DNA of 64,000 nucleotides from an uncultured Chloroflexia bacterium (GTDB lineage Bacteria > Chloroflexota > Limnocylindria > Limnocylindrales > CSP1-4), in contig CAVYBU010000030.1 in NCBI GenBank assembly GCA_963766735.1, positions 160,001 to 224,000 of the forward strand. The letters run 5' to 3'. The position numbers and the translations under genes are program-made. The notes under the pieces were generated by a model. That model was given only the letters and a program-made list of their open reading frames with translations, had not been told where the DNA came from and did no database searches. Position 1 is the first letter of the stretch. Every line of letters begins with the position of its first letter. Below are positions 1 to 64,000 of this stretch, piece after piece.

Positions 1-81
1 GCGATCAGAATGATATCACAGTGATACAAGCCTGGGCGACGGGTCGTGCACCGACCGGCCGCGTGGGCGATCATTGAGGCC

Positions 82-783
82 ATGGTGAGCACGCGACGCC
101 TCCTCCTGGCCGGGAGCCTTGCGCTGGGCGCAGGCGCGCTGGCGTATGCGGGCCGGCCCCGCCTGAGCGAGATCAGGCGGTCGTTCCGCACCTCGTCGTC
201 GCCCGGGGCAGCCGCGTACGACATCCTGGCGGGTCTCCTGCTTGGCGGCTACTACGACGACATCGCCGCCGACTGCGCCGCGACCCTGGACGGGGCGGCC
301 GCGCCCGAGATCCTGGAGGTGGGACCGGGCCCCGGGCACCTGGCGGAACGGCTGCTTGGCCTGATGCCGGGCGGGCGCTGGACAGGCGTCGACATCGACC
401 CGTCCATGCTGGATGCCGCCGAGCGCAGGCTTTCGGACGAGGGTCTCGCAGGCAGGTCACGCGTGGTGAGGGGCGACGTCGCAGCGCTGCCGTTCGAGGA
501 TGCCTCGTTCGACCTCGTGGTCAGCTCGCTGTCCGCGCACCACTGGCCAGACGCGGAGGCCGGCTTCCGCGAGATCCGCCGCGTCCTGCGACCCGGGGCG
601 GTGGCGCTCGTGTTCGATCTCCCGGAGAGCTGGGGGCACGTGGAGACCGGTTTCGGCGGCCTCGGCGCCGCCTCGACGGCCTTCGACACGCCGCGGCGCA
701 GCCGGATGCGCGGCCTGGGACCGTGGGCGCTGGTGTGGCGGGTCGAGCTGCGCCGCCAGGTGAACGCCGGCATCCCCGGCTGA
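82..783 (+). CDS. Class I SAM-dependent methyltransferase with N-terminal hydrophobic segment
   Basis: ORF 46..783, ATG at 82 preferred. Motif I ILEVGPGPG, GVDID, GDVAALPFEDASFDLVVS, HHW, EIRRVLRPG. Confidence 0.9.
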   Translation: MVSTRRLLLAGSLALGAGALAYAGRPRLSEIRRSFRTSSSPGAAAYDILAGLLLGGYYDDIAADCAATLDGAAAPEILEVGPGPGHLAERLLGLMPGGRWTGVDIDPSMLDAAERRLSDEGLAGRSRVVRGDVAALPFEDASFDLVVSSLSAHHWPDAEAGFREIRRVLRPGAVALVFDLPESWGHVETGFGGLGAASTAFDTPRRSRMRGLGPWALVWRVELRRQVNAGIPG

Positions 784-948
784 GCCATCCGCCCGGGCGC
801 GGGCGGGACCATCGTCGAGGGGCGGCCGGGACCGCCGGTCCATGGCCCGAACCGTCCGCGCACGCGAGGCTTGGGGCACTCCTCGCGGTCCACCGTGTCC
901 CGGCCAGTCGCCGGCGACTGACGAGCCGCCCCACCGACTCAGCCCGGA

Positions 949-2410
949 ATGCCCTTGACCTCCCGATACGCTCGAGCCCTCGCCACCGCCTGTTTCATCG
1001 TCGGGACCTTGCTGTCAGCCCTTCCGTCGACTGCCGCTGCCCTGGAACCGCCCCGCCCGCTGCCCGACTACCGCCCGGCATTCGTGACCGAGACGGACGA
1101 GCGCCCGTGGAGGGACTGCCTGTGGGCCTCGGGCGCGATGCTCCTCGACAAGTGGACCAACGGCGACGTGACGCGCACGCACCAGAAGCTGCGCAGGCTG
1201 GCGCGCGACCGTAGCGGCGGCTCAACGCTGGAAGACCTGAACGTGGCCTTCGGACGCCTGGGCATCGACCTGCGGTACTCGCCGGATGGTGGCGAGCGGA
1301 TCACGTGGTCGGCGCTGCTGAAGCGCCTCGCGAACGGCGCCGGAGCAGTCCTGCTCGGCAACGACTCGAGGCTGCCCCGCTGGTACGGACGCTGGGACTA
1401 CTCGTTCTGGAAGCTGACGAAGGACGAGAAGGCGGACAGGGACAACCACGCGGTCTACATCGAGCGCTACGACCGCAAGCGCGGGCGCGTGTGGCTGATG
1501 GACCCGCTGGGTCGCGGCAAATGGAAGGGCGAATGGATCAGCGTCCGGGCGCTGCGGCGCTTCGCATGGTCCAGCGGTGGCGCCTTGTTCGTGGCCGTCA
1601 CGCCCACCGCGAAGGCCGCTCCCTTTGCGGGGGTCACGACCGCGGACCCGCAGCTCTCGATGACCTCGACGACCCTCGATGCGACGTGGTGGCTCGAGGC
1701 GCCCCGCAAGTGGAAGTTCCCGGGCGCGGACGTCCGGGCGACATTCGAGCCCGCCGATGACCCGTTGCTTGCGGCGGCCGAGTCTGCCCCGGTGACGATG
1801 GCCGGAGAGGCGACCGCGGAGGCGCCGGCCGCTGCCGTCGCGTCGGTCGCGGGAAGGCTGCTCCGCACAACCGTTGCCCTGCCCACGGAAGCGGGCGCCT
1901 ATCGGGCGGACGTCACGTTGACGGACCTCCGGTTCGGGGAGGTCGTCGCGAGGGCTGAGCAGGTCGCGGTGTTCGTGCCGGGACCACGCAGGGCCACGCG
2001 TGCGCCTGCATGCGCGCGAAGAGGCGATCGAGGCGGGCAGGGCGATCACCGTTTCCGTGTCGGTGCGTAACACGGGCACGGCGTCCTGGGCCGATCGTGC
2101 CGGGTCCGCGCAGACCTCGAGCGGGCCGCCCCCGATCCGGGCAACCCGCGTCGTCGCCCGCTGGATCCCGTTGGATGTCCCGGCGGACGCCTTGGTCCCG
2201 GCGCCGGTGGAGCTCAAGGCGGTCCCGCTGGCCCCGGGCAAGGCCACGACGGTGAAGGCAGACCTCCTCGCACCCGGGTCGCCCGGCATCTGGGCACTGG
2301 TCGTGGATGTCGTCGATGACGTGGACGGATCGTTCGCCGCGCTGGGCAGCGCCCCGGCCGTCGGGGTCTACGGGGTGGTCGATCCGAGGGCGATCGCGGG
2401 GGTGGAGTAG
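949..2410 (+). CDS. Secreted C39/papain-like cysteine peptidase with C-terminal Ig-like domain; 1-nt frameshift near 1998
   Basis: Signal peptide ending AAA-LE. Triad-like motifs DCLWASGAM (Cys), NHAVYI (His), WLMDPLG (Asp). Coding sense continues in ORF 2000..2410 (VSVRNTGTASW...WALVVDVVDD, Ig-like). Confidence 0.65.
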
Positions 2411-2507
2411 CAGCACTCGCCCCAAGGGGGCGCGGTGGCGCCGCACCCACATCGTCTCCGGGTTGGCGCGGCGCCTGAAGCCCGGGCCCTGCGCGACGGA
2501 TGCCGCG

Positions 2508-2711
2508 TCAGCTCTCCGGGGCCTCCTCCGCGGGGACGATTTTCGCGCTCCCGGCGCTCGGGCGGATCTCGCTCACGTGTCCGTCGTCCCACCGGACGCG
2601 GTAGTTCACGCCGGCTGGCGACTCGAACACCTCGAGGACCTCGCCCTCGCGGACGTGCTGTCCGACCCTCTCGGTTTCGATGATGATGTGGTCTCCCGCC
2701 TTGCCCGTCAT
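2508..2711 (-). CDS. DUF1918 domain protein (SH3-like barrel)
   Basis: MTGKAGDHIIIE...REGEVLEV...YRVRWDDGHVS matches the DUF1918 pattern; GGAG RBS before ATG at 2711. Confidence 0.85.
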   Translation of the reverse strand: MTGKAGDHIIIETERVGQHVREGEVLEVFESPAGVNYRVRWDDGHVSEIRPSAGSAKIVPAEEAPES

Positions 2712-2932
2712 GGCTCCAACCTCCTTCGGCGCGACGTCCCCAGCATCGGTCCGGACGATGGTGTCCGCTAGGTCCGTTCGGTCCGTTCGGGTGGCACGTG
2801 GGCGGATATCGGGCGGTGGAGCGTCGGGCGGTTGGACCTGTGCCGGCTGGACATGGTTGACGCGCGGGAGACAATCGACCCCACCCGGTCGCGTGCGCAC
2901 CGCCGGCCGATGGCCACGTCCATGGAGAGCAC

Positions 2933-3208
2933 ATGAAAGCGTCCCCCTTCCCGGCCAGCGTCCTGCGGCCGGCGTCACCCATGGCGACCTGTACCTGCGA
3001 GCACTGGGTCCACTGCGACTGCACATGTCATGGGCGTGACTGCGATCCGCTGGAACAGGCGTGCGACGTCGCCTGGCTGGCCGACGATGGTGGCCTGACC
3101 TATTGGGGGTGCCCTTCCTGCATGCCCGGGCAGGGCACGCTGCACTACCTTGGTTGCGAGATGATTGGCTGGAACGTGCCCCTGCAGCGGCTCGACGCCC
3201 CCTCCTGA
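2933..3208 (+). CDS. Small Cys/His-rich hypothetical protein, probably metal-binding
   Basis: GGAGAG RBS then ATG. 91 aa with 10 Cys and 4 His (CTCEH, HCDCTCH, CPSC, HYLGC). Confidence 0.65.
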   Translation: MKASPFPASVLRPASPMATCTCEHWVHCDCTCHGRDCDPLEQACDVAWLADDGGLTYWGCPSCMPGQGTLHYLGCEMIGWNVPLQRLDAPS

Positions 3209-3356
3209 GCCCGCCCCGGGCGACCGGCCCGCAGCGTTCGGAGCCGCGCCATCTCGCGGAGTGCGAATCCGGACGATACTGACCCTGACGCCGGGCAGGC
3301 TCCTCGACCCGCCCGGCTCGCAGCCGCGAGGAATGCATGTTCAATACGGTGGTGAG

Positions 3357-4376
3357 GTGACCTACGACCTCGTGGTGTTCCCGGTCGATCGGGCGCTGAC
3401 CTTCGAGGAAGCGTCGGCTGCCATCGATGCCGTCGGCCGCGCCGGCACGCCGGGTGCCGCGCGCGATCCCCGCCTGGACCCGTTCATCGCCGCGATGCGG
3501 AAGCGGTACTGGCGGCTGCGCGTGATCGGGCTGCTGCCGCCGCCATTCGAGTTCGACGTTCTCGCGGGGCACGTCTTCATCAGCGTCCCGCGGAGCAGGG
3601 CCGCGGAGGTTGCCACGGCCGTCGGCGACGCCGCGTACCGCTCCGGGCTCGCCGTCCTTGACTCCCAGCGCACGGCCGTCGGCCTGCCGGCGCCGTACGC
3701 GGATGCTCCGATGACGGCCGAGGGCATCGAGCCCGACGTCACGTCGGGCGGCGACGCGCTGGCGAGGATCCGGCCGGGCGCGTTCCTTGCATCCAGCGGC
3801 CCCGAAGACGTCCAGGGCGGCGCCTCCAGCGGGCCGTCAGGGATCGGCGTGCACACGACGGGTCCGCTCGACGCGGAGGCACCCGGGGACGGCGCCGACG
3901 AGACCGCGGCCGACCCCCGGCGCGTGCCCACGAGCCTCCAGACGCCCGAGCACAGGGCGGAGCTCATCGGCGCCCTGGTCTCGACGAAGGTGGGAGAGCG
4001 GCACAGCGCGCTCGGCGAGCTCGCAGGCTGGGATCCGGATCCGGTGGTTGCGGCCGCGTTGAGGCCGATCCTCGCCTCGGACGATGTCTTCGCGGCGAGC
4101 GAGGCCGCCACAGGCCTGGCACGCCAGGCCGATGTCACGGATCTGCCCGGGGTCCTGAACCTCGTCTACCGCCTTTCGCCCGCGGACGGCGGGACCACGG
4201 AGGCGATGCTGATCCCGCTTCGCGCGGCCCTCTCCCTGGCGGAGCTCGGCGGCCCGGTGGCTGTCGAGGGCGTGAAGGACAGGGCGCGAACCTGGCGTGG
4301 GGCCCGCAAGGTCCGCCACCAGTCCTGGGAGCAGGTGTTCGACCAGGAGCTGGACGAGCTGCTCGAGGACGGGTAG
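3357..4376 (+). CDS. Hypothetical protein with C-terminal HEAT/PBS-lyase-like repeats
   Basis: Likely GTG start at 3357 (MTYDLVVF). C-terminal helical repeats (ERHSALGELA, VFAASEAATGLAR). Confidence 0.65.
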   Translation: MTYDLVVFPVDRALTFEEASAAIDAVGRAGTPGAARDPRLDPFIAAMRKRYWRLRVIGLLPPPFEFDVLAGHVFISVPRSRAAEVATAVGDAAYRSGLAVLDSQRTAVGLPAPYADAPMTAEGIEPDVTSGGDALARIRPGAFLASSGPEDVQGGASSGPSGIGVHTTGPLDAEAPGDGADETAADPRRVPTSLQTPEHRAELIGALVSTKVGERHSALGELAGWDPDPVVAAALRPILASDDVFAASEAATGLARQADVTDLPGVLNLVYRLSPADGGTTEAMLIPLRAALSLAELGGPVAVEGVKDRARTWRGARKVRHQSWEQVFDQELDELLEDG

Positions 4377-4401
4377 AGAGCGGGCTCGCGCCCGCAGGAC
4401 G

Positions 4402-5991
4402 CTAGGGACAGGTTCCCGGGCGGGGCTCCACGCGGTACACGGGCAAGGTGAAGGCCGCGATCGGACTCAGCGAGCCGATCCTGACGGTGAGTGCCTCGGT
4501 CACCGTGAACCGCTCCCGCGTCGGATCCAGGATGCCCGCGTTGACGGGCAGGATGAACACGGGCCGCGAGCAGATCACCGAGTCGATCCGCGCCTCGCGC
4601 GTGCCCCAGCCCTCGTATGCGATGTTCGTGTCGTCCACGATCAGCACGTCCGGCCGCTCCCCGAGAACGAACTGGGCATGCCACAGGGGCGGCGACGCCC
4701 CCCAGAACGAGAAGATCGCGGCGTTCTCCGGCAGCGCCGCGAACAGCGTGTCGACGTAGATCCGGGCGGAACGATCGCCGCTCCTGTCCGCCGCTGGCAG
4801 GTTGACGGCCATCAGCATCACCGCGAACGCAATTGCGGCGATGGGGATCGCGTACCCCGCAGCGTCGTTGACCGGTCGCGGCAGGTGGGTTTCCAGCGCC
4901 CGTGCCGCCTCCTCGAGCGCTACCGCGGCGCCGATGCCCAGCAGCAGCCAGGGCACCAGCAGGTAGTGCTCGAGCCGCAGGTAGTTCGCCCAGGCGTAGA
5001 TCCCAGCGACAAGCGCCCCCGCACATGCAAGGCCGAACGCGGGCCGCCGCACCACGAGGACGACGAGGCCGGCGAGGCCCACCACCGGAACGACCACCGT
5101 TGCCCGGGAGAGCGCGGTCGTCCAGAGCGTTGGCAGGCCGTCCCACAGGGGGCCCAGGCTCGCCATCGTGAACAGGCGGTCGTACTGGCCTCGGAACTGC
5201 TCCCCGGTGACGAGGAAGCGAAAGGCGTCATAGGTCGTCGGGTGGTTGTAGGGGAGCGCAGGTTCGAAGGCCGCAGCGATCGGGATGTAGAGGTACACCG
5301 CCAGGCCCGCCAGCACGGTCGCCACCGGCACCAGGATCAGCCGCTTCCGGTCCAGGAGCGTCCACCGGCCCGCCCACAGTGCGAACAGCACGAAGAACGG
5401 GGCCACGAACGCGGTCAGCAGGTGGTTGCCAAGCGACAGGCCGATCAGCAGGCCGCCGATCGCCAGGTCGCGCGTGCGCCGTCCGTCAGCCCAGGCCAGG
5501 GAGCGATCCACGAGGAGCGCGATCAAGGCGAGGTGGAGCGCGTTGACCTCCGCGACGACCGCGGAGCCCCAGATGGTACCGATCGCCCCCGTCGCGACGC
5601 CCACCGCGACCGCGATCGCCGGACGCACGCCGAGCCGAAGCGTCGTGGACGTCATCGCTGCCAGCGCCACCGCGACGCACACGGCGGCGAACAGGTTGGC
5701 GCGGAACGCGACGGACCCGATCGGCAGCAGCTCGAACAGCCAGGCCGTGATGACGTACGTGGGGTAGCCCGTCGGGTGGGCGATGCCGAGCACGTTGGGG
5801 ACCGTCTGCAGCTCGCCCCAGTCGTCGAACGCCATGTCCGGCAGGAGCGTCCGCAGGTAGAGCACCAGCGAGACGGCGAACACGACGAATGGCGCGATGC
5901 GTGCGCCAGGCGACGGCGGGACCGGCCGCTCCGCAACCGGATCCCAGCCCGGCGAGGAGCCGAGCGGCGGCCGCGATCGGTCTCGATCCAT
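4402..5991 (-). CDS. DUF2723 / TMEM260-like GT-C membrane glycosyltransferase
   Basis: DDWGELQ...LGIAHPTGYPTY, FRANLF, AEVNAL, GLSLGNH; many TM helices. Confidence 0.85.
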   Translation of the reverse strand: MDRDRSRPPLGSSPGWDPVAERPVPPSPGARIAPFVVFAVSLVLYLRTLLPDMAFDDWGELQTVPNVLGIAHPTGYPTYVITAWLFELLPIGSVAFRANLFAAVCVAVALAAMTSTTLRLGVRPAIAVAVGVATGAIGTIWGSAVVAEVNALHLALIALLVDRSLAWADGRRTRDLAIGGLLIGLSLGNHLLTAFVAPFFVLFALWAGRWTLLDRKRLILVPVATVLAGLAVYLYIPIAAAFEPALPYNHPTTYDAFRFLVTGEQFRGQYDRLFTMASLGPLWDGLPTLWTTALSRATVVVPVVGLAGLVVLVVRRPAFGLACAGALVAGIYAWANYLRLEHYLLVPWLLLGIGAAVALEEAARALETHLPRPVNDAAGYAIPIAAIAFAVMLMAVNLPAADRSGDRSARIYVDTLFAALPENAAIFSFWGASPPLWHAQFVLGERPDVLIVDDTNIAYEGWGTREARIDSVICSRPVFILPVNAGILDPTRERFTVTEALTVRIGSLSPIAAFTLPVYRVEPRPGTCP

Positions 5992-6135
5992 GGGCGGGGG
6001 TCCCCTCGTGGGTAGCGGGCGCCGGACGGTGCGCAGCGATCCTAGTCGACGGTGGCGATCCCGGGAGCGGTGCGGACGTCGGTGGTCACGGCCGGGGTGG
6101 GGGATGGCCGCAGTGTCTCCGACCGCGCGGTACCC

Positions 6136-6651
6136 CTACAGGCCCACGGCGATTGCCCGCCCCTTGGACGGTCGGCGGAGATCGTCGATGGCGGCGGACG
6201 CGGCCTTGATCTGGGCGGCTGCCTCGTCCGTGCCGAGGTCCAGGCGGCAGTAGGTGAAGCGCCCGGGGAGCACGCGTTCCATCATCGCACCCAGCCACTT
6301 CGTGAGATCCGTGCGATGACCCTTGCGGTTGCGCACGCCCGGGGTGATGGCGTGGATCAGCACCAGGCGACGCCGACTCCGCTCGAGCCACGGCCAGTAC
6401 TGGAGGACGTTCTCGGCCGGGTGTGTGTGCTTCTCCTCCACCTGGAGCGCCACCCATGCATGGTCACCAATCTCGGCCAGTCCACCGGCCACCCCGCCGA
6501 GGCCCACGACTCCATTGCCGGCGAACCTGACGTCGAGCATCCTGCCCAGCCTCTTCGCCACCTGGGCGTCGGTGAGGTCGCCCCATTCCTGTTTCGCCAA
6601 GGTTCGCCCCCACGCTCGAAGGGATCGGAGTCCCAACTCCATCGGCCCCAT
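6136..6651 (-). CDS. Hypothetical protein downstream of nrdJ
   Basis: The C-terminal part of ORF 6136..6822 from ATG 6651 or 6642 has protein-like composition; it starts ~60 bp after the nrdJ stop on the same strand. Confidence 0.65.
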   Translation of the reverse strand: MGPMELGLRSLRAWGRTLAKQEWGDLTDAQVAKRLGRMLDVRFAGNGVVGLGGVAGGLAEIGDHAWVALQVEEKHTHPAENVLQYWPWLERSRRRLVLIHAITPGVRNRKGHRTDLTKWLGAMMERVLPGRFTYCRLDLGTDEAAAQIKAASAAIDDLRRPSKGRAIAVGL

Positions 6652-6712
6652 TAGACACCGAGCGCCGGGTCTGTGCGGCCGGGCCCGCCGGGCATCCCCG
6701 GCCGCTCGAGGA

Positions 6713-9700
6713 TCAGCTGCAGCCGGAGGTGCTCCCGCAGTTGAGACACTTGTAGCAGGAGCCGTTGCGGACCATGATCGAGCCGCATTCAGCACAGGAC
6801 GGGGCGTCCGCCTGGGTGGCAAAGGCGACCTTCGGGCCGCCGCCGAGCGACCCGGCCCCGTTGCCTTTTGTTGACCCGTTGCCGTTGGCCGCGCCGTTGG
6901 TCGCGATGACCGTCAGCCCGTCCTTGGCGGCGGGCGCCGGCTCGACCGCCGTCGCCGCCGTCGCCGGTGGGGCGGCGTCCACCGCCGGCGCAGCCGCCGG
7001 AGCGGAACCCCTTGCCGTGTCGTCCCTGACCGGCGTGCGCGCCGGGGCGGGGACCGAGACGACTGCCTCTGACTGGGCGGTGATGCCCTCGTCCGCACGC
7101 GGGCGCAGGGCGCTGGCGCCGAACGCGTCTGGCGCGTCCGCCACCACCTGGGCACGCTCCTGGAGCCCGAGCGAGGACCGATCCTCGGCCGGCAGGAAGC
7201 GTGATCCCATCCAGCGGAAGATGTAGTCCACGAGGGACTTGGCGATCGGGATCTCCTGGTTGCCGGTGAAGCCGCTGGGCTCGAACCGCACGTGCGCGAA
7301 CTTGTTGACCACGTCCTTCAGCGGGACGCCGTACTGGAGCGCCAGGCTGACCGAGGTCGCCAGGGTGTCCATCAGGCCGCTGATCGTGGAGCCTTCCTTG
7401 GCCATCTTGAGGAAGATCTCGCCGGGCTGGCCGTCCGGGTACAGCCCGACGGTGATGTAGCCCTCGTGGCCGGAGATCTCGAACTTGTGGGTGACCGCGG
7501 CCCGCTCTGCCATGAGCCGGCGGCGATGCGGGCGGGTGGCCTCGACCTGGGCAGCCGCCAGCTGCGTGCGCAGGGCCTCGATGGTCTCCCGGTCCTCGGC
7601 GGAGCCCTCGTCCTTCTTCTTGCCAGTGCTGAGCGGCTGGCTGCGCTTGGAGCCGTCGCGGTAGATGGCGATGGCCTTGAGGCCCTGCTTCCAGCCCTCG
7701 AGATAGACGGTCTCGATCTCCTCGGCCGTGGCGCTCTCGGGCATGTTGACGGTCTTGCTGATGGCACCCGACAGGAACGGCTGGACAGCGCCCATCATCC
7801 GGATGTGGCCCATGTAATGGATGGACCGCTCGCCGTTGACCGGCTTGAAGGCGCAGTCGAAGACGGAGAGGTGCTCGGGCCTGAGGCCGGGCGCGCCCTC
7901 GATCGTCTCTCGCTCGTTGATGTAGGCCAGGATGTCCTCGACCTGGCTCGGGGTGTAGCCGAGCTTGCGCAGGGCCGCCGGCACGGTCTGGTTGACGATC
8001 TTGAGGTAGCCCTCGCCGACCAGCTTCTTGTACTTGATGAGCGCGATGTCGGGCTCGATGCCGGTGGTATCGCAATCCATCATGAACGCGATCGTTCCCG
8101 TCGGCGCAAGCAGGCTTGTCTGCGCATTGCGATATCCGTGCGCGCGCCCGATCTCGAGGGCCTCATCGATGACCTGCCGGGCCGCTTCCAGCATCTCGCT
8201 CGGCACGCCCTCCGCAGGGAGGCTGTGGGCGGCGTCGCGATGCATCTCGATCACGCGCAGGAACGGATCCCGGTTCTTGTCGAACTCGACGAATGGCCCG
8301 CCATGATCACGGGCAATCACCGCGGACTGCCGATACGACTCTCCATGCATGATGGCGGTCACGGCGCCGGCGTAGGCGCGCCCCTCGTCGGAGTCGTAGG
8401 CGAGGCCGCGGTTCATGAGCAGCGCGCCGAGGTTGGCGTAGCCCAGGCCCAGCGGCCGATACCGGTGGCTGTTCTCCTCGATCCTCGCCGTCGGGTAGGA
8501 GGCGTTGTCGACCAGGATCTCCTGGGCCGTGATCGTCACCTTCGCCGCGAAGCGGAAGGCGTCGACGTCGAACTCGCCGCTTCCGTCAACGAACTTCATG
8601 AGGTTGATGGAGGCCAGATTGCAGGAGCTGTCGTTGATGAAGCTGAACTCGCTGCACGGGTTGGTCGCGTACTGCCGGGCGCTGTTTGAAACGGGGTTCC
8701 AGTCGTTGATGGTGGTGTCGTACTGGATGCCCGGGTCCCCGCAGAGGTGGGCCGCGTCGGCCATCTGGCGGAAGATGTCCCGCGCCTTGTAGGTGCCGGC
8801 CGGCTGGCCGTCCGAGACCTCGTGGGTCTGCCACTCGGCGTCCCGTTCGACGGCCTTCATGAACTCGTTGGTCACACGGACGGAGTGGTTGGCGTTCTGG
8901 AAGAAGACGCTGCCATACGCCTCACCGGTGAAGGACGGGTCGTAGCCCTGCTCGATGAGGGCCCAGGCCTTCCTCTCCTCGTGCGCCTTGCTGTCGATGA
9001 ACTCGACGATGTCCGGATGGTCCACGTCCAGGATGACCATCTTGGCCGCGCGACGGGTCTTGCCGCCGCTCTTGATCACACCGGCGAACGCGTCGTAGCC
9101 GCGCATGAAGCTGACGGGACCGGAGGCGATGCCGCCGCCCGACATCCTGGCCTTGGACGAGCGGATGGGGGACAGGTTGACGCCCGCGCCGGAACCGTAC
9201 TTGAACAGCATGGCCTCGGTCTTGGCGAGATCCATGATGCTGCTCATGTTGTCCTGGACCGAGTTGATGAAGCACGCACTGCATTGCGGCTTCTGCTCGA
9301 TGCCGACGTTGAACCAGACCGGCGAGTTGAACGCCATCTTCTGGTGGACCAGGAGGTGGGTCAGCTCCGCCTGGAACGCGGCGAGGTCCTCGTCCGTGGC
9401 GAAGTAGCGGTTCGTCTCGGCCCAGGCCGCGATGGTGTTGACCACGCGGTCGATGAGCTGGCGGACGCTGTGCTCGCGCTCCGGCGTGCCGACATGGCCG
9501 CGGAAGTACTTGCTGACCACGACGTTCGTGGCGAGCTGGCTCCAGAAGACCGGGACCTCGACGTCCTTCTGCTCGAAGACGGTCTTGCCGCTCTCCGAGG
9601 AGATGCCGGCGGTCCGGTACTCCCAGGTGATCTCGTCGTAGGGGTGGACGCCGGGGCGGGTCCACCGGCGCTCGAAGGTGAGGCCGCGGGTCCCCTCGCC

Positions 9701-9835
9701 CGTGAAGCTGGCACCGTACTGGCCGCCGAGGCCCTTGCGAGCGCCGTTGGCGCCCTTGTTCCCGGTCTTGCCCGCGCGGGCCTTGGGCGTGGTCCTGTGT
9801 TCCATGACCGGGATGACCTCTCGAGACTGCGCCAT
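6713..9835 (-). CDS. nrdJ: Class II (adenosylcobalamin-dependent) ribonucleotide reductase with TSCPD domain and C-terminal Zn ribbon
   Basis: FNSPVWFN, QCSACFI, GGKTRRAAKM, TNPCSE, SCNLASINL, APTGTI, GAISKTVN; C-terminal CAECG...CYKCLNCGSTSGCS. AGGAG RBS before ATG at 9835. Confidence 0.97.
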   Translation of the reverse strand: MAQSREVIPVMEHRTTPKARAGKTGNKGANGARKGLGGQYGASFTGEGTRGLTFERRWTRPGVHPYDEITWEYRTAGISSESGKTVFEQKDVEVPVFWSQLATNVVVSKYFRGHVGTPEREHSVRQLIDRVVNTIAAWAETNRYFATDEDLAAFQAELTHLLVHQKMAFNSPVWFNVGIEQKPQCSACFINSVQDNMSSIMDLAKTEAMLFKYGSGAGVNLSPIRSSKARMSGGGIASGPVSFMRGYDAFAGVIKSGGKTRRAAKMVILDVDHPDIVEFIDSKAHEERKAWALIEQGYDPSFTGEAYGSVFFQNANHSVRVTNEFMKAVERDAEWQTHEVSDGQPAGTYKARDIFRQMADAAHLCGDPGIQYDTTINDWNPVSNSARQYATNPCSEFSFINDSSCNLASINLMKFVDGSGEFDVDAFRFAAKVTITAQEILVDNASYPTARIEENSHRYRPLGLGYANLGALLMNRGLAYDSDEGRAYAGAVTAIMHGESYRQSAVIARDHGGPFVEFDKNRDPFLRVIEMHRDAAHSLPAEGVPSEMLEAARQVIDEALEIGRAHGYRNAQTSLLAPTGTIAFMMDCDTTGIEPDIALIKYKKLVGEGYLKIVNQTVPAALRKLGYTPSQVEDILAYINERETIEGAPGLRPEHLSVFDCAFKPVNGERSIHYMGHIRMMGAVQPFLSGAISKTVNMPESATAEEIETVYLEGWKQGLKAIAIYRDGSKRSQPLSTGKKKDEGSAEDRETIEALRTQLAAAQVEATRPHRRRLMAERAAVTHKFEISGHEGYITVGLYPDGQPGEIFLKMAKEGSTISGLMDTLATSVSLALQYGVPLKDVVNKFAHVRFEPSGFTGNQEIPIAKSLVDYIFRWMGSRFLPAEDRSSLGLQERAQVVADAPDAFGASALRPRADEGITAQSEAVVSVPAPARTPVRDDTARGSAPAAAPAVDAAPPATAATAVEPAPAAKDGLTVIATNGAANGNGSTKGNGAGSLGGGPKVAFATQADAPSCAECGSIMVRNGSCYKCLNCGSTSGCS

Positions 9836-10126
9836 GTCGTCCGTTCTCCTCCGCTCCCGCCTCAGCGGGACCACGCTTGCCGTCGGCGGCACGGATGGGG
9901 CGTCCTCGCGGGCAGCGCTGCGTCCCGGGTGCCGGGCGGGACGCGGTGTGCGGGCTTGGGGCTCCGTCCGGCTGGTGATCCGCGGTCACGAGGATGGGGT
10001 GGCACGTAGCTGCGGATCGTCCGTTGGATCGTTCCGGCGCCGGCGGTCAATCCGGTCTGCCGTCCGTGGCGTTGGGCCGCTTTCGGGAGGGTTCCGGGGG
10101 TCGTCCGGCGCTGGGGCGACCTTCAA

Positions 10127-10155
10127 ACTGTACGCCGCGGCGAAAGCGTGGTCAA
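10127..10155 (-). promoter_or_regulatory. Sigma70-type promoter for nrdJ (proximal)
   Basis: Minus strand TTGACC (10150-10155), 17-bp spacer, TACAGT (10127-10132). Confidence 0.7.
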
Positions 10156-10163
10156 GCCCTGAA

Positions 10164-10212
10164 CCACAAGATGTAGTGGTCCGATGATCGTTCGCATCGC
10201 AACATGTAGGGA
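10164..10212. promoter_or_regulatory. Tandem NrdR boxes
   Basis: Minus strand CCACTACATCTTGTGG (10164-10179) and TCCCTACATGTTGCGA (10197-10212) fit acaCwAtATaTwGtgt. Centres are 33 bp apart and lie upstream of an RNR gene. Confidence 0.85.
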
Positions 10213-10239
10213 TCGCGCGCGTTGACGCCGCAGGCGCCC

Positions 10240-10333
10240 GCGTCCACGGTCGCGGCCTGTCGTCCACATGCGTGTCCAGGTCTTCCACCGCGGGCGGAGT
10301 GCTTGTCCACCGTCGGTGACGCGGTTGTCCACA
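10240..10333 (+). promoter_or_regulatory. Array of five co-oriented DnaA-box-like motifs
   Basis: GCGTCCACG (10240), TCGTCCACA (10260), TCTTCCACC (10281), TTGTCCACC (10303), TTGTCCACA (10325); spacing 20/21/22/22 bp. Confidence 0.6.
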
Positions 10334-10346
10334 GAACAGACGTTCT
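10333..10346. promoter_or_regulatory. LexA (SOS) box, GAAC-N4-GTTC type
   Basis: AGAACAGACGTTCT, immediately downstream (minus strand) of a TATAAT -10 element. Confidence 0.75.
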
Positions 10347-10374
10347 ATTATAGGCGCCCGCGCCGCACGTCGAA
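10347..10374 (-). promoter_or_regulatory. Distal sigma70-type promoter toward nrdJ
   Basis: Minus strand TTCGAC (10369-10374), 16-bp spacer, perfect TATAAT (10347-10352) in very GC-rich context. Confidence 0.6.
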
Positions 10375-10431
10375 CCGGCAGCCGCACCATGCCGATCGGC
10401 GTACCCGGTCAGGCCGGGCGCACCCGGCCCG

Positions 10432-11034
10432 CTACTCCCTCGACGATCCTGCGGCTGCGCGCTGCTCCAGCTCCAGCTCCCAGGTCGGCCGCACCCCGAT
10501 CGCCGCGCGGAGCGCCGAGTCGGCCTCCGCCAGCTCGGCCAGCTTCGCGTCCACGCCGGGAGCATCGGGATCCTCCAGCAGGGTGTCCCGAAGCAGCCCG
10601 ATGTAGGCCTCCGTTCCGGGCCCTTCCAGTGCGGCGAGGGCCTCGAACCTCTCCTGCACCTCGGGGTTCCGCTTCGCCAGCGAGGGCCCGCCTCGCTCCC
10701 TGACCAGGAGCTGGAGCTCGCGGCCCTCGCGCAGGGCACGCCACTCCAGTCGGGCACCGCCGGTGGCCTTGACGACCTGTTCGGGCCGGTAGATTGCGAA
10801 CAGCGAGAAGAGCAGGAAGAAGATCCCGATGTCCATCGGCAGGGCGTTCGAGATCGCGATCAGCAGCCCCACGACGGCCACCGCCATCACCGCCGCCGCC
10901 ACGTTGCCGCCGCCATAGCGCCGCGACCGGAGCTGGAGCTGGAACCACAGGCCCACGCCGAGCACGATCAGGCCGACACCGAGAGCGATCTTCAGCAGGG
11001 CCTGGGTGGGATCCGGATCGATGAAGTCGAGCAT
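10432..11034 (-). CDS. Hypothetical membrane protein (3 N-terminal TM helices, helical soluble tail)
   Basis: 200-aa ORF with hydrophobic segments; downstream of ccsA on the same strand. Confidence 0.75.
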   Translation of the reverse strand: MLDFIDPDPTQALLKIALGVGLIVLGVGLWFQLQLRSRRYGGGNVAAAVMAVAVVGLLIAISNALPMDIGIFFLLFSLFAIYRPEQVVKATGGARLEWRALREGRELQLLVRERGGPSLAKRNPEVQERFEALAALEGPGTEAYIGLLRDTLLEDPDAPGVDAKLAELAEADSALRAAIGVRPTWELELEQRAAAGSSRE

Positions 11035-11139
11035 CTGTCAAGCATCGGTCAGGTTGGGATCCCGTGCTCGTTGGATCGGCATGCTGGCGGGAGTGCAGTG
11101 CGCACGCCGTCACGCGCCGGACTCCTGGATGGAGCGGCC

Positions 11140-12078
11140 CTACAGCCCGGAGTAGGCGTGGAGCCCCGTGAACCAGAGGCTCCCCGAGTACGTCACCAGC
11201 ACCATCACGAAGCCGACCACCAGCAGCAGCGCCGCCGGCCGACCCGCCCACCGGCGCTGGTTCCGCGCGTGGAGGTACACCGCGTAGGTCAGCCAGGTGA
11301 CCAGAGCCGCGGTCTCCTTGGGGTCCCATCCCCAGTAGCGTGACCAGGCGATGGACGCCCACCAGGACCCCAGGATGATCATGGTGGCGAAGATCGGGAA
11401 CGCGATGATCACAGAGCGGTAGGCGGCCTCGTCCAGCGTCCCGTGCGACGGCAGCCAGGCGAACCGGTCCTCGGTTCCCTGGACCAGGTATGCGACCCCC
11501 GCCGCGAACGCGGTGGCGAAGATCCCGTAGCTGATGACCGCCATCCCGACGTGGATCGTGAGCAGCGGCGCGTTCTGGAGCGCCGGCACGAGGGGCTCCA
11601 CCTCGGACGGGAGCGACGAGGCGTAGAGCAGCATCCCGAGCGACACCCCCACCGGGATGAACCCGATCTGGCGGATCGGGTAGCGGCGCCCAAGGAGCAG
11701 GTAGCCGCCGAGGATCGCAGCCCCGAAGGCCACGCTGAACTCGTACAGGTTCCCGTATGGCCCCCGCCCGACGACGATCCCGCGCAGTGCCAGTGAGGCG
11801 ACCAGGAGAGCGAAAGCGGCAAACGTGATCCAGATCGCGGCCCTGGAGAGGGGGGTTGGGGCGGCCGACAGGCGCACGTCGGCCTCGGCTGCGGAGGCTC
11901 TCGCCGTCACGAACGATCCTGTCACGCCCGCGGCCGCGAACGCCGGCTGACCGACCTGCGTCGTCACCGCGATCCGGCGGCCGTTGGCCAGGAGCACGGC
12001 GTGGCCGACATGCGCGGCGAAGCCAAGTGCGGTGGCGATGACACCGAGGACGAAGAGGAGCGAGGAGGCCTGTGCCAT
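11140..12078 (-). CDS. ccsA: Cytochrome c biogenesis protein, System II heme-handling WWD subunit (CcsA/ResC; annotated CcsB in some schemes)
   Basis: PYGNLYE, LVPALQ...LTIHV, GSWWASIAWSRYWGWDPKET, YLHAR, GLHAYS. Confidence 0.93.
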   Translation of the reverse strand: MAQASSLLFVLGVIATALGFAAHVGHAVLLANGRRIAVTTQVGQPAFAAAGVTGSFVTARASAAEADVRLSAAPTPLSRAAIWITFAAFALLVASLALRGIVVGRGPYGNLYEFSVAFGAAILGGYLLLGRRYPIRQIGFIPVGVSLGMLLYASSLPSEVEPLVPALQNAPLLTIHVGMAVISYGIFATAFAAGVAYLVQGTEDRFAWLPSHGTLDEAAYRSVIIAFPIFATMIILGSWWASIAWSRYWGWDPKETAALVTWLTYAVYLHARNQRRWAGRPAALLLVVGFVMVLVTYSGSLWFTGLHAYSGL

Positions 12079-12132
12079 GTCGTGTCCCGGGACGCTGGGG
12101 GCCCGGCCGGAGGTTCCGGCCCGGGCGGGGGA

Positions 12133-12606
12133 TCAGGCGGAGGCGGCGCCGCCGGGCGGCGGGGCGGCCGGGCGGAGCGAGCGTGTGGTGGGCTTGAGGG
12201 TGAACGAGAGCCCGCAGTTGCCGCACGTGTCAACGGTGGCGCCGCGGACGAGCCCGCACTTGGGGCAACCGACAACGAGCTCCTCGCCCGCGGCGGAGCG
12301 GACGGCGCCGGCCTCATAGATGACGCCTTCAGAGGGGCTGTACGGCTCCCCGGCGGGATAGACGGGCCGCCCCTCGGCGTCCAGGCGGGCCGCGCGGCGT
12401 GTCTCGGCGAAGGCCCGCCGTGCGCGCGGCCGATGGAAGACGTAGTGCGCCCACGCCAGCACGAGCACCGTCAGGATTGGTCCGACCACGAACAGCAGCA
12501 GGAAGATCGGCAGCAGCGCGATCAGCTGGCCCCAGTCCGGGGTGACGAACGTCGCGCTGAACGCGAGCAGGTCCGTCCAGAGCTGGTTGAGGGTATCGAC
12601 GATCAC
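12133..12606 (-). CDS. Membrane-anchored zinc-ribbon protein
   Basis: N-terminal TM hairpin; CPKC...CGNC at the C-terminus; TGcTAGCAT -10 element 6 nt before GTG. Confidence 0.75.
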   Translation of the reverse strand: MIVDTLNQLWTDLLAFSATFVTPDWGQLIALLPIFLLLFVVGPILTVLVLAWAHYVFHRPRARRAFAETRRAARLDAEGRPVYPAGEPYSPSEGVIYEAGAVRSAAGEELVVGCPKCGLVRGATVDTCGNCGLSFTLKPTTRSLRPAAPPPGGAASA

Positions 12607-12631
12607 GGGCGCATGCTAGCAGCGCCGGCAG

Positions 12632-13237
12632 TCAGGCGCCGTGCTTCGGGTGACGCTTGTGGCGGGCGACCTTGTGGGCTGTCCCGGTCTTGGTGGTGGC
12701 CCCCCGGCCCGGCTTCCAGCTCTTGCGGTCCGACTCGTCCCGGACGAACGGGTTGGGGGTAGCCATCGTGTGCCCGGACCCGATCGTCGGCCTGCGGTTC
12801 CCCGGCGCCGGCGAGGCCAGCCGCGGCAGGTCCAGGCGGTTGAGAAGCCACTGGGTTGGCCGGGTCCGGACGCCGCGGGCCTCGAGGCGCTCCCTCAGGT
12901 CCCGGTCGTTGGTCACCACGAGCATCCGCTCGTAGGCCTCCGGCGAGCCACCCTCTGCCTCCCCCATGGCCGCCGTGAGGCCCAGGATCGCCTCGTCGGC
13001 AGTGTGCCGGCCCGAGTATCGGACGTACATGTGCTGGGCGACGCGGCCCTTCACGCCGTGGCCGATGCCGTCGAACACCAGGTCGATGGTGATGCCCGGC
13101 GGGATGGCCGCGCGCAGCCGGCCGATGATCGCGGCAGGCGGCGCCACCGTTCGGGATCCCATGCGATACAGCATGTTCGTGCCGTCGACGAGGAGGCGGT
13201 CGATGCCGTCGAACGGGGAGCTGGGGGCCGGAGGCAT
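12632..13237 (-). CDS. NYN/PIN-like (YacP/Rae1-type) ribonuclease domain protein
   Basis: LLVDGTNM, LVFDG, TADEAI, VVTNDRDL acidic catalytic motifs; basic C-terminal tail. Confidence 0.82.
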   Translation of the reverse strand: MPPAPSSPFDGIDRLLVDGTNMLYRMGSRTVAPPAAIIGRLRAAIPPGITIDLVFDGIGHGVKGRVAQHMYVRYSGRHTADEAILGLTAAMGEAEGGSPEAYERMLVVTNDRDLRERLEARGVRTRPTQWLLNRLDLPRLASPAPGNRRPTIGSGHTMATPNPFVRDESDRKSWKPGRGATTKTGTAHKVARHKRHPKHGA

Positions 13238-13259
13238 GGGCAGACGGTAGCATCGTCCC

Positions 13260-14102
13260 GTGCTCCTCCTCGTCGATCTCGATGGCGTCGTCTACCGCTC
13301 CTCCGAGTCCGTGCCCGGCGTGGGCGCCGCGCTCGCGGTCCGGGCGGCTCTCGGCGACGAGATCGTGTACGTGACCAACAACGCCATGCACTACCACTCG
13401 GACTATGTTCCGCGGCTCGAGGGACATGGGGCGCCGGTCGGGCCGGACCGCGTCGTGACGAGCGCGCGAGCGAGCACCCTCTGGATCCGGGAGCACATGC
13501 CCGCGATCCGCCGCGTGCTGTCCGTGGGCGCGGGCGGCCTTGACCGTGAGCTGCGCGAGGCGGGCTTCGAGCTGATCACGGCCGCCGCCGCGGCCACGCG
13601 CATGAGCCAGGAGGGACTCGACGGCTGGGAGGCCGCGGGCCACCCTGACGCGGTGGTCGTGGGCCTGGATCCACAGCTCACGTACCTGCGGATCGCCGCG
13701 GCCGCGGACTGTGTCCGTGCGGGCGCCGCATTCGTGGCCACGAATCGGGACCCGATGTACCCCACGGAGCGCGGCTTCCGGCCCGGCGCGGGTGCCGTGG
13801 TGGCGGCGATCGAGGCTGCTGCGAGGACCTCGCCGGTCACCACCGTCGGCAAGCCGGGGCCATACCTGCTCGAGGCGGCGGCGCGCATGGTCGGCGGGGA
13901 CGTGCGCCGCGCGGTGATGATCGGCGACTCGCTCTCCGACGTGGCCGCGGGCCGCGCGGTCGGGGCTCGCACCGTGCTGATGCTGACCGGCGTGACCAGC
14001 CGCGAAACGGCCGACGCGCTGCCGGCTGACGAGCGACCGACGCGGGTGGCCGCCGATGCAGCCGAGCTGGTCGCGGCCCTGGAGGATCTCGCCGCCGGGT
14101 GA
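13260..14102 (+). CDS. HAD-IIA (NagD-like) phosphatase
   Basis: DLDGVVY, VTNN, ATNRD, VGKP, MIGDSLSDV, LTGVT. Confidence 0.93.
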   Translation: MLLLVDLDGVVYRSSESVPGVGAALAVRAALGDEIVYVTNNAMHYHSDYVPRLEGHGAPVGPDRVVTSARASTLWIREHMPAIRRVLSVGAGGLDRELREAGFELITAAAAATRMSQEGLDGWEAAGHPDAVVVGLDPQLTYLRIAAAADCVRAGAAFVATNRDPMYPTERGFRPGAGAVVAAIEAAARTSPVTTVGKPGPYLLEAAARMVGGDVRRAVMIGDSLSDVAAGRAVGARTVLMLTGVTSRETADALPADERPTRVAADAAELVAALEDLAAG

Positions 14103-14158
14103 CACCGGCCGCCGCGTCATCCAGCGCGAGCGGTCTGAGGGTCGGAGGGCGCCGGGAC

Positions 14159-14434
14159 TCAGCGGGTGCCGCGCACGCGGCGCAGCCGCGCCAGCACCCG
14201 GCGGTACAGCAGGCCCGCGACGACCGTGGCGATCGCGGTCAGGAGCAGGGTCTCTCCGGCAGGCCGTCCGGCGATCACCCCGAAGCCCAGGATGAGGACC
14301 GGGAGCCGGGCGACCACGAGCAGCGCCGCCGTCCGGTCCGTCATCCGTCCAGCGCGCCACCAGCGCTCCTCGATCAGCCTCGTGGCGATGAGCGCGAACA
14401 CGAGGATCGCCAGCAGGACGGTCTCGGTCGTCAT
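14159..14434 (-). CDS. Small membrane protein (~91 aa, 3 TM)
   Basis: ATG at 14434, 13 bp after the add stop; MTTETVLLAILVFALIA... is hydrophobic. Confidence 0.7.
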   Translation of the reverse strand: MTTETVLLAILVFALIATRLIEERWWRAGRMTDRTAALLVVARLPVLILGFGVIAGRPAGETLLLTAIATVVAGLLYRRVLARLRRVRGTR

Positions 14435-14447
14435 GGTCGGGGGGCCG

Positions 14448-15509
14448 TCACGCCTGTCCCAGCTCCGGGATGCCATCGCCCCACGCCCGGAACGCCACGC
14501 GGAGGTCAGCCCTGGTGGGTTCATCGCAGAACGCGGCGTCGAGCGCCGCCAGATCAAGCGCCCAGAGCTCCGGCAGCGTGAGGCCGATCCGCTCCACCGC
14601 GTTGGCGTACTCCTCGGACAGCGTGATGCCGGACACGGTCGGATCGTCCGTGCTGAGCGTGACCGGGACGCCGGCGTGGAGCAGGCGGCGGAGCGGGTGG
14701 GCCTCGAGGGACGGAACGATGCTCGCCTGGACGTTGGAGGTTGGGCAGAGGTCCAGCCAGGTGCCCCGGTCGATGAGCTCCCGCACCAGGTCCGGGTCGT
14801 CGATGGCCAGGGGTCCGTGTGCGATCCGCTCCGGCTCCAGCGCAAGGGCCCTGCGAACCTGGGCCGCGCCGCCCCATTCGCCGGCGTGGAGCGTCACGTG
14901 CAGGCCGATCTCCCGCGCCAGGGCCAGGGCGTCACGGTGGCGGTCCGGATCCGGGTAGCGTGCCTCCTCCCCGGCGAGGTCAACGGCCACGAGCCCGTCC
15001 GGGATGCCGCGTGTCTCGAGGTCCCGCACAAACGCCAGGTTGGCCTCCGGCTCGTGCGAGCGCATCAACGTCGCGATGAGGCGGACCTCCACGCCGTACC
15101 GCCGCGCCGCGCCGGCTGCGCCACGGGCGACCGCCTCCACCACCTGGCGCCCGTCCATGCCCTGGGCGGTGTGCAGCAGCGGTGCCCACCGGATCTCGGC
15201 GTAGCGGACGTGGTCAAACGCCTTGTCCTCGACCAGGTCCGCTGCCGTGCGCTCGAGCGCCTCGGAGTCCTGCATCAGTCTGATCGGCAGGTCGAAGGCA
15301 AGCAGCAGCTGAGCCTGATCCTCACAGCGATCCGGACCGACGAGCATCCCGCGCATTGCCTCGTACGTGCGGGGCGCGTCGATGCCACGGGTCCGGGCGA
15401 TCTCGAGCGCGGTCTCCACGCGCATCGAGCCGTCCAGATGGAGGTGGAGCTCCGCCTTGGGCATGGTCCCGATGAGGGCCCTCAGGGAGCGGCGATCGAG
15501 GTCGGTCAT
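14448..15509 (-). CDS. add: Adenosine/adenine deaminase
   Basis: PKAELHLHLDGS, YAEIRWAP, DLAGEE, TLHAGE, RIAHG, CPTSN, STDDP. Start ATG 15509 with TACCAT 6 nt upstream. Confidence 0.92.
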   Translation of the reverse strand: MTDLDRRSLRALIGTMPKAELHLHLDGSMRVETALEIARTRGIDAPRTYEAMRGMLVGPDRCEDQAQLLLAFDLPIRLMQDSEALERTAADLVEDKAFDHVRYAEIRWAPLLHTAQGMDGRQVVEAVARGAAGAARRYGVEVRLIATLMRSHEPEANLAFVRDLETRGIPDGLVAVDLAGEEARYPDPDRHRDALALAREIGLHVTLHAGEWGGAAQVRRALALEPERIAHGPLAIDDPDLVRELIDRGTWLDLCPTSNVQASIVPSLEAHPLRRLLHAGVPVTLSTDDPTVSGITLSEEYANAVERIGLTLPELWALDLAALDAAFCDEPTRADLRVAFRAWGDGIPELGQA

Positions 15510-15679
15510 GCGCGGATGGTAGGCCCCCCGGGTTCGGGCGTTGTCCGCGCGCCGCCGTCGGCCGGCGGAGTATCCTGCTACCAACGAATAGCGAATTTGA
15601 TCGCTTCCCAGCTCGACGATCGGCGGGAAGACAGGAACGCGCAGGTCCGAGCCTCCGCCACCACGCAGGAGCATCACCC

Positions 15680-16627
15680 ATGTCAACCGTCCTCGTCACC
15701 GGCGCCAGCGGCTTCGTCGGCAGCCACCTCATCCCTGCCCTCATCGACGCCGGCCATCATGTGCTGGCGCTTGCGCGCGACGACGCGGGCGCCGCGCAGG
15801 TCGAGCGCCGGCTCACCCCCACGCAACGCGGCTCGGTCGAGGCCCGACTCGGTGACGTTACGAAACCCGCATCCCTGCCGCCCGCGCTCGACGGGGCGGA
15901 CGCGGTCCTGCACCTGGCCGCCATCGCGCGCGACTGGGACGGGGGCGCGACACTCCGCCTGGTCAACACGGAGGGCACCCGGACCGTCCTGGCCGCCGCA
16001 TCGAGCGCAGGCGTGCGCCGCTTCGTCCACCTGGGGGCCCTGGGCGTCATCGACGACCCGGACCTGCACTACGGCAGCTCCAAGGCAAAGGCGATGGCCC
16101 TTGTTCGCGAGAGCGGCCTTGACTGGACGATCCTGAGCCCGTCCCTCCTGTTCGGCCCGCGCGATGGGTTCTTCAACATCCTCGCCGGCCTCGTCCGCAT
16201 GTCGCCCGGCATCGTGCCGATCACGGGCAAGGGCGACGCGAGGTTCCAGCCCCTTGCCATCGGCGACCTGGCGAAGGCCGCGGTCATCGCGCTGGGCGAC
16301 GACGGCACGATCGGCCGGGAGTACCCCCTGGGTGGCCCGCGCCACTGGACCTATCGCGAGATCATGGAGGAGGTCCTGCGGGGCATGGGCAGGCGCCGGC
16401 TGCTCGTCCCGACGCCCGTCGCGCTCATCCGCCTGGTCGCGGGGGGCAGCGAGGCGATCCGCCTCCCGTTCCCGGTCGCCACGGACCAGCTCCGTCAGCT
16501 GAAGTACGACAACACGGGGCCGCTGGACGCCGTCCGGGCAGGCTTCGGGTTCGATCCCCAGCCGATGGAGGGCGGGCTGACCCACCTGCGGCAGAAGCTC
16601 AAGGACCAGGAGCCCGACGCGGCCTGA
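15680..16627 (+). CDS. Atypical SDR / complex I NDUFA9-like NAD(P)-binding protein
   Basis: VTGASGFVG, LHLAAI, YGSSK, PSLLFGPRD, RFQPL; AGGAG RBS. Confidence 0.88.
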   Translation: MSTVLVTGASGFVGSHLIPALIDAGHHVLALARDDAGAAQVERRLTPTQRGSVEARLGDVTKPASLPPALDGADAVLHLAAIARDWDGGATLRLVNTEGTRTVLAAASSAGVRRFVHLGALGVIDDPDLHYGSSKAKAMALVRESGLDWTILSPSLLFGPRDGFFNILAGLVRMSPGIVPITGKGDARFQPLAIGDLAKAAVIALGDDGTIGREYPLGGPRHWTYREIMEEVLRGMGRRRLLVPTPVALIRLVAGGSEAIRLPFPVATDQLRQLKYDNTGPLDAVRAGFGFDPQPMEGGLTHLRQKLKDQEPDAA

Positions 16628-16717
16628 CGTCCACCGCCTGGTGACCCGCGAGCTCGTGCCGTCCTGCACCCGGCCAGGCAGAGGCGGCCCACCGCCCGAC
16701 CCGCTACCCTCGGCATC

Positions 16718-17695
16718 GTGATCGACTCCGGGACGCTCCGCACGCCGCTCGCCCGGCTCGCCTGGCTTGCTGTGGCCGCGCTGATCGCCCTCGGCTCCGC
16801 GGGTGTGATCTCGGCGATGCAGCACCAGCCGGGTTCGACCGACCGTGCCGAGCTGACGTATGAGGGTGACCTGGCGGCCGGACCCGCGCTGGACGCTGCA
16901 ACGGATGAACTCAAGACCCTCGCCGACGCCGTTGACGTGCTCGGCTCGACCGCCCGGCAGGCGCTGGCAGCGGTCGTCGCCGGCGATGGCGACGGGCTGC
17001 AGGCACTCATCGCCGGGGGGACCGCGCAACTGGCCGCCGTCGGCCGGGCGGCCGGCGACTACCGGGCTGCCGTGGCCGCCGTCCCCGGCATGGGCGCGGA
17101 TGGCGAGCTCGCCGTGTCCGAGACCACGCGCCGCCGGTACGAGGCGCTCGAGGAGGTCACCGGGTTGACGGCCGGGCTGGACGCGGAATGGACCGCATTC
17201 ACCGGTCGGGCCCTCGACGCCTCGGCCCTGACCGGGCTGTTGGTGCGCCACGATGAGCAGACCGCAGCTGCTGCCGGGGAGGGCTCCGCCGCGCACTACC
17301 GGGAGGCGCTGGCCCTGCTCGACACCTCGGACGCGATCATCGTGGAGGCCAGGGCGCTCGCGGAGCGGCTCGGCAAGGCCGCCGACGTGGCCACCCTCGT
17401 CACCTGGCTCGATCGCAGCGCCGCCTACGACGCCTCGCTGCGGAACCTCTACCAGTCGCTGGTCGATGCCAAGGGCCGTGTGACCGACGCGGTGCGCGCC
17501 GCCTTCGCCGCCGAGAAGGATGCCCGCTCGCTGCTCCCGGAGGACACGCGGCCTCTGGTCGTGATCATGGCCGAGGTGGCCCAGGGCGGGCTCAACCAGG
17601 CGGTGATCTCGATCGAGGAGGCTCGCGGCGCGCTGGCGGCGGCCCTCGAGACGCAGGCTGAGCTCAAGGCCGGCCAGTCCCCGCCACCCGAGTAG
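16718..17695 (+). CDS. Hypothetical membrane-anchored all-helical (coiled-coil) protein
   Basis: Single N-terminal TM helix followed by Ala-rich amphipathic helices; TACCCT 7 nt before GTG. Confidence 0.75.
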   Translation: MIDSGTLRTPLARLAWLAVAALIALGSAGVISAMQHQPGSTDRAELTYEGDLAAGPALDAATDELKTLADAVDVLGSTARQALAAVVAGDGDGLQALIAGGTAQLAAVGRAAGDYRAAVAAVPGMGADGELAVSETTRRRYEALEEVTGLTAGLDAEWTAFTGRALDASALTGLLVRHDEQTAAAAGEGSAAHYREALALLDTSDAIIVEARALAERLGKAADVATLVTWLDRSAAYDASLRNLYQSLVDAKGRVTDAVRAAFAAEKDARSLLPEDTRPLVVIMAEVAQGGLNQAVISIEEARGALAAALETQAELKAGQSPPPE

Positions 17696-17851
17696 ATCCG
17701 CAGAGACGCCCGCAGGCCCGGGCTGAGACCCGGGCACAGCCCCGCGAGGAGCCCGAGGGTCCGACCGCCGGCGGTACACTCGGTCTCGACGCCGTCCCAA
17801 GCCCCTCGCCGCGGCACGCCGTCGCCCGACGAGCCCCGGAGGACCCAGTTC

Positions 17852-19360
17852 GTGCAGATCCGCATCGTCATCGGCCAGCCTTGGGAGGCGGCCGCTGACC
17901 TCCTCGTCATCCCCGTCATCGGCGAGCCAGACTTCAGCGGCGAGCTGGGCGAGCTCGATCGGCGGACCGGCGGTGAGCTGCGCGCGCTCGCGGCGTTCGG
18001 CGAGCTGCGCCCCAAGCGCTACGGGACCGCGCTGGCGGCACCCGGTGACCTGCCAGCGAAGAGGGTTCTGGCCGTATCCGGCGGCGATGCGGACGAATTC
18101 GATCGCGAGATCGCCCGAAAGCTGGCCGCAACCGCCCTCCGGCGCCTTGTCAATCGTGAGGTCCGGTCCATGGCCGTCTGGCTGGCGCCCGTGGCTGCCG
18201 GGCTGGGCGGGGACGAGGCGCTGGCTGCGGAGCTGGTGACGCGCGGCATCGTCGAGGGCGGGTTCGAGCCCAAGACCATCTACCGTGAGGACAGCGATGC
18301 GGCGCCGCCCGCGCTGGACGAGCTGGTCCTGATCGCCGCAGGCGACGCCGGAGCGGCCGGGCGCGGCGCGGACCGCGGCCGGATCATCGGCGAGGGCGCG
18401 AACATGGCGCGCCGCCTCTCCAACCGGTCTGCCAACGACGTTTCGCCGCAGGTTCTCGCGGACGAGGCGCGCGCCATCGCCGAGGCGCACGGCCTGTGGA
18501 TCGACGTCATCGACGAGAAGCGTGCCGCCGAGATGGGCATGGGCATGTTCATCGCGGTGGGCAGGGGCAGCGACAACCCGCCGCGGATGATCGTCATGCG
18601 GTCGGGGGAGGCGGGCGAGAAGGACGCTCTCGGCCGGCACCTCGCCCTGGTCGGGAAGGGTGTCTGCTTCGACTCCGGTGGCATCAGCATCAAGCCGTCC
18701 GACCGGATGGAAGAGATGAAGATGGACAAGATCGGTGCATGCACCGTGATCTCGGCCATCGCCACCGCCGCCCGTCTCGCCCCGGGCCTGCCGTTGATCG
18801 CGGTCGCCCCCGCGGTGGAGAACATGCCCAGCGGGCATGCGAGCCGGCCCGGCGACATCGTGAAGGCGCTCAACGGCAAGTGGGTGGACATCATCAACAC
18901 CGACGCCGAGGGCCGCCTGATCCTGGGCGACGCGATGACCTACGCGGAACAGCTTGGCGCCACCCACATCGTGGATGTCGCCACCCTGACCGGCGCCGTG
19001 GGCCGGGCGGTCGGCAACATCGTCACGGGCGCGTTCGCCACCCCGGACCCGTGGTGGGGTGCGGTGGATGCGGCGGCGGAGCGGGCAGGGGAACGGTACT
19101 GGCGCGTCCCGCTCATCCAGGACTACATGCCCGAGATGGAGAGCTGGTACGCGGACATCCAGAACACCGGCACCTCGGACGGGTCGCTGGTCAAGAGCGG
19201 CCTGTTCCTGGAACAGTTCCGGACCGTTCCGTGGGCCCACCTGGACATCGGAGGCACGGGCTACTTCCGCAAGACCTATCCGTATGCGGCGCGCGGCGCC
19301 ACGGGCGTCACCCACGCGACGCTGGTGGAGCTTGCCCTTGCCGGGGTCGCGCCGGGCTGA
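17852..19360 (+). CDS. pepA: Leucyl aminopeptidase (M17)
   Basis: VGKGVCFDSGGISIK, MKMDK, ENMP, NTDAEGRL, DVATLTGA, WAHLDI; GGAGG RBS. Confidence 0.95.
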   Translation: MQIRIVIGQPWEAAADLLVIPVIGEPDFSGELGELDRRTGGELRALAAFGELRPKRYGTALAAPGDLPAKRVLAVSGGDADEFDREIARKLAATALRRLVNREVRSMAVWLAPVAAGLGGDEALAAELVTRGIVEGGFEPKTIYREDSDAAPPALDELVLIAAGDAGAAGRGADRGRIIGEGANMARRLSNRSANDVSPQVLADEARAIAEAHGLWIDVIDEKRAAEMGMGMFIAVGRGSDNPPRMIVMRSGEAGEKDALGRHLALVGKGVCFDSGGISIKPSDRMEEMKMDKIGACTVISAIATAARLAPGLPLIAVAPAVENMPSGHASRPGDIVKALNGKWVDIINTDAEGRLILGDAMTYAEQLGATHIVDVATLTGAVGRAVGNIVTGAFATPDPWWGAVDAAAERAGERYWRVPLIQDYMPEMESWYADIQNTGTSDGSLVKSGLFLEQFRTVPWAHLDIGGTGYFRKTYPYAARGATGVTHATLVELALAGVAPG

Positions 19361-19460
19361 CCACGCAGGGCTGACCGGGCCCCGCGCCGGGCCGATCACG
19401 AGCCCGGGGCCCCGCGCCGGGCCGATCACGCAGGGCGCCCCGGCGGTCGCGCCGGGCTGA
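19345..19460 (+). repeat. Direct repeats echoing the pepA 3' end
   Basis: GGTCGCGCCGGGCTGA at 19345-19360 and 19445-19460; GGGCCCCGCGCCGGGCCGATCACG at 19377-19400 and 19407-19430. Confidence 0.85.
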
Positions 19461-19505
19461 GCGTGCCGTGCGCCCCGGGGGCTGCGTGGCCCGTACACTC
19501 CGGTC

Positions 19506-20144
19506 GTGCTGACGTCAATCGCCACCGCGCTCGGGATCCTCGGGGCCGCCTGGGGGTTCATCGCCGACAGGATCGGCGCGCGCTGGCCTGCCCACGACGA
19601 CGGTGCCGTTCGCCCGATCGACTGGCGGACGCCCGTTGCTGTCGTCACGGGGGCGCTTGCCCTGGGCGGCCTGACGTCCCGGTTCACCGAACCCGTGACG
19701 GCTCTGGTGTTCGGCGCCTACCTCGTGGCGCTCGTCCTGCTGCTGGCGACGGACCTTGACCAGCGGCTGCTGCCGGACGTGATCACGCTGCCCGCGATCC
19801 CGATCGCGCTCGTCTTCGACCTGGTCGGGCTCAACCCCCTGGTTCCGCCCGGCGCCCTGCCGGCGGCGATCGTGGTGGCGATCGCCGTGCCGGGCCTGAT
19901 GTACCTGTTCTCGAAGCCGTTCGGGGCCGGGGCCTTCGGCCAGGGGGACGTGAAGCTGCTGGTGTCGGTCGGCCTGCTCGCCGGGCCGTTGCGCATGTTC
20001 TCGGGCGTGGTCTACGGGGCGCTGCTGGCCGGCGTCGTGATCGTGCTGCTGCTGGTCGCCCGGCGGATAACGCTCAAGAGCTACATCCCGTTCGGGCCGT
20101 TCCTGATCTTCGGGGCCATCTGGGCGATCCTCGTCAGCCCGTAG
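19506..20144 (+). CDS. A24 family prepilin peptidase (peptidase domain, no N-terminal Cys cluster)
   Basis: ATDLDQRLLPD and FGQGDVKL catalytic Asp motifs; IPFGPFL C-terminal motif; multiple TM helices. Confidence 0.9.
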   Translation: MLTSIATALGILGAAWGFIADRIGARWPAHDDGAVRPIDWRTPVAVVTGALALGGLTSRFTEPVTALVFGAYLVALVLLLATDLDQRLLPDVITLPAIPIALVFDLVGLNPLVPPGALPAAIVVAIAVPGLMYLFSKPFGAGAFGQGDVKLLVSVGLLAGPLRMFSGVVYGALLAGVVIVLLLVARRITLKSYIPFGPFLIFGAIWAILVSP

Positions 20145-20334
20145 GCTGGCGCCCGCGGCTGGCCGGGTTGCACCGCGCTGGTAGACTCGATCGGTACGCC
20201 GGTTCAGGTCGTCCCGGGAGTGCCCTCCGTGGCGGCGCCGTATCCGGCGAGCGTGCACCTGGTTTCGCCGAGTCGGCCCGTCCGGCGCAGCGATGACAAT
20301 ATGAACGCTCGCACGAGATGAGGACGCCAGCTCG

Positions 20335-21690
20335 TTGACTCGCCACACCGCTGCGCAGCACTACCCACGGTCCGGCCCACGCCATCGCCGTCTGCTCGCC
20401 GCCCTCCTGGCCATCCCCCTCGTCTTCGGGCTGGTTGCGGCGCCGGCATTCGCGCCGGGCCCAGTCCAGGGCGACGAGCTGGCCGACGCCAAGGCCCAGC
20501 AGGCCGCGCTCGAGAAGAAGATCAAGCAGCAGAAGAGCCTGATCGCGGGCCTGGACAACTCGCAGGCGAGTCTCGCGGGGCGCATCGCCCGGACCACGGG
20601 CAAGCTCGAGGGCATCGCCGAAGACCTGGCGGTCACCCGCCGGCAGGTCAACGCGATGATCAAGGACATCGCCGCGGTACAGGCGGACTACGACACGCTC
20701 GTCAGCGAGCTTGACGATCTGGACCTGCAGCTCGAGCGCATCGGGCAGATGGAGTCGACCAAGAAGGCCGAGCTGGGGGAGCGCAAGGCCGAGCTGGCGA
20801 ATCGCATCCGGGATGCGTGGGAGGCGGAGCGCACCTCGATGCTGGAGACATTCCTCTCCGGTGCCTCGTTCACCGACATGCTCGCCGAGATGAGCACCCA
20901 GCTCGATGCGGCCGAGCAGGACCGGGTTCTTGCCCAGCAGATCGCGCTGGACCGGGCGACGTTGCTCTCGCTCCACCAGACGGTCGTGGCGACGCGCGCC
21001 CAGACCAACACCCTCCGCCAGGAGACCGCCGTCCAGAAACAGAAGCTGGACCGGCGCCTCGCCGAGCTGGAGAAGGCGCGGGCAAAGCTGGTCAAGCTCG
21101 AGAAGGCAGCCAAGGCGACCCTCAGGGCGCAGAAGGCGCAATACGCGAAGCTGTCCAGGGACGAGGCGAGGTTACGCAAGGCGGTGGCATCGGCGGCCGC
21201 GGCGAAGAAGAAGCTTCAGACGAAGATCAACCGTCTCGTCGCCTCACAGTTCAAAGCGGGCAACATCCCGTCCGCGTACAACGGAACGCTCCGCTGGCCG
21301 ATGTCGGGCACGATCAGCCAGGACTACGGGTGCACGGGCTTCTCCTGGGAGCCTCCCAAGGGGGGCTGCGCGCACTTCCACAGCGGCATCGACCTCGTCG
21401 CGCCCTCCGGGACGCCGGTGCGATCGTCCGCGGCCGGACGTGTCGTGTATGTGGGCTGGAACTGGGCCGACGGCTACGACCCCGCGTTCATCGTCATCGT
21501 GGCGCACTCCTCCAGCCTGACCACCTGGTACGCCCACCTGCAGGCACGCTATGCAGTCAAGGCCGGCCAGATCGTCAGCGCCGGCCAGGTCATCGGCTAC
21601 GAGGGGAACACCGGTCATTCCACGGGCGCCCACCTCCACTGGATGGTGTACTTCAACGGCAGCTTCGTGAACCCGCGCCTGTTCACCTGA
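20335..21690 (+). CDS. Secreted coiled-coil + M23 peptidase (EnvC/CwlO-like peptidoglycan hydrolase)
   Basis: Signal peptide, long coiled coil, HFHSGIDL, TWYAHL, GNTGHSTGAHLH, VNP. Confidence 0.92.
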   Translation: MTRHTAAQHYPRSGPRHRRLLAALLAIPLVFGLVAAPAFAPGPVQGDELADAKAQQAALEKKIKQQKSLIAGLDNSQASLAGRIARTTGKLEGIAEDLAVTRRQVNAMIKDIAAVQADYDTLVSELDDLDLQLERIGQMESTKKAELGERKAELANRIRDAWEAERTSMLETFLSGASFTDMLAEMSTQLDAAEQDRVLAQQIALDRATLLSLHQTVVATRAQTNTLRQETAVQKQKLDRRLAELEKARAKLVKLEKAAKATLRAQKAQYAKLSRDEARLRKAVASAAAAKKKLQTKINRLVASQFKAGNIPSAYNGTLRWPMSGTISQDYGCTGFSWEPPKGGCAHFHSGIDLVAPSGTPVRSSAAGRVVYVGWNWADGYDPAFIVIVAHSSSLTTWYAHLQARYAVKAGQIVSAGQVIGYEGNTGHSTGAHLHWMVYFNGSFVNPRLFT

Positions 21691-21766
21691 GGCGCGGCAC
21701 CTGCTCCGCCCACGCCCACGGTGCTAGCATCGGAAGACAGCCCCCCAGCGAGCGGAGGAACGACGG

Positions 21767-23098
21767 TTGGTCAAGCCGGTGATGGCGGTGATTCTCGCGG
21801 GCGGCGAAGGCGAGCGCCTGTCGATCCTGTCCTCCGTCAGGGCCAAGCCCGCGGTCCCCTTCGGCGGCAAGTACCGGATCATCGATTTCACGCTGTCCAA
21901 CTGCGTCAACTCGGGCCTCGATGACGTGGTCGTCCTGACCCAGTACAACCCTCGCTCGCTCAACGACCACATCGGCCTCGGGCGCCCGTGGGACCTCGAC
22001 CGGAACAGGGGCGGCGTGAAGCTGCTGCAGCCGTACATCAAGCGCGGCCGTGTGGCGGAGTGGTACCGCGGCACCGCGGACGCCGTGCTCCAGAACTTCA
22101 ACGTGATCGAGCACGATGCGGGGGACACCATCCTTGTGCTCGCCGGTGACCACATCTACAAGATGGACTACACGCCGTTCCTGGCCGCGCATCGCCGCCA
22201 CCGCGCGGACGTCACGCTCGCGGTCAGGCGCGTGCCGCTGGCGGAGGCCAGCCGGATGGGTGTCCTGGCGCTGGACGACGGCGATCGCGTCGTGGACTGG
22301 CAGGAGAAGCCCAAGCAGCCCAAGAGCGACCTCGCGTCTATGGGCGTCTACGTGTTCTCCAAGCGGGCGCTCCGCCGCTGGCTGACGGACAAGAACATCG
22401 ACTTCGGCCGGGAGGTGATCCCGGCCATGCTTGCCGACGGCGCCCGCGTGTTCGGGTACCGGTTCGAAGGGTATTGGCAGGACGTGGGGACGATCCAGTC
22501 GTTCTGGGAGGCCAACATGGCGCTCCTGGACGACATTCCGGAGCTGGACCTGTACGACCGCGAGTGGCTGATCCACACCCGGTCGGAGGAGCGGGCTCCC
22601 GCCAAGGTCGGCCCCACCGCACAGGTCCACCGGAGCCTGATCTCGCACGGCTGCGTCATCAACGGCACGGTCGTCAACAGCGTCCTGTCCCCCGGGGTCC
22701 GGGTTGACGTGGGCGCGGTGGTCCGGGACTCCATCGTGATGTTCGATTCCGTCGTCCGCAGCGGCGCGGTCGTTGACCGCGCGATCCTGGACAAGGAGGT
22801 CGTGATCGGCCAGGGGGCGATCGTCGGCGAGGGCCCCGACTTCGACACCCCGAACAAGGCGGAGCCCGGCCGCCTCAACACCGGGATCACGGTGGTGGGG
22901 AAGCAGTCGGTCGTGCCGCGCGGTGCGCGCCTGGGGCGCAACGTGAAGGTCGGCGAACGGGTCCGGACGAGCGACTTCACGTCGCGCAGCGTCCGGTCGG
23001 GCGGGACCGTGGACCGCAAGGAACGGTCCCGCAAGGTCGATCTCGGCGAGGACGTCGGGGCGCCACCGGCCAGGGCGAGCGCGGTCGGTCGCGACTGA
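21767..23098 (+). CDS. glgC: Glucose-1-phosphate adenylyltransferase
   Basis: [60 protein letters not shown]. Confidence 0.95.
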
Positions 23099-23173
23099 CC
23101 TCGCGCCGCCACGTCGAGTGCGGCGGCAGGCTGTCGCGAGGGATCTCCGCGTTGCTCCGGTAGACTCCCCGCC

Positions 23174-23743
23174 ATGTCACCCGCCCCCCTGGCGTCGGCA
23201 TGCGCCGCGGCCGACGTCGAGGCCTGGCTCGCCGAGCTCGATCTCCGGCCCCTGGAGCGAGCCGACCGGGAAGGCGTCTCCTCGTGGGATCTCATCCTCG
23301 ACGGACGCCGCCGTGCGGCCTTGCGCGTCACGATCATCCTGGACCCTGGGCTGGCCCTGATCTGCTGGGCGCACTTTGCGCCCCCGATCAACGACGGCTT
23401 CCGGCGGTCGTATCGCAAGCTCCTGCGCTGGAACGACGAGCTTCCATTCGTGAAGTTCTCGATCGGGGAGGACGAGCGCCCCCTCCTGGTGGCCGAGATC
23501 CCGTCCGCCGCGGCGACCCGCGATTCGCTGGGCCTGGCGCTCGCCCGGCACGTCGCCGTCGGTGATCGCTACTTCGCTGAGTCGATCGAGTGGCTGAAGG
23601 CCGGCGGCTGGCCTATCGAGCCCGCTGCCGCTCCGGCCGAGGGCGCGGCGCCAGGCCCCGGCGCAGCCCTGCTTGCCCGCTATGCGGCGGAGCTCGAGGA
23701 GCTCCTGACCGGCGTGCCCGCGACGGCGGGGGTGGGTGCGTGA
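23174..23743 (+). CDS. YbjN-domain (T3SS-chaperone-like fold) protein
   Basis: WAHFAPP...YRKLLRWN...FVKFSI pattern typical of YbjN-like proteins; TAGACT 7 nt before ATG; stop overlaps the next GTG. Confidence 0.7.
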   Translation: MSPAPLASACAAADVEAWLAELDLRPLERADREGVSSWDLILDGRRRAALRVTIILDPGLALICWAHFAPPINDGFRRSYRKLLRWNDELPFVKFSIGEDERPLLVAEIPSAAATRDSLGLALARHVAVGDRYFAESIEWLKAGGWPIEPAAAPAEGAAPGPGAALLARYAAELEELLTGVPATAGVGA

Positions 23744-26700
23744 TCATCCGCCGCCGGGCGTCCGGGCTGGCCTTCGCGGCCGCGCTGACCGCCATGCTCC
23801 TCGGCTCCGTCGCCGGTGCCGTGCCGGCCGAGGAGGTCAGGGCCGCCGCGACGGACCTCACCCTCGTCGGCGCCGCGACCTACACGGTGCTGCCCGAAGC
23901 CGGTCGCGTCGGCGTCGCCGTGGACTTCACCGTGCGCAACCACCGGCCGGAGTCGAAGACGCGCCGGTTCTACTTCGATCGCGCGTACATCGCCGTCCTA
24001 CCCGGCACGGTGTCGTTCCGCGTCTCGGGATGGAAGGGCACCACGGTCCACGTCACGAAGCGGACCGCGGACTACACGATGCTCCGGATCGACTTCGGCT
24101 CCCGCCTCTACAGCGGCAAGTCACACGACCTGCGGCTGACGTTCGATCTCCCGGATCCGAAGCGCGACACGGGCTCCCAGGTCCGCGTCGGCACCAGCCT
24201 CGTCACGTTCCCGGTCTGGGCCTACGCCTCCGAGGGCGCCAAGGGCAGCACCGTGACCGTCCGGTTTCCGGCCGGCTACGAGGTGGAGGTGCAGAGCGGA
24301 TCCTTCGACAGGAAGACCGTGGGTTCGAATGGCGGCACGGTCCTCCGGGCGGGGCCCCTGGCCCAGCCACTGACGTTCTTCGCCTTCGTCTCCGGCACGC
24401 GTCCGGCGGTCTACGTGGACACGCCCCTGAGCGTGACCGCCGGACCCCAGGCGATCGACCTCACCATGCGCGCCTGGGAGGACGATCCGGACTGGTCGTC
24501 GCGGGTGGGCTCGCTGCTTGAGGGTGCCCTGCCGGTCCTGCGCCGCGAGATCGGGCTGGCCTGGCCGTACGACGATGCCGTGGTCGTCCAGGAGGCCGTG
24601 AGCCGCACCGACGGTGGCTACGCCGGCCTGTTCGACGGGGCCGACGGACGAATCGAGGTGGCCTACTGGGCCGAGCCCATGGTCATGATCCACGAGGCCG
24701 CCCACGGCTGGTTCAACGGGCGCCTTCTGGCGGACCGGTGGGCGAGCGAGGGGTTCGCCTCGCTGTATGCCGGGCGGGCCGCGGCGGAGCTGGAGATCGA
24801 GGGCACCGCCCCTGCGCTCACCGAGGAGGTGGCAGCATCGGCCATCCCGCTCAACGCGTGGGCGAACGACCCCACCGCCGACAGCGCCACCGAGACGTAT
24901 GGCTTCGCCGCCAGCCTGGCCGCGGCGCAGGCGATCGCGGACCGTGCGGGCGACGGGGCCCTGCAGCGGGTCTGGGCGGCCGCCGATCGCGGCATCGGGG
25001 CCTACCAGCCGGTGATCCCCGGTGGTGCCGGGACCGGCGGCAGCTCGACGGTCGGCGGGGAGCCCGAGACCGTGGACGGGCCTCCCGACTGGCGCGGCCT
25101 CCTGGACCTCCTGGAGGCGGAGACCGGCCAGAGCTTCGAGGACCTGTGGCGAACCTGGGTGGTACGCGAGGACGAGGTCGCGCTGCTGGAGGCTCGCACG
25201 GCCGCGCGTGCCTCGTACAACCGCACGCTCGCGCTCGCGGGCGACTGGGCACTTCCACGCCCGATCCGCGACGCGCTGCGGGCGTGGCAGTTCGATTCGG
25301 CAGAGCGTCTCATGGCTGACGCCCGCACGATCCTCGCCCAGCGTGCCGCCCTCGATGAGCTGGCGACGCGGGAAGGCCTCGTCGTGCCGCCCACCATGCT
25401 CACGCTGTTCGAGGCGGGGTCCATGGGGGAGGCGAGCGCCGAGGCGGAGGCGGTGCGGAACGCCATGCTCTCGATCCGCCAGGCGACCGACGCGCAATCC
25501 GCCGCGGACGACATCCTGACGACCATCGGCATGATCGGCGAGGAGCCCGAGGCCGATCTCCGAGCGGCCAGGGCGGCGCTCGCGACCGGGGATCTCGGCG
25601 CGACGCTGAAGGCGGCCGACGACGCGTACCGGGCCTGGAACGGCGCCTGGGAGGAGGGGCGGCGACGTGCCCTGCTGGCCGTGGCGGTCCTGGCGACGAT
25701 CCTGGTGCTGGGATCCTCGATCGTGGGCCGGGTGCGCCGTGCCCGCATGCGTCCGCCGGCCGCGGCCGCCGTGCTGGCGTTGCTGCTGGCGACCGGCGCC
25801 GCCGTCCTGCCTCCGGCCGCGGCGCCGGCGATGCCGTTCCTCGCCGGGCTGGGAGCGCCCGTGGCGCTGGCGGCCGACGACATCGCGATCACGGCCGCCG
25901 CGCACTACGTCGTGGATCCCGGCGACGCCGTCGTCCGGGTCACCGTGGACATCACCGCGGTCAACGGCAAGCCCAACCGGACCAGCGGCGGGACGATCAC
26001 CCGCTACTTCTATGACGGTGTGAACCTCGGGGTCCAGCCCGAGGGTGTGCGCTTCCGGGCCACGCAGGGCGGTTCGCCGGCCAAGGTGACGGCGGCCCAG
26101 CGTGATGGGTACCAGCTGGTCACCGTCCTGTTCCGCAAGAACATCTACGTCGGCGAGAAGGCCAAGGTCCGACTCACGTACGACCTGCCGGCGGGCAAGC
26201 CGCGCTCCGAGAGTGACGTCCGGGTGGGTGCCGCCTTCGCGACGTTCCTCGCGTGGGCGTTCGGCGACGCGGGCACGGTCCGCGTGGACGTGCCACAGGG
26301 CTTCGACGTGAACATCGCGGGCAGCGAGATGCAGGAGGTCGCGGGCACGGCCGGCATGCAGGTGTTCAGCGCCAGCACCACGGACCCGCTGGACTGGTCG
26401 GCGTGGGTCAACGCCCGAAATGATGCCGGACTGACGAAGGACGAGATCACGCTCTCGGGCGGGAACCGGATCGTCGTCCGCGGCTGGCCGGAGGACCCGC
26501 GGTGGCGGGCGCGGTGGCGGAGGTCCTGGCCGATGCCGTTCCCGAGCTGGCTCAGCGGATCGGCCTGCCATGGCCGGTCGACGGTGTCATGAGCGTGGTG
26601 GAGGTGCATTCCCCGCTCCTCGAGGGGTACTCGGGCTTCTACGACAGCGAGACCAACGAGATCACGATCAGCGAGGACCTCGACGACGCGACGACGATCC

Positions 26701-27797
26701 ACGAGGCGGCGCACGCGTGGTTCAACGAGGGGCTGTTCACACAGCGCTGGATCAACGAGGGGCTGGCCGAGGAGTACGCCGCCCGCGTGCTGGAGGCAAT
26801 GGGCGGGGATCCATCCGAGCCAGAGGCCGTGACCCGGGCTTCGTCGGAGGCATTCCCGCTCAACGACTGGCCACCGCCTGCCCCGATCAGCGACGAGGCG
26901 AGCGACAAGCGGGAGCAGTACGGCTACGACGCATCATGGACGGTCGTGCGGGCGATCATGGCCGAGGCCGGAGAGGACGGCTTCGTGCGCATGTTCAGGG
27001 CCGCCGACGACCACACCACCGCGTACCCGGGCGAGGGGCCGCCCGAGCGCGCCGCGCTGCCCAACGACTGGCGCCGCTTCCTCGATCTCGCCGAGGAGCT
27101 GGGTGGGGCTGACGGCACGACCGCGCTTGTCGTCGCCTGGGCCGCGACGACCGACGCCCAGGACGTGCTGATCGCCCGCGACGCAGCACGCAGGGCCTAC
27201 CACGTGCTGCTCGAGGACGGAGACGGCTGGTCGGCACCCCCTGCGGTGCGCCTGGCGATGGACAGCTGGTCGTTCGCCAAGGCGGGCGAGGCCATCGATC
27301 TCGCGGAGACCGTGCTCGACGCGCGCGACGACCTGGTGACCACGGCCGCCGGCGTGGGACTGTCGCCCGCAGGTGACCTGGAGGCCGCCTACGAGGGCGC
27401 GGCGTCCGGATCGGACCTCGACGCCGCGCTGGCGCTCGCTCGAGCGACGTCCCGGTCCCTGGCTGAGGTGACCGCCGCCGGGGCCGCGGTGGCGGCGCCA
27501 CGGGACGTGCTCACGTCGCTGGGCCTGGACGAAGCGGACCCGGACGGGGATCTCGCCGCCGCCCGGGTGGCCTGGGAGGCCGGTGACCTGGACGCATCCA
27601 CGGCCGGTGCGGACGCTGCGATTGCCGCCCTCGCCGCGGCGCCCGGCAACGGTCGCACCAAGGTCCTGCTGGTGGGTGGCGGGGCGGTCGGAACGGTCGT
27701 GCTGCTGTGGCTGGTCGTTGTCATTGTCCGTCGCCGCAGGCCGGTACCGGCGTCCGAGGGGCCGCAGCCCACGGATGAGGAAGTGGACCGCTCGTGA
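23740..27797 (+). CDS. Large membrane protein with two tandem gluzincin (peptidase MA/M1-like) modules; 1-nt frameshift near 26510
   Basis: GTG overlaps the upstream TGA. HEAAH-x14-E at 24691 and 26700; homologous PDWRGLLDLLE / PNDWRRFLDLAE segments. ORFs 23590..26592 and 26502..27797 join by one added base. Confidence 0.75.
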
Positions 27798-27837
27798 CCC
27801 GCCCCGCCGCACCGGCCTGCCTGCGCGGCTGATCGAC

Positions 27838-29010
27838 CTAGGTCGCCGGACCCGGCTGCGTCGCAGGGCGGCCAACAGACCGCAGGGACGGGTCCCGCAG
27901 CGTCAGCGCGATCGAGACCCCGATCAGGGCAATCCCGCCCACGAGCGCCGCCGACAGCCCGAACAGCGCCACGATCGGCGCCCCGCCCATGCTGCCGATG
28001 GTCAGCGCTGCTGCCAGGCTTCCCGAGTAGAGCGCGAATGCGGAGCCCCGGTCCGCATCGCTCGACCGCCGCGAAAGCTCGAGGAGGGTCGGCGTCATCA
28101 CGATCGCGCCGCCGGCGCCACTGATCAGCCCGGACACGATCAGGAGGGGCGTGGTCAGCGGCAGCAGGAGCATCCCGATCGCGACGATGGTCGAGCCAGC
28201 GCCGATCGTTATCAGCGTCCGGGACGAGATCCGGTCCGAGAGCCAGCCGGACGGGAGCCTCATCACGAAGATCGCCAGGCCGTCGGCGGCGAAGTAGAGC
28301 CCGATGTCGGCACCGGCGTCAGAGGCCCGGACCGGCAGGTAGGCGATGACCGCGCCCCAGTGCGCGACGTAGGTGATCACGATGGCGAGGGGGACCGTCC
28401 ACTCGCGGCGGAAGGTGATCCCGAAGCGTCGGGGCGTCGGATCCGCCTCGTGGATGACGCGCCGGATGGGCAGACGCCAGGCGAGGAGGACGCCCGCCAC
28501 CACGAACACGACGGTCATCATCGCCACGCCGTCGAGCGAGGTTGCGTCGAGGATCGCGATCGACAGCGGGGGCATCACGACCAGGGTGAGGTTCTGGGCT
28601 GCCCCGACGAGCGCGAGTCCCGAGCCCAGGCGCGTCGGGTGGACGATCCCAGGGACCAGCGAGAGCGCGGCCGGCAGCGCCAGGGCGATGCCCATGCCCT
28701 GGAGGACCCGGGCGAGGACGAACGGAAGGACCGGGCCACCGGGCTCCACGCCGGGCAGCAGCAGGATCCCGGATGCCAGCAGGTAGAACGCGCCGCCGAC
28801 GCCGAACAGCCGCATCCCACCGAACCGGTCCACGAGACGTCCGCCCCCGATGGCCGCCGGGACCTGGACCAGGGCCGCCGTCCCCACGATCAGCCCGATG
28901 GTGGCATCGGCCACGCCGGCGCGGGCGAGGGCGAGCGGCAGGGAGGCGGTATAGCCGTGGAAGCCCGCCTGGACGAGGAACGTCGCGATCGCGAGAAGGA
29001 TGACGAGCAC
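27838..29010 (-). CDS. MFS transporter
   Basis: About 12 TM helices; motif A GRLVDRFGG and GWLSDRISSR; ARVLQG. Confidence 0.92.
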   Translation of the reverse strand: MLVILLAIATFLVQAGFHGYTASLPLALARAGVADATIGLIVGTAALVQVPAAIGGGRLVDRFGGMRLFGVGGAFYLLASGILLLPGVEPGGPVLPFVLARVLQGMGIALALPAALSLVPGIVHPTRLGSGLALVGAAQNLTLVVMPPLSIAILDATSLDGVAMMTVVFVVAGVLLAWRLPIRRVIHEADPTPRRFGITFRREWTVPLAIVITYVAHWGAVIAYLPVRASDAGADIGLYFAADGLAIFVMRLPSGWLSDRISSRTLITIGAGSTIVAIGMLLLPLTTPLLIVSGLISGAGGAIVMTPTLLELSRRSSDADRGSAFALYSGSLAAALTIGSMGGAPIVALFGLSAALVGGIALIGVSIALTLRDPSLRSVGRPATQPGPAT

Positions 29011-29178
29011 GATGTCTCTGGACTCACTGGATCGGGTCTGCGCCGGCGTCGGGGAGGCGTCGCGGCGTGTCCGGTGATCGTACCGGTGCCCGCGTCCGCG
29101 AAGGGCGCGACTCCGGGAGGGGCGCGACCCCGCCAGGCGTGACCCGGCGCGCGTGGAGGCGCCCGAGAGCTCTGGTGG

Positions 29179-29809
29179 TCAGCGGCCCGGCAGCTCCCCG
29201 GCCCAGCGCAGGCGGCCCAGCCAGAGGATCCCCAGGATCGACTTCGCGTCGCTGATCTCCCCGGAATCGATCATGGCCAACGCCTCGTCGATCGTCACGT
29301 GGCTCAACTCCAGGCGCTCGTCCTCGTCGGGAGCGAGCCGCCCGTCGCCGTCGGCCACGCCGTCCAGCCCGGTGGCCAGGTACAGGTGCATCAGCTCCGA
29401 GGCAAACCCGGGCGCCGTCCAGAACGTGGCGAGCTTCCGCCACGAGGTGGCCCGATGGCCGGTCTCCTCCTCAAGCTCCCGGCGGAGCGGCGACATCCGG
29501 GTCCTCGGTCACGCCGTCGGCCACGTCCAGCGTGCCGGCCGGGATCTCGAGCAGCGCCCGGCCCGCGGGGATCCGCCACTGGCGCACCAGCAGGAGGCGC
29601 CCGTCGGCGTCGAGGGCGAGCACGGCCACCGCGCCGGGATGCCCCACCACGTCACGCGTGCCGCGCGTGCCGTCGGGGCGCTCGATGGTGTCCACCCGGA
29701 AGTCCAGGTAGCGCCCGCGGTGGATGAGCTTCGAGTCGACGACCTGCTCCTCCAGCGGATCGTCCCCGAACGGGCGCCTCCCGGAGACGGCGGTCGTGGA
29801 ATCGGTCAT
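29179..29809 (-). CDS. NUDIX hydrolase (ADP-ribose pyrophosphatase NudF-like); 1-nt frameshift near 29486
   Basis: HPGAVAV, LVRQWR, LLEIPAGTLD in ORF 29471..29854; RRELEEETG, TAPGF, ISDAKS in ORF 29179..29496. The Nudix box is split across the shift. Confidence 0.85.
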
Positions 29810-29883
29810 GGCAGCTCCAGTGGAAGCACGCGGCCGGCCCGCCCCGGGAGGCAAGCCGGCCGCGTGATGGGCCGGGTCCGAGC

Positions 29884-30972
29884 TCAGGCTTCTGAATGGG
29901 CGAGCTTCTCACCCGTCTCGAGGTTGAACAGGTGCAGCTTGTCCACCGGCAGGTGGAGCTGGATGCTGTCACCGGGGCGGACACGATGCGACGAGTCCAC
30001 GATGGCGACGATGTCCCGCCCCTGGACGGACACGTGGAGGAGCTCCTCGTTGCCAAGGTACTCGACGACGTCCGCGGTGCCTTCGATGGTCCCGACCCCG
30101 ATGCCGATCCCGCCCATCTCCAGGTGCTCAGGCCGGAAGCCCGCGAGCACCTTGAGGCCGGCCGACTTGATCGCGTCGGCGTAGCGCGACGGCACCGGGA
30201 AGGTGAAGCCGCCTTCGATCAGGTCGCCGGTGCCGACCGGCATCTCGATGAAGTTCATCGACGGGCTGCCGATGAAGCCGGCGACGAACCGGTTCTTGGG
30301 GTGCTCGTACAGCTCCTGCGGCGTTCCGACCTGCCTGAGCAGGCCGTCGCTCATGACGGCGATCCGTTCGCCCATCGTCATGGCCTCGACCTGGTCGTGC
30401 GTGACGTACACCATCGTGGTCCCGAGGCGCTGGTGGAGGCGAGCGATCTCCGCGCGGGTCTGGACGCGCAGCTTGGCGTCGAGGTTGGACAGCGGCTCGT
30501 CCATGAGGAACACGGCGGGCTCCCGGACGATGGCCCGACCCAGCGCGACGCGCTGGCGCTGGCCGCCCGAGAGCGCCTTGGGCTTGCGGTCGAGCAGGCT
30601 CTCGAGCTGGAGGATGCCGGCCGCGTCGTTGATCCGCTTCTCGATCTCGGGCTTGGCCACCTTGCGGAGCTTGAGGCCGAACGCGAGGTTGTCGCGGACC
30701 GTCATGTGCGGGTAGAGCGCGTAGCTCTGGAAGACCATCGCGATGTCGCGATCCTTGGGCGCGACGTCGTTGACGACCTTGTCGCCGATCAGGAGGGTTC
30801 CCTCTGTGATCTCCTCGAGCCCGGCGATCATCCGCAGGCTCGTGGTCTTGCCACAGCCCGATGGGCCGACGAAGACCATGAACTCGCCGTCGCCGATCTC
30901 GAGGTTGAAGTCCGATACGGCTGTGACCTCGCCGAACCGCTTGAAGACGTGGTCAAACGTCACGGTCGCCAT
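29884..30972 (-). CDS. Sugar ABC transporter ATP-binding subunit (MalK/MsmX/UgpC family), orphan
   Basis: GPSGCGKT, VFQSYALYPHM, LSGGQRQR, MDEPLSNLDAKLR, VTHDQVEAMT, TOBE tail; GGAGG RBS. Confidence 0.95.
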   Translation of the reverse strand: MATVTFDHVFKRFGEVTAVSDFNLEIGDGEFMVFVGPSGCGKTTSLRMIAGLEEITEGTLLIGDKVVNDVAPKDRDIAMVFQSYALYPHMTVRDNLAFGLKLRKVAKPEIEKRINDAAGILQLESLLDRKPKALSGGQRQRVALGRAIVREPAVFLMDEPLSNLDAKLRVQTRAEIARLHQRLGTTMVYVTHDQVEAMTMGERIAVMSDGLLRQVGTPQELYEHPKNRFVAGFIGSPSMNFIEMPVGTGDLIEGGFTFPVPSRYADAIKSAGLKVLAGFRPEHLEMGGIGIGVGTIEGTADVVEYLGNEELLHVSVQGRDIVAIVDSSHRVRPGDSIQLHLPVDKLHLFNLETGEKLAHSEA

Positions 30973-31173
30973 GAATCGAACCTCCATCCCGGCCTGAGGT
31001 CATCGCGGGCTCCTGCATCCGGCCGTCGACGGGCGACGGACTCGGACGAGCCCCGTACGAGGTGCTGGCTCGGGTCTGAGCGCATCGTACGCAATCAGGT
31101 ACCCCGGTGGCAACGCACCGTCCCCGGGTAGAGTGAGCGATGACGCTCCCGCCACGCTCTCGTCGAGGTTCCG

Positions 31174-32817
31174 ATGACACAGCACCCCCGCGCCGGCCAG
31201 CCGGCGCTCCCATCCGACCTCGTGGACGTTCCCGCCCTCCTGCGGGCGTACGAGGAGATCGGGCCGGACCCCTCCGACCCGGCGCAGCGCGTCGCATTCG
31301 GCACATCCGGCCACCGCGGCTCGGCCCTGCGGGCTGCCTTCAACGAGGCCCATATCCTGGCCACGACCGAGGCGATCTGTCGCTATCGCGCCTCGAAGGG
31401 CTACACGGGCCCGCTGTTCATGGGCCGCGACACGCACGCGTTGTCGGAGCCTGCGTGGCGGACGGCGCTGGAGGTGCTTGTTGCGCGGGGCGTGGACGTG
31501 CGTGTGGACGCGGGGGACGGGTTCACGCCGACGCCCGCGATCTCGCACGCGATCCTCCAGGCCAACCGCGGCCGGACCGCCGGTCTCGCGGACGGCATCG
31601 TGGTCACGCCGTCCCACAACCCGCCGGAGGACGGGGGCTTCAAGTACAACCCCCCCAACGGCGGGCCGGCCGACACGGACGTCACCCGATGGATCCAGGA
31701 CGAGGCGAACCGCATCCTGGAAGCGAAGGGCGCCGACGGCCTCGATGGCATCCCCCGTACCCCCATCGCCCGAGCCCGGGAGCAGGCGACCGGGTACGAC
31801 TTCATGGGCACCTACGTCGCGGACCTGGACAACGTCGTCGACATGGAGGTGATCAGGGCCTCCGGCCTGCGGCTGGGCGCCGACCCGCTGGGCGGCGCGG
31901 CTGTCGCGTACTGGGGGGCGATCGGGGAGCGGTACGGCCTGGACCTGACCGTGACCAACGATGCCGTGGACCCGCAGTTCGGCTTCATGACCCTCGACTG
32001 GGACGGGAAGATCCGGATGGACCCGTCGTCGCCGTTCGCGATGGCGCGGCTCGTGGAGCTGCGGGACCGCTTCGACCTGGCGCTTGCCAACGACGCGGAC
32101 GCGGACCGCCACGGGATCGTGGTGCCGGGTGCCGGGCTCATGAACCCGAACCACGTGCTGGCGTCCGCGATCTCCTACCTGTTCGGTGGGGGGCGCGCCT
32201 GGGGCGATGACGTCGCCGTCGGCAAGACGCTCGTCTCGTCATCGATGATCGACCGCGTCGTGGCCGACCTCGGGCGCCGCCTCGTGGAGGTGCCGGTCGG
32301 GTTCAAGTGGTTCGTGGACGGGCTGGTGGACGGGTCCATCGGCTTCGGCGGCGAGGAGAGCGCCGGGGCCTCGTTCCTGCGCCGCGACGGCAGCGTCTGG
32401 ACGACCGACAAGGATGGGCTCATCGCCTGCCTGCTGGCCGCGGAGCTGACGGCGCGCCTGGGCCGGAACCCGGCGGAGGTCTACGCCGGGCTGACAGCCC
32501 GCTTCGGAGCGCCCGCCTATCGGCGGATCGACGCGCCGGCGACGCCCGAGGTGAAGGCGGCCCTCGGCCGGCTGTCGCCCGCCGCCGTGACCGCGACCAC
32601 GCTGGCCGGCGATCCCATCACTGCCCGCCTCACCCGGGCGCCCGGCAACGACGCACCCATCGGTGGGCTCAAGGTGGTGAGCACCGAGGGCTGGTTCGCC
32701 GCCCGCCCGTCCGGGACCGAGAACGTGACCAAGCTGTACGCGGAGAGCTTCCGCGGCGCGGAGCACCTGGGCCTGATCCTGGACGAGGCGCGCGCGATGG
32801 TCGACGCCGCGGTCTGA
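31174..32817 (+). CDS. pgm: Phosphoglucomutase (alpha-D-glucose-1,6-bisphosphate-dependent)
   Basis: [41 protein letters not shown]. Confidence 0.96.
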
Positions 32818-32943
32818 CGGCCCGGCCGTTACCCCAATCGGGTGGTACCGCCCATGACCGTTTCGCCGCTCGCGCTGGCACGCCGCGTCGGCGAGGATGG
32901 GGGTCGGTCCGTCCCGTGCTCGGGCGGCCTTCGAGGAGATCGC

Positions 32944-33477
32944 GTGCCGGCATCAACCACAACCCTCGTCTGCCTCCAGTGCGGCACCGCCGCCAGCCGC
33001 GCCGGGGCGCAGATCTGCCGCCGCTGCGGCCTGCGCTTCGGCGATGCCCCGCCGGAGTTCGCCCGCCTCGCGACGTGCCCGGTCTGCTACCGCACGACCG
33101 ATGCGGACGGCCGCCTCCCGTCGCTGGGCCAGCCGGGCCGCCGCCTCGACATCAGCGCCCACATGGACGAGCACGACCGCTTCCCCGTGGGTGACGACAC
33201 CTGGCTCGAGACCCTGCGCGAGCACGACAGGATTCGCATCGGACGCTGGACCGCACCCTACGATCTTGTGCGCCGGTACCTTGTCACGGGGGCGGTGGAC
33301 GCCGGGCGCAACCGACTGGCGCAGCACAACGCGATCGTGACTGCGATGACCCAGATACAGCGATGGGGCCGCGATCCGGAGATCCTGGGTGACCAGGAGG
33401 CGTGGCGGCTCGCGCGCGATGCGGTCGCACAGCTGATGGATCGCTATCACCGGCCGCGCGTGGGGCTCGCAGGCTAG
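32944..33477 (+). CDS. Hypothetical multi-zinc-finger protein
   Basis: GAGGAG RBS then GTG at 32944; CLQC, CRRC, CPVC...HMDEH. Confidence 0.7.
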   Translation: MPASTTTLVCLQCGTAASRAGAQICRRCGLRFGDAPPEFARLATCPVCYRTTDADGRLPSLGQPGRRLDISAHMDEHDRFPVGDDTWLETLREHDRIRIGRWTAPYDLVRRYLVTGAVDAGRNRLAQHNAIVTAMTQIQRWGRDPEILGDQEAWRLARDAVAQLMDRYHRPRVGLAG

Positions 33478-33540
33478 GGGCTCGCAGGCCAGGGGCTCGC
33501 AGGGTCGAGCGCGGCCAGGGGCTCGCAGGGTCGAGCGCGC
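33462..33540 (+). repeat. Short tandem repeats at a gene 3' end
   Basis: GGGGCTCGCAGG at 33462, 33477, 33492 and 33518; the last two extend with GTCGAGCGCG. Confidence 0.85.
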
Positions 33541-33652
33541 CGCCGATCGCGATTGCCGGGTAGGATCGAGCGAGTCGACGACCGCCACGCGGCCGGTCGA
33601 CCTTCTGCCCGCGCCGTGACAGCGCCGGGCCGCATCGATACGGAGCCAGATC

Positions 33653-34138
33653 GTGATGATCCATCCCACCACCTCGTCCGCGACCGCCGGTGTTCGCCGG
33701 GCCGGCCTCCTCGCCGGCCTCCTCGCGGTCCTTGCCCTCGCAGCCGCCGCATGCGGATCAGGCGGAGCCGTCGCAACCACCGCACCCGTGGCTTCGGCTC
33801 CCGTTGCCGGCGCCCCGGCCGCCCTCGCCGCGGAGGTGAGCGTCGACGAGGCGTCCCAACTGCGCGACGCCGGTGCCTTCATGCTGGACGTCCGTGAGCC
33901 CGACGAGTGGGCCGCCGGCCACATCGAGGGCGCGACGCTCATCCCGTTGGGCGAGCTTGCCAACCGTGTCGCCGAGGTGCCGGCCGACCGCCAGGTCGTG
34001 GTGGTCTGCCGCTCGGGCAACCGTTCTGCGCAGGGCCGCGACATCCTGCTCGGCGCGGGACTGCCCTCGGTCACCAGCATGGCCGGCGGCATGAACGACT
34101 GGTCGGGATCGGGCAAGCCGGTGGTCACCGGCCAGTAG
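33653..34138 (+). CDS. Rhodanese-like lipoprotein
   Basis: Lipobox LAAAAC; LDVREPDEWAAGHIEGA; active-site CRSGNRS; MAGGMNDW. Confidence 0.9.
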   Translation: MMIHPTTSSATAGVRRAGLLAGLLAVLALAAAACGSGGAVATTAPVASAPVAGAPAALAAEVSVDEASQLRDAGAFMLDVREPDEWAAGHIEGATLIPLGELANRVAEVPADRQVVVVCRSGNRSAQGRDILLGAGLPSVTSMAGGMNDWSGSGKPVVTGQ

Positions 34139-34235
34139 CGCAGCCGGGCCAGCCGGGCACAGCCGAGCCGGCACGCCCGGGCCGGCAGCGCGCGGTCGAG
34201 GCCGCCTCCCGGCCCCGAGGCCCGCCCCAGCTCGG

Positions 34236-35234
34236 TCAGGCCTCCGCCGTCCCGGTCTCCTGGACCGTCGTCGGGGCTCCATGCACGGCTGGGATCTGAC
34301 CCAGGCGCCCGGCCTGGTAGTCCTCGAAGGCCTGCATGACCTCCTCGCGCGTGTTCATCACGAACGGGCCCGCCCACGCGACCGGCTCCCGGATGGGGCG
34401 GCCGCCCAGGACCAGGATGTCCAGGTTGGGGGAGCGGCTTTCCTGGACGGGGTCCGCGGTGAAGGTGAGCGTGTTGCCGGGCCCGAAGACCGCGAGCTGG
34501 CCGAGGCGCGCCGGCCGGCCCTCGGCGCCGACCGAGCCGGCTCCCGCCAGCACGTAGGCCAGGGCGTTGTAGTCGCCACGCCACGGCAGCTGCACGGTGG
34601 CGCCCGGGGCGAGGGTCATGTGGACGAGCGTCATCGGCGTGTAGGTGGACCCCGGACCCGCGTGCCCCGCGACCTCTCCCGCGATGACGCGAACGAGCGC
34701 CCCGCCGTCGTGTGAGGAGAGCAGCGACACCTCGCCGGCCCGGATGTCCTGGTAGCGCGGAGCGGCGAGCTTCTGGGCCCGCGGCAGGTTCACCCACAGC
34801 TGGAAGCCGTGAAACAGGCCGCCCTGGGCGACCAGCCACTCCGGCGGCTTCTCGATGTGCAGGATCCCGGCACCGGCCGTCATCCACTGGGTGTCGCCGT
34901 TGGTGATGACGCCGCCACCGCCGTTCGAGTCCGCGTGCTCGAACACGCCGTCGAGGATGTAGGTCACCGTCTCGAACCCGCGATGCGGGTGCCACGGCGT
35001 GCCCTTGGCCTCGCCGGGTGCGTACTCGACCTCGCCCATCTGGTCCAGGTGGATGAACGGGTCCAGGTCCTCCAGCAGGGCGCCGGCGAAGGCGCGGCGG
35101 ACGGGGAACCCCTCCCCCTCGTAGCCGAGTGGGGCGGTGGTCAGCGTGCGGACCTGCCGCTGGCGGGCGGTCATCGGGTCCGGGACGGGGAGGCGGGGGA
35201 GGATCGTGATGTCGTCGACGGTGATTGCCGGCAT
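34236..35234 (-). CDS. Pirin family protein
   Basis: DPFIHLD, WHPHRGFETVTY, WMTAGAGILHIE, QLWVNLP, GPFVMNT. Confidence 0.95.
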   Translation of the reverse strand: MPAITVDDITILPRLPVPDPMTARQRQVRTLTTAPLGYEGEGFPVRRAFAGALLEDLDPFIHLDQMGEVEYAPGEAKGTPWHPHRGFETVTYILDGVFEHADSNGGGGVITNGDTQWMTAGAGILHIEKPPEWLVAQGGLFHGFQLWVNLPRAQKLAAPRYQDIRAGEVSLLSSHDGGALVRVIAGEVAGHAGPGSTYTPMTLVHMTLAPGATVQLPWRGDYNALAYVLAGAGSVGAEGRPARLGQLAVFGPGNTLTFTADPVQESRSPNLDILVLGGRPIREPVAWAGPFVMNTREEVMQAFEDYQAGRLGQIPAVHGAPTTVQETGTAEA

Positions 35235-35272
35235 GGGACGTCCGCTCGTTCTGCCGATCCCGGGGCGGGATC

Positions 35273-35313
35273 GTTGCACGTGCAACTATCTCATGCCCCG
35301 GCGCGCCTGTCAA
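35273..35313 (-). promoter_or_regulatory. Pirin promoter with palindromic operator
   Basis: Minus strand TTGACA (35308-35313), 17-bp spacer, GATAGT (35285-35290). Perfect palindrome GTTGCACGTGCAAC (35273-35286) overlaps the -10/start region. Confidence 0.65.
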
Positions 35314-35335
35314 CCGGCGTCGACGCCGGTTGACA
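35308..35335. repeat. Perfect 28-bp palindrome
   Basis: TGTCAACCGGCGTC|GACGCCGGTTGACA. Confidence 0.9.
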
Positions 35336-35996
35336 ACCCCGGCGAGCGTGAGCGCTGCGACGGCATGCGAAGGATGGCGAACTGGTAGGGCCAGTCGTTG
35401 CCCGGGATGTCCCACGTTTCGAAACGCTCGATTGCGCCGTGCCGCTCGAGGATCTCGCGGAGGACCGGATGACTGCGGCGGCTGAAGAAGCGCTTCGGCT
35501 CGATCGTGTCGTCCTCGTTGATCGCCTCCTCGTCCGGGCCGCCCCAGAGGCCGATCGCGAGCGGCGCTCCGAGCACGAGGACACGCGCTATCTCGTCGAG
35601 GGCGGCGTCGATGCGGTTGTTGGGGACGTGCAGCAGGGTGCTCATCGTCCAGCCGGCCGCGAACGCACCGTCCTCGAACGGGAGCTCGAAGACGGAGGCG
35701 AGGCGGGTGTCGATGCCGCGCTCGCGGCAGATGCGGACGTGCTCGGGCGAGAGATCGATGCCGGCGACGGTGAGGCCGGCGGCCAGAAACGCCGCGGCGT
35801 CGTGGCCGGCGCCGGCGCCGACCTCGACGAGCGTGGTGCGGCCCTCGGAGCGCAGCTGGGCGAGAAAGTCGTCGCGCGCGGTCTCGCGCCACGACCCACC
35901 GCTGCCGCGCTCAAGGCGGCGCGGAGCCTGCTGGTCGTAGAAGGCGGCGAGATCGGATTCGAGGCGATGTCGGTCGGGCAGCAAGGCGCCTTCCAT
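35310..35996 (-). CDS. Class I SAM-dependent methyltransferase
   Basis: LVEVGAGAG, GIDLS, LPFEDGAF, STLLHVP, EIARVL; start ATG 35996 or TTG 35984. Confidence 0.88.
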   Translation of the reverse strand: MEGALLPDRHRLESDLAAFYDQQAPRRLERGSGGSWRETARDDFLAQLRSEGRTTLVEVGAGAGHDAAAFLAAGLTVAGIDLSPEHVRICRERGIDTRLASVFELPFEDGAFAAGWTMSTLLHVPNNRIDAALDEIARVLVLGAPLAIGLWGGPDEEAINEDDTIEPKRFFSRRSHPVLREILERHGAIERFETWDIPGNDWPYQFAILRMPSQRSRSPGLSTGVDAG

Positions 35997-36061
35997 CGGC
36001 GGCGTGATCGGCGTACGCGACTTCGTGGGATGGTAGCGGCTGGGTCGAGCGCGGTGCGATT

Positions 36062-39000
36062 GTGAGGTCGGGACTCGACGGGCGTGGCCGTGCCGGAGGG
36101 TGGACCCCAGGGGTGGCGCGCGGACCCCACGTCCCCGCCCCGGCACCGTACCCTTGGCAGTCGAGCGCCCGCGATCTCGCCGACCTGGAGCCCGCCATCA
36201 CCGCCGTTCACGACCCCGACCTCGCCGATGCCGTCGCGCGCCTTGTCCCGCGCCTGCGACGGTCGCTGCGCGGCGACGTGCACACCGACGCGGTGACCCG
36301 CGCGCTGTATGCCTCGGACGCCTCGAACTACCGGGTGCTGCCGGCCGCGACAGCCGTCCCCCTCGACGCGGACGACCTGGCGACGGTCGTCACGCTCGCG
36401 GCGGAGGCGTCGGTTCCGCTGACGATGCGGGGGGCGGCGACGAGCATCGCCGGGAACGCCATCGGCCCAGGGCTCGTCGTGAACCTGACCCGCCACCTGG
36501 CCGGGATCCTGGAGCTGGACCCGGACGGTGCGACGGCGACGGTCCTGCCGGGGACGGTCCTCGATGACGTCAACCGGGCTGCGGCCGTGCACGGCCTGCG
36601 GGTCGGACCGGATCCCTCCACGCACAGCCGCTGCACGGTCGGCGGGATGCTGGGCAACAACGCCTGCGGGCCCCGCTCGGTCCGCTGGGGGACGATGGCG
36701 GATGCCACCCTGGGTCTCGAGGTCATCACCGTCGATGGCGTACGCCGCCGGGTTGGCGACCTGCGCGGCCCGGCCGCGCTCGCCGGCGCGCCGCTCGACG
36801 CGGCGCTGGAAGAGCGCATCGCGGCGCTCCTCGCCCGCCACGGCGACGACATCCGGAGGGACCTGCCCCCGTGGCCGAGGCGAGTGTCCGGGTACGCGCT
36901 CGACTGGCTGCTCCCCGAGCGCGGCGGCGACGTCGCCCGGGCGCTGGTGGGCAGCGAGGGGACGTGCGCCGTCGTGTCGGCGGCCACGATCCGTCTCGTG
37001 CGGCCGCCGGCGGTGCGGGGCCTCCTGGTGCTCGCCTTCGCTGACGACATCGCCGCCGCCGCCGCGGTCCCGTCGCTGCTGCCCGAGGCGCCGTTCACGG
37101 TCGAGAGCCTCACGGCGGACCTGCTCGCGGGCTGGCGCGATCCGGGGCTGCTGCCGCCCGGCGGGGCATGGCTGCTCGTGGAGGCGGGCGGCGACGATGC
37201 TGCCGCCATGCGGGACCACGCCGCACGCCTGGCGCGCGCGATCGGCACGGTGCCCGGGGCGCCCGACGCGGCTCTCCTCGAGGACGCCGGCGCCCAGTCG
37301 GTCCTGTGGCGGGTCCGCGAGGACGGCGCCGGTCGCGCCGCCCGTCTGCCGGATGGCTCTCCGGCATGGCCGGGGTTCGAGGACGGCGTCGTCCCTCCCC
37401 AGCGCCTCGCCGCCTACCTGGGCGAGCTGCGGGATCTCCTCCGCGCCCACGACCTGCGCGGTGTCACCTACGGCCATTTCGGCGAGGGCTGCATCCACCT
37501 CCGCGTGGGGTTTGGCCTGGATCGGCCCGGCGGCGAAGCGCGCCTTCGCGAGTTCATGGAGGCGGCCGCGGACCTGGTCGTGGCGCACGGCGGTTCGCTG
37601 TCAGGAGAGCACGGCGACGGCCGCGCACGCAGCGAGTTGCTGGGCCGGATGTTCGGGCCGGATCTCCTGGCCGCCTTCCGCGCCTGGAAGACCGCGTGGG
37701 ACCCGGCCAACGTGCTGAACCCCGGCATCCTGGTTGACCCGTTGCCACTGGACCAGGACCTGCGCCGGCCGCGCCCGACGCTGATCCCGCTCGACCCGGT
37801 CTTCGCCTACGAGGCGGACGGCGGCGACCTCCGGGCGGCCGTCGAGCGCTGCATCGGCGTGGGGACGTGCATCTCGCGACAGGGCACCGCCGCGATGTGC
37901 CCCAGCTACCGCGCCACAGGCAAGGAGCGTCACTCCACGCGCGGCCGGGCTCGCCTCCTCCAGGAGATGGTCGCCGGTTCGCTGGCGGTCGATGGCTGGC
38001 GCTCGGAGGCGGTCCGCGACGCCCTGGACCTGTGCCTGTCGTGCCGGGCCTGCGCCACCGACTGCCCCACGGGCGTGGACATGGCGACGTACAAGAGCGA
38101 GTTCCTCGACCACCACTACCGTGGTCGGCTCCGGCCCCGGTCCCACTACTCGCTGGGCTGGCTGCCAACCTGGCTGCGGCTCGTGCACCGCATTCCGGGG
38201 GCCCCGCGGCTGGTCAACGCACTGATGGGGTTTCCGGTCACGCGCCGGGCGTTCGCGCTGGTCGGCGGCATCGCGCGCGAGCGCCGCATCCCGCGCCTCG
38301 CGCCGCGGACGTTCGTGCAGACGTTCGGCCGCTCAACCGGTCGCTCATCGGGCCGCTCAACCGGCCGCCCGAGCCCGACCGGGGAGACGTTCAGCCGCCC
38401 GGGCCCGACGGCGCCCACCGGCGGCCGGGTCGTCCTGTGGCCGGACACGTTCACCAACCACCTCTCCCCGGAGGTGGGGCACGCGGCCGCGCGGGTCCTG
38501 GCCGCGGCGGGGTTCGACGTGCTGGTCCCCGAGAGCCCCGTCTGCTGCGGTCTGACCTGGATCACGACTGGGCAGCTGGACCGCGCACGGGCGGTTCTGC
38601 GGCGGGCCCTGGACGTCCCTGCGCTCGCCGGCGACGATCCGATCGTCGTCCTCGAGCCGTCCTGCGCCGCGACCCTGCGGCATGACCTGGCCGAGCTGCT
38701 CCCCGACGATCCGCGCGCGGCCTCGGTAGCCCGTCGCGTCGCGACGCTGGCGGAGATCCTGGACGGCGCCAGCTGGATTCCGCCCGGCGGCGAGCCGAGC
38801 GCGGCGCTCGTCCAGCCCCACTGCCACCAGCGGGCCGTCCTGGGCACGGAGGCCGACGTGCGCGTCATGGCCCGGGCCGGAATCGAGCCGACCACGGTGC
38901 TGTCCGGCTGCTGCGGTCTCGCCGGCAACTTCGGAGCGGCAGCCGGTCACGAGCGGATCTCACGCGGGGTCGCGGAGCTCGAGCTGCTGCCGGCGCTGCG

Positions 39001-39133
39001 GGCGACCCCCGAGGACACGGTCGTTCTCGCGGACGGGTTCAGCTGTCGGGCCCAGGTCGCATTCCTTGACGGGCGCCGCGCGCGTCACCTGGCCGAGGTC
39101 CTGGCGGACCGGCTCGACCGGGGCCGCGAATAG
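36062..39133 (+). CDS. FAD-binding + 4Fe-4S + CCG-domain oxidoreductase (D-lactate/glycolate dehydrogenase-like)
   Basis: YASDASNY, GPDPST, GSEGT, GHFGEGCIH, SGEHGDG, CIGVGTC, CLSCRACATDCP, CCG motifs; start uncertain. Confidence 0.92.
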   Translation: MRSGLDGRGRAGGWTPGVARGPHVPAPAPYPWQSSARDLADLEPAITAVHDPDLADAVARLVPRLRRSLRGDVHTDAVTRALYASDASNYRVLPAATAVPLDADDLATVVTLAAEASVPLTMRGAATSIAGNAIGPGLVVNLTRHLAGILELDPDGATATVLPGTVLDDVNRAAAVHGLRVGPDPSTHSRCTVGGMLGNNACGPRSVRWGTMADATLGLEVITVDGVRRRVGDLRGPAALAGAPLDAALEERIAALLARHGDDIRRDLPPWPRRVSGYALDWLLPERGGDVARALVGSEGTCAVVSAATIRLVRPPAVRGLLVLAFADDIAAAAAVPSLLPEAPFTVESLTADLLAGWRDPGLLPPGGAWLLVEAGGDDAAAMRDHAARLARAIGTVPGAPDAALLEDAGAQSVLWRVREDGAGRAARLPDGSPAWPGFEDGVVPPQRLAAYLGELRDLLRAHDLRGVTYGHFGEGCIHLRVGFGLDRPGGEARLREFMEAAADLVVAHGGSLSGEHGDGRARSELLGRMFGPDLLAAFRAWKTAWDPANVLNPGILVDPLPLDQDLRRPRPTLIPLDPVFAYEADGGDLRAAVERCIGVGTCISRQGTAAMCPSYRATGKERHSTRGRARLLQEMVAGSLAVDGWRSEAVRDALDLCLSCRACATDCPTGVDMATYKSEFLDHHYRGRLRPRSHYSLGWLPTWLRLVHRIPGAPRLVNALMGFPVTRRAFALVGGIARERRIPRLAPRTFVQTFGRSTGRSSGRSTGRPSPTGETFSRPGPTAPTGGRVVLWPDTFTNHLSPEVGHAAARVLAAAGFDVLVPESPVCCGLTWITTGQLDRARAVLRRALDVPALAGDDPIVVLEPSCAATLRHDLAELLPDDPRAASVARRVATLAEILDGASWIPPGGEPSAALVQPHCHQRAVLGTEADVRVMARAGIEPTTVLSGCCGLAGNFGAAAGHERISRGVAELELLPALRATPEDTVVLADGFSCRAQVAFLDGRRARHLAEVLADRLDRGRE

Positions 39134-39257
39134 CGGCGGGCAGCGCCGGTTCGCGTGAGTGCTCACACGGTGGAGTAGCATCACCTGGCGATCCCCCCGT
39201 CCGCCACGTGTTGCCAGCCTCGACCAGCCGGAGCGCCGTGCCCCTGGAGGTGACCCC

Positions 39258-40214
39258 GTGACTTCGCCTGGACTGCCTGCCCCCGGAGTCGATGGCCAGC
39301 CTCCGTTTGCCGAGGCGGACGGCTTCGAGCGCGCCGTCATCGATCATCTCTACGACGGCGTCTACTACGTCGATCGTGCGCGCCGGATCCGCTACTGGAA
39401 CGACGGGGCTGAGCGCCTGTCCGGCTACGAGGCCGACGCGGTCATCGGGCGCTTCTGCTACGAGAACCTGCTCAACCACGTGGATGACGCGGGCATCCAG
39501 CTGTGTCGCACCGGGTGTCCACTTGCGGCGACCATGAGCGACGGCGAGCCGCGCGAGGCCGCGGTGTTCCTGCGCCATCGTGGCGGCCATCGCGTCCGGG
39601 TCCGCGTCCGCACTGCGCCCGTCCGTGACCGGGCGGGACAGGTGATCGGGGCCATCGAGATCTTCAACGAGTTGACGGATTTGTCCGCGGCGCGGGAGGA
39701 GGTCTCCGAGTTGCGGGACATCGCGATGCGGGATCCGCTCACGGACCTCCCGAACCGGCGCCACTTCGACATGTCGATCTCGTCCAGGATCGCCGAGCTC
39801 GCAGGCTACGGACGCCGGTTCGGCCTGCTGATCGCGGACATCGACCGGTTCAAGCTGGTCAACGATCAACACGGGCACGCCGCCGGAGACCTGGCCCTCC
39901 GCACGGTTGCAAAGACCCTCCTTGGAGCCTCTCGCGCTACTGATGACATCGCCCGCATCGGCGGTGAGGAGTTCGCCATCACGATCACGGACGGAAGCGA
40001 GGAGGCACTCAAGACCACGGCTGAGCGGTTCCGGATGCTCGTGGAGCGGTCCCTCGTTCGCGTGGACGAGCGGGACCTCCCGGTGACGATCTCGATCGGT
40101 GGCACCATCGCGGTGATCGGCGACAGCGCGAAATCGGTCTTCGAGCGCGCCGACGCGGCAATGTATCGGGCGAAGCGCGGCGGTCGAAACCGGGTGGAGC
40201 TGGACCTCGCCTGA
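39258..40214 (+). CDS. PAS + GGDEF diguanylate cyclase
   Basis: PAS (YWNDGAERLSGY), DPLTDLPNRR, DIDRFKLVND, GGEEF, AD-AMYRAK; GGAGG RBS before GTG at 39258. Confidence 0.92.
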   Translation: MTSPGLPAPGVDGQPPFAEADGFERAVIDHLYDGVYYVDRARRIRYWNDGAERLSGYEADAVIGRFCYENLLNHVDDAGIQLCRTGCPLAATMSDGEPREAAVFLRHRGGHRVRVRVRTAPVRDRAGQVIGAIEIFNELTDLSAAREEVSELRDIAMRDPLTDLPNRRHFDMSISSRIAELAGYGRRFGLLIADIDRFKLVNDQHGHAAGDLALRTVAKTLLGASRATDDIARIGGEEFAITITDGSEEALKTTAERFRMLVERSLVRVDERDLPVTISIGGTIAVIGDSAKSVFERADAAMYRAKRGGRNRVELDLA

Positions 40215-40226
40215 CCAGCGGAGGCC

Positions 40227-41510
40227 CTAGCCCAGCTGGACCTCGCCGCGGAACGCTCCGGGTTCCTCGAGGCGGCGCCGCAGCGAGCCCAGGAACCGGG
40301 CCGCCAGCTCGCCGTCCACCTGGCGGTGGTCGGCCGAGAGCGTCAGCTTCATGATCGACCGGACGGCCATGCCATCCCCGATGGCGACGACCGTGGGGAC
40401 CGCGGAGGCGACCGCGAGGATCGCGGCCTCGCCCGGGTTGATGATCGCGCTGAACTCGTCCACGCCGAACATGCCCAGGTTGGACACCGTGAAGGTGCTC
40501 CCCGTCATCTCGTCCACCGGCAGGGTTCCGCTCCGCGCTCGGACGGCGAGGTCCGCGGCCCGGTCGTGAAGTTCCTCCAGCACCAGGCGATCGGCATCGC
40601 GGATGACCGGCACCACCAGGCCTCCCGGCAGCGAGACCGCCACACCGAGGTGGACGCGCCGGCGTGGCCAGACGGAGACGCCGTCCGAGCGCGAGTTGAC
40701 GTCCGGGAACTCCGCGAGGGTCTGGGCGGTGGCCGAGATGACGAAGTCGGTCACGGTCAGGTTCGTGCCGGCGGCCTTGAGCTCCGCGCGGAGGGCAAGG
40801 AGGCGCGTGACGTCCACGGCGACGGTCACCGTGAAGTGCGGGATGGTGGTCCAGGAGGCGGTGAGCCGGTCGGCGATGACGCGGCGCATCCGGGTGAGCG
40901 GCCGCGGCTCCTCCTCGCCGTCCACGGGCGCGACGGCCATCGAGGCGGCGGGCGAGCTGGCGGGCGCGGCGGCCGGTACGGCGGCAACTCGGGCGGCGAC
41001 GGCCGCCACGACGTCCTTCTCCGTGATCCGGCCCTCGGGTCCGGTGCCGGTGATCGTCCGTGGGTCGAGGCCCGCGTCGGCGGCGGCGCGGCTTGCGCGT
41101 GGACTGATGCGCAGGCGCGGGCCAACGCCCTGAGCCGGGGCCGTTGCCGCAGCCGGAGCTTGGGCCGGGGCCGCAGCCTGGGCCGGGGCCGTTGCCGCAG
41201 CCGGAGCCGCTGCCGCGGCCTGAACCGTCTCGGCCGGTGTCGCCGGCTCCGGTGCTTCCGGGATCGCCTCGCCCGGCTGGCCCACCCAGGCACAGACCTG
41301 GTTGACCGGGATCGTGGCGCCCTCCTGGGCGACGATCCGCAGGAGGACGCCCTCGTCGAAGGCCTCCACCTCCATGGCGGACTTGTCGGTCTCGATCTCG
41401 AACAGCACGTCGCCCCTGGCAACGTGGTCACCCTCGCGCTTGTGCCAGGCGATGACCGTGCACTCCTCGGTCGCCTGCCCCGGCTTCGGCATCAGGATCG
41501 CGTGCGGCAT
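40227..41510 (-). CDS. 2-oxoacid/acetoin dehydrogenase E2 (dihydrolipoamide acyltransferase)
   Basis: Lipoyl motif IETDKS, Ala/Pro linker, E3-binding GTGPEGRI, TVSNLGMFG, catalytic DHRQVDG. Confidence 0.94.
   Translation of the reverse strand: MPHAILMPKPGQATEECTVIAWHKREGDHVARGDVLFEIETDKSAMEVEAFDEGVLLRIVAQEGATIPVNQVCAWVGQPGEAIPEAPEPATPAETVQAAAAAPAAATAPAQAAAPAQAPAAATAPAQGVGPRLRISPRASRAAADAGLDPRTITGTGPEGRITEKDVVAAVAARVAAVPAAAPASSPAASMAVAPVDGEEEPRPLTRMRRVIADRLTASWTTIPHFTVTVAVDVTRLLALRAELKAAGTNLTVTDFVISATAQTLAEFPDVNSRSDGVSVWPRRRVHLGVAVSLPGGLVVPVIRDADRLVLEELHDRAADLAVRARSGTLPVDEMTGSTFTVSNLGMFGVDEFSAIINPGEAAILAVASAVPTVVAIGDGMAVRSIMKLTLSADHRQVDGELAARFLGSLRRRLEEPGAFRGEVQLG
41131..41207. repeat. Coding repeats in the E2 linker (APAAATAPAQ)
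   Basis: GCCGGGGCCGTTGCCGCAGCCGGAGC at 41134 and 41182. Confidence 0.75.
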
Positions 41511-41552
41511 GGCTCGTGGCCTCCCTGCGTGTCGGTCGTGCCCGGGTCGGGG

Positions 41553-43853
41553 CTAGAGGAGGCCCTTCGCCGCCGTGTAGATGTCCCCTGCGTTGGGGAG
41601 GAACGCCTTCTCCAGGCCCTCCGCCTGCGGGGAGATGCCGTTCTGGGCACCGATCCGGGCGACGGGGGCGTCGAGGTAGTCGAAGACCTCGCCCTGGATT
41701 CGCGCGACGATCTCGTTCACGAAGCTGCCCGACAGCACGGCCTGTGCCGCCACGACGCACCGCCCCGTCTTGCGGACGGAGGCGAGCACGGTGTCGATGT
41801 CGAGCGGGACGAGGCTCCGGATATCGATGACCTCGGCCGCCACGCCGTCCTCGTCTGCCAGCCGCGCGGCCGCCGCCAGGCAGTCCGCCACCGCGGGCCC
41901 CCAGCTGACCAGCGTCACGTCGGAACCCTCGCGGGCCACGCTGGCAACGCCGATCGGCACGAGGCTCTCGCCCTCGGGGACGATGCCCTTGGCCGTGTAC
42001 AGGCCCTGGCTCTCGACGAACATCACCGGGTTGCTGGTGCGGATCGCGGACTTCAGCAACCCCTTGGCATCGGCCGGATTGGACGGGTAGACGACGTAGA
42101 TGCCCGGGAGGTGCGTGAACAGGCTCTCCAGGGTCTGGCTGTGCTGCCCCCCGTAGCCCTTGCCGGCGCCGACAGAGGCCCGGATGACGAGCGGGACCTC
42201 CACCTGGCCGCCGCTCATGTAGTGCCACTTCGCGGCCTGGTTGGCGATCTGGTCCGACGCCATGAGCGCAAAGTCCATGTACATCAGCTCGACGACCGGC
42301 CGCAGGCCGACGATGGCGGCACCGACCGCCGTTCCGCAGATCGCGGCTTCGCTGATCGGCGTGTTGAAGACCCGATCCCGCCCGAAGGACTCGAGCAGGC
42401 CCTTGGTGAGCTTGAACGCGCCGCCGTACTCTGCGATGTCCTCGCCGTAGGTGATGACGCGGCGGTCGCGGACCATCTCCTCGATCATGGCCTCGCGGAG
42501 CGCGTCCTTGTAGCTGATCGCACCGTCGGGACCGCGCTTGGCCTCGGGGAGGGGAGCGAGGAGCTCCGCCGCCGTGTCCGCCGGGAGGTCGTCGGAGCTG
42601 CCGTCCGTGTACAGCAGGCGCAGCGCGTCGGACGGATCGGGATCCGTCGCGAGCGAGGCACGGACGGCCGCACGGGCGTTGCGCTCCTTCACGCGGGTCT
42701 CGACAGCAGCGACGCCAGCCTCGTCGGCGACGCCCGCCTCCAGGATCTGGGCCTTCAGGCGCTCGATCGGGTCGATCGCCCGCCAGGCAGCCTCCTCCTC
42801 GCGCGTCCGGTACTCGTTGCGCGGGTCGGACAGCGAGTGGCCGTAGTAGCGATAGGTGCTGGCCTCGATCAGCACCGGCCCCTGCCCGGTACGGCACAGC
42901 TCCACGGCGCGGCGGACCGCGTCCCGGACGGCCAGCACGTCCATGCCGTTGACCGTCTCGGCGTGCATCACGTTGTCCGCGAAGCCGGCGGCCCGCTGGG
43001 CCAGGTGGGCGACGCCCATGACCTCCTCGTCGGAGCGATGCGTCATGCCGTAGTGGTTGTTCTGGATGAAGTAGATGACCGGCAGGCCGTAGGGGTGATC
43101 GCCCGCCATGTGGTTGGTCCACTGCGCCTGCGCCGCCCAGTTGAGCGACTCGAGGACCACGCCGTTGGCATAGGCGCCGTCGCCCGCGAAGCAGCAGACG
43201 ACCCGGTCCGAGCGCTCGTAGCGGTGGGCCATCGCGGCACCGGTCGCGATCGGCACGCTTCCGCCCACGATGGCGTTGGCGCCGAGGTTGCCGGTGGAGA
43301 AGTCCCCGATGTGCATGCCGCCGCCGCGGCCCGCGCAGTAACCCTCCTCCTTGCCGAACAGCTCCGCGATCACGCGGTAGACATGCTGCTCGAGCGCAGC
43401 CTCGAGGAGCTCTTCGTGTGTCCCGCCGGCGCTGCCCGGAACCCGGGCGCGAAGCTGCTCGTCGTCCATGGTCCGGATGGAGGCGAAGCCCTTGGCGACG
43501 GCATCGCCGTGGCCGCGGTGGGAGCTGGTGACGTTGTCGTCGGTGCGGAGCATGCTGCAGGCGCCGACCGGGGAGGCTTCCTGTCCGATGGAGACGTGCG
43601 TCGGTCCGCGGTAGTCATAACCCGGGAGTGCGTCGTAGCCGCCCGACCGAAGCCGGACGATCATCTCCTCCACCTCGCGGATCGCGAGCATGTTGTCGAA
43701 CAGCTCCAGCGCCTCCGCAGGCGTGGTCGTGCCGGCCGCGATCTCGCTCGCCAGGCTGCCTGCATAGGTGAAGCCCCTGACAGTCCCCAGGGCCACCTCG
43801 AAAGGCTCCATGTCCGGGCGCACGTCGCTCTTGTAGGCCGTCTCGTTTGTCAC
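41553..43853 (-). CDS. Fused E1 alpha+beta ThDP-dependent dehydrogenase (AcoAB/PdhAB-like)
   Basis: HVSIGQEA, SHRGHG, GRGGGMH, ThDP motif GDGA...NN, YRYYGHS; beta part YGEDI, TPISE, GGQHSQ, DIRSLVPLD; GTG at 43853 with AGGA RBS. Confidence 0.92.
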   Translation of the reverse strand: MTNETAYKSDVRPDMEPFEVALGTVRGFTYAGSLASEIAAGTTTPAEALELFDNMLAIREVEEMIVRLRSGGYDALPGYDYRGPTHVSIGQEASPVGACSMLRTDDNVTSSHRGHGDAVAKGFASIRTMDDEQLRARVPGSAGGTHEELLEAALEQHVYRVIAELFGKEEGYCAGRGGGMHIGDFSTGNLGANAIVGGSVPIATGAAMAHRYERSDRVVCCFAGDGAYANGVVLESLNWAAQAQWTNHMAGDHPYGLPVIYFIQNNHYGMTHRSDEEVMGVAHLAQRAAGFADNVMHAETVNGMDVLAVRDAVRRAVELCRTGQGPVLIEASTYRYYGHSLSDPRNEYRTREEEAAWRAIDPIERLKAQILEAGVADEAGVAAVETRVKERNARAAVRASLATDPDPSDALRLLYTDGSSDDLPADTAAELLAPLPEAKRGPDGAISYKDALREAMIEEMVRDRRVITYGEDIAEYGGAFKLTKGLLESFGRDRVFNTPISEAAICGTAVGAAIVGLRPVVELMYMDFALMASDQIANQAAKWHYMSGGQVEVPLVIRASVGAGKGYGGQHSQTLESLFTHLPGIYVVYPSNPADAKGLLKSAIRTSNPVMFVESQGLYTAKGIVPEGESLVPIGVASVAREGSDVTLVSWGPAVADCLAAAARLADEDGVAAEVIDIRSLVPLDIDTVLASVRKTGRCVVAAQAVLSGSFVNEIVARIQGEVFDYLDAPVARIGAQNGISPQAEGLEKAFLPNAGDIYTAAKGLL

Positions 43854-43903
43854 CTGGTTCCTCCGGTCCGCCGTCGGGCGCCCGGGAGGAGTCCCGCCGC
43901 CGC

Positions 43904-44710
43904 TCATGCCTTGATCACGTTGATGCCAAGCCGCGCGAGGGTGCGCGCCGCCCGTTCGTCGATGCCCTCATCCGTCACCAGGATGTCCACCTGGTCCAGT
44001 CGCCCTGCGTTGACCAGGGAGCGCGTGCCGAGCTTGCCGCTGTCGGCCAGCAGGATCACCTCGCGCGCTCGCCCGATCACCAGTTCCTTGGTGTAGGCCT
44101 CGCCGGGATCCGTGGTCGTCATCCCGCCCTCCAGCGAGAACGCGAACGTGCCCATCAGCGCTCGGTCCACGTGGATGTCCTCGAGGAGTCGGCGGGTCAT
44201 GGGTCCGACCATCGCCTGGCTTCGCTCGCGCAGCTCGCCGCCGACCAGGATGAGCCGCGGCCCGCGCCCGAGCAGCTCGTTGGCCACGGGCAGGCTGTTG
44301 GTGACGACCGTGAGGCGATCCCAGCCATGGAGGAGCCGGGCGGCCGCGAGGACCGTGCTGCCGGAGTCCAGGTAGACGGTGTCGTCCGGGGCGAGGAGCC
44401 GCACGGCACGGTCGGCGATCCGCGCCTTCTGGGCGGCGGCGGCCTCGGCCTTGACGTCGAAGTGCGGCTCGTCCAGGCGACCGTCCATGGCGACGGCCCC
44501 GCCGTGCACGCGACGGAGGCGCCCGCCCGCCGCCAGCTCGTTGAGGTCCCGGCGGACCGTGGCCGGGGAGACGCCCAGGGTGGCGCTGAGCTCCTCGAGA
44601 CGGACTGCCCGACGCGTGTCCACGATGGCTCCGAGGCGCTCGCGGCGGGCTGCCGCGAGGTCGTGCGTCGGGGCAGGTGCAGCCGAATCGCTCACGTTTG
44701 GCAACGACAT
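43904..44710 (-). CDS. DeoR/GlpR family transcriptional regulator
   Basis: VSPATVRRDL, RVHGGA, YLDSGST, VVTNSL, LADSGKLG. Confidence 0.95.
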   Translation of the reverse strand: MSLPNVSDSAAPAPTHDLAAARRERLGAIVDTRRAVRLEELSATLGVSPATVRRDLNELAAGGRLRRVHGGAVAMDGRLDEPHFDVKAEAAAAQKARIADRAVRLLAPDDTVYLDSGSTVLAAARLLHGWDRLTVVTNSLPVANELLGRGPRLILVGGELRERSQAMVGPMTRRLLEDIHVDRALMGTFAFSLEGGMTTTDPGEAYTKELVIGRAREVILLADSGKLGTRSLVNAGRLDQVDILVTDEGIDERAARTLARLGINVIKA

Positions 44711-44847
44711 GAGCAGATACTAGCACAATCGTGCATGATCGATCACATCTGGCGGAGCGGTCTCGCGGGGGCCATGCGGCGAGCGGGTCACCTTCTCGCG
44801 TGGGCGTGAGCGGTAGACTCTGGCCTATCGGACCCACTGGAGCCCCC

Positions 44848-45516
44848 ATGCCCGAAGACCGTGCCATCTCGCGCAGTGTCCTGGCCGATCAGGTCAAGGA
44901 CCGCCTGCTGCAGGGCATCCTTTCGGGCCGCTATCCACCCGACTCACGGATCGTGGAAACGCGGGTAGCACGCGAGCTGGGCACCAGCCAGGCGCCCGTC
45001 AGGGAGGCCCTCCGGGGTCTCGAGGCACTGGGCGTCGTCGAGATCCTGCCCTTCCGTGGCGCGCGCGTCCGGAGCCCAAGCCTCCAGGAGCTGCTGGAAG
45101 CCTATGCGGTGCGCTCGGCGCTGGAGTCACTCGGCGCGCGGCTGGGGATCCAGCGCATGACGGATGCGGACCTCGCGGAACTGGAGACGCTGCACGAGGC
45201 GATGCAGCAGGCCGCGAAGATCGGGGACCGACACGAGGTCGCGGTTCACGACGCGGCGTTCCACGCGCGGCTCCTTGCCCTCGCGGGCAACCGGACGCTG
45301 GAGAGCGTGTGGAGATCGCTCGAGCCCTTCTCGCGGACCTACATCACGCTCGTCGCGCCGGGTGCGGACGCCCGATGGACCGCGGACCTGCACCCGCGCA
45401 TCCTGGCGGCCGTGCGCTCGCGGGATCCGGAAGCCGTGGTCGCGGCGCTGCGGCACCACTTTGACGAGGCCTCCGCCCACCTGGCCGAGGGCTGGCAGAC
45501 GGAGCCCACCAGCCGA
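44848..45516 (+). CDS. GntR/FadR-family regulator (HTH + FCD); end inferred, as the ORF runs on to 46629 as sequenced
   Basis: GGAG RBS, ATG 44848; ARELGTSQAPVREAL, YAVRSALE, DAAFH, HF. The domain ends ~45500 and an in-frame CGA at 45514 is one base from TGA. Confidence 0.85.
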
Positions 45517-45591
45517 TGGCCGCCGGTCGCGCGCCGCTGCGGGACGGGTGCTGCGGGACGGGTCACGCTGCCGGGAGCAACCGAGACCCTC

Positions 45592-46536
45592 TCAGGCGCG
45601 ACCCAGGATCGCGAGCACCTGTTCCGCGACCCGCGACGCCGACAGCCCGTAGATGTCCAGCAGCGCGTCGTTCGGGCCCGACTGGACGTAGGTGTCCTGG
45701 AGCCCGATCCGGTTGAGCTGCGTCGGGCGAAGCTCGCCCAGCACCTCGGCCACGGCGCCGCCCAGCCCACCGAGCACCGTGTGCTCCTCGACGGTGATCA
45801 CGCGGCCGGTCCGCTCCGCGGCGTCCACGATCGCCTCCGTGTCGAGGGGCTTGACCGTCGGCACGTGGAGGACGTGGGCGTCCACGCCCCGGGCCGCCAG
45901 CAGCTCGGCAGCCTCCACCACGCGCGGGGTCTGGGTACCCGTCCCGATCAGCGTGACGTCGCGCCCCTCGCGGACCACCACGGCCTTGCCGAACGCGAAG
46001 CGGTAGCTCGCGTCGAACAGCCGGGCGGTGCCGTCGCGCACGAGGCGCACGTAGCAGGGTCCCTGGTAGGCCGCGGCCCAGCGGAGGACCAGGTCGGCCT
46101 CCACGTCGTCCGCCGGCGCCACCGAGACCATGCCCGGCATCGCCCGCATGATCGCGAGGTCGTCCACGATGATGTGGCTCATCCCCGTCTGGCCCGTGAA
46201 CATCCCGGCATACCCGGGCGTGATCTTCACGTTCGCGCCCGTCTGGGCGATCAGCACCCGGATCTGGTCCAGCGGCCGGACCACCGCGAACGAGACGAAC
46301 GTGCTGATGAACGGGATGAGGCCCATGGTGGACAGCCCCGCGGCCACGCCCAGCATGTTCTGCTCGGCGATGCCCATCTGCAGGTAGCGGTCCGGGTGGG
46401 CCTTCTCGAAGATGTCGGCCCGCGTGGACGAGCCCACGTCGCCATCCAGCATCACGATCCGCGGGTCCTCGGTGGCCAGCGCCGCCACGGTCTCGCCGAA
46501 GATCTCCCGCATCGGGCGGCCAATCGGCAGCGTCAT
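45592..46536 (-). CDS. Split transketolase, C-terminal (pyrimidine-binding + C) subunit, AptB-like
   Basis: GIAEQNM, DQIR, MRAMPGM, YVRL, TVKPLD, EEHTVLGGLG; ATG overlaps the upstream TGA. Confidence 0.92.
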   Translation of the reverse strand: MTLPIGRPMREIFGETVAALATEDPRIVMLDGDVGSSTRADIFEKAHPDRYLQMGIAEQNMLGVAAGLSTMGLIPFISTFVSFAVVRPLDQIRVLIAQTGANVKITPGYAGMFTGQTGMSHIIVDDLAIMRAMPGMVSVAPADDVEADLVLRWAAAYQGPCYVRLVRDGTARLFDASYRFAFGKAVVVREGRDVTLIGTGTQTPRVVEAAELLAARGVDAHVLHVPTVKPLDTEAIVDAAERTGRVITVEEHTVLGGLGGAVAEVLGELRPTQLNRIGLQDTYVQSGPNDALLDIYGLSASRVAEQVLAILGRA

Positions 46537-47411
46537 CGTCCGGCCCCTTCCGCGGTAGCGGGCTCGCCCAGCTCGGCCATGGCCAGCTCGTACTCCTCGG
46601 GCTTGATCGCCCGCGTATGCCAGAAGTAGCGGCCCTCCATGAAGGAGACGCCCTTGCCCTTCACCGTGTGCGCGATGATCGCGGTCGGGCGACCATCTCC
46701 CTGCTCGGCCTCGCGCAGAACGCCGACGATGGCGGGCATGTCGTGCCCGTCCAGCTCCAGGACCCGCCAACCGAAGGCGGCCCACTTGGCAGCCAGCTCT
46801 CCCGGTACCTGGGGCGCGATGCGCCCGTCGGGTCCGTCGCCCGGCCAGCCGTACTGCTGGAGCTTGTTGTGGTCGACGATGGCCACCAGGTTGTCCAGCC
46901 CGTAGCGCTGGGCGGCCATGGCGGCCTCCCAGACTTCGCCCTCCTGGCATTCGCCGTCGCCCAGCATCACCCACGCCCGGACGTCCCTGCCCGTGAGCCG
47001 CGCGCCGAGAGCCATGCCCATGGCGGCGGAGATCCCCATGCCCAGCGACCCGGTGGACATGTCGAGGCCGGGCAGCCGGGTCATGTCCGGATGGCCCTGG
47101 AGCCGTGAGTGGGCGCCGTCGAACGTGAGCAGCTCCTCCACGGGGAAGTAGCCCCGCAGCGCCATCGCCGCATACAGCGCGATGGACGAGTGGCCCTTGG
47201 ACAGGATGAAGCGGTCCCGGTCGGGCCAGGCGGGATCGTCCGGCCGGATACGCAGCTCGTGGAAGTAGAGGGCAGCCAGGATGTCGGCGGCGGAGAGGGG
47301 ACCGCCGAGGTGGCCCGCGCGGGCGTAGTAGACGCTGCGGATGATCTCGACGCGGATGTTGCGAGCCACCTCCTCGAGACGCGCGATCCCGGCGGTGTCC
47401 AACGTGCTCAC
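46533..47411 (-). CDS. Split transketolase, N-terminal (ThDP-binding) subunit, AptA-like
   Basis: GHLGGPLS, DRFILSKGH, LQGHPD, STGSLG, GDGECQEG...DHN, HTVKGKG; GTG overlaps the cupin TGA. Confidence 0.93.
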   Translation of the reverse strand: MSTLDTAGIARLEEVARNIRVEIIRSVYYARAGHLGGPLSAADILAALYFHELRIRPDDPAWPDRDRFILSKGHSSIALYAAMALRGYFPVEELLTFDGAHSRLQGHPDMTRLPGLDMSTGSLGMGISAAMGMALGARLTGRDVRAWVMLGDGECQEGEVWEAAMAAQRYGLDNLVAIVDHNKLQQYGWPGDGPDGRIAPQVPGELAAKWAAFGWRVLELDGHDMPAIVGVLREAEQGDGRPTAIIAHTVKGKGVSFMEGRYFWHTRAIKPEEYELAMAELGEPATAEGAGR

Positions 47412-47776
47412 TGGGGGTCCTTCCTCTCGTAGGAACCGGAGACCACCGGGGGCGAGAACAGGCACAGGAGCTCCAGCGGCTCCGGGCCGTCCGCCTCGGT
47501 CGCGTGGAAGGTGCCGGGCGGCACGTGCACCACCACGCCGGGCTCAACCTCCGCCACGCCGTCCGAGGTCACGATCCGGCCGCGGCCCGCCGTGCAGTAG
47601 ATCGTCTCCTCCTCGGCGGGATGGACGTGGCCGGTGGGCTTCGAGCCGGCGGGGTAGACGGAGACGCCCATCGAGACCTGGCGGGCGTCGCTGTTGTGGG
47701 GCCCGAAGTACGAGTGCCATACCCGGCCGGGAAGCGGAAACTGCTCCGCCTCGTTGCGTGCGACCCGCTTGATCAT
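47408..47776 (-). CDS. Cupin domain protein
   Basis: GHVHPAEEETIY and VHVPPGTFHAT metal-binding motifs. Confidence 0.9.
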   Translation of the reverse strand: MIKRVARNEAEQFPLPGRVWHSYFGPHNSDARQVSMGVSVYPAGSKPTGHVHPAEEETIYCTAGRGRIVTSDGVAEVEPGVVVHVPPGTFHATEADGPEPLELLCLFSPPVVSGSYERKDPQ

Positions 47777-47818
47777 CGAGGTACCTCACCGTCGGACGGC
47801 AGGCGCCGTCTCGGACAC

Positions 47819-47838
47819 ATAATCGATTATCGACGATA
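47819..47838. promoter_or_regulatory. Putative island operator (ATCGAT-repeat motif)
   Basis: ATAATCGATTATCGACGATA upstream of the cupin-transketolase operon. Confidence 0.65.
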
Positions 47839-47918
47839 CGCGCCCCGGCGCCGGCGGTCAAGGCCGCGACGGGGCGTAGTGAGCCCGCCGCCCGGCGGGG
47901 GAGGCGCAAGCGGGCACG

Positions 47919-47957
47919 AAAAGGGGGTCCTCCGCCGCATGGCGGGAGGACCCCCTT
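47919..47957 (-). terminator. Intrinsic terminator after the SBP gene
   Basis: Long GC stem GGGGGTCCTCCGCC / GGCGGGAGGACCCCC with a T-tract on the minus strand (AAAA at 47919-47922). Confidence 0.75.
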
Positions 47958-47989
47958 CGACTGGCGTCAGACGAGCTGGCGCCGGGCTA

Positions 47990-49393
47990 CTACCACTGGC
48001 ACTTGTTGGGAGGAGTCTCCGGGTCGCACGTCGCGACGGACTTGATCTGGTCGAGGATCTCCAAGCCCTTCGCGGCGTCGAGGAGGACGGCCTCGCCCGC
48101 CGTGCCGTCCGCGTTGAACGGCGTGTAGGAGGGGTTGACGGCGTTCACGCCCCCATCGGTGTAGAGGCCGGGACCGGTGATGCCGTCGTAGTCGATGTCC
48201 GTGCCCGCGCGGATGAGGGCCAGGCAATCGGCGTACGTGTAGCACTTCTCGCCATCTTCGCCGACCGCATGCATGGCCGGAGCCCAGGCACTCGCCTTGT
48301 ACGACCCGGCGGCTTCGACGGCAAGCGCCGTCTGGATCATCACGTCGTACGTGGAGAAGTGGTACTGGTCCTCGGCGCCGCCGAACTTGTCGCCGTTCAC
48401 CTGGTCCCACAGCGGCTGGTAGAACGCCCACGCGGCGGTGGAGGTGTCGGGCGAGAAGGCCGCGAAGCCGATGCCCTTCTGGGAAGCGATGGGCGCGGTG
48501 CCCAGCGTGTTGATGAACTCCTGCAGGACCCAGCCGGTCTCGCCGATCCAGTTGAGCGACAGGCCGGCCTCATCCGCCTGCTTGATCAGCGTGGCCGATT
48601 CCACCGAACCCGCCTGGACGATGACGGCGTCCGGCTTCAGGTCGGCGATCTTCTGGGCTTCTGCCCGGTAGGACGGCTGCTCGGCCGGGCTGTCGATGCG
48701 GGCCATTACTTCGAGCCCAAGTGCCTCGGCAGCCTTCTCGGCCGCGTCGGCTGCCAGCTGGAAGCCTTCGACCTGGGTGGCGAAGACCACGATCTTCTTG
48801 GCACCGATCGACTCCGCGTACAGGCTCCCGGACGTGCCCAGGGCCTCGTCGAGACCCTGTGCCCGGAAGATCGGCTCCGCGGCCTTGCCGCCCAGGTTGC
48901 CCGGGATCGCGCCGCCGTGGACGGACGGCCCGAGCGGCGAATCGTTCTCGGTCCACCAGTCCATCATGTAGTCGCGGTAGGTGCGGTACCCGTGGGCGAT
49001 GCTGACCACGATCTCGGCGCCGCGCTGCTCGAGGCAGGCCCGGGCCGCCTGGGCCTCACCGACCGTGCCGAGGTCCTCGTGGTACAGCTCCCACGTGCGG
49101 CCCAGCGGCGGGTCGAGGTTGATGACCTCGTTGACCGGGAAGACGACGTCGTTGGTGAGCGATTCACCGTACGCCGCGAATTCGCCCGTGTAGTAGGCCA
49201 GCTCGCAGACCGCTACCGGCCCGGTCTCGGCGGGCGGTGCGTCGGTGGCTGCGGGCGGTGCGTCGGTGGCTGCGGGCGGCGCGGCGGTGTCGCCGGGTGC
49301 CGCTGTGGATGATGCGCCGCCGCACGCGGCGACGAGCAGGGCGAACACCATGATGAAGACCACGGCGCGACCCGACTTGATCCTGTCGACCAT
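47990..49393 (-). CDS. ABC substrate-binding lipoprotein (LivJ/K-type fold), divergent
   Basis: Lipobox LVAAC, Pro/Ala/Thr tether, YTGEFAAYG, KPDAVI, DYDGITG; AGGAGGAG RBS. Confidence 0.88.
   Translation of the reverse strand: MVDRIKSGRAVVFIMVFALLVAACGGASSTAAPGDTAAPPAATDAPPAATDAPPAETGPVAVCELAYYTGEFAAYGESLTNDVVFPVNEVINLDPPLGRTWELYHEDLGTVGEAQAARACLEQRGAEIVVSIAHGYRTYRDYMMDWWTENDSPLGPSVHGGAIPGNLGGKAAEPIFRAQGLDEALGTSGSLYAESIGAKKIVVFATQVEGFQLAADAAEKAAEALGLEVMARIDSPAEQPSYRAEAQKIADLKPDAVIVQAGSVESATLIKQADEAGLSLNWIGETGWVLQEFINTLGTAPIASQKGIGFAAFSPDTSTAAWAFYQPLWDQVNGDKFGGAEDQYHFSTYDVMIQTALAVEAAGSYKASAWAPAMHAVGEDGEKCYTYADCLALIRAGTDIDYDGITGPGLYTDGGVNAVNPSYTPFNADGTAGEAVLLDAAKGLEILDQIKSVATCDPETPPNKCQW
49230..49279. 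repeat. 21-nt coding tandem repeat (AATDAPP) in the lipoprotein tether
   Basis: GCGGGCGGTGCGTCGGTGGCT twice plus a partial third copy. Confidence 0.8.
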
Positions 49394-49437
49394 TCTGATT
49401 CTCTCCTCCTGCTTCGGGACACCCTTGGAATTGGGGG

Positions 49438-50154
49438 TCAGATCCGGTATCCCTCCTTGAGCTGCTGGGTCGTCAGTTGGGCGGCGTCCATCACTGCGAA
49501 CGCCTCGCCCAGGCTCAGGACCATCACCCGGTCGGCGACCTGGAGAGCCTTGGTGGCGTTCTGCTCGGCGAGGATGATGGCGACGCCCCTGGTCTGGTGG
49601 ATCTCCTTGATCTTGTCGAAGAACATGTCGACGTAGAGCGGGGAGAGGCCCGCCGTCGGCTCGTCGAGGAGCAGCACCTTGGGGTCCTGCATGAGGGCCC
49701 GCCCGCAGGCCACCATGCGCGACTCGCCGCCGCTGAGCGTTCCCGCCTGCTGGGCCTGCTGGTCCTTGAGCGACGGGAAGAGGTCGAACACCTCCGCCAG
49801 CCGCTCGTCGCGAGACCGGCTGCCGATCATCCCCCCGACCTGGAGGTTCTCCAGGACGGTGAGCTTGGCAAAGGTGCCCTTCTCCTGGGGCACGTAGCCG
49901 ATTCCCCGCCCGGCGGTCTCGTACGGCGGCAGGGCGGACACGTCCTCCCCCTGGAACCTGATCTTCCCGGCCATGAGCGGGATGAGACGCGCCAGGGTTG
50001 CCAGCAGGGTGGTCTTGCCCGCGCCGTTGGCGCCCAGCACGGCGAAGACCTCGTTGCCGACCGAGAAGTCGAGCCCCTTGAGGACGGTGACCCCGTGGTA
50101 GCCGCTGCGCAGGCCTTCGACCTCGAGAGAGACGGAGACGGCCCCGTTAGACAT
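49438..50154 (-). CDS. LIV-type ABC ATPase (LivF-like)
   Basis: GANGAGKTT, YVPQE, LSGGE, LLDEPTAGLSP, AEQN. Confidence 0.92.
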   Translation of the reverse strand: MSNGAVSVSLEVEGLRSGYHGVTVLKGLDFSVGNEVFAVLGANGAGKTTLLATLARLIPLMAGKIRFQGEDVSALPPYETAGRGIGYVPQEKGTFAKLTVLENLQVGGMIGSRSRDERLAEVFDLFPSLKDQQAQQAGTLSGGESRMVACGRALMQDPKVLLLDEPTAGLSPLYVDMFFDKIKEIHQTRGVAIILAEQNATKALQVADRVMVLSLGEAFAVMDAAQLTTQQLKEGYRI

Positions 50155-50938
50155 GGCCCTCTCCCAGGTAGTTCTCGACCACGGTCCGGTTCTCGCGGAT
50201 CATCTGCGGGTCACCCTTCAGGACCACGTTGCCCTCGGCCATGAAGTTGACCTCGTCGCACAGGCCCCAGATGACGTTGAGGTCGTGCTCCACGATCACC
50301 ACCGAGGTGCCCGCGGCCGCGAGGTCCCTGACCACGCTCATCACCTTCTCGGTCAGGTCATCGGGAAGACCGGCCGTCGGTTCGTCGAGCAGGAGGAACG
50401 TGGGTCGGAGGAGCAGACAGCGAATGATGTCGAGGAGCTTCTTCTCGCCGGCCGACATCGCGAACGTGGTGGGATCGGCGAAGCCGAAGTAGTCCAGGTA
50501 GTGGCGGATCTCGTCTTCGTGCTGCCTGAAAACGGTTCGCTCGCTGAAGATCCGAGCCGGCTGCTCGTACCTGGCCTCGGCCACGGCGAGCAGGAGCGAG
50601 TCCCAGATGGTGAGCTTGTCGAAGTCCATGATCACCTGGTTGGACTTCACGACGCCGAAGCGCGCCATCCTGCTGGCGGGCAGGCTGGAGAGCATGACCT
50701 CGGCGCCGCCCGGGCGCACGAGGGAGACCGTGCCGCTGTCGAGCGGGGTGGAGTGCATGATCATCCGCATCAGCGTCGTCTTGCCGGCCCCGTTGGGTCC
50801 GATCAGCCCCTCGATCGGCTTGTCGCCCAGGACGAGGTCGTCGACGTTCACCACGACGCGACCGGAGAAGCTCTTGACGGCCCCCTGGACGCGGATCTGG
50901 GGACGGCTCACGGCCTTGGCCCCGGCATCAGCGACCAT
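50147..50938 (-). CDS. LIV-type ABC ATPase (LivG-like)
   Basis: GPNGAGKTT, MSAGEKK, LLDEPTAGL, VEHDL, YLG. Confidence 0.92.
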   Translation of the reverse strand: MVADAGAKAVSRPQIRVQGAVKSFSGRVVVNVDDLVLGDKPIEGLIGPNGAGKTTLMRMIMHSTPLDSGTVSLVRPGGAEVMLSSLPASRMARFGVVKSNQVIMDFDKLTIWDSLLLAVAEARYEQPARIFSERTVFRQHEDEIRHYLDYFGFADPTTFAMSAGEKKLLDIIRCLLLRPTFLLLDEPTAGLPDDLTEKVMSVVRDLAAAGTSVVIVEHDLNVIWGLCDEVNFMAEGNVVLKGDPQMIRENRTVVENYLGEGHV

Positions 50939-51866
50939 GGATCTTCTCCATGAGCCTGTCGCGCCGCATGTCGCCCAGGATGCCAGTCGGCCGGAACAGC
51001 AGCACGATGATCAGCGTGAGCCCGAACACCGCCTCCCGCAGCACCGGGATCGCCTGCGTGTACCACTCGCGCGGGAGGGGCAGGTAGGACTGGATCACGA
51101 TGTCGAACAGCCCCACGGAGAGGACGACGCCAACGACCGCTCCCCAGACGCGCGCCGAGCCGCCCAGCACCAGGCCCACCATGACGGCCAGGGTGAGGTC
51201 GACCCCGAGGTTCGAGATCTCGAGGGTCCGCACGAAGACCCCGTACATCGCGCCCAGGAACCCCATCGCCGCCGAGGTGAGCGCGAACATCCAGAGCTTG
51301 GAGCGGAACGTGGCCTTCCCCAGGCTCCGTGCCAGTGGCTCGTTGCCGCCGATCGCGATCAGGAGGCGCCCGTACGGCGAGCGGTGGACCCGCCACACGT
51401 AGGCCAGGATTGCGGCCACGACGAGGGTCAGGATCACCAGCCACAGGAACTCGTTGTCCTTGACGCCGCCGACGTCAAAGGGGAAGTCGAGTCCACCCAT
51501 GCCGCGCGCCCCGCCGGTGAGGTCATCCTCGGTGGTCGCCAGGATCGCGACGGCGGTGGCGAACCCGAGCGTTCCCACGAGCATGCCGTCCGTGTCGAGG
51601 TCGGAGATCAGCCAGCCGACGAGGAGGCCCGCAAGGCCGGCGACCACGGCCGCCAGCGCGGCGCACACCAGGAACACCAACGGCTCTCCGAACGGCCAGT
51701 CCACCCGGACCTGCAGCACGCCGAAGACGTACATCCCGAGGCCCCAGAAGCCCACCACGCCGAAGTTGGCGACCCGGGTGAGGCCCAGCTGGAGGTGCAG
51801 CAGCAGGCCGAGGCCGATGATCATCACGACCTCGAACAGCCCGGCAATCAGGAATGCGTCGAGCAT
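50928..51866 (-). CDS. LIV-type ABC permease (LivM-like)
   Basis: LTGGARG, SPYGRLL-AI, VLGG, LFRPTGILG. Confidence 0.9.
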   Translation of the reverse strand: MLDAFLIAGLFEVVMIIGLGLLLHLQLGLTRVANFGVVGFWGLGMYVFGVLQVRVDWPFGEPLVFLVCAALAAVVAGLAGLLVGWLISDLDTDGMLVGTLGFATAVAILATTEDDLTGGARGMGGLDFPFDVGGVKDNEFLWLVILTLVVAAILAYVWRVHRSPYGRLLIAIGGNEPLARSLGKATFRSKLWMFALTSAAMGFLGAMYGVFVRTLEISNLGVDLTLAVMVGLVLGGSARVWGAVVGVVLSVGLFDIVIQSYLPLPREWYTQAIPVLREAVFGLTLIIVLLFRPTGILGDMRRDRLMEKIHGR

Positions 51867-51870
51867 GCCG

Positions 51871-52743
51871 CTACACCTTTGCCGTCTCGGTGAGCCGGCG
51901 ACCGCGCACCTTGAGCAGGACCATGAAGAAGACGATCAGCGCGAGCTGCGCGTAGAGCACCTGGCCGAAGGTCAGGGACATTGCAGCCAGGGCCACGCCC
52001 GTGAGCACCCCGACCCCGATGACGCCGCCGAGCCCCCAGCTGCCACCCACGAGGACCACCAGCAGGATGAACAGGAACTGACGCCAGCCGAGCAGCGGCG
52101 CCACGTTTGAGCCGACACCGAGGAACAAGCCGGCCAGCCCTCCTGCCACGCCGGCGATGAACCAGATCAGCGTCGTGACGGCGAGGGGACGGATCCCGCT
52201 CGCCTGGGCGAGGTCTTCGTCGCTGGCCAGGGCCCGGATCTGGAGGCCGTACCGCGATCGCTGGATGAACAGGTACAGGAGCCCGGCGAGCACGGCGACG
52301 CTGGCGAGCGCGAGCAGGCGGAATGACGTCACCCCGACGCCGATCACCATGACCGTGTCGGGGGGCGGGACGTCGAAGAACCGCACCGGATAGCCGAACA
52401 CGAACTGAAGGCCGTGCCGGAGGAGGATCGACAGTCCGAACGAGATGATGATCAGTTCCAGCGAGCCCACGTTGCGCTTCTTCGCGGGCCGGAAGATGGC
52501 GAAGTAGGTGGCGACGCTGAGGACGCCGGCCATCAGCGCGGCCGGGAGCACGACGGCGTAGAAGTCGAGGCCATACGTGGTGTTGAGCCACATCCCGAAG
52601 TAGGCGCCGAGCGTGATGGTCTCCGAGTACGCCACGTTGATCAGGCCGGTCAGGCGGTACAGCAGGGCGAAGCCCAGCGCTGCCAGGATCAGGGGGGCGT
52701 ACTCGGACAGGCCGATGACCACGGACTGGGTGACGAACTCCAT
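51871..52743 (-). CDS. LIV-type ABC permease (LivH-like)
   Basis: LAALGFALLY...INVAY, SRYGLQIRA, LAQASGI, VLVGG. Confidence 0.9.
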   Translation of the reverse strand: MEFVTQSVVIGLSEYAPLILAALGFALLYRLTGLINVAYSETITLGAYFGMWLNTTYGLDFYAVVLPAALMAGVLSVATYFAIFRPAKKRNVGSLELIIISFGLSILLRHGLQFVFGYPVRFFDVPPPDTVMVIGVGVTSFRLLALASVAVLAGLLYLFIQRSRYGLQIRALASDEDLAQASGIRPLAVTTLIWFIAGVAGGLAGLFLGVGSNVAPLLGWRQFLFILLVVLVGGSWGLGGVIGVGVLTGVALAAMSLTFGQVLYAQLALIVFFMVLLKVRGRRLTETAKV

Positions 52744-52926
52744 CAGCCGTGGCCCGCCCGTCGCGGGCATACCGCGTCGCTATTCCAGGCGGCACCGAAC
52801 CCCCGGGATCCCCGGGATCCCAAGGGCATCTCTCTGGTCAATCCTGGTCCGCTCGGGGGGGCTGGCTCATGCCGCTGCTCCTGAGGGGTGCTCGATCACA
52901 TGTGAACTGGGACGCGTGATAGCTGG

Positions 52927-52985
52927 ATCATCGATTATCGAGGATAGTAGACGGCGCACCGCCCCGATGCAAGCGATAATCGATG
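52927..52985. promoter_or_regulatory. Putative island operators between divergent ABC and TIM-like genes
   Basis: ATCATCGATTATCGAGGATA (52927-52946) and inverted copy CGATAATCGATG (52974-52985). Confidence 0.65.
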
Positions 52986-53020
52986 GCCCCGACCGTCGGG
53001 AACAGAGCCGGAGGGCACCA

Positions 53021-53818
53021 ATGGCGGCACACGCGGGCGCGACCATCCCCGACGCGGCGAATCTCGCCCGGCGTCCGCTGGTGGGGACAAGCTGGAAGAT
53101 GAACCTGGTCCCGTCCGAGGCGCGCGCCTGGCTCGAGGCGGCGCACCCGGCCCTCGCGGCCATCGGGGATCGCGACCTGTTCGTGCTGCCCGCGTTCCCG
53201 GCCATCCCTGTCGCGCGCGAGGTGCTCGCCGGCAGCAACGTCGCGTGGGGAGCCCAGGACGTCCACCCGGACGACGCGGGGGCCCACACCGGCGACGTGT
53301 CGGCACCGATGCTCGCGGACCTGGGTTGCCGGTTCGTCGAGGTCGGTCACGCCGAACGGCGGCGCGACCACGGCGAGACGCCCACCCTCGTGGCCGCGAA
53401 GCTGCGGGCGGTCCTGCGCTGGGGAATGGATCCCATCGTGTGCATTGGCGACCGGGAGCGCGGCGAGCCCGCCGCCGCAGCCGCGGCGCTGATCGAGGAG
53501 ATCGGGCTCCTCATCGAAGGGATCGACGACGCCTCGCTCGCGCGCGTCGTGCTGGCGTACGAGCCGGTCTGGGCAATCGGGGAGGGAGCGATGCCGGCGC
53601 CGCCGGACGTCGTGGGGACGGTGCACCGGGCGATCCGCGCGTGGCTCGATGGGCGCAGTCCGGCCGGGGGGCGCGTACGGATCATCTACGGCGGGAGCGT
53701 GGACCCCGACAACGCGGGCCTGCTGCTCGCGCAGGATGGCGTCGACGGCCTGTTCGTCGGCCGGCGGGCGCTGGACCCGGCCGTCTTTGCGGAGATCGCC
53801 TCGACGCCGATTGGCTAG
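53021..53818 (+). CDS. Triosephosphate isomerase-family protein, L-erythrulose-1-phosphate isomerase (LerI/EryH)-like
   Basis: VGTSWKMN (not the usual GNWKM), GHAERR, AYEPVWAIG, YGGSV, LFVGR (not LVGGAS); these variants typify the tetrose-phosphate TIM clade. Confidence 0.85.
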   Translation: MAAHAGATIPDAANLARRPLVGTSWKMNLVPSEARAWLEAAHPALAAIGDRDLFVLPAFPAIPVAREVLAGSNVAWGAQDVHPDDAGAHTGDVSAPMLADLGCRFVEVGHAERRRDHGETPTLVAAKLRAVLRWGMDPIVCIGDRERGEPAAAAAALIEEIGLLIEGIDDASLARVVLAYEPVWAIGEGAMPAPPDVVGTVHRAIRAWLDGRSPAGGRVRIIYGGSVDPDNAGLLLAQDGVDGLFVGRRALDPAVFAEIASTPIG

Positions 53819-54288
53819 GCCTTCGGCTCGCCGGCCGCGCCGAGCCGCTGCTCCTCCGCGCTGATGAGGCCCACCTTGCGCGCCGAGCCGCCCCCCGCGA
53901 ACTCCGCGTGCAGCCACGTCCGGACCAGGGTCGCGGCGAGCTCCGGACCGATCACCCGGGCGCCCAGGGTCAGGATCTGGGCGTTGTTCGACTTGCGGGC
54001 CCGCTCGGCCGAGTACGGGTCATGGGCCTGTGCTGCCCGCACCCCCGGCACCTTGTTCGCCGCGATCGCCATCCCGATGCCGGTCCCGCAGATCAGGACG
54101 CCGCGCTCCATCTCGCCGCGTGCGATCGCGTGCGCCACCGCGAACGCCACATCGGGATAGTCAACCGGTTCGGGAGAATGGCAGCCGAAGTCGACCACCT
54201 CCCAGCCCTCGGCGCGGATCACGTCGCACAGCCGGGCCTTGAGCTCGAACCCCGCCTCGTCGCTGCCGATCGCGACCGCCATCGTCAT
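53815..54288 (-). CDS. rpiB: RpiB/LacAB family isomerase, D-erythrulose-4-phosphate isomerase (DerI/EryI)-like
   Basis: GSDEAG (not DHAG), DYPD, ICGTGIG, ANKVPGVRAA, HDPYSAERARKSNNAQ; GGAGG RBS. Confidence 0.9.
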   Translation of the reverse strand: MTMAVAIGSDEAGFELKARLCDVIRAEGWEVVDFGCHSPEPVDYPDVAFAVAHAIARGEMERGVLICGTGIGMAIAANKVPGVRAAQAHDPYSAERARKSNNAQILTLGARVIGPELAATLVRTWLHAEFAGGGSARKVGLISAEEQRLGAAGEPKA

Positions 54289-54374
54289 TGCATCCTCCCG
54301 CCGCCGGGCGGCGCCCCGGCGTTCGTGGTGGCGGGGCGCGCGTCGGAGGCTGCGCTCCAACCCCGGCAACCTCT

Positions 54375-54394
54375 ACGATTATCGATGATCGAGA
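54375..54394. promoter_or_regulatory. Putative island operator between rpiB-like and PEP-hydrolase-family genes
   Basis: ACGATTATCGATGATCGAGA. Confidence 0.6.
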
Positions 54395-54433
54395 AAGCGG
54401 CCCGCTCTGCGGATACACGAGGAGGACACCACC

Positions 54434-55285
54434 GTGGCTCGCCAGCACACCCGGAGCGAAGTCCTGGAGCGCCTGTCGGCGACGCTCGCGGGCGGGCACC
54501 CGCTTGTCATCGGCGGCGCCGGGATCGGTCTCGTCGCCAAGGCGGCCGAGCACGGTGGCATCGACCTCGTGATGGTCTACAACACCGGCCCGTTCCGGAT
54601 GGCGGGGCACGGGTCGCTGGCCGGCTACCTGGCCTACGGCGACGCCAACGCGATGACCATGGCGCTCGGTCACGAGGTCCTGAACGCTGTCGATGAGACG
54701 CCGGTGATCGGCGGCATCGGCGCGGCCGACCCGTTCCGGGACATCGGTCGCCTCCTCGACGAGTACATGGCAATGGGTTTCTCGGGGATCACCAACGTCC
54801 CGACCACCGGGCTCTACCAGGGAGCGTTCCGGCGCCACATCGACGCCACCAACCTGGGCTACCCGCGGGAGGTGGACCTGATCCGGATGTGCCGGGAGCG
54901 CGACGTCTTCACCCTCGCCTACGCCTTCTCGACGGAGGAGGCCGCGGCCATGGCGGACGCGGGTGCCGACGTCATCGGCGCGCACGTCGGCCTCACGTCC
55001 GGTGGCTGGATCGGCGCCGAGGAGCGCATGGACGTCGACGCCGCGTGCGAGGCGACCCAGGCCATGCTGGAAGCGGCCAGGGCCGCACGCCCGGACGTGC
55101 TCGTCGTGGCGCACGGCGGCCCGTTCGAGGATCCGGCGTCGGTTGCCCGCGTCCTGGCGACGACGGACGTGGTGGGCTACCTGGGTGCCTCCTCCATCGA
55201 GCGGCTGCCCGTGGAGCGGGCGGTGTCCGGGGTGGTCCGGGAGTTCAAGGCCCTGCCGTTCCGCGCCAACCAGGCGGGGCGGTGA
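54434..55285 (+). CDS. PEP-hydrolase-family TIM-barrel protein (Tm-1 C-terminal / TBST-like), copy 1
   Basis: GGAGIGL-AK, GGIDL--YNTG-FRMAG-GSLAG, DPFR, AGAD, AHVGLT-GG-IG, HGGP, GASSIERLP. Confidence 0.9.
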   Translation: MARQHTRSEVLERLSATLAGGHPLVIGGAGIGLVAKAAEHGGIDLVMVYNTGPFRMAGHGSLAGYLAYGDANAMTMALGHEVLNAVDETPVIGGIGAADPFRDIGRLLDEYMAMGFSGITNVPTTGLYQGAFRRHIDATNLGYPREVDLIRMCRERDVFTLAYAFSTEEAAAMADAGADVIGAHVGLTSGGWIGAEERMDVDAACEATQAMLEAARAARPDVLVVAHGGPFEDPASVARVLATTDVVGYLGASSIERLPVERAVSGVVREFKALPFRANQAGR

Positions 55286-55312
55286 CCAGCGGGTGCATCG
55301 GAGGCTGCGTCG

Positions 55313-56592
55313 GTGACTGACGAGACCGGTCCGAGCGTCGTCCTCGTCGGGACGCTCGACACGAAGGGGCGGGAGTACGCGTTCGTGCGGGACAGGCTTC
55401 GTGCGGCGGGCATCCCCGTGACCGTGATCGACGTCGGGGTGCTCGGCGATCCGCCGTTTGCCCCTGACGTGACGTCTGCGGAGGTTGCCCAGGCGGCGGG
55501 CGCCGTGCTCGAGCACCTGCGCTTCGCCCGCGAGGGGAGCGACACGCGGGCGGTGGCGCTGGCGGCGATGGGGCGCGGCGCCACGGCGATCGTCCGGCAG
55601 CGGTTCGACGCGGGCCTCGTCCTGGGCGTCATGGGACTCGGGGGCAGCGGCGGCTCGACTGTCGTGTCCGAGGTGCTCCGGTCGCTGCCCGTCGGCGTGC
55701 CCAAGCTGCTCGTCTCCACCCTGGCCTCGGGCGACGTGCGGACGTTCGTCGGCACCAGCGACCTCACCCTCGTTCATCCCGTCACCGATGTCGCGGGGCT
55801 CAATCGTGTGTCGCGCCGCGTGCTCGCCAACGCGGCCAATGCGATGGCCGGGATGGCCCGGTTCCGCGCCGACGACGCGCACGGCGACGCGCCGCTGGTG
55901 GCGATCACGATGTTCGGGGTGACGACCCCTGGCGTGCTGGCGATCCAGGCGGGCCTCGAGGGATGGGCTTCGAGACGATCGTGTTCCACGCCGTGGGCTC
56001 CGGGGGGCGGGCGATGGAGGAGATGATCGATGCCGGGCTGATCGACGCGGTGGTGGACCTCACGACCAGCGAGCTCACCGACGAGCTGCTCGGCGGTGCC
56101 TTCGGGGCCGGTCCGCATCGCCTGGAGGCGGCCGGGCGCCAGGGGATCCCCCAGGTGGTGATCCCGGGCGCGCTCGAGGTGCTCAACTTCGGGCCACGGG
56201 CCTCGGTCCCCTCGCGCTACGACACGCCGGACCGGCCGCTCGTCGTCCACAACCCGTCTGTCTGCGCCGTCCGCACGAACGCGGAGGAGTCCCGCCGGCT
56301 CGGGGAGCTGCTCGCCGTCAAGGTGAACGCCGCGACCGGCCCGTCAGCCGTGGTCCTGCCGACGGATGGCCTGTCCAAGTACGAGCTGCCAGGCGGCCCG
56401 TTCCGGGACCTCGAGGCGGACGAGGTCCTGTTCGGAGCCATCCGCGCGACCCTCCGCCCGGGCATCGTCCTGCGCGAGGTGGACGCGAACGTCAACGACG
56501 CCGAATTCGCCGCAGCCGTGCTGGACGTCTTCCGCGAGCGCTGGACACGTGTCCGGTCACTCCCAGTTCCCCTACCCGAGGAGAGTCGATGA
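55313..56592 (+). CDS. Tm-1-like ATP-binding domain protein (UPF0261), copy 1; 1-nt frameshift near 55960
   Basis: GTLDTKG-EY, GGSGG, LPVGVPKLLVST-ASG, DVAGLN, TMFGVTTP; continues FHAVG-GG-AME, DLTTSE, NFGP, HNP in ORF 55963..56592. Confidence 0.9.
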
Positions 56593-57401
56593 ACCGTGCC
56601 GAGATGCTGGCGCCGCTGAGGGCGCGACGGGCGGCGGGGGAGGCGATCGTGGTCGCCGGCGTGGGGAGCGGCATCACCGCCGACGCGGCGCGTGCCGGTG
56701 GCGCGGACCTGCTCGCCTGCTACGGCACGGCGGTGTACCGGATCCTGGGCGTGCCGACCGTCCTCGCCTTCCTCCCCTACGACGATGCCAACAAGCTCAC
56801 CCTGGAGCTGCTGCCGATCGTCGTCGAGCGGGCCAGGGGCCTGCCGGTCATCGGCGGGCTCGGGGCGCACGATCCGCGCCGATCGCTCGCCTCCCTCGTC
56901 GGCGCCGCCCGGGACGCCGGGGCCTCGGGTGTCACCAACGAGCCGTTCGCAGGGATCTACGGCCCCACCTTCCGCGCGGAGCTGGAGGCCACCGGGTATG
57001 GCTTCTCGCGGGAGCTGTCCATGCTGGAGCTGGCGTCCGGCCAGGGTCTCCTCACGCTCGGGTGGGCGTTCGACCCGGACGAGGCGCGACGCATGGCCGC
57101 GGCGGGCGTGGATGTCGTCGGGACGATGACGGGGATCACGGGCGCGGGATCCGCCGACGGGGCGATGGACGCCTTCGCCGCGATGGTCCGCGCCGCCCGG
57201 GACGAGAACCCGGAGACGATCGTGCTGCTCCATGGGGGGCCGCTGTCCGATCCGGCGTCCGTGGCCACGGGGCTCGCGGCCACCGGCGCCGACGGCTACG
57301 CCACGGGCTCCAGCGCGGAGCGCGGTCCGGTGCTCAGCGGGGTCCGGGAAGCCGTGGCGGCCTTCCGCGCCCTCCGGACGACGAACGCGGCTACCGGGTA
57401 G
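56589..57401 (+). CDS. PEP-hydrolase-family TIM-barrel protein, copy 2 (divergent)
   Basis: GVGSGITA, GGADLL, DAN, DP-R, GVTNEP, FRAELEATG-G, HGGP, GSSAER; ATG overlaps the upstream TGA. Confidence 0.82.
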   Translation: MNRAEMLAPLRARRAAGEAIVVAGVGSGITADAARAGGADLLACYGTAVYRILGVPTVLAFLPYDDANKLTLELLPIVVERARGLPVIGGLGAHDPRRSLASLVGAARDAGASGVTNEPFAGIYGPTFRAELEATGYGFSRELSMLELASGQGLLTLGWAFDPDEARRMAAAGVDVVGTMTGITGAGSADGAMDAFAAMVRAARDENPETIVLLHGGPLSDPASVATGLAATGADGYATGSSAERGPVLSGVREAVAAFRALRTTNAATG

Positions 57402-57434
57402 GTCCGCCGTCCGGGACTCGGGGTGGGGGAGCAG

Positions 57435-57860
57435 CTACTTGGTGGGGATCTCCCCCGCCGGCACGATCGTGCAATCGGGAAGGCCGCGCAGGAACGCCTC
57501 CGGGCCGCCCGGCGTGTAGATCGCCAGGATGCGGAGCGGCTCCCACGTCGTGTTGATCGTGGAGTGGAACGTGCTGTCCGGGATGAACGCCATGTCGCCC
57601 GCCCTGAGGTGCTTCACCACCGGGTTGCCGTCGGCGTCCTCGATCATCTGGTCGCCCTCGCCCGAGATGAAGTAGAGGACCTCGTCCGAACCGGGGTGGT
57701 TGTGGCGGGCATGACCCTTGCCGGGATCGAGGATGACCACGCCGCTGGTGAAGCGGTCGGCGCCCGTCGTCCGGACCTCGCTCATCCACTTGATCGAGCC
57801 CCAGTCGAAGACCTGGGTCTCGACGTCGTCCGGGGTGATGAACCGAAGATCGGCGGCCAT
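57435..57860 (-). CDS. Cupin domain protein (type typically found beside Tm-1-like/PEP-hydrolase genes)
   Basis: FDWGSIKW, PGKGHARHNHPGSDEVLY-ISGEG, FHSTINT-WEP, IYTPGGPE; GGAG RBS. Confidence 0.9.
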   Translation of the reverse strand: MAADLRFITPDDVETQVFDWGSIKWMSEVRTTGADRFTSGVVILDPGKGHARHNHPGSDEVLYFISGEGDQMIEDADGNPVVKHLRAGDMAFIPDSTFHSTINTTWEPLRILAIYTPGGPEAFLRGLPDCTIVPAGEIPTK

Positions 57861-57900
57861 TTCTGCTCCCAGTGCCTGCGCGGTGGTCGTTGGTCGGTCC

Positions 57901-58040
57901 ATAATCGATCATCGATGCCAACCCTGCAAGGCGTCCCGGCCCATGCCGGGCGGGCGCGGGCTCAGCGAGGCAGGTTCGGGCAAGTTCCGGCTTGACGCCG
58001 GACCGGTTCTGTTCCTACCATCGCTAATCGATTATCGAAC
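57901..58040. promoter_or_regulatory. Divergent promoter region with two putative island operators
   Basis: ATAATCGATCATCGATG (57901-57917); TTGACG-N18-TACCAT (57992-58021) directly followed by CTAATCGATTATCGAAC (58024-58040). Confidence 0.7.
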
Positions 58041-58120
58041 GTCACTTGTTCGAGACGTCCCGGCACCGGCAGCGCCGGAGCCAGCTCCAGACCCATCTCG
58101 CACCTGTGGGAGTGCACTTC

Positions 58121-58999
58121 TTGCCGAAGGAACTGGTCGAATTCCTGACGGTCGTCCTCAACGGCGTCACGCTCGCAGCCGTGTACTTCATCGTCGCCAG
58201 CGGATTCACCCTGATCTTCGGACTGATGCGGACGACCAACATGGCCCACGGGGCGTTCTACCTGCTCGGCGCGTACGCGGGCTACACGGCCGTGAGCATC
58301 ACCGGCAGCTGGGTGATCGGGCTCCTCGTGGGCGCCGCGGTCGTTGCGGTGGTCGGAACGGCAATCTACCTGGGGCTGCTCGCACGGATGGCCGGCCAGG
58401 ACCTGCGGCAGGCGCTGGTGACGATCGGTGTCTCGATCATCATCGCCGACCTGATGCTCGCCCGGTACGGCGGCGTCACGTACCAGATCCCGGTGCCGAG
58501 CCTCATCTCCGGCAGCACACAGCTGCCGTTCGTGGTCGGTGGCGGGTATTCGACGATCCGGCTGTTCGTGGTGGTGCTCGCAGTCGCGGTCTACGCCGGC
58601 CTGTGGCTGGTGCTCAACCGGACGCGCATCGGCATGTATATCCGGGCGGGCATCGATGATCGCGACATGCTCTCGGCGCTGGGCGTCAACGTGTCGCGCG
58701 TCTTCCTGTTCACGTTCGCCCTCGGCTCGGCCCTGGCGGGGCTTTCCGGCGTCGTCGGCGCGACGGTCCTCTCCGTCTCGCCCGGAGAGGAGGGGCGCTA
58801 CCTGCTGTCGTCCCTCGTCGTCGTGATCGTGGGCGGGATGGGAAGCCTCAGCGGGGCGGCGATCGGCGCCCTGATCGTCGGGCTCGCGGAGCAGGTCGGG
58901 CTGTTCTACGAGCCGACCTATTCGGTCCTGATCACGTTCATCATCATGGCCGGCGTGCTCGCGGTCAGACCCCAGGGTCTGCTGGGGCGACCCGCATGA
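58121..58999 (+). CDS. LIV-type ABC permease (LivH-like), second system
   Basis: LNGV, ASGFTLIFG-M---NMAHG, TRIGMYIRA, VVIVGGMGS, RPQGLLG; TTG start with GGGAG RBS. Confidence 0.9.
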   Translation: MPKELVEFLTVVLNGVTLAAVYFIVASGFTLIFGLMRTTNMAHGAFYLLGAYAGYTAVSITGSWVIGLLVGAAVVAVVGTAIYLGLLARMAGQDLRQALVTIGVSIIIADLMLARYGGVTYQIPVPSLISGSTQLPFVVGGGYSTIRLFVVVLAVAVYAGLWLVLNRTRIGMYIRAGIDDRDMLSALGVNVSRVFLFTFALGSALAGLSGVVGATVLSVSPGEEGRYLLSSLVVVIVGGMGSLSGAAIGALIVGLAEQVGLFYEPTYSVLITFIIMAGVLAVRPQGLLGRPA

Positions 59000-60183
59000 G
59001 CCGCCTGGCCGGCGGGCGCCGGATCGCGGAGCCCTGGGTGCAGCGGCTCACGCGCCGACCCTGGCTGCTGCCTGCGGCCGGGGTGGCAGCGCTCGTCCTG
59101 TACCCGGTGGTCATGTCACTCATCCTGCCGGCGAACCCGGCCCGGTTCTGGACCCTGTCCATCGGGGCCCAGACCTTCATCCTGGGCATCGTCGCCCTGA
59201 GCCTCGTGTTCATGTCCGCCTATGGCGGCATGGTGTCGCTTGCACAGGCCGCGGTGTCCGGGTTCGCCAGCTACATGGTCGCGCTGGCAGCCCTGGAGCC
59301 GAGCACCAATGCGATCGGCTCCACGATCGGCCTCGGCCTGCCGGCCATCCCGTCGGCGGTGATCGCCCTGGTGCTGGCCACGCTGGCCGGGGTGGTCATC
59401 GGGGCCATCACCGCCCGATCGTTCGGCATCTACGCCCTGATGCTGACCCTCGCCCTGGCGGTCGGGTTCTTCTACCTCGTCCTCCAGAACTACGACATCT
59501 TCGGCGGCCACATCGGGTTCGCCGGCATCGTCGGGCCCACGGGCCAGCCCCGTGCCAATCCGCTCGAGTTCTACTACCTGTGCCTGGTCGCCGCCGCCCT
59601 CACCTACCTGGCACTCCGGTACATCGTCCGGTCCACCCTTGGGCTCACGTTCCAGGGCATCCGGGACAACCCTCGTCGCATGAGCGCGCTGGGCTACCGG
59701 GTGGGGCTGCACCGCATCGTCCTGTTCGCCATCGGCGGCTTCGTCGCCGGCGTCTCGGGCGTCCTGGCGGTCTGGTATCGCGGCAACGTCTCCCCCGGTG
59801 TCGTGGACCTGACCCGAACCATCGACGTGCTGATCGTCGCCGTCATCGGCGGCCTCGGCTACCCGATCGGTGCGTTCGTCGGGTCAGCGGTGTTCCTGAT
59901 CATCGACACCTTCGCCAGCAGCATCCAGATCCTCGACTTCAGCTTCCGGGAGAGGTTCAACTCGCTTATCGGCCTCGGCTTCGTGATCATCGTGCTCGTT
60001 GCCCCCAACGGCATCGTCGGCTTTCTCGATCGCGGCTGGCTGTCCGCCGGGCGACGGGGCGGGAGGCATCGTCGGGCCGTGGACCCGCTGGCCGTGGAGG
60101 CCGGCATCGCCTCGGAGCCGGAACCGATGCCGCTCGTGCCCCCAGAGCTCCCTGACGACGACTCCCCGACCCCAAGCGGCTAG
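58996..60183 (+). CDS. LIV-type ABC permease (LivM-like), second system
   Basis: GMVSLAQ, MLTLA, STLGLTFQGIRDN, VIGG, PNGIVG. Confidence 0.9.
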   Translation: MSRLAGGRRIAEPWVQRLTRRPWLLPAAGVAALVLYPVVMSLILPANPARFWTLSIGAQTFILGIVALSLVFMSAYGGMVSLAQAAVSGFASYMVALAALEPSTNAIGSTIGLGLPAIPSAVIALVLATLAGVVIGAITARSFGIYALMLTLALAVGFFYLVLQNYDIFGGHIGFAGIVGPTGQPRANPLEFYYLCLVAAALTYLALRYIVRSTLGLTFQGIRDNPRRMSALGYRVGLHRIVLFAIGGFVAGVSGVLAVWYRGNVSPGVVDLTRTIDVLIVAVIGGLGYPIGAFVGSAVFLIIDTFASSIQILDFSFRERFNSLIGLGFVIIVLVAPNGIVGFLDRGWLSAGRRGGRHRRAVDPLAVEAGIASEPEPMPLVPPELPDDDSPTPSG

Positions 60184-60275
60184 CAGCGCAGGAGGACAGC
60201 AACCCAGAGACGCACAGGGTGATCCATCTGGACCACATGCCTCCCGTGCAGGACACGGAGAGGACAGGAGGAGCG

Positions 60276-61565
60276 ATGTTCGGATTTTCGACCGGCCGCA
60301 GGCTGGTAACGCTCATGATTGCCGTGGGGCTCGTCGCGTCAGTGTCCGCGTGCGGCGGCAGCGACGCCGAGAAGACCCCGATCAAGATCGGCGGTCTCGC
60401 GACGCTCGAGGGCCCGTTTGCGGTCCCCGGCCAGGACGGCATGCGCGGCATCGAGCAGGCGCTGAACAAGTTCGCGCCCAAGAATGCGGCCGGCAACTGG
60501 GAGATCGCGGGTCGCGAGATCATCCTGATCAAGGAGAGCTCGGACGGCGCCCCGGCGGTCGCGCTCGAGAAGGCCAAGAAGCTGATCGAGCAGGACGACG
60601 TTGACATCCTGATCGGCCCCCTCTCGGGTGACGAGGGACTGGCGATCAAGGACTACGCCAAGACAGTGCCGGACAAGACGTTCGTGAACGGGTCGTCTGC
60701 GGCCCAGGACACCACGTTCCGAGACCCCGCCCCGAACTTCTACCGCTTCTCGACCGACGGCGCCCAGTGGATGGCCGGCGTCGGCAACTACGCCTACAAC
60801 GACAAGGGCTACAAGACCGCCGCCGTCGTGGCGGAGGACTACTCCTTCCCGTACACCCAGGTGGGTGGCTTCATGTACGAGTTCTGCGCAGCCGGCGGCA
60901 AGGTCCCGTTCAAGGCCTGGGTCCCGCTCGGCACGAAGGACTACGCCTCGGTCGTCACGTCGATCCCGACGGACGTCGATGCGATCTACATCGCCCTCGG
61001 CGGCTCCGACGCGGTCAACTTCTTCACCCAGTACGCGGCAGCCGGCGGCAAGGCCAAGTTCATCGGCGGATCGATCACCGTGGACCAGAGCGTGCTGTCG
61101 GTCGAAGGCGACTTCAAGGACCAGCTGGTTGGCACCATCGCCGGTGGCCCCACCGCTGACACGACGGACGAGCCCGCGTGGAACGAGTACGTCAAGGAGT
61201 ACAAGGCGACGTTCCCGGACGGGCTGCCGTTCCCGGGCCTGTTCGCCCTCAGCTACTACAACGAGACCGTCGGCGTCCTGCAGGCCCTCAAGGAGGTCAA
61301 CGGCGACCTCAGCGACGGCCAGAAGGTCTTCATGGAAGCCCTCAGCAAGGTCGAGTTCGAGGGACCCACCGGGCACATCGCCCTCGATGGCAACCGCCAG
61401 GCTATCGCCCCCAACTACGTGACCGAGGTCCAGAAGGACGCCAGCGGCAACCTCGTGAACAACGTCATTGCCAAGGCTGTGGACATCGACCAGACGCTTG
61501 GCCTGGGTGCGGACAGCCCGTACCTTGCCCAGCCCGTCAGCCGGGACTTCCCGGACTGCAAGTGA
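60276..61565 (+). CDS. ABC substrate-binding lipoprotein (LivJ/K-type fold), second system
   Basis: Lipobox VSAC; IKIGGL-TLEGPF, GPLSGDEG, EDYSFPY, PLGTKDY, FEGPTG; AGGAGGAG RBS. Confidence 0.92.
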   Translation: MFGFSTGRRLVTLMIAVGLVASVSACGGSDAEKTPIKIGGLATLEGPFAVPGQDGMRGIEQALNKFAPKNAAGNWEIAGREIILIKESSDGAPAVALEKAKKLIEQDDVDILIGPLSGDEGLAIKDYAKTVPDKTFVNGSSAAQDTTFRDPAPNFYRFSTDGAQWMAGVGNYAYNDKGYKTAAVVAEDYSFPYTQVGGFMYEFCAAGGKVPFKAWVPLGTKDYASVVTSIPTDVDAIYIALGGSDAVNFFTQYAAAGGKAKFIGGSITVDQSVLSVEGDFKDQLVGTIAGGPTADTTDEPAWNEYVKEYKATFPDGLPFPGLFALSYYNETVGVLQALKEVNGDLSDGQKVFMEALSKVEFEGPTGHIALDGNRQAIAPNYVTEVQKDASGNLVNNVIAKAVDIDQTLGLGADSPYLAQPVSRDFPDCK

Positions 61566-62350
61566 CCCAGTCCACCAGCGCCGAGGCGCTCGTCCCCGCC
61601 CTGCGACTGCAGGGCGTGGGGCGGCGCTTCGGCGCCCTCCAGGCTCTACGCGACGTGACCATGGAGGTCGCCGTCGGTGAGCGGCGCGCCATCCTCGGCC
61701 CGAATGGGGCGGGGAAGACGACGCTGTTCAATGTCGTCACCGGTGACTATCTCCCGACATCCGGGAAGGTCGAGCTGTACGGGGCCGACGTGACCAGCCT
61801 GCCGCCTCACCGGCGGACCCGGCTGGGTCTGAGTCGGACCTACCAGAACTCCATGCTGTTCATGGGGCTCACCGTTGGCCAGAGCCTGTTTCTCGCGATC
61901 CGGGGCGTGCAGCGCGGGCGCTTTGACCCGCGCCGCCCGTCCGCCACTGATCCGGGCAGGGTGCGGTCCGAGGAGATCGCCTCGCTCGTGCACCTGTCGG
62001 ATGTCCTCAAGACCGCCGTGGGATCGCTTGCCCATGGCCAGCAGCGCCAATTGGAGCTGGGCATGGCGATCGCCGCGAGCCCTCGCCTCCTGATGCTGGA
62101 CGAGCCGGCCGCGGGGCTGTCGCCCGGCGAGCGGACTCTCCTCTCGCAGCTCCTCAGGGACCTGCCCCGCGAGATCACCGTGATCCTCGTCGAGCACGAC
62201 ATGGACGTTGCCCTCGCGGCCGCGGACCGGGTGACCGTGATGCACGAGGGCACCGTCATCGTCGAGGGCACGCCCGACGAGATCCAGGTCAACAGCATGG
62301 TCCAGGACATCTACCTGGGCCATCGCGTCACGGGTGATCATCGTGGCTGA
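61562..62350 (+). CDS. LIV-type ABC ATPase (LivG-like), second system
   Basis: GPNGAGKTTLFN, LAHGQQR, LDEPAAGLS, VEHDM; GTG overlaps the SBP TGA. Confidence 0.92.
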   Translation: MTQSTSAEALVPALRLQGVGRRFGALQALRDVTMEVAVGERRAILGPNGAGKTTLFNVVTGDYLPTSGKVELYGADVTSLPPHRRTRLGLSRTYQNSMLFMGLTVGQSLFLAIRGVQRGRFDPRRPSATDPGRVRSEEIASLVHLSDVLKTAVGSLAHGQQRQLELGMAIAASPRLLMLDEPAAGLSPGERTLLSQLLRDLPREITVILVEHDMDVALAAADRVTVMHEGTVIVEGTPDEIQVNSMVQDIYLGHRVTGDHRG

Positions 62351-63086
62351 TCCCGTCCTCGAGATCTCGGGGCTCAACGTCCGCTACGGCCGGAGCCACA
62401 TCCTGCAGGGCGTGGATCTCGTCGTCGGCGCCGAGCCTCTCTCGCTCATCGGCCGCAACGGGATGGGCAAGACGACGCTGTGCAACGCGATCGTGGGGCT
62501 GGTTCCCTCCTTCAGCGGCTCCGTCCGGCTCGCCGGCAAGGAGCTCACGGGCCTCAAGCCGCACGAGATCGCCCGTGCGGGGATCGGGTACGTTCCTCAG
62601 GGTCGCCGCGTGTTCCCGTCGCTGTCGGTTGCCGAGCACCTGAAGATGGTCGCGCCCCGGAACGGCAATGGCTGGACCATCAAGCGGATCTACGAGCTCT
62701 TCCCGCCCCTGGCGACGCGCAAGGGGCACGGTGCCATGCAGCTGTCCGGCGGCGAGCAGCAGATGCTCGCGATCGCACGCGCGCTGCTCCTCAACCCGCA
62801 CCTGCTGATCATGGACGAGCCTTCGGAGGGTCTCGCGCCGATCGTCGTGGAGCACCTGGTCGGTGTCCTGCGTGACGTGGCGAAGGAGGGCGTCGGGCTG
62901 CTGCTCGTGGAGCAGAACCTGGGCGTCGCAACGTCGGTGGCGGATCACCTCGCGATCATGGTCACCGGGAGAATCGCGCTGGAGACCACGTCCACCGAGC
63001 TCGTTGGGGACGAGGCCGCCCAGCGTCGCTACCTCGGCGTGAGCAGCCATCTCGAGCAATCGGCCGAGGCTCCGGCCAAACCCTAG
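62343..63086 (+). CDS. LIV-type ABC ATPase (LivF-like), second system
   Basis: GRNGMGKTT, YVPQGRRVFPSL, LSGGEQQMLAI, DEPSEGLAP, VEQN. Confidence 0.92.
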   Translation: MADPVLEISGLNVRYGRSHILQGVDLVVGAEPLSLIGRNGMGKTTLCNAIVGLVPSFSGSVRLAGKELTGLKPHEIARAGIGYVPQGRRVFPSLSVAEHLKMVAPRNGNGWTIKRIYELFPPLATRKGHGAMQLSGGEQQMLAIARALLLNPHLLIMDEPSEGLAPIVVEHLVGVLRDVAKEGVGLLLVEQNLGVATSVADHLAIMVTGRIALETTSTELVGDEAAQRRYLGVSSHLEQSAEAPAKP

Positions 63087-63100
63087 GAGGTCATTCCCTC

Positions 63101-64000
63101 ATGGCGAGCGTCGTGCTCCTCGGAACCCTTGATACCAAGGGGGCCGAGTACGAGTTCCTGTGCAACCGCGTCCGCGAATTCGGCTGTGACGTGATCCTCG
63201 TGGACGCGGGCGTGACGAGCGCCTCGTCCGCGGCGGACATCTCGGCGGACGACGTCGCCGCCGCCGCTGGCGTCGACCGTGCCGCTCTCGCCGCGGCGCA
63301 TGACCGGGGCCCCGCGGTCGCCGCCATGACCCGCGGCGCGATCGAGGTCGTCAAGCGCCTCTACGCCGAGGGCCGCCTCAACGGGATCCTGGGCGCCGGC
63401 GGCTCTGGGGGAACCTCGATCGTCTCGGCTGCCATGCAGGCACTCCCAGTGGGGGTGCCCAAGCTCGTCGTCTCCACCGTTGCCTCGGGGGATACCCGCC
63501 CGTACGTCGGCACCTCCGACGTGGCGATGATGTACTCGGTCGTCGATATCGCCGGGATCAACGGCCTGTCCGAGAAGATCCTCACCAACGCTGCCGCGGC
63601 GATCGCCGGGATGGCCCGCGCGGACGCGTCGTTCGTGTCCACGATCGAGCGGAAGCCCCTGATCGGGGCGACGATGTTCGGGGTCACGACGCCGTGCGTG
63701 ACGCTTGCCCGCGAGCTGCTCGAGGCAAAGGGCTACGAGGTCCTCGTCTTCCACGCCACGGGCGCCGGCGGCCAGTCGATGGAAGCCCTCATGAAGGCGG
63801 GCTTCATCACCGGGGCGCTGGACGCCACCACCACGGAGCTGGTGGACGAGCTCGTAGGTGGCGTGCTCTCCGCGGGCCCCGACCGCCTGGAGATGGCAGG
63901 CTCGCTGGGCATTCCACAGGTCGTGTCGCTGGGTGCCCTCGATATGTGCAACTTCGGGCCCAGGGACACTGTCCCCGCGCAGTTCGACAAGCGGAACCTG
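63101..64000 (+). CDS. Tm-1-like ATP-binding domain protein (UPF0261), copy 2; truncated by the window edge
   Basis: Absent from the ORF track because it has no stop in the window. AGGAGG RBS, ATG at 63101; my translation gives MASVVLLGTLDTKGAEY, GGSGG, LPVGVPKLVVSTVASG, DIAGING, TMFGVTTPC, FHATG-GGQSME, NFGP. Confidence 0.9.
   Translation, partial: MASVVLLGTLDTKGAEYEFLCNRVREFGCDVILVDAGVTSASSAADISADDVAAAAGVDRAALAAAHDRGPAVAAMTRGAIEVVKRLYAEGRLNGILGAGGSGGTSIVSAAMQALPVGVPKLVVSTVASGDTRPYVGTSDVAMMYSVVDIAGINGLSEKILTNAAAAIAGMARADASFVSTIERKPLIGATMFGVTTPCVTLARELLEAKGYEVLVFHATGAGGQSMEALMKAGFITGALDATTTELVDELVGGVLSAGPDRLEMAGSLGIPQVVSLGALDMCNFGPRDTVPAQFDKRNL

Follow-up and report, generated by a model that had tools for sequence, protein, structure and literature searches.

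Mycolicibacterium smegmatis reportedly catabolises tetritols by means of LerK, LerI and DerI. The roles of these proteins in tetritol catabolism have been described (PMC10733421, PMC12780249), and LerI followed by DerI is reported to convert L-erythrulose-1-phosphate to erythrose-4-phosphate (PMC10733421). A Rhizobium phaseoli plasmid carries a cluster annotated as being of the oxidative D-apiose type, with NanR, oiaX, a four-carbon acid sugar kinase, a TIM and an RpiB, and a rhizobial chromid cluster that combines a SorC regulator, an FGGY kinase, a split transketolase, a sugar ABC importer, an SDR and a TIM is an example of the use of a split transketolase among genes for ketose catabolism. 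Tomato Tm-1 is described as working through binding of a protein, and what the plant protein does biochemically in its native setting is given as not known (PMC5028733). The initial annotation of the present locus stated that the bacterial homologues had no demonstrated substrate, which is outdated by MarK, a UPF0261 protein reported in 2025 as a true enzyme with turnover, namely a kinase that converts ATP to ADP and phosphorylates the hydroxyl group of acetovanillone (PMC12624787).

The locus analysed here lies in a window (the whole stretch of 64,000 nucleotides) from an uncultured, soil-type Chloroflexota bacterium. The genes from roughly 44.8 kb to past 64 kb may belong to one catabolic regulon, a reading that we put forward tentatively. 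All gene classes named in the initial annotation were recovered with Pfam and NCBIfam at the positions given there, and the context of the Tm-1-like genes was indeed metabolic and transporter-linked. The features, with their positions in the window, are as follows.

40227-41510, minus strand: E2 dihydrolipoamide acyltransferase (Pfam lipoyl, E3-binding and catalytic domains)
41553-43907, minus strand: fused E1 alpha+beta, thiamine-diphosphate dehydrogenase component, 784 aa (Pfam E1_dh, Transket_pyr and Transketolase_C)
43904-44710, minus strand: DeoR/GlpR-family regulator (Pfam HTH_DeoR and DeoRC)
44848-45600, plus strand: GntR/FCD-family regulator (Pfam GntR and FCD)
45592-46542, minus strand: transketolase C-terminal half, pyrimidine-binding and C-terminal domains (Pfam, NCBIfam)
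46533-47465, minus strand: transketolase N-terminal half, thiamine-diphosphate-binding domain (Pfam)
47408-47776, minus strand: cupinA, small metal-binding monocupin heading the cupinA-transketolase operon (Pfam Cupin_2)
47819-47833: operator site 1 (ATAATCGATTATCGA), upstream of cupinA-transketolase
47990-52770, minus strand: importer 1 as a whole (Pfam)
47990-49393, minus strand: SBP1, lipoprotein of importer 1 (Pfam)
49438-50154, minus strand: LivF1 (Pfam)
50147-50938, minus strand: LivG1 (Pfam)
50928-51866, minus strand: LivM1 (Pfam)
51871-52770, minus strand: LivH1 (Pfam)
52927-52941: operator site 2, between LivH1 and TIM, with a weaker copy at 52969-52983
53021-53818, plus strand: TIM paralogue (Pfam TIM)
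53815-54288, minus strand: RpiB paralogue (Pfam LacAB_rpiB)
54378-54392: operator site 3, between RpiB and PF09370 #1
54434-55285, plus strand: PF09370 TIM barrel #1 (Pfam 8.3e-98)
55313-56592, plus strand: UPF0261 #1, Tm-1-like ATP-binding protein, presumed kinase, frameshifted (Pfam, NCBIfam)
56589-57401, plus strand: PF09370 TIM barrel #2 (Pfam)
57435-57902, minus strand: cupinB, metal-binding monocupin (Pfam)
57901-57915: operator site 4, at the cupinB start
58024-58038: operator site 5, 8 bp before LivH2
58046-63086, plus strand: importer 2 as a whole (Pfam)
58046-58999, plus strand: LivH2 (Pfam)
58996-60183, plus strand: LivM2 (Pfam)
60219-61565, plus strand: SBP2, lipoprotein of importer 2 (Pfam)
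about 61562/61616-62350, plus strand: LivG2 (Pfam)
62334-63086, plus strand: LivF2 (Pfam)
63101-64000, plus strand: UPF0261 #2, cut by the window end (Pfam, NCBIfam)

What lies beyond 64 kb was seen through relative L004 (97% identical), where UPF0261 #2 is present in full, with a third PF09370 gene after it, just past the window end. UPF0261 #1 is split over two frames, with the N domain ending at 56026 and the C part starting at 55963, and one nucleotide is missing near 55955-55968 compared to the intact gene of L004 (426 aa) and L005 (one frame, 418 aa from the match start); in relative L006 (90% identity) the gene has shrunk to a 62-aa remnant. The GntR reading frame has lost its stop codon: it stays open as far as 46629, running antisense to the transketolase gene, whereas its relatives end after 239-242 aa. 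Pfam detected no gene for a dehydrogenase, a hydrolase, a CoA ligase or a classical sugar kinase in the 44.8-64 kb stretch; this leaves UPF0261 as the sole candidate kinase and limits the chemistry to isomerisations, a single phosphorylation and a C2 transfer.

Starting at cupinA-transketolase and ending with the second importer, all divergent or promoter regions contain a 15-bp operator, ATAATCGATNATCGA. A shared upstream motif had been claimed before and proved to be real: TCGATNATCGA, allowing at most one mismatch, gave 13 matches against 2.16 +/- 1.69 expected, a number reached by none of 100 shuffles, and the 15-mer with at most three mismatches gave 18 matches against 1.21 expected. The island has five exact operator cores, all intergenic: one ahead of cupinA-transketolase, one in the LivH1-TIM gap, one in the gap from RpiB to PF09370 #1 and two in the gap separating cupinB from LivH2. 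The operator sites are conserved in L004 and L006. Only two promoter-like sites were detected in 44-64 kb, both abutting operators. Site 1 adjoins the -35/-10-like promoter of cupinA-transketolase, preceded by a hairpin 3' of the SBP1 gene, and site 5 comes immediately after a -35/-10-like promoter (57992-58021).

In Thermomicrobium roseum the same 15-mer precedes a LivH-LivM-SBP-LivG-LivF-UPF0261-PF09370 operon and is found again upstream of the GntR gene after the operon (two sites, 0.11 expected). The window GntR is 40.5% identical to this GntR, which closes the module operon. With this operator shared between the island and the homologous ABC-UPF0261-PF09370-GntR operon, GntR most likely controls one regulon, and the GntR/FCD protein is probably its repressor, acting via ATAATCGATNATCGA; the DeoR-GntR intergenic region gave no operator match in the scans with the 15-mer and TCGATNATCGA. 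A single operator is common to the Tm-1-like genes, the two importers, the two cupins, the isomerases and the split transketolase; this is sequence evidence for co-regulation of the Tm-1-like genes with the isomerase and transketolase genes.

Both the TIM and the RpiB paralogue have substitutions of the LerI and DerI type, in agreement with the earlier assignment. The TIM paralogue scored below the NCBIfam TIM equivalog cut-offs; its best PDB match is canonical TIM 1yya (202 bits), followed by LerI 11ef (167 bits, 4.4e-48). With 11ef, a solved L-erythrulose-1-phosphate isomerase, it shares GTSWKMN/TSWKMN and GRRA/GR(S/R)A, where canonical TIM has GNWKM and GGAS, and this pattern is also present in the TIM of the R. 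phaseoli apiose-type cluster. The RpiB paralogue has GSDEAG, KSNNA and GGGSARKV, compared to GSDHGG, EHNDA and GGRHATRV in canonical RpiB 3HE8, and the RpiB paralogues that lie beside LerI-type TIMs, in the R. phaseoli cluster and in a TIM-RpiB cluster from Streptomyces rimosus, depart in the same way. It scored above the NCBIfam RpiB equivalog cut-off (144.7 vs 138.65) and below that of the rhizobial DerI model (153 vs 240, NCBIfam). The N half of the transketolase is 46-54% identical to plasmid-borne split transketolases. The AptAB type brought up in the initial annotation is a candidate assignment only; equally similar split transketolases stand alone in Collinsella.

The ATP motif D-T-K of MarK and the equivalents of its G195, H219 and H304 are conserved in the window UPF0261, which by homology to MarK would act as a kinase. 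The equivalents of the MarK pocket positions F283, I285 and H348 are replaced, the pocket is more polar than that of MarK, and UPF0261 here is closer to Tm-1 (308 bits, L004 orthologue of #2) than to MarK (235 bits). For PF09370 #1 at least 120 clusters at 70-94% identity were found among metagenome proteins, and PF09370 #2, which has diverged to 40% identity with its paralogue #1, has an 8-residue deletion. The polar residues of PF09370 do not vary among the three paralogues or the 24 relatives compared, as would be the case for a catalytic site. The translation of cupinA has an HxH...E...H motif, and cupinB is 54% identical to the cupin adjoining PF09370 in Haloferax volcanii pHV3. The cassette was surveyed in 13 plasmid contexts of PF09370, picked non-randomly, for taxonomic spread, from 234 matching records: UPF0261 was within 8 kb of PF09370 in all 13 and adjacent or one gene apart in 12, and a cupin was present in seven. 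Fused proteins also occur, namely LivF-UPF0261 in Variovorax, ABC_tran-UPF0261-PF09370 (P0241) and a prokaryote-type UPF0261-PF09370 form (P0242).

The pathway that we favour, with some reservation, leads from an imported small carbohydrate or ketol through phosphorylation to erythrulose phosphate, and from there to erythrose-4-phosphate and transketolase. The substrates of the two Liv/Urt-type ABC importers would be one or two small polar carbon compounds at the carbohydrate oxidation level, at a first guess a four-carbon sugar or ketol (erythrulose, erythrose, threose) or a closely related keto-acid sugar. The UPF0261 proteins would phosphorylate the imported compound with ATP, the PF09370 TIM barrels, by our guess, would act on the phosphorylated product, and the two metal cupins might isomerise or decarboxylate, with L-erythrulose-1-phosphate or D-erythrulose-4-phosphate as product of the upper pathway. 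The LerI-type TIM and DerI-type RpiB would convert erythrulose phosphate to D-erythrose-4-phosphate, which the split transketolase would bring into the pentose-phosphate pathway. Liv/Urt-type importers are not known as sugar importers. Transporters and kinases for free tetroses are stated as unreported (PMC12780249). Literature searches returned no published pathway for this gene set, which offers a testable first guess at the function of the widespread, mostly uncharacterised Tm-1-like module.

It is conceivable, if rather unlikely, that the compound phosphorylated by UPF0261 is a C5 acid sugar with a 3-oxo (or 2-oxo) group and that PF09370 or a cupin decarboxylates the phosphorylated beta-keto acid to L-erythrulose-1-phosphate, followed by LerI, DerI and transketolase, as a non-homologous counterpart of the four-carbon-acid-sugar kinase and decarboxylase steps in the apiose and tetronate pathways. 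This would provide a task for every conserved cassette member, and the R. phaseoli cluster has the same logic upstream of its LerI-type TIM and DerI-type RpiB, with a GntR/FCD ('NanR') regulator. Carboxylates are the usual ligands sensed by FCD-type GntR regulators, the closest PDB matches of cupinB are cupin domains of the Mn oxalate-decarboxylase type, and PF09370 is classed with PEP/pyruvate-type barrels; 2P10, the only PDB relative of PF09370 #1 by sequence, was deposited as 'putative phosphonopyruvate hydrolase'. The occurrence of the cassette without LerI/DerI elsewhere would also be explained, as a shorter substrate would give triose phosphate. However, the island has no dehydrogenase to form the oxo group from an aldonate, and the oxo acid itself would therefore need to be imported. 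In addition, no decarboxylase activity is known for PF09370, and the fold search, which after 2P10 gave generic TIM barrels only, showed no preference for the isocitrate-lyase/PEP-mutase group above phosphate-binding barrels.

It also seems unlikely that importer-UPF0261-PF09370-cupin modules for a non-carbohydrate, for example a phenolic or aromatic acid that is activated through phosphorylation in the manner of MarK, simply lie alongside an unrelated tetrose or pentose-phosphate unit of TIM, RpiB and transketolase. The best PDB relative of SBP2 is 4ZPJ, followed by aromatic-acid binders and then urea binders, with no sugar binder among the ligand-bound relatives; its ligand-bound relatives 4EY3 and 4EVQ are presumably aromatic-acid binders, the structure search itself giving only generic molecule names and E-values for these two. 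SBP1 had no PDB relative. In T. roseum, Variovorax and Azospirillum the cassette is found in surroundings that look aromatic, with cyclase, PEP-utilising, FAD-binding, fumarylacetoacetase-family and molybdenum hydroxylase genes 3' of the T. roseum operon, and MarK, the sole characterised UPF0261 enzyme, is reported to act on phenols (PMC12624787). Conservation of the co-location with isomerases and transketolase was found only in the close relative L004: none of the 13 plasmid contexts had a TIM, RpiB or transketolase gene near PF09370, the genes were close together in neither of the two plasmid records listed with both TIM and PF09370 matches, and L006 keeps cupinA-transketolase and Tm-1-like genes and is without importer 1, TIM and RpiB. 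The importer 1 genes are only 69-90% identical to L004, and the block of TIM, RpiB and importer 1 diverges from that relative more than the rest. Against such a chance arrangement, one operator precedes all units, including TIM, RpiB and cupinA-transketolase, no ring-cleavage, carboxylase, CoA-ligase or beta-oxidation genes were detected in the island with Pfam, and the affinity of UPF0261 to Tm-1 and its polar pocket point away from MarK; in rhizobia the cassette is accompanied by sugar ABC importers and Gfo/Idh/MocA oxidoreductases.

We regard as improbable the full scheme of the initial annotation, in which the pathway goes on through the fused E1 and the E2, with oxidative cleavage of a ketose or ketol giving an acyl-CoA. 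In the window, as in L006, the E2-E1-DeoR genes are immediate neighbours of GntR and transketolase; L006 has a gene 75% identical to E2 at the same position. DeoR regulators commonly sense sugar phosphates, and in a Haloarcula context a 2-oxoacid dehydrogenase operon is 7 kb from the cassette. However, DeoR is the first gene of a DeoR-E1-E2 operon, its stop overlapping the E1 start, that has no operator in front, so nothing ties this operon to the pathway. Moreover, the window has no E3 gene, E1/E2 are absent in 12 of the 13 cassette contexts, and the synteny is seen in only one relative, with gene products 75-88% identical. By family, E1 and E2 match ordinary PDH-type components best: E1 exceeds the NCBIfam PDH E1-beta subfamily cut-off (360.9 vs 321) and reaches none of the E1-alpha equivalogs, and E2 is below the cut-offs of all NCBIfam PDH and OGDH E2 models. 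Oxidative cleavage is unsupported, and DeoR-E1-E2, predicted to be separately regulated and adjacent to the regulon, is left out of the pathway.

That UPF0261 and PF09370 are not enzymes and instead gate the ABC importers or signal substrate as sensory or regulatory proteins is highly improbable: although PF09370 forms the N-terminal domain of sigma-54 activators beside the cassette in Terrarubrum and Azospirillum, UPF0261 is fused to the importer ATPase in Variovorax and P0241, and tomato Tm-1 acts by protein binding, MarK is reported to turn over its substrate (PMC12624787), the PF09370 polar residues are invariant, and without UPF0261 the island would have no kinase for the phosphate esters that LerI, DerI and transketolase need.

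In comparison to known systems, the proposed erythrulose phosphate pathway resembles tetritol catabolism of M. smegmatis in its side-by-side TIM- and RpiB-family isomerases with LerI/DerI-type substitutions and in the predicted conversion of erythrulose phosphate to erythrose-4-phosphate, whereas the island has no polyol dehydrogenase or classical erythrulose kinase, and Liv/Urt-type importers, UPF0261, PF09370 and cupins instead. With the R. phaseoli cluster it has in common a GntR/FCD regulator, a kinase, a carbon-carbon bond-breaking enzyme, a LerI-type TIM and a DerI-type RpiB; there, however, the kinase is DUF1537-type and the decarboxylase RuBisCO-like, both of unrelated families, and the importer is sugar-type. 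The rhizobial chromid cluster likewise has a split transketolase (N half 49-50% identical) beside a TIM paralogue and an importer, but its TIM is canonical (GNWKM, GGAS), its kinase FGGY-type, and UPF0261, PF09370 and cupin are absent. MarK (Saro_1862 of Novosphingobium aromaticivorans, PDB 9MPY) has both UPF0261 domains and the conserved ATP motif and residues, and differs in its pocket positions and in having been characterised alone, as a homodimer, located with acetovanillone carboxylase genes. Both halves of the UPF0261-PF09370 fusion in tomato Tm-1 and plant Tm-1-like proteins are homologous to the proteins of the window, where they are separate genes in operons with importers. Unlike the window, the operon on the T. 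roseum megaplasmid has no LerI, DerI, transketolase or annotated cupin nearby; with its LivH-LivM-SBP-LivG-LivF-UPF0261-PF09370-GntR arrangement it shares the operator and the gene order of 58046-64000 and beyond, at 43-69% identity across the seven genes compared and 43-61% for importer 2.

In the window, which has a G+C content of about 70%, genes were called by third-position G+C and named from Pfam and NCBIfam matches. From 40.2 kb onward each gene class listed in the initial annotation was recovered by Pfam or NCBIfam, and its observation of a contiguous island was confirmed. The map order of the island is as follows:

From 40.2 kb, minus strand: E2, fused E1 alpha-beta and DeoR, in one operon
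Plus strand: GntR/FCD, after DeoR in map order
Minus strand: transketolase C half, transketolase N half and cupinA
47990-52770, minus strand: SBP1, LivF1, LivG1, LivM1 and LivH1 (importer 1)
53021-53818, plus strand: TIM paralogue
53815-54288, minus strand: RpiB paralogue
Plus strand: PF09370 copy 1, UPF0261 copy 1 and PF09370 copy 2
Minus strand: cupinB
58046-63086, plus strand: LivH2, LivM2, SBP2, LivG2 and LivF2 (importer 2)
Plus strand: UPF0261 copy 2, cut by the window end

The remainder of the window contains unrelated housekeeping genes according to the Pfam scan. The left border is formed by two plus-strand genes just left of E2 (36062-40214), which encode a PAS-GGDEF protein and a 1023-aa fusion of FAD-linked oxidase, 4Fe-4S dicluster and CCG domains of the glycolate/D-lactate-dehydrogenase type. 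The GGDEF, FAD-oxidase and methyltransferase proteins gave no tblastn match in L006, the locus of a close relative, or in the other loci. Further to the left, the minus strand has a match to the malK-III RNA motif at 30970-31072 (Rfam RF03009, 72.9 bits vs a gathering score of 50), immediately 5' of a gene for a MalK-type ABC ATPase (29884-30987). ARAGORN called a tRNA-Ser(GGA) at 9337-9413 on the plus strand, inside and antisense to a class II ribonucleotide reductase gene (6713-9892), and this call is probably a false positive. In-frame tandem repeats at 41118-41213 and 49222-49293, with periods of 24 nt and 21 nt, fall in the E2 linker and the N-terminal Ala/Pro-rich tether of SBP1, respectively.

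Two genes of the island have frame defects. UPF0261 copy 1 is spread over two frames, the pieces of which cover NCBIfam profile positions 4-209 and 210-403 with nothing lost, and one base is missing in the context from 55955 (55955-55968) compared to the intact 426-aa gene of the relative L004. The GntR reading frame has kept its FCD domain and has no stop codon until 46629, while relatives terminate after 239-242 aa, and its C-terminal tail is altered compared to the 97% relative L004 (45460-46629). As L006 is full of split matches similar to the two window indels, assembly error is a live possibility for both of them, the alternative being a true mutation.

The TIM paralogue has a TIM fold (PF00121, 1.9e-63) with the catalytic Lys, His and Glu kept (WKMN, GHAERR, AYEPVWAIG), and does not reach the NCBIfam TIM equivalog cut-offs. 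It is not nearer to LerI overall, as its best PDB match was the canonical TIM 1yya (201.9 bits), followed by the L-erythrulose-1-phosphate isomerase 11ef (167.3 bits, 4.4e-48). Signatures for LerI and DerI were derived here from alignments of a handful of sequences and have no published definition; for LerI, Ser replaces Asn before WKMN, and GR(S/R)A replaces GGAS in phosphate loop 8. This signature was present in the window TIM (GTSWKMN, GRRAL) and in the solved LerI 11ef (GTSWKMN, GRSA), whereas the canonical 1yya carries GNWKMH and GGASL. The TIM from a Rhizobium phaseoli cluster annotated as NanR, oiaX, four-carbon acid sugar kinase, TIM and RpiB has GTSFKMN and GRSA, and a rhizobial TIM located beside a split transketolase is of the canonical type without the LerI signature. 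By its sequence, the TIM paralogue would be of the LerI type and is a candidate for acting on L-erythrulose-1-phosphate.

The RpiB paralogue has the RpiB/LacAB fold (PF02502, 2.7e-55) and the catalytic cysteine of CGTGIG. It failed NCBIfam NF051858, the model for rhizobial DerI (153.2 bits vs a cut-off of 240), and narrowly passed the RpiB equivalog TIGR01120 (144.7 vs 138.65). In place of GSDHGG, EHNDA and GGRHATRV of the canonical RpiB 3HE8, the window protein has GSDEAG, KSNNA and GGGSARKV, and these departures are common to RpiB paralogues adjoining LerI-type TIMs. The paralogues of R. phaseoli and of Streptomyces rimosus, the latter from an aldehyde dehydrogenase/TIM/RpiB/alcohol dehydrogenase cluster, have GADSAG/GADDAA and KSNNA/KSNDA and have lost the Arg-His pair. 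Given their signature substitutions and the operators preceding them, we rejected the idea that the TIM and RpiB genes are housekeeping copies. The lower half of the proposed pathway is of a known kind; LerI and then DerI convert L-erythrulose-1-phosphate, by way of D-erythrulose-4-phosphate, to erythrose-4-phosphate (PMC10733421).

The transketolase is split into an N and a C half (Pfam) and had been compared with the AptAB type in the initial annotation. No apiose-pathway families were found in the island with Pfam and NCBIfam. Split transketolases like this one occur by themselves in Collinsella and with other kinases elsewhere, and for this reason a split transketolase alone was rejected as a mark of apiose catabolism. 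As the stand-alone Collinsella form (N half 52% identical) is about as similar to the window transketolase as those from ketose clusters, the AptAB label is not justified.

The units of the island are joined by a shared operator, a palindrome of the form TCGATNATCGA (extended form ATAATCGATNATCGA), which was located at the following positions:

47819-47833: upstream of cupinA-transketolase, beyond the hairpin that follows SBP1
52927-52941, with a weaker copy at 52969-52983: between LivH1 and TIM
54378-54392: between RpiB and PF09370 copy 1
57901-57915 and 58024-58038: between cupinB and LivH2
32238-32252: a match within an unrelated gene

Allowing at most one mismatch there were 13 matches vs 2.16 expected, and allowing at most three there were 18 vs 1.21 expected; no shuffle reached either count. 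The operator sites are kept in L004 and L006, and in 44-64 kb just two sites match a sigma-70-like promoter, which end immediately next to operators 1 and 5. No operator match was found in the DeoR/GntR intergenic region, which has a half-like sequence only. On the megaplasmid of Thermomicrobium roseum the 15-mer occurs with 1 and 2 mismatches (2 sites vs 0.11 expected), before a LivH-LivM-SBP-LivG-LivF-UPF0261-PF09370 operon and just before the subsequent GntR gene, the product of which is 40.5% identical to the window GntR. The latter has a helix-turn-helix and an FCD domain (Pfam), and the operator is repeated in the promoters of its putative target genes. Since the operator travels with the module and its GntR, the window GntR is likely to be the regulator of all units from cupinA-transketolase through the third PF09370 gene. 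Co-regulation, which had been named as a test at the outset, has thus received sequence evidence from an operator shared across units, and this operator defines a clean regulon even if the pathway link is wrong.

The DeoR-E1-E2 operon lacks the operator and matches the ordinary PDH type. The 2-oxoacid dehydrogenase complex is incomplete, with the fused E1 and E2 present and no E3 gene in the 64 kb (Pfam). On plasmids the fused E1 matched only generic E1 alpha/beta pairs of about 40% identity, which was not informative, and an E1/E2 operon was found in one of the 13 plasmid contexts inspected, at a distance of 7 kb. For the missing operator, the missing E3 and the PDH-type matches we left DeoR-E1-E2 outside the pathway. 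The first interpretation of the island was partly borne out: the LerI- and DerI-type character of the isomerases and the shared operator are supported, and the role for E1/E2 and the AptAB label are not.

Both Liv/Urt-type (HAAT) importers are full sets of two permeases, two ATPases and a Peripla_BP_6 binding protein, and neither reached the NCBIfam urea-transporter equivalog cut-offs. The ligand-bound PDB relatives of SBP2 included no sugar binders, and some were named urea binders; 4EY3 and 4EVQ we take to be aromatic-acid binders. This counts against the proposed pathway. The solved structure nearest to SBP2 is 4ZPJ, on which we found no relevant literature.

Conservation was assessed with one genome scan using PF09370 copy 1 and narrow peptide patterns, which under-samples cross-genome conservation, and five loci were obtained: three close relatives, one Conexibacter pair and one spurious locus. 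L004, from a Chloroflexia-labelled MAG (PF09370 copy 1 97% identical), keeps synteny with the window between DeoR and the third PF09370 gene, and the short contig L005 (88%) carries PF09370, UPF0261 and PF09370. L006 (90%) has E2, E1, DeoR, GntR, transketolase and cupinA, followed by PF09370 copy 1, a 62-aa UPF0261 remnant, PF09370 copy 2, cupinB, importer 2, UPF0261 copy 2 and PF09370 copy 3; importer 1, TIM and RpiB are absent from it. An extra 1 kb of L006, between PF09370 copy 2 and cupinB, gave no blastn match in the window and only a weak SnoaL-like match in Pfam. As the third PF09370 gene lies 3' of UPF0261 copy 2 in L004, the module at the window end consists of importer, UPF0261 and PF09370. 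The block of importer 1 and TIM (47990-53818) is 69-90% identical to L004:3554-9382 (SBP1 69%), and the remaining genes compared are 89-100% identical, mostly at least 93%; this comparison suggests a cassette that is variable or has been exchanged. Among metagenome proteins, relatives of PF09370 copy 1 with 70-94% identity formed at least 120 clusters.

The cassette of UPF0261 and PF09370 is found in the order PF09370-UPF0261-PF09370 in the window, where the two genes are adjacent. PF09370 matched 234 plasmid records, every one below 60% identity, and 13 contexts were inspected that were picked for taxonomic spread (nine from the best 40 and four from a spread listing). UPF0261 was present in all 13, adjacent to PF09370 or one gene off in 12; in Variovorax paradoxus (L022:7705-9957) it was hidden within a 750-aa 'permease' that consists of a LivF-type ATPase and UPF0261 (Pfam). 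A small cupin was found in seven contexts, including tight operons with the order PF09370-cupin-UPF0261 in Haloarcula and UPF0261-PF09370-cupin in Sinorhizobium and Mesorhizobium. A Liv-type importer was located beside the cassette in 3/13 (Haloferax, Thermomicrobium, Variovorax) and a CUT1 sugar importer in 4/13, two of them with Gfo/Idh/MocA oxidoreductases (Terrarubrum, Rhizobium sp. NLR16a); Mesorhizobium has such oxidoreductases without a CUT1 importer. A GntR-type gene adjoins the cassette in five contexts. In Terrarubrum (L009:6064-7914) and Azospirillum (L011:8806-10632), 'long' forms of PF09370 proteins are sigma-54 enhancer-binding activators whose N-terminal (sensor) domain is PF09370, and they neighbour UPF0261-PF09370 operons.

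None of the 13 plasmid contexts contained TIM, RpiB or transketolase, and TIM and RpiB are also missing in L006, so that, among the contexts inspected, co-location with isomerases and transketolase was found outside the window only in the close relative L004; the tie of the cassette to LerI/DerI and transketolase was seen only in this clade, L006 excepted. In T. roseum (L003:12911-23079) GntR, cyclase-family, PEP/pyruvate-binding, PEP-utilising (dikinase-like), FAD-binding, fumarylacetoacetase-family, ABM monooxygenase and molybdenum hydroxylase genes come after the module and share its strand; this setting looks like aromatic or heterocyclic catabolism. As the contexts elsewhere look aromatic or sugar-like, the substrate class may vary between them.

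UPF0261 and PF09370 proteins are very widespread and occur in bacteria, archaea and fungi; to our knowledge, all land plants have them fused as Tm-1-like proteins. We know of no member of these families with an assigned activity except MarK, and of none for any PF09370 protein. The pair COG5441-COG5564 has been listed as co-occurring in fungi in one paper, and one further paper argues for interaction of the two halves from the plant fusion. The initial statement that UPF0261 proteins have no demonstrated substrate was superseded by MarK (Saro_1862), which phosphorylates acetovanillone and other phenols with conversion of ATP to ADP, and which its authors present as the first activity for the family (PMC12624787). 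No published pathway accounting for this gene set was found in literature searches by family, product, COG and InterPro names, which agrees with the initial proposal of an undescribed pathway.

The UPF0261 proteins have both domains, PF06792 and PF23189 (Pfam), and the D-T-K motif of the ATP site was found as LDTKG in 27/27 aligned UPF0261 sequences. By sequence alignment the island proteins scored higher with tomato Tm-1 than with MarK. Aligned to 9MPY, they keep the equivalents of the MarK pocket residues G195, H219 and H304, whereas in the L004 orthologue of UPF0261 copy 2 four residues, by our own count, are changed (T196 to V, F283 to M, I285 to N and H348 to I). The acetovanillone pocket (G195, T196, H219, F283, I285, H304, H348) is thus not matched as a whole, and Pfam scans of the whole window gave no acetovanillone carboxylase or phosphatase families.

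For PF09370 the one solved member, 2P10, has no assigned function. The AlphaFold model of PF09370 copy 1 (mean pLDDT 86.4) matched, after 2P10, only generic TIM barrels in a Foldseek search of the PDB (TM about 0.5-0.6; TrpA, methylisocitrate lyase, KPHMT, KDPG aldolase, PdxS, TIM and ThiE), and no function could be assigned from these. An Atlas search without PF09370 gave top scores of 0.81 (HisA/ThiE/TrpA-like clusters), under the level at which the tool regards a match as more than a lead. A predicted complex of UPF0261 copy 1 (from L004) with PF09370 copy 1 scored 0.00 in two runs without controls, which weighs neither way. PF09370 copy 2 (56589-57401) has kept all family-invariant residues and misses an 8-residue loop and several near-invariant positions (e.g. 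YNTGPFRM, HVGLT); as a subunit it may be specialised or act as a partner of copy 1.

Between 44.8 and 64 kb Pfam found no dehydrogenase, hydrolase, CoA ligase, known aldolase or classical sugar kinase. The UPF0261 proteins would be the sole ATP-using candidates for making the phosphate esters required by the LerI- and DerI-type enzymes and by transketolase. As nothing is left but isomerisation, a single phosphorylation, the PF09370 step and C2 transfer, the imported compound should already be at the sugar oxidation level. In the proposed pathway, the compound would be imported, a cupin would perform an aldose-ketose or keto isomerisation, and UPF0261 would phosphorylate the product. PF09370 would act on the phosphate ester by epimerisation, isomerisation, C-C cleavage or decarboxylation. 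The resulting erythrulose phosphate would be converted to erythrose-4-phosphate by the LerI- and DerI-type isomerases and then be taken by transketolase. Natural fusions of the importer ATPase with UPF0261 suggest that phosphorylation directly follows import. Alternatively, the substrate could be a keto-acid sugar, the decarboxylation of which gives L-erythrulose-1-phosphate; this variant is patterned on the R. phaseoli cluster and suits the acid-sensing type of the regulator, and we consider it unlikely.

With an imported small sugar or ketol as the preferred substrate, the shared operator joins the cassette to enzymes that act on known substrates, from erythrulose phosphates to erythrose-4-phosphate, and the search for the substrate is thereby narrowed to a few compounds that can be purchased or easily made. 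As far as our literature searches show, this conserved cassette, the upper half of the pathway, is here tied for the first time to known-substrate enzymes. If the link is wrong, the importer-UPF0261-PF09370-cupin cassette is still a promising subject for work on protein function. According to a 2025 paper (PMC12780249), neither transporters nor kinases for free tetroses have been reported. The island is a candidate for both, which is of relevance to feedstocks made up of formose-derived sugars.

Looking for longer proteins we identified, besides the LivF-UPF0261 fusion, a 952-aa metagenomic protein (P0241) with the order ABC_tran-UPF0261-PF09370 and a 719-aa UPF0261-PF09370 protein (P0242). 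From the natural fusions LivF-UPF0261 and LivF-UPF0261-PF09370 it is conceivable, at rather long odds, that UPF0261 and PF09370 form a phosphorylation machine for free tetroses that is docked on the Liv/Urt ATPase and coupled to the importer, and that the same chemistry is the housekeeping role of Tm-1-like proteins in plants and fungi. If this is true, the island would supply the uptake and kinase functions for free tetroses that have long been missing, and an ABC-based counterpart of group translocation in which the substrate is phosphorylated on entry.
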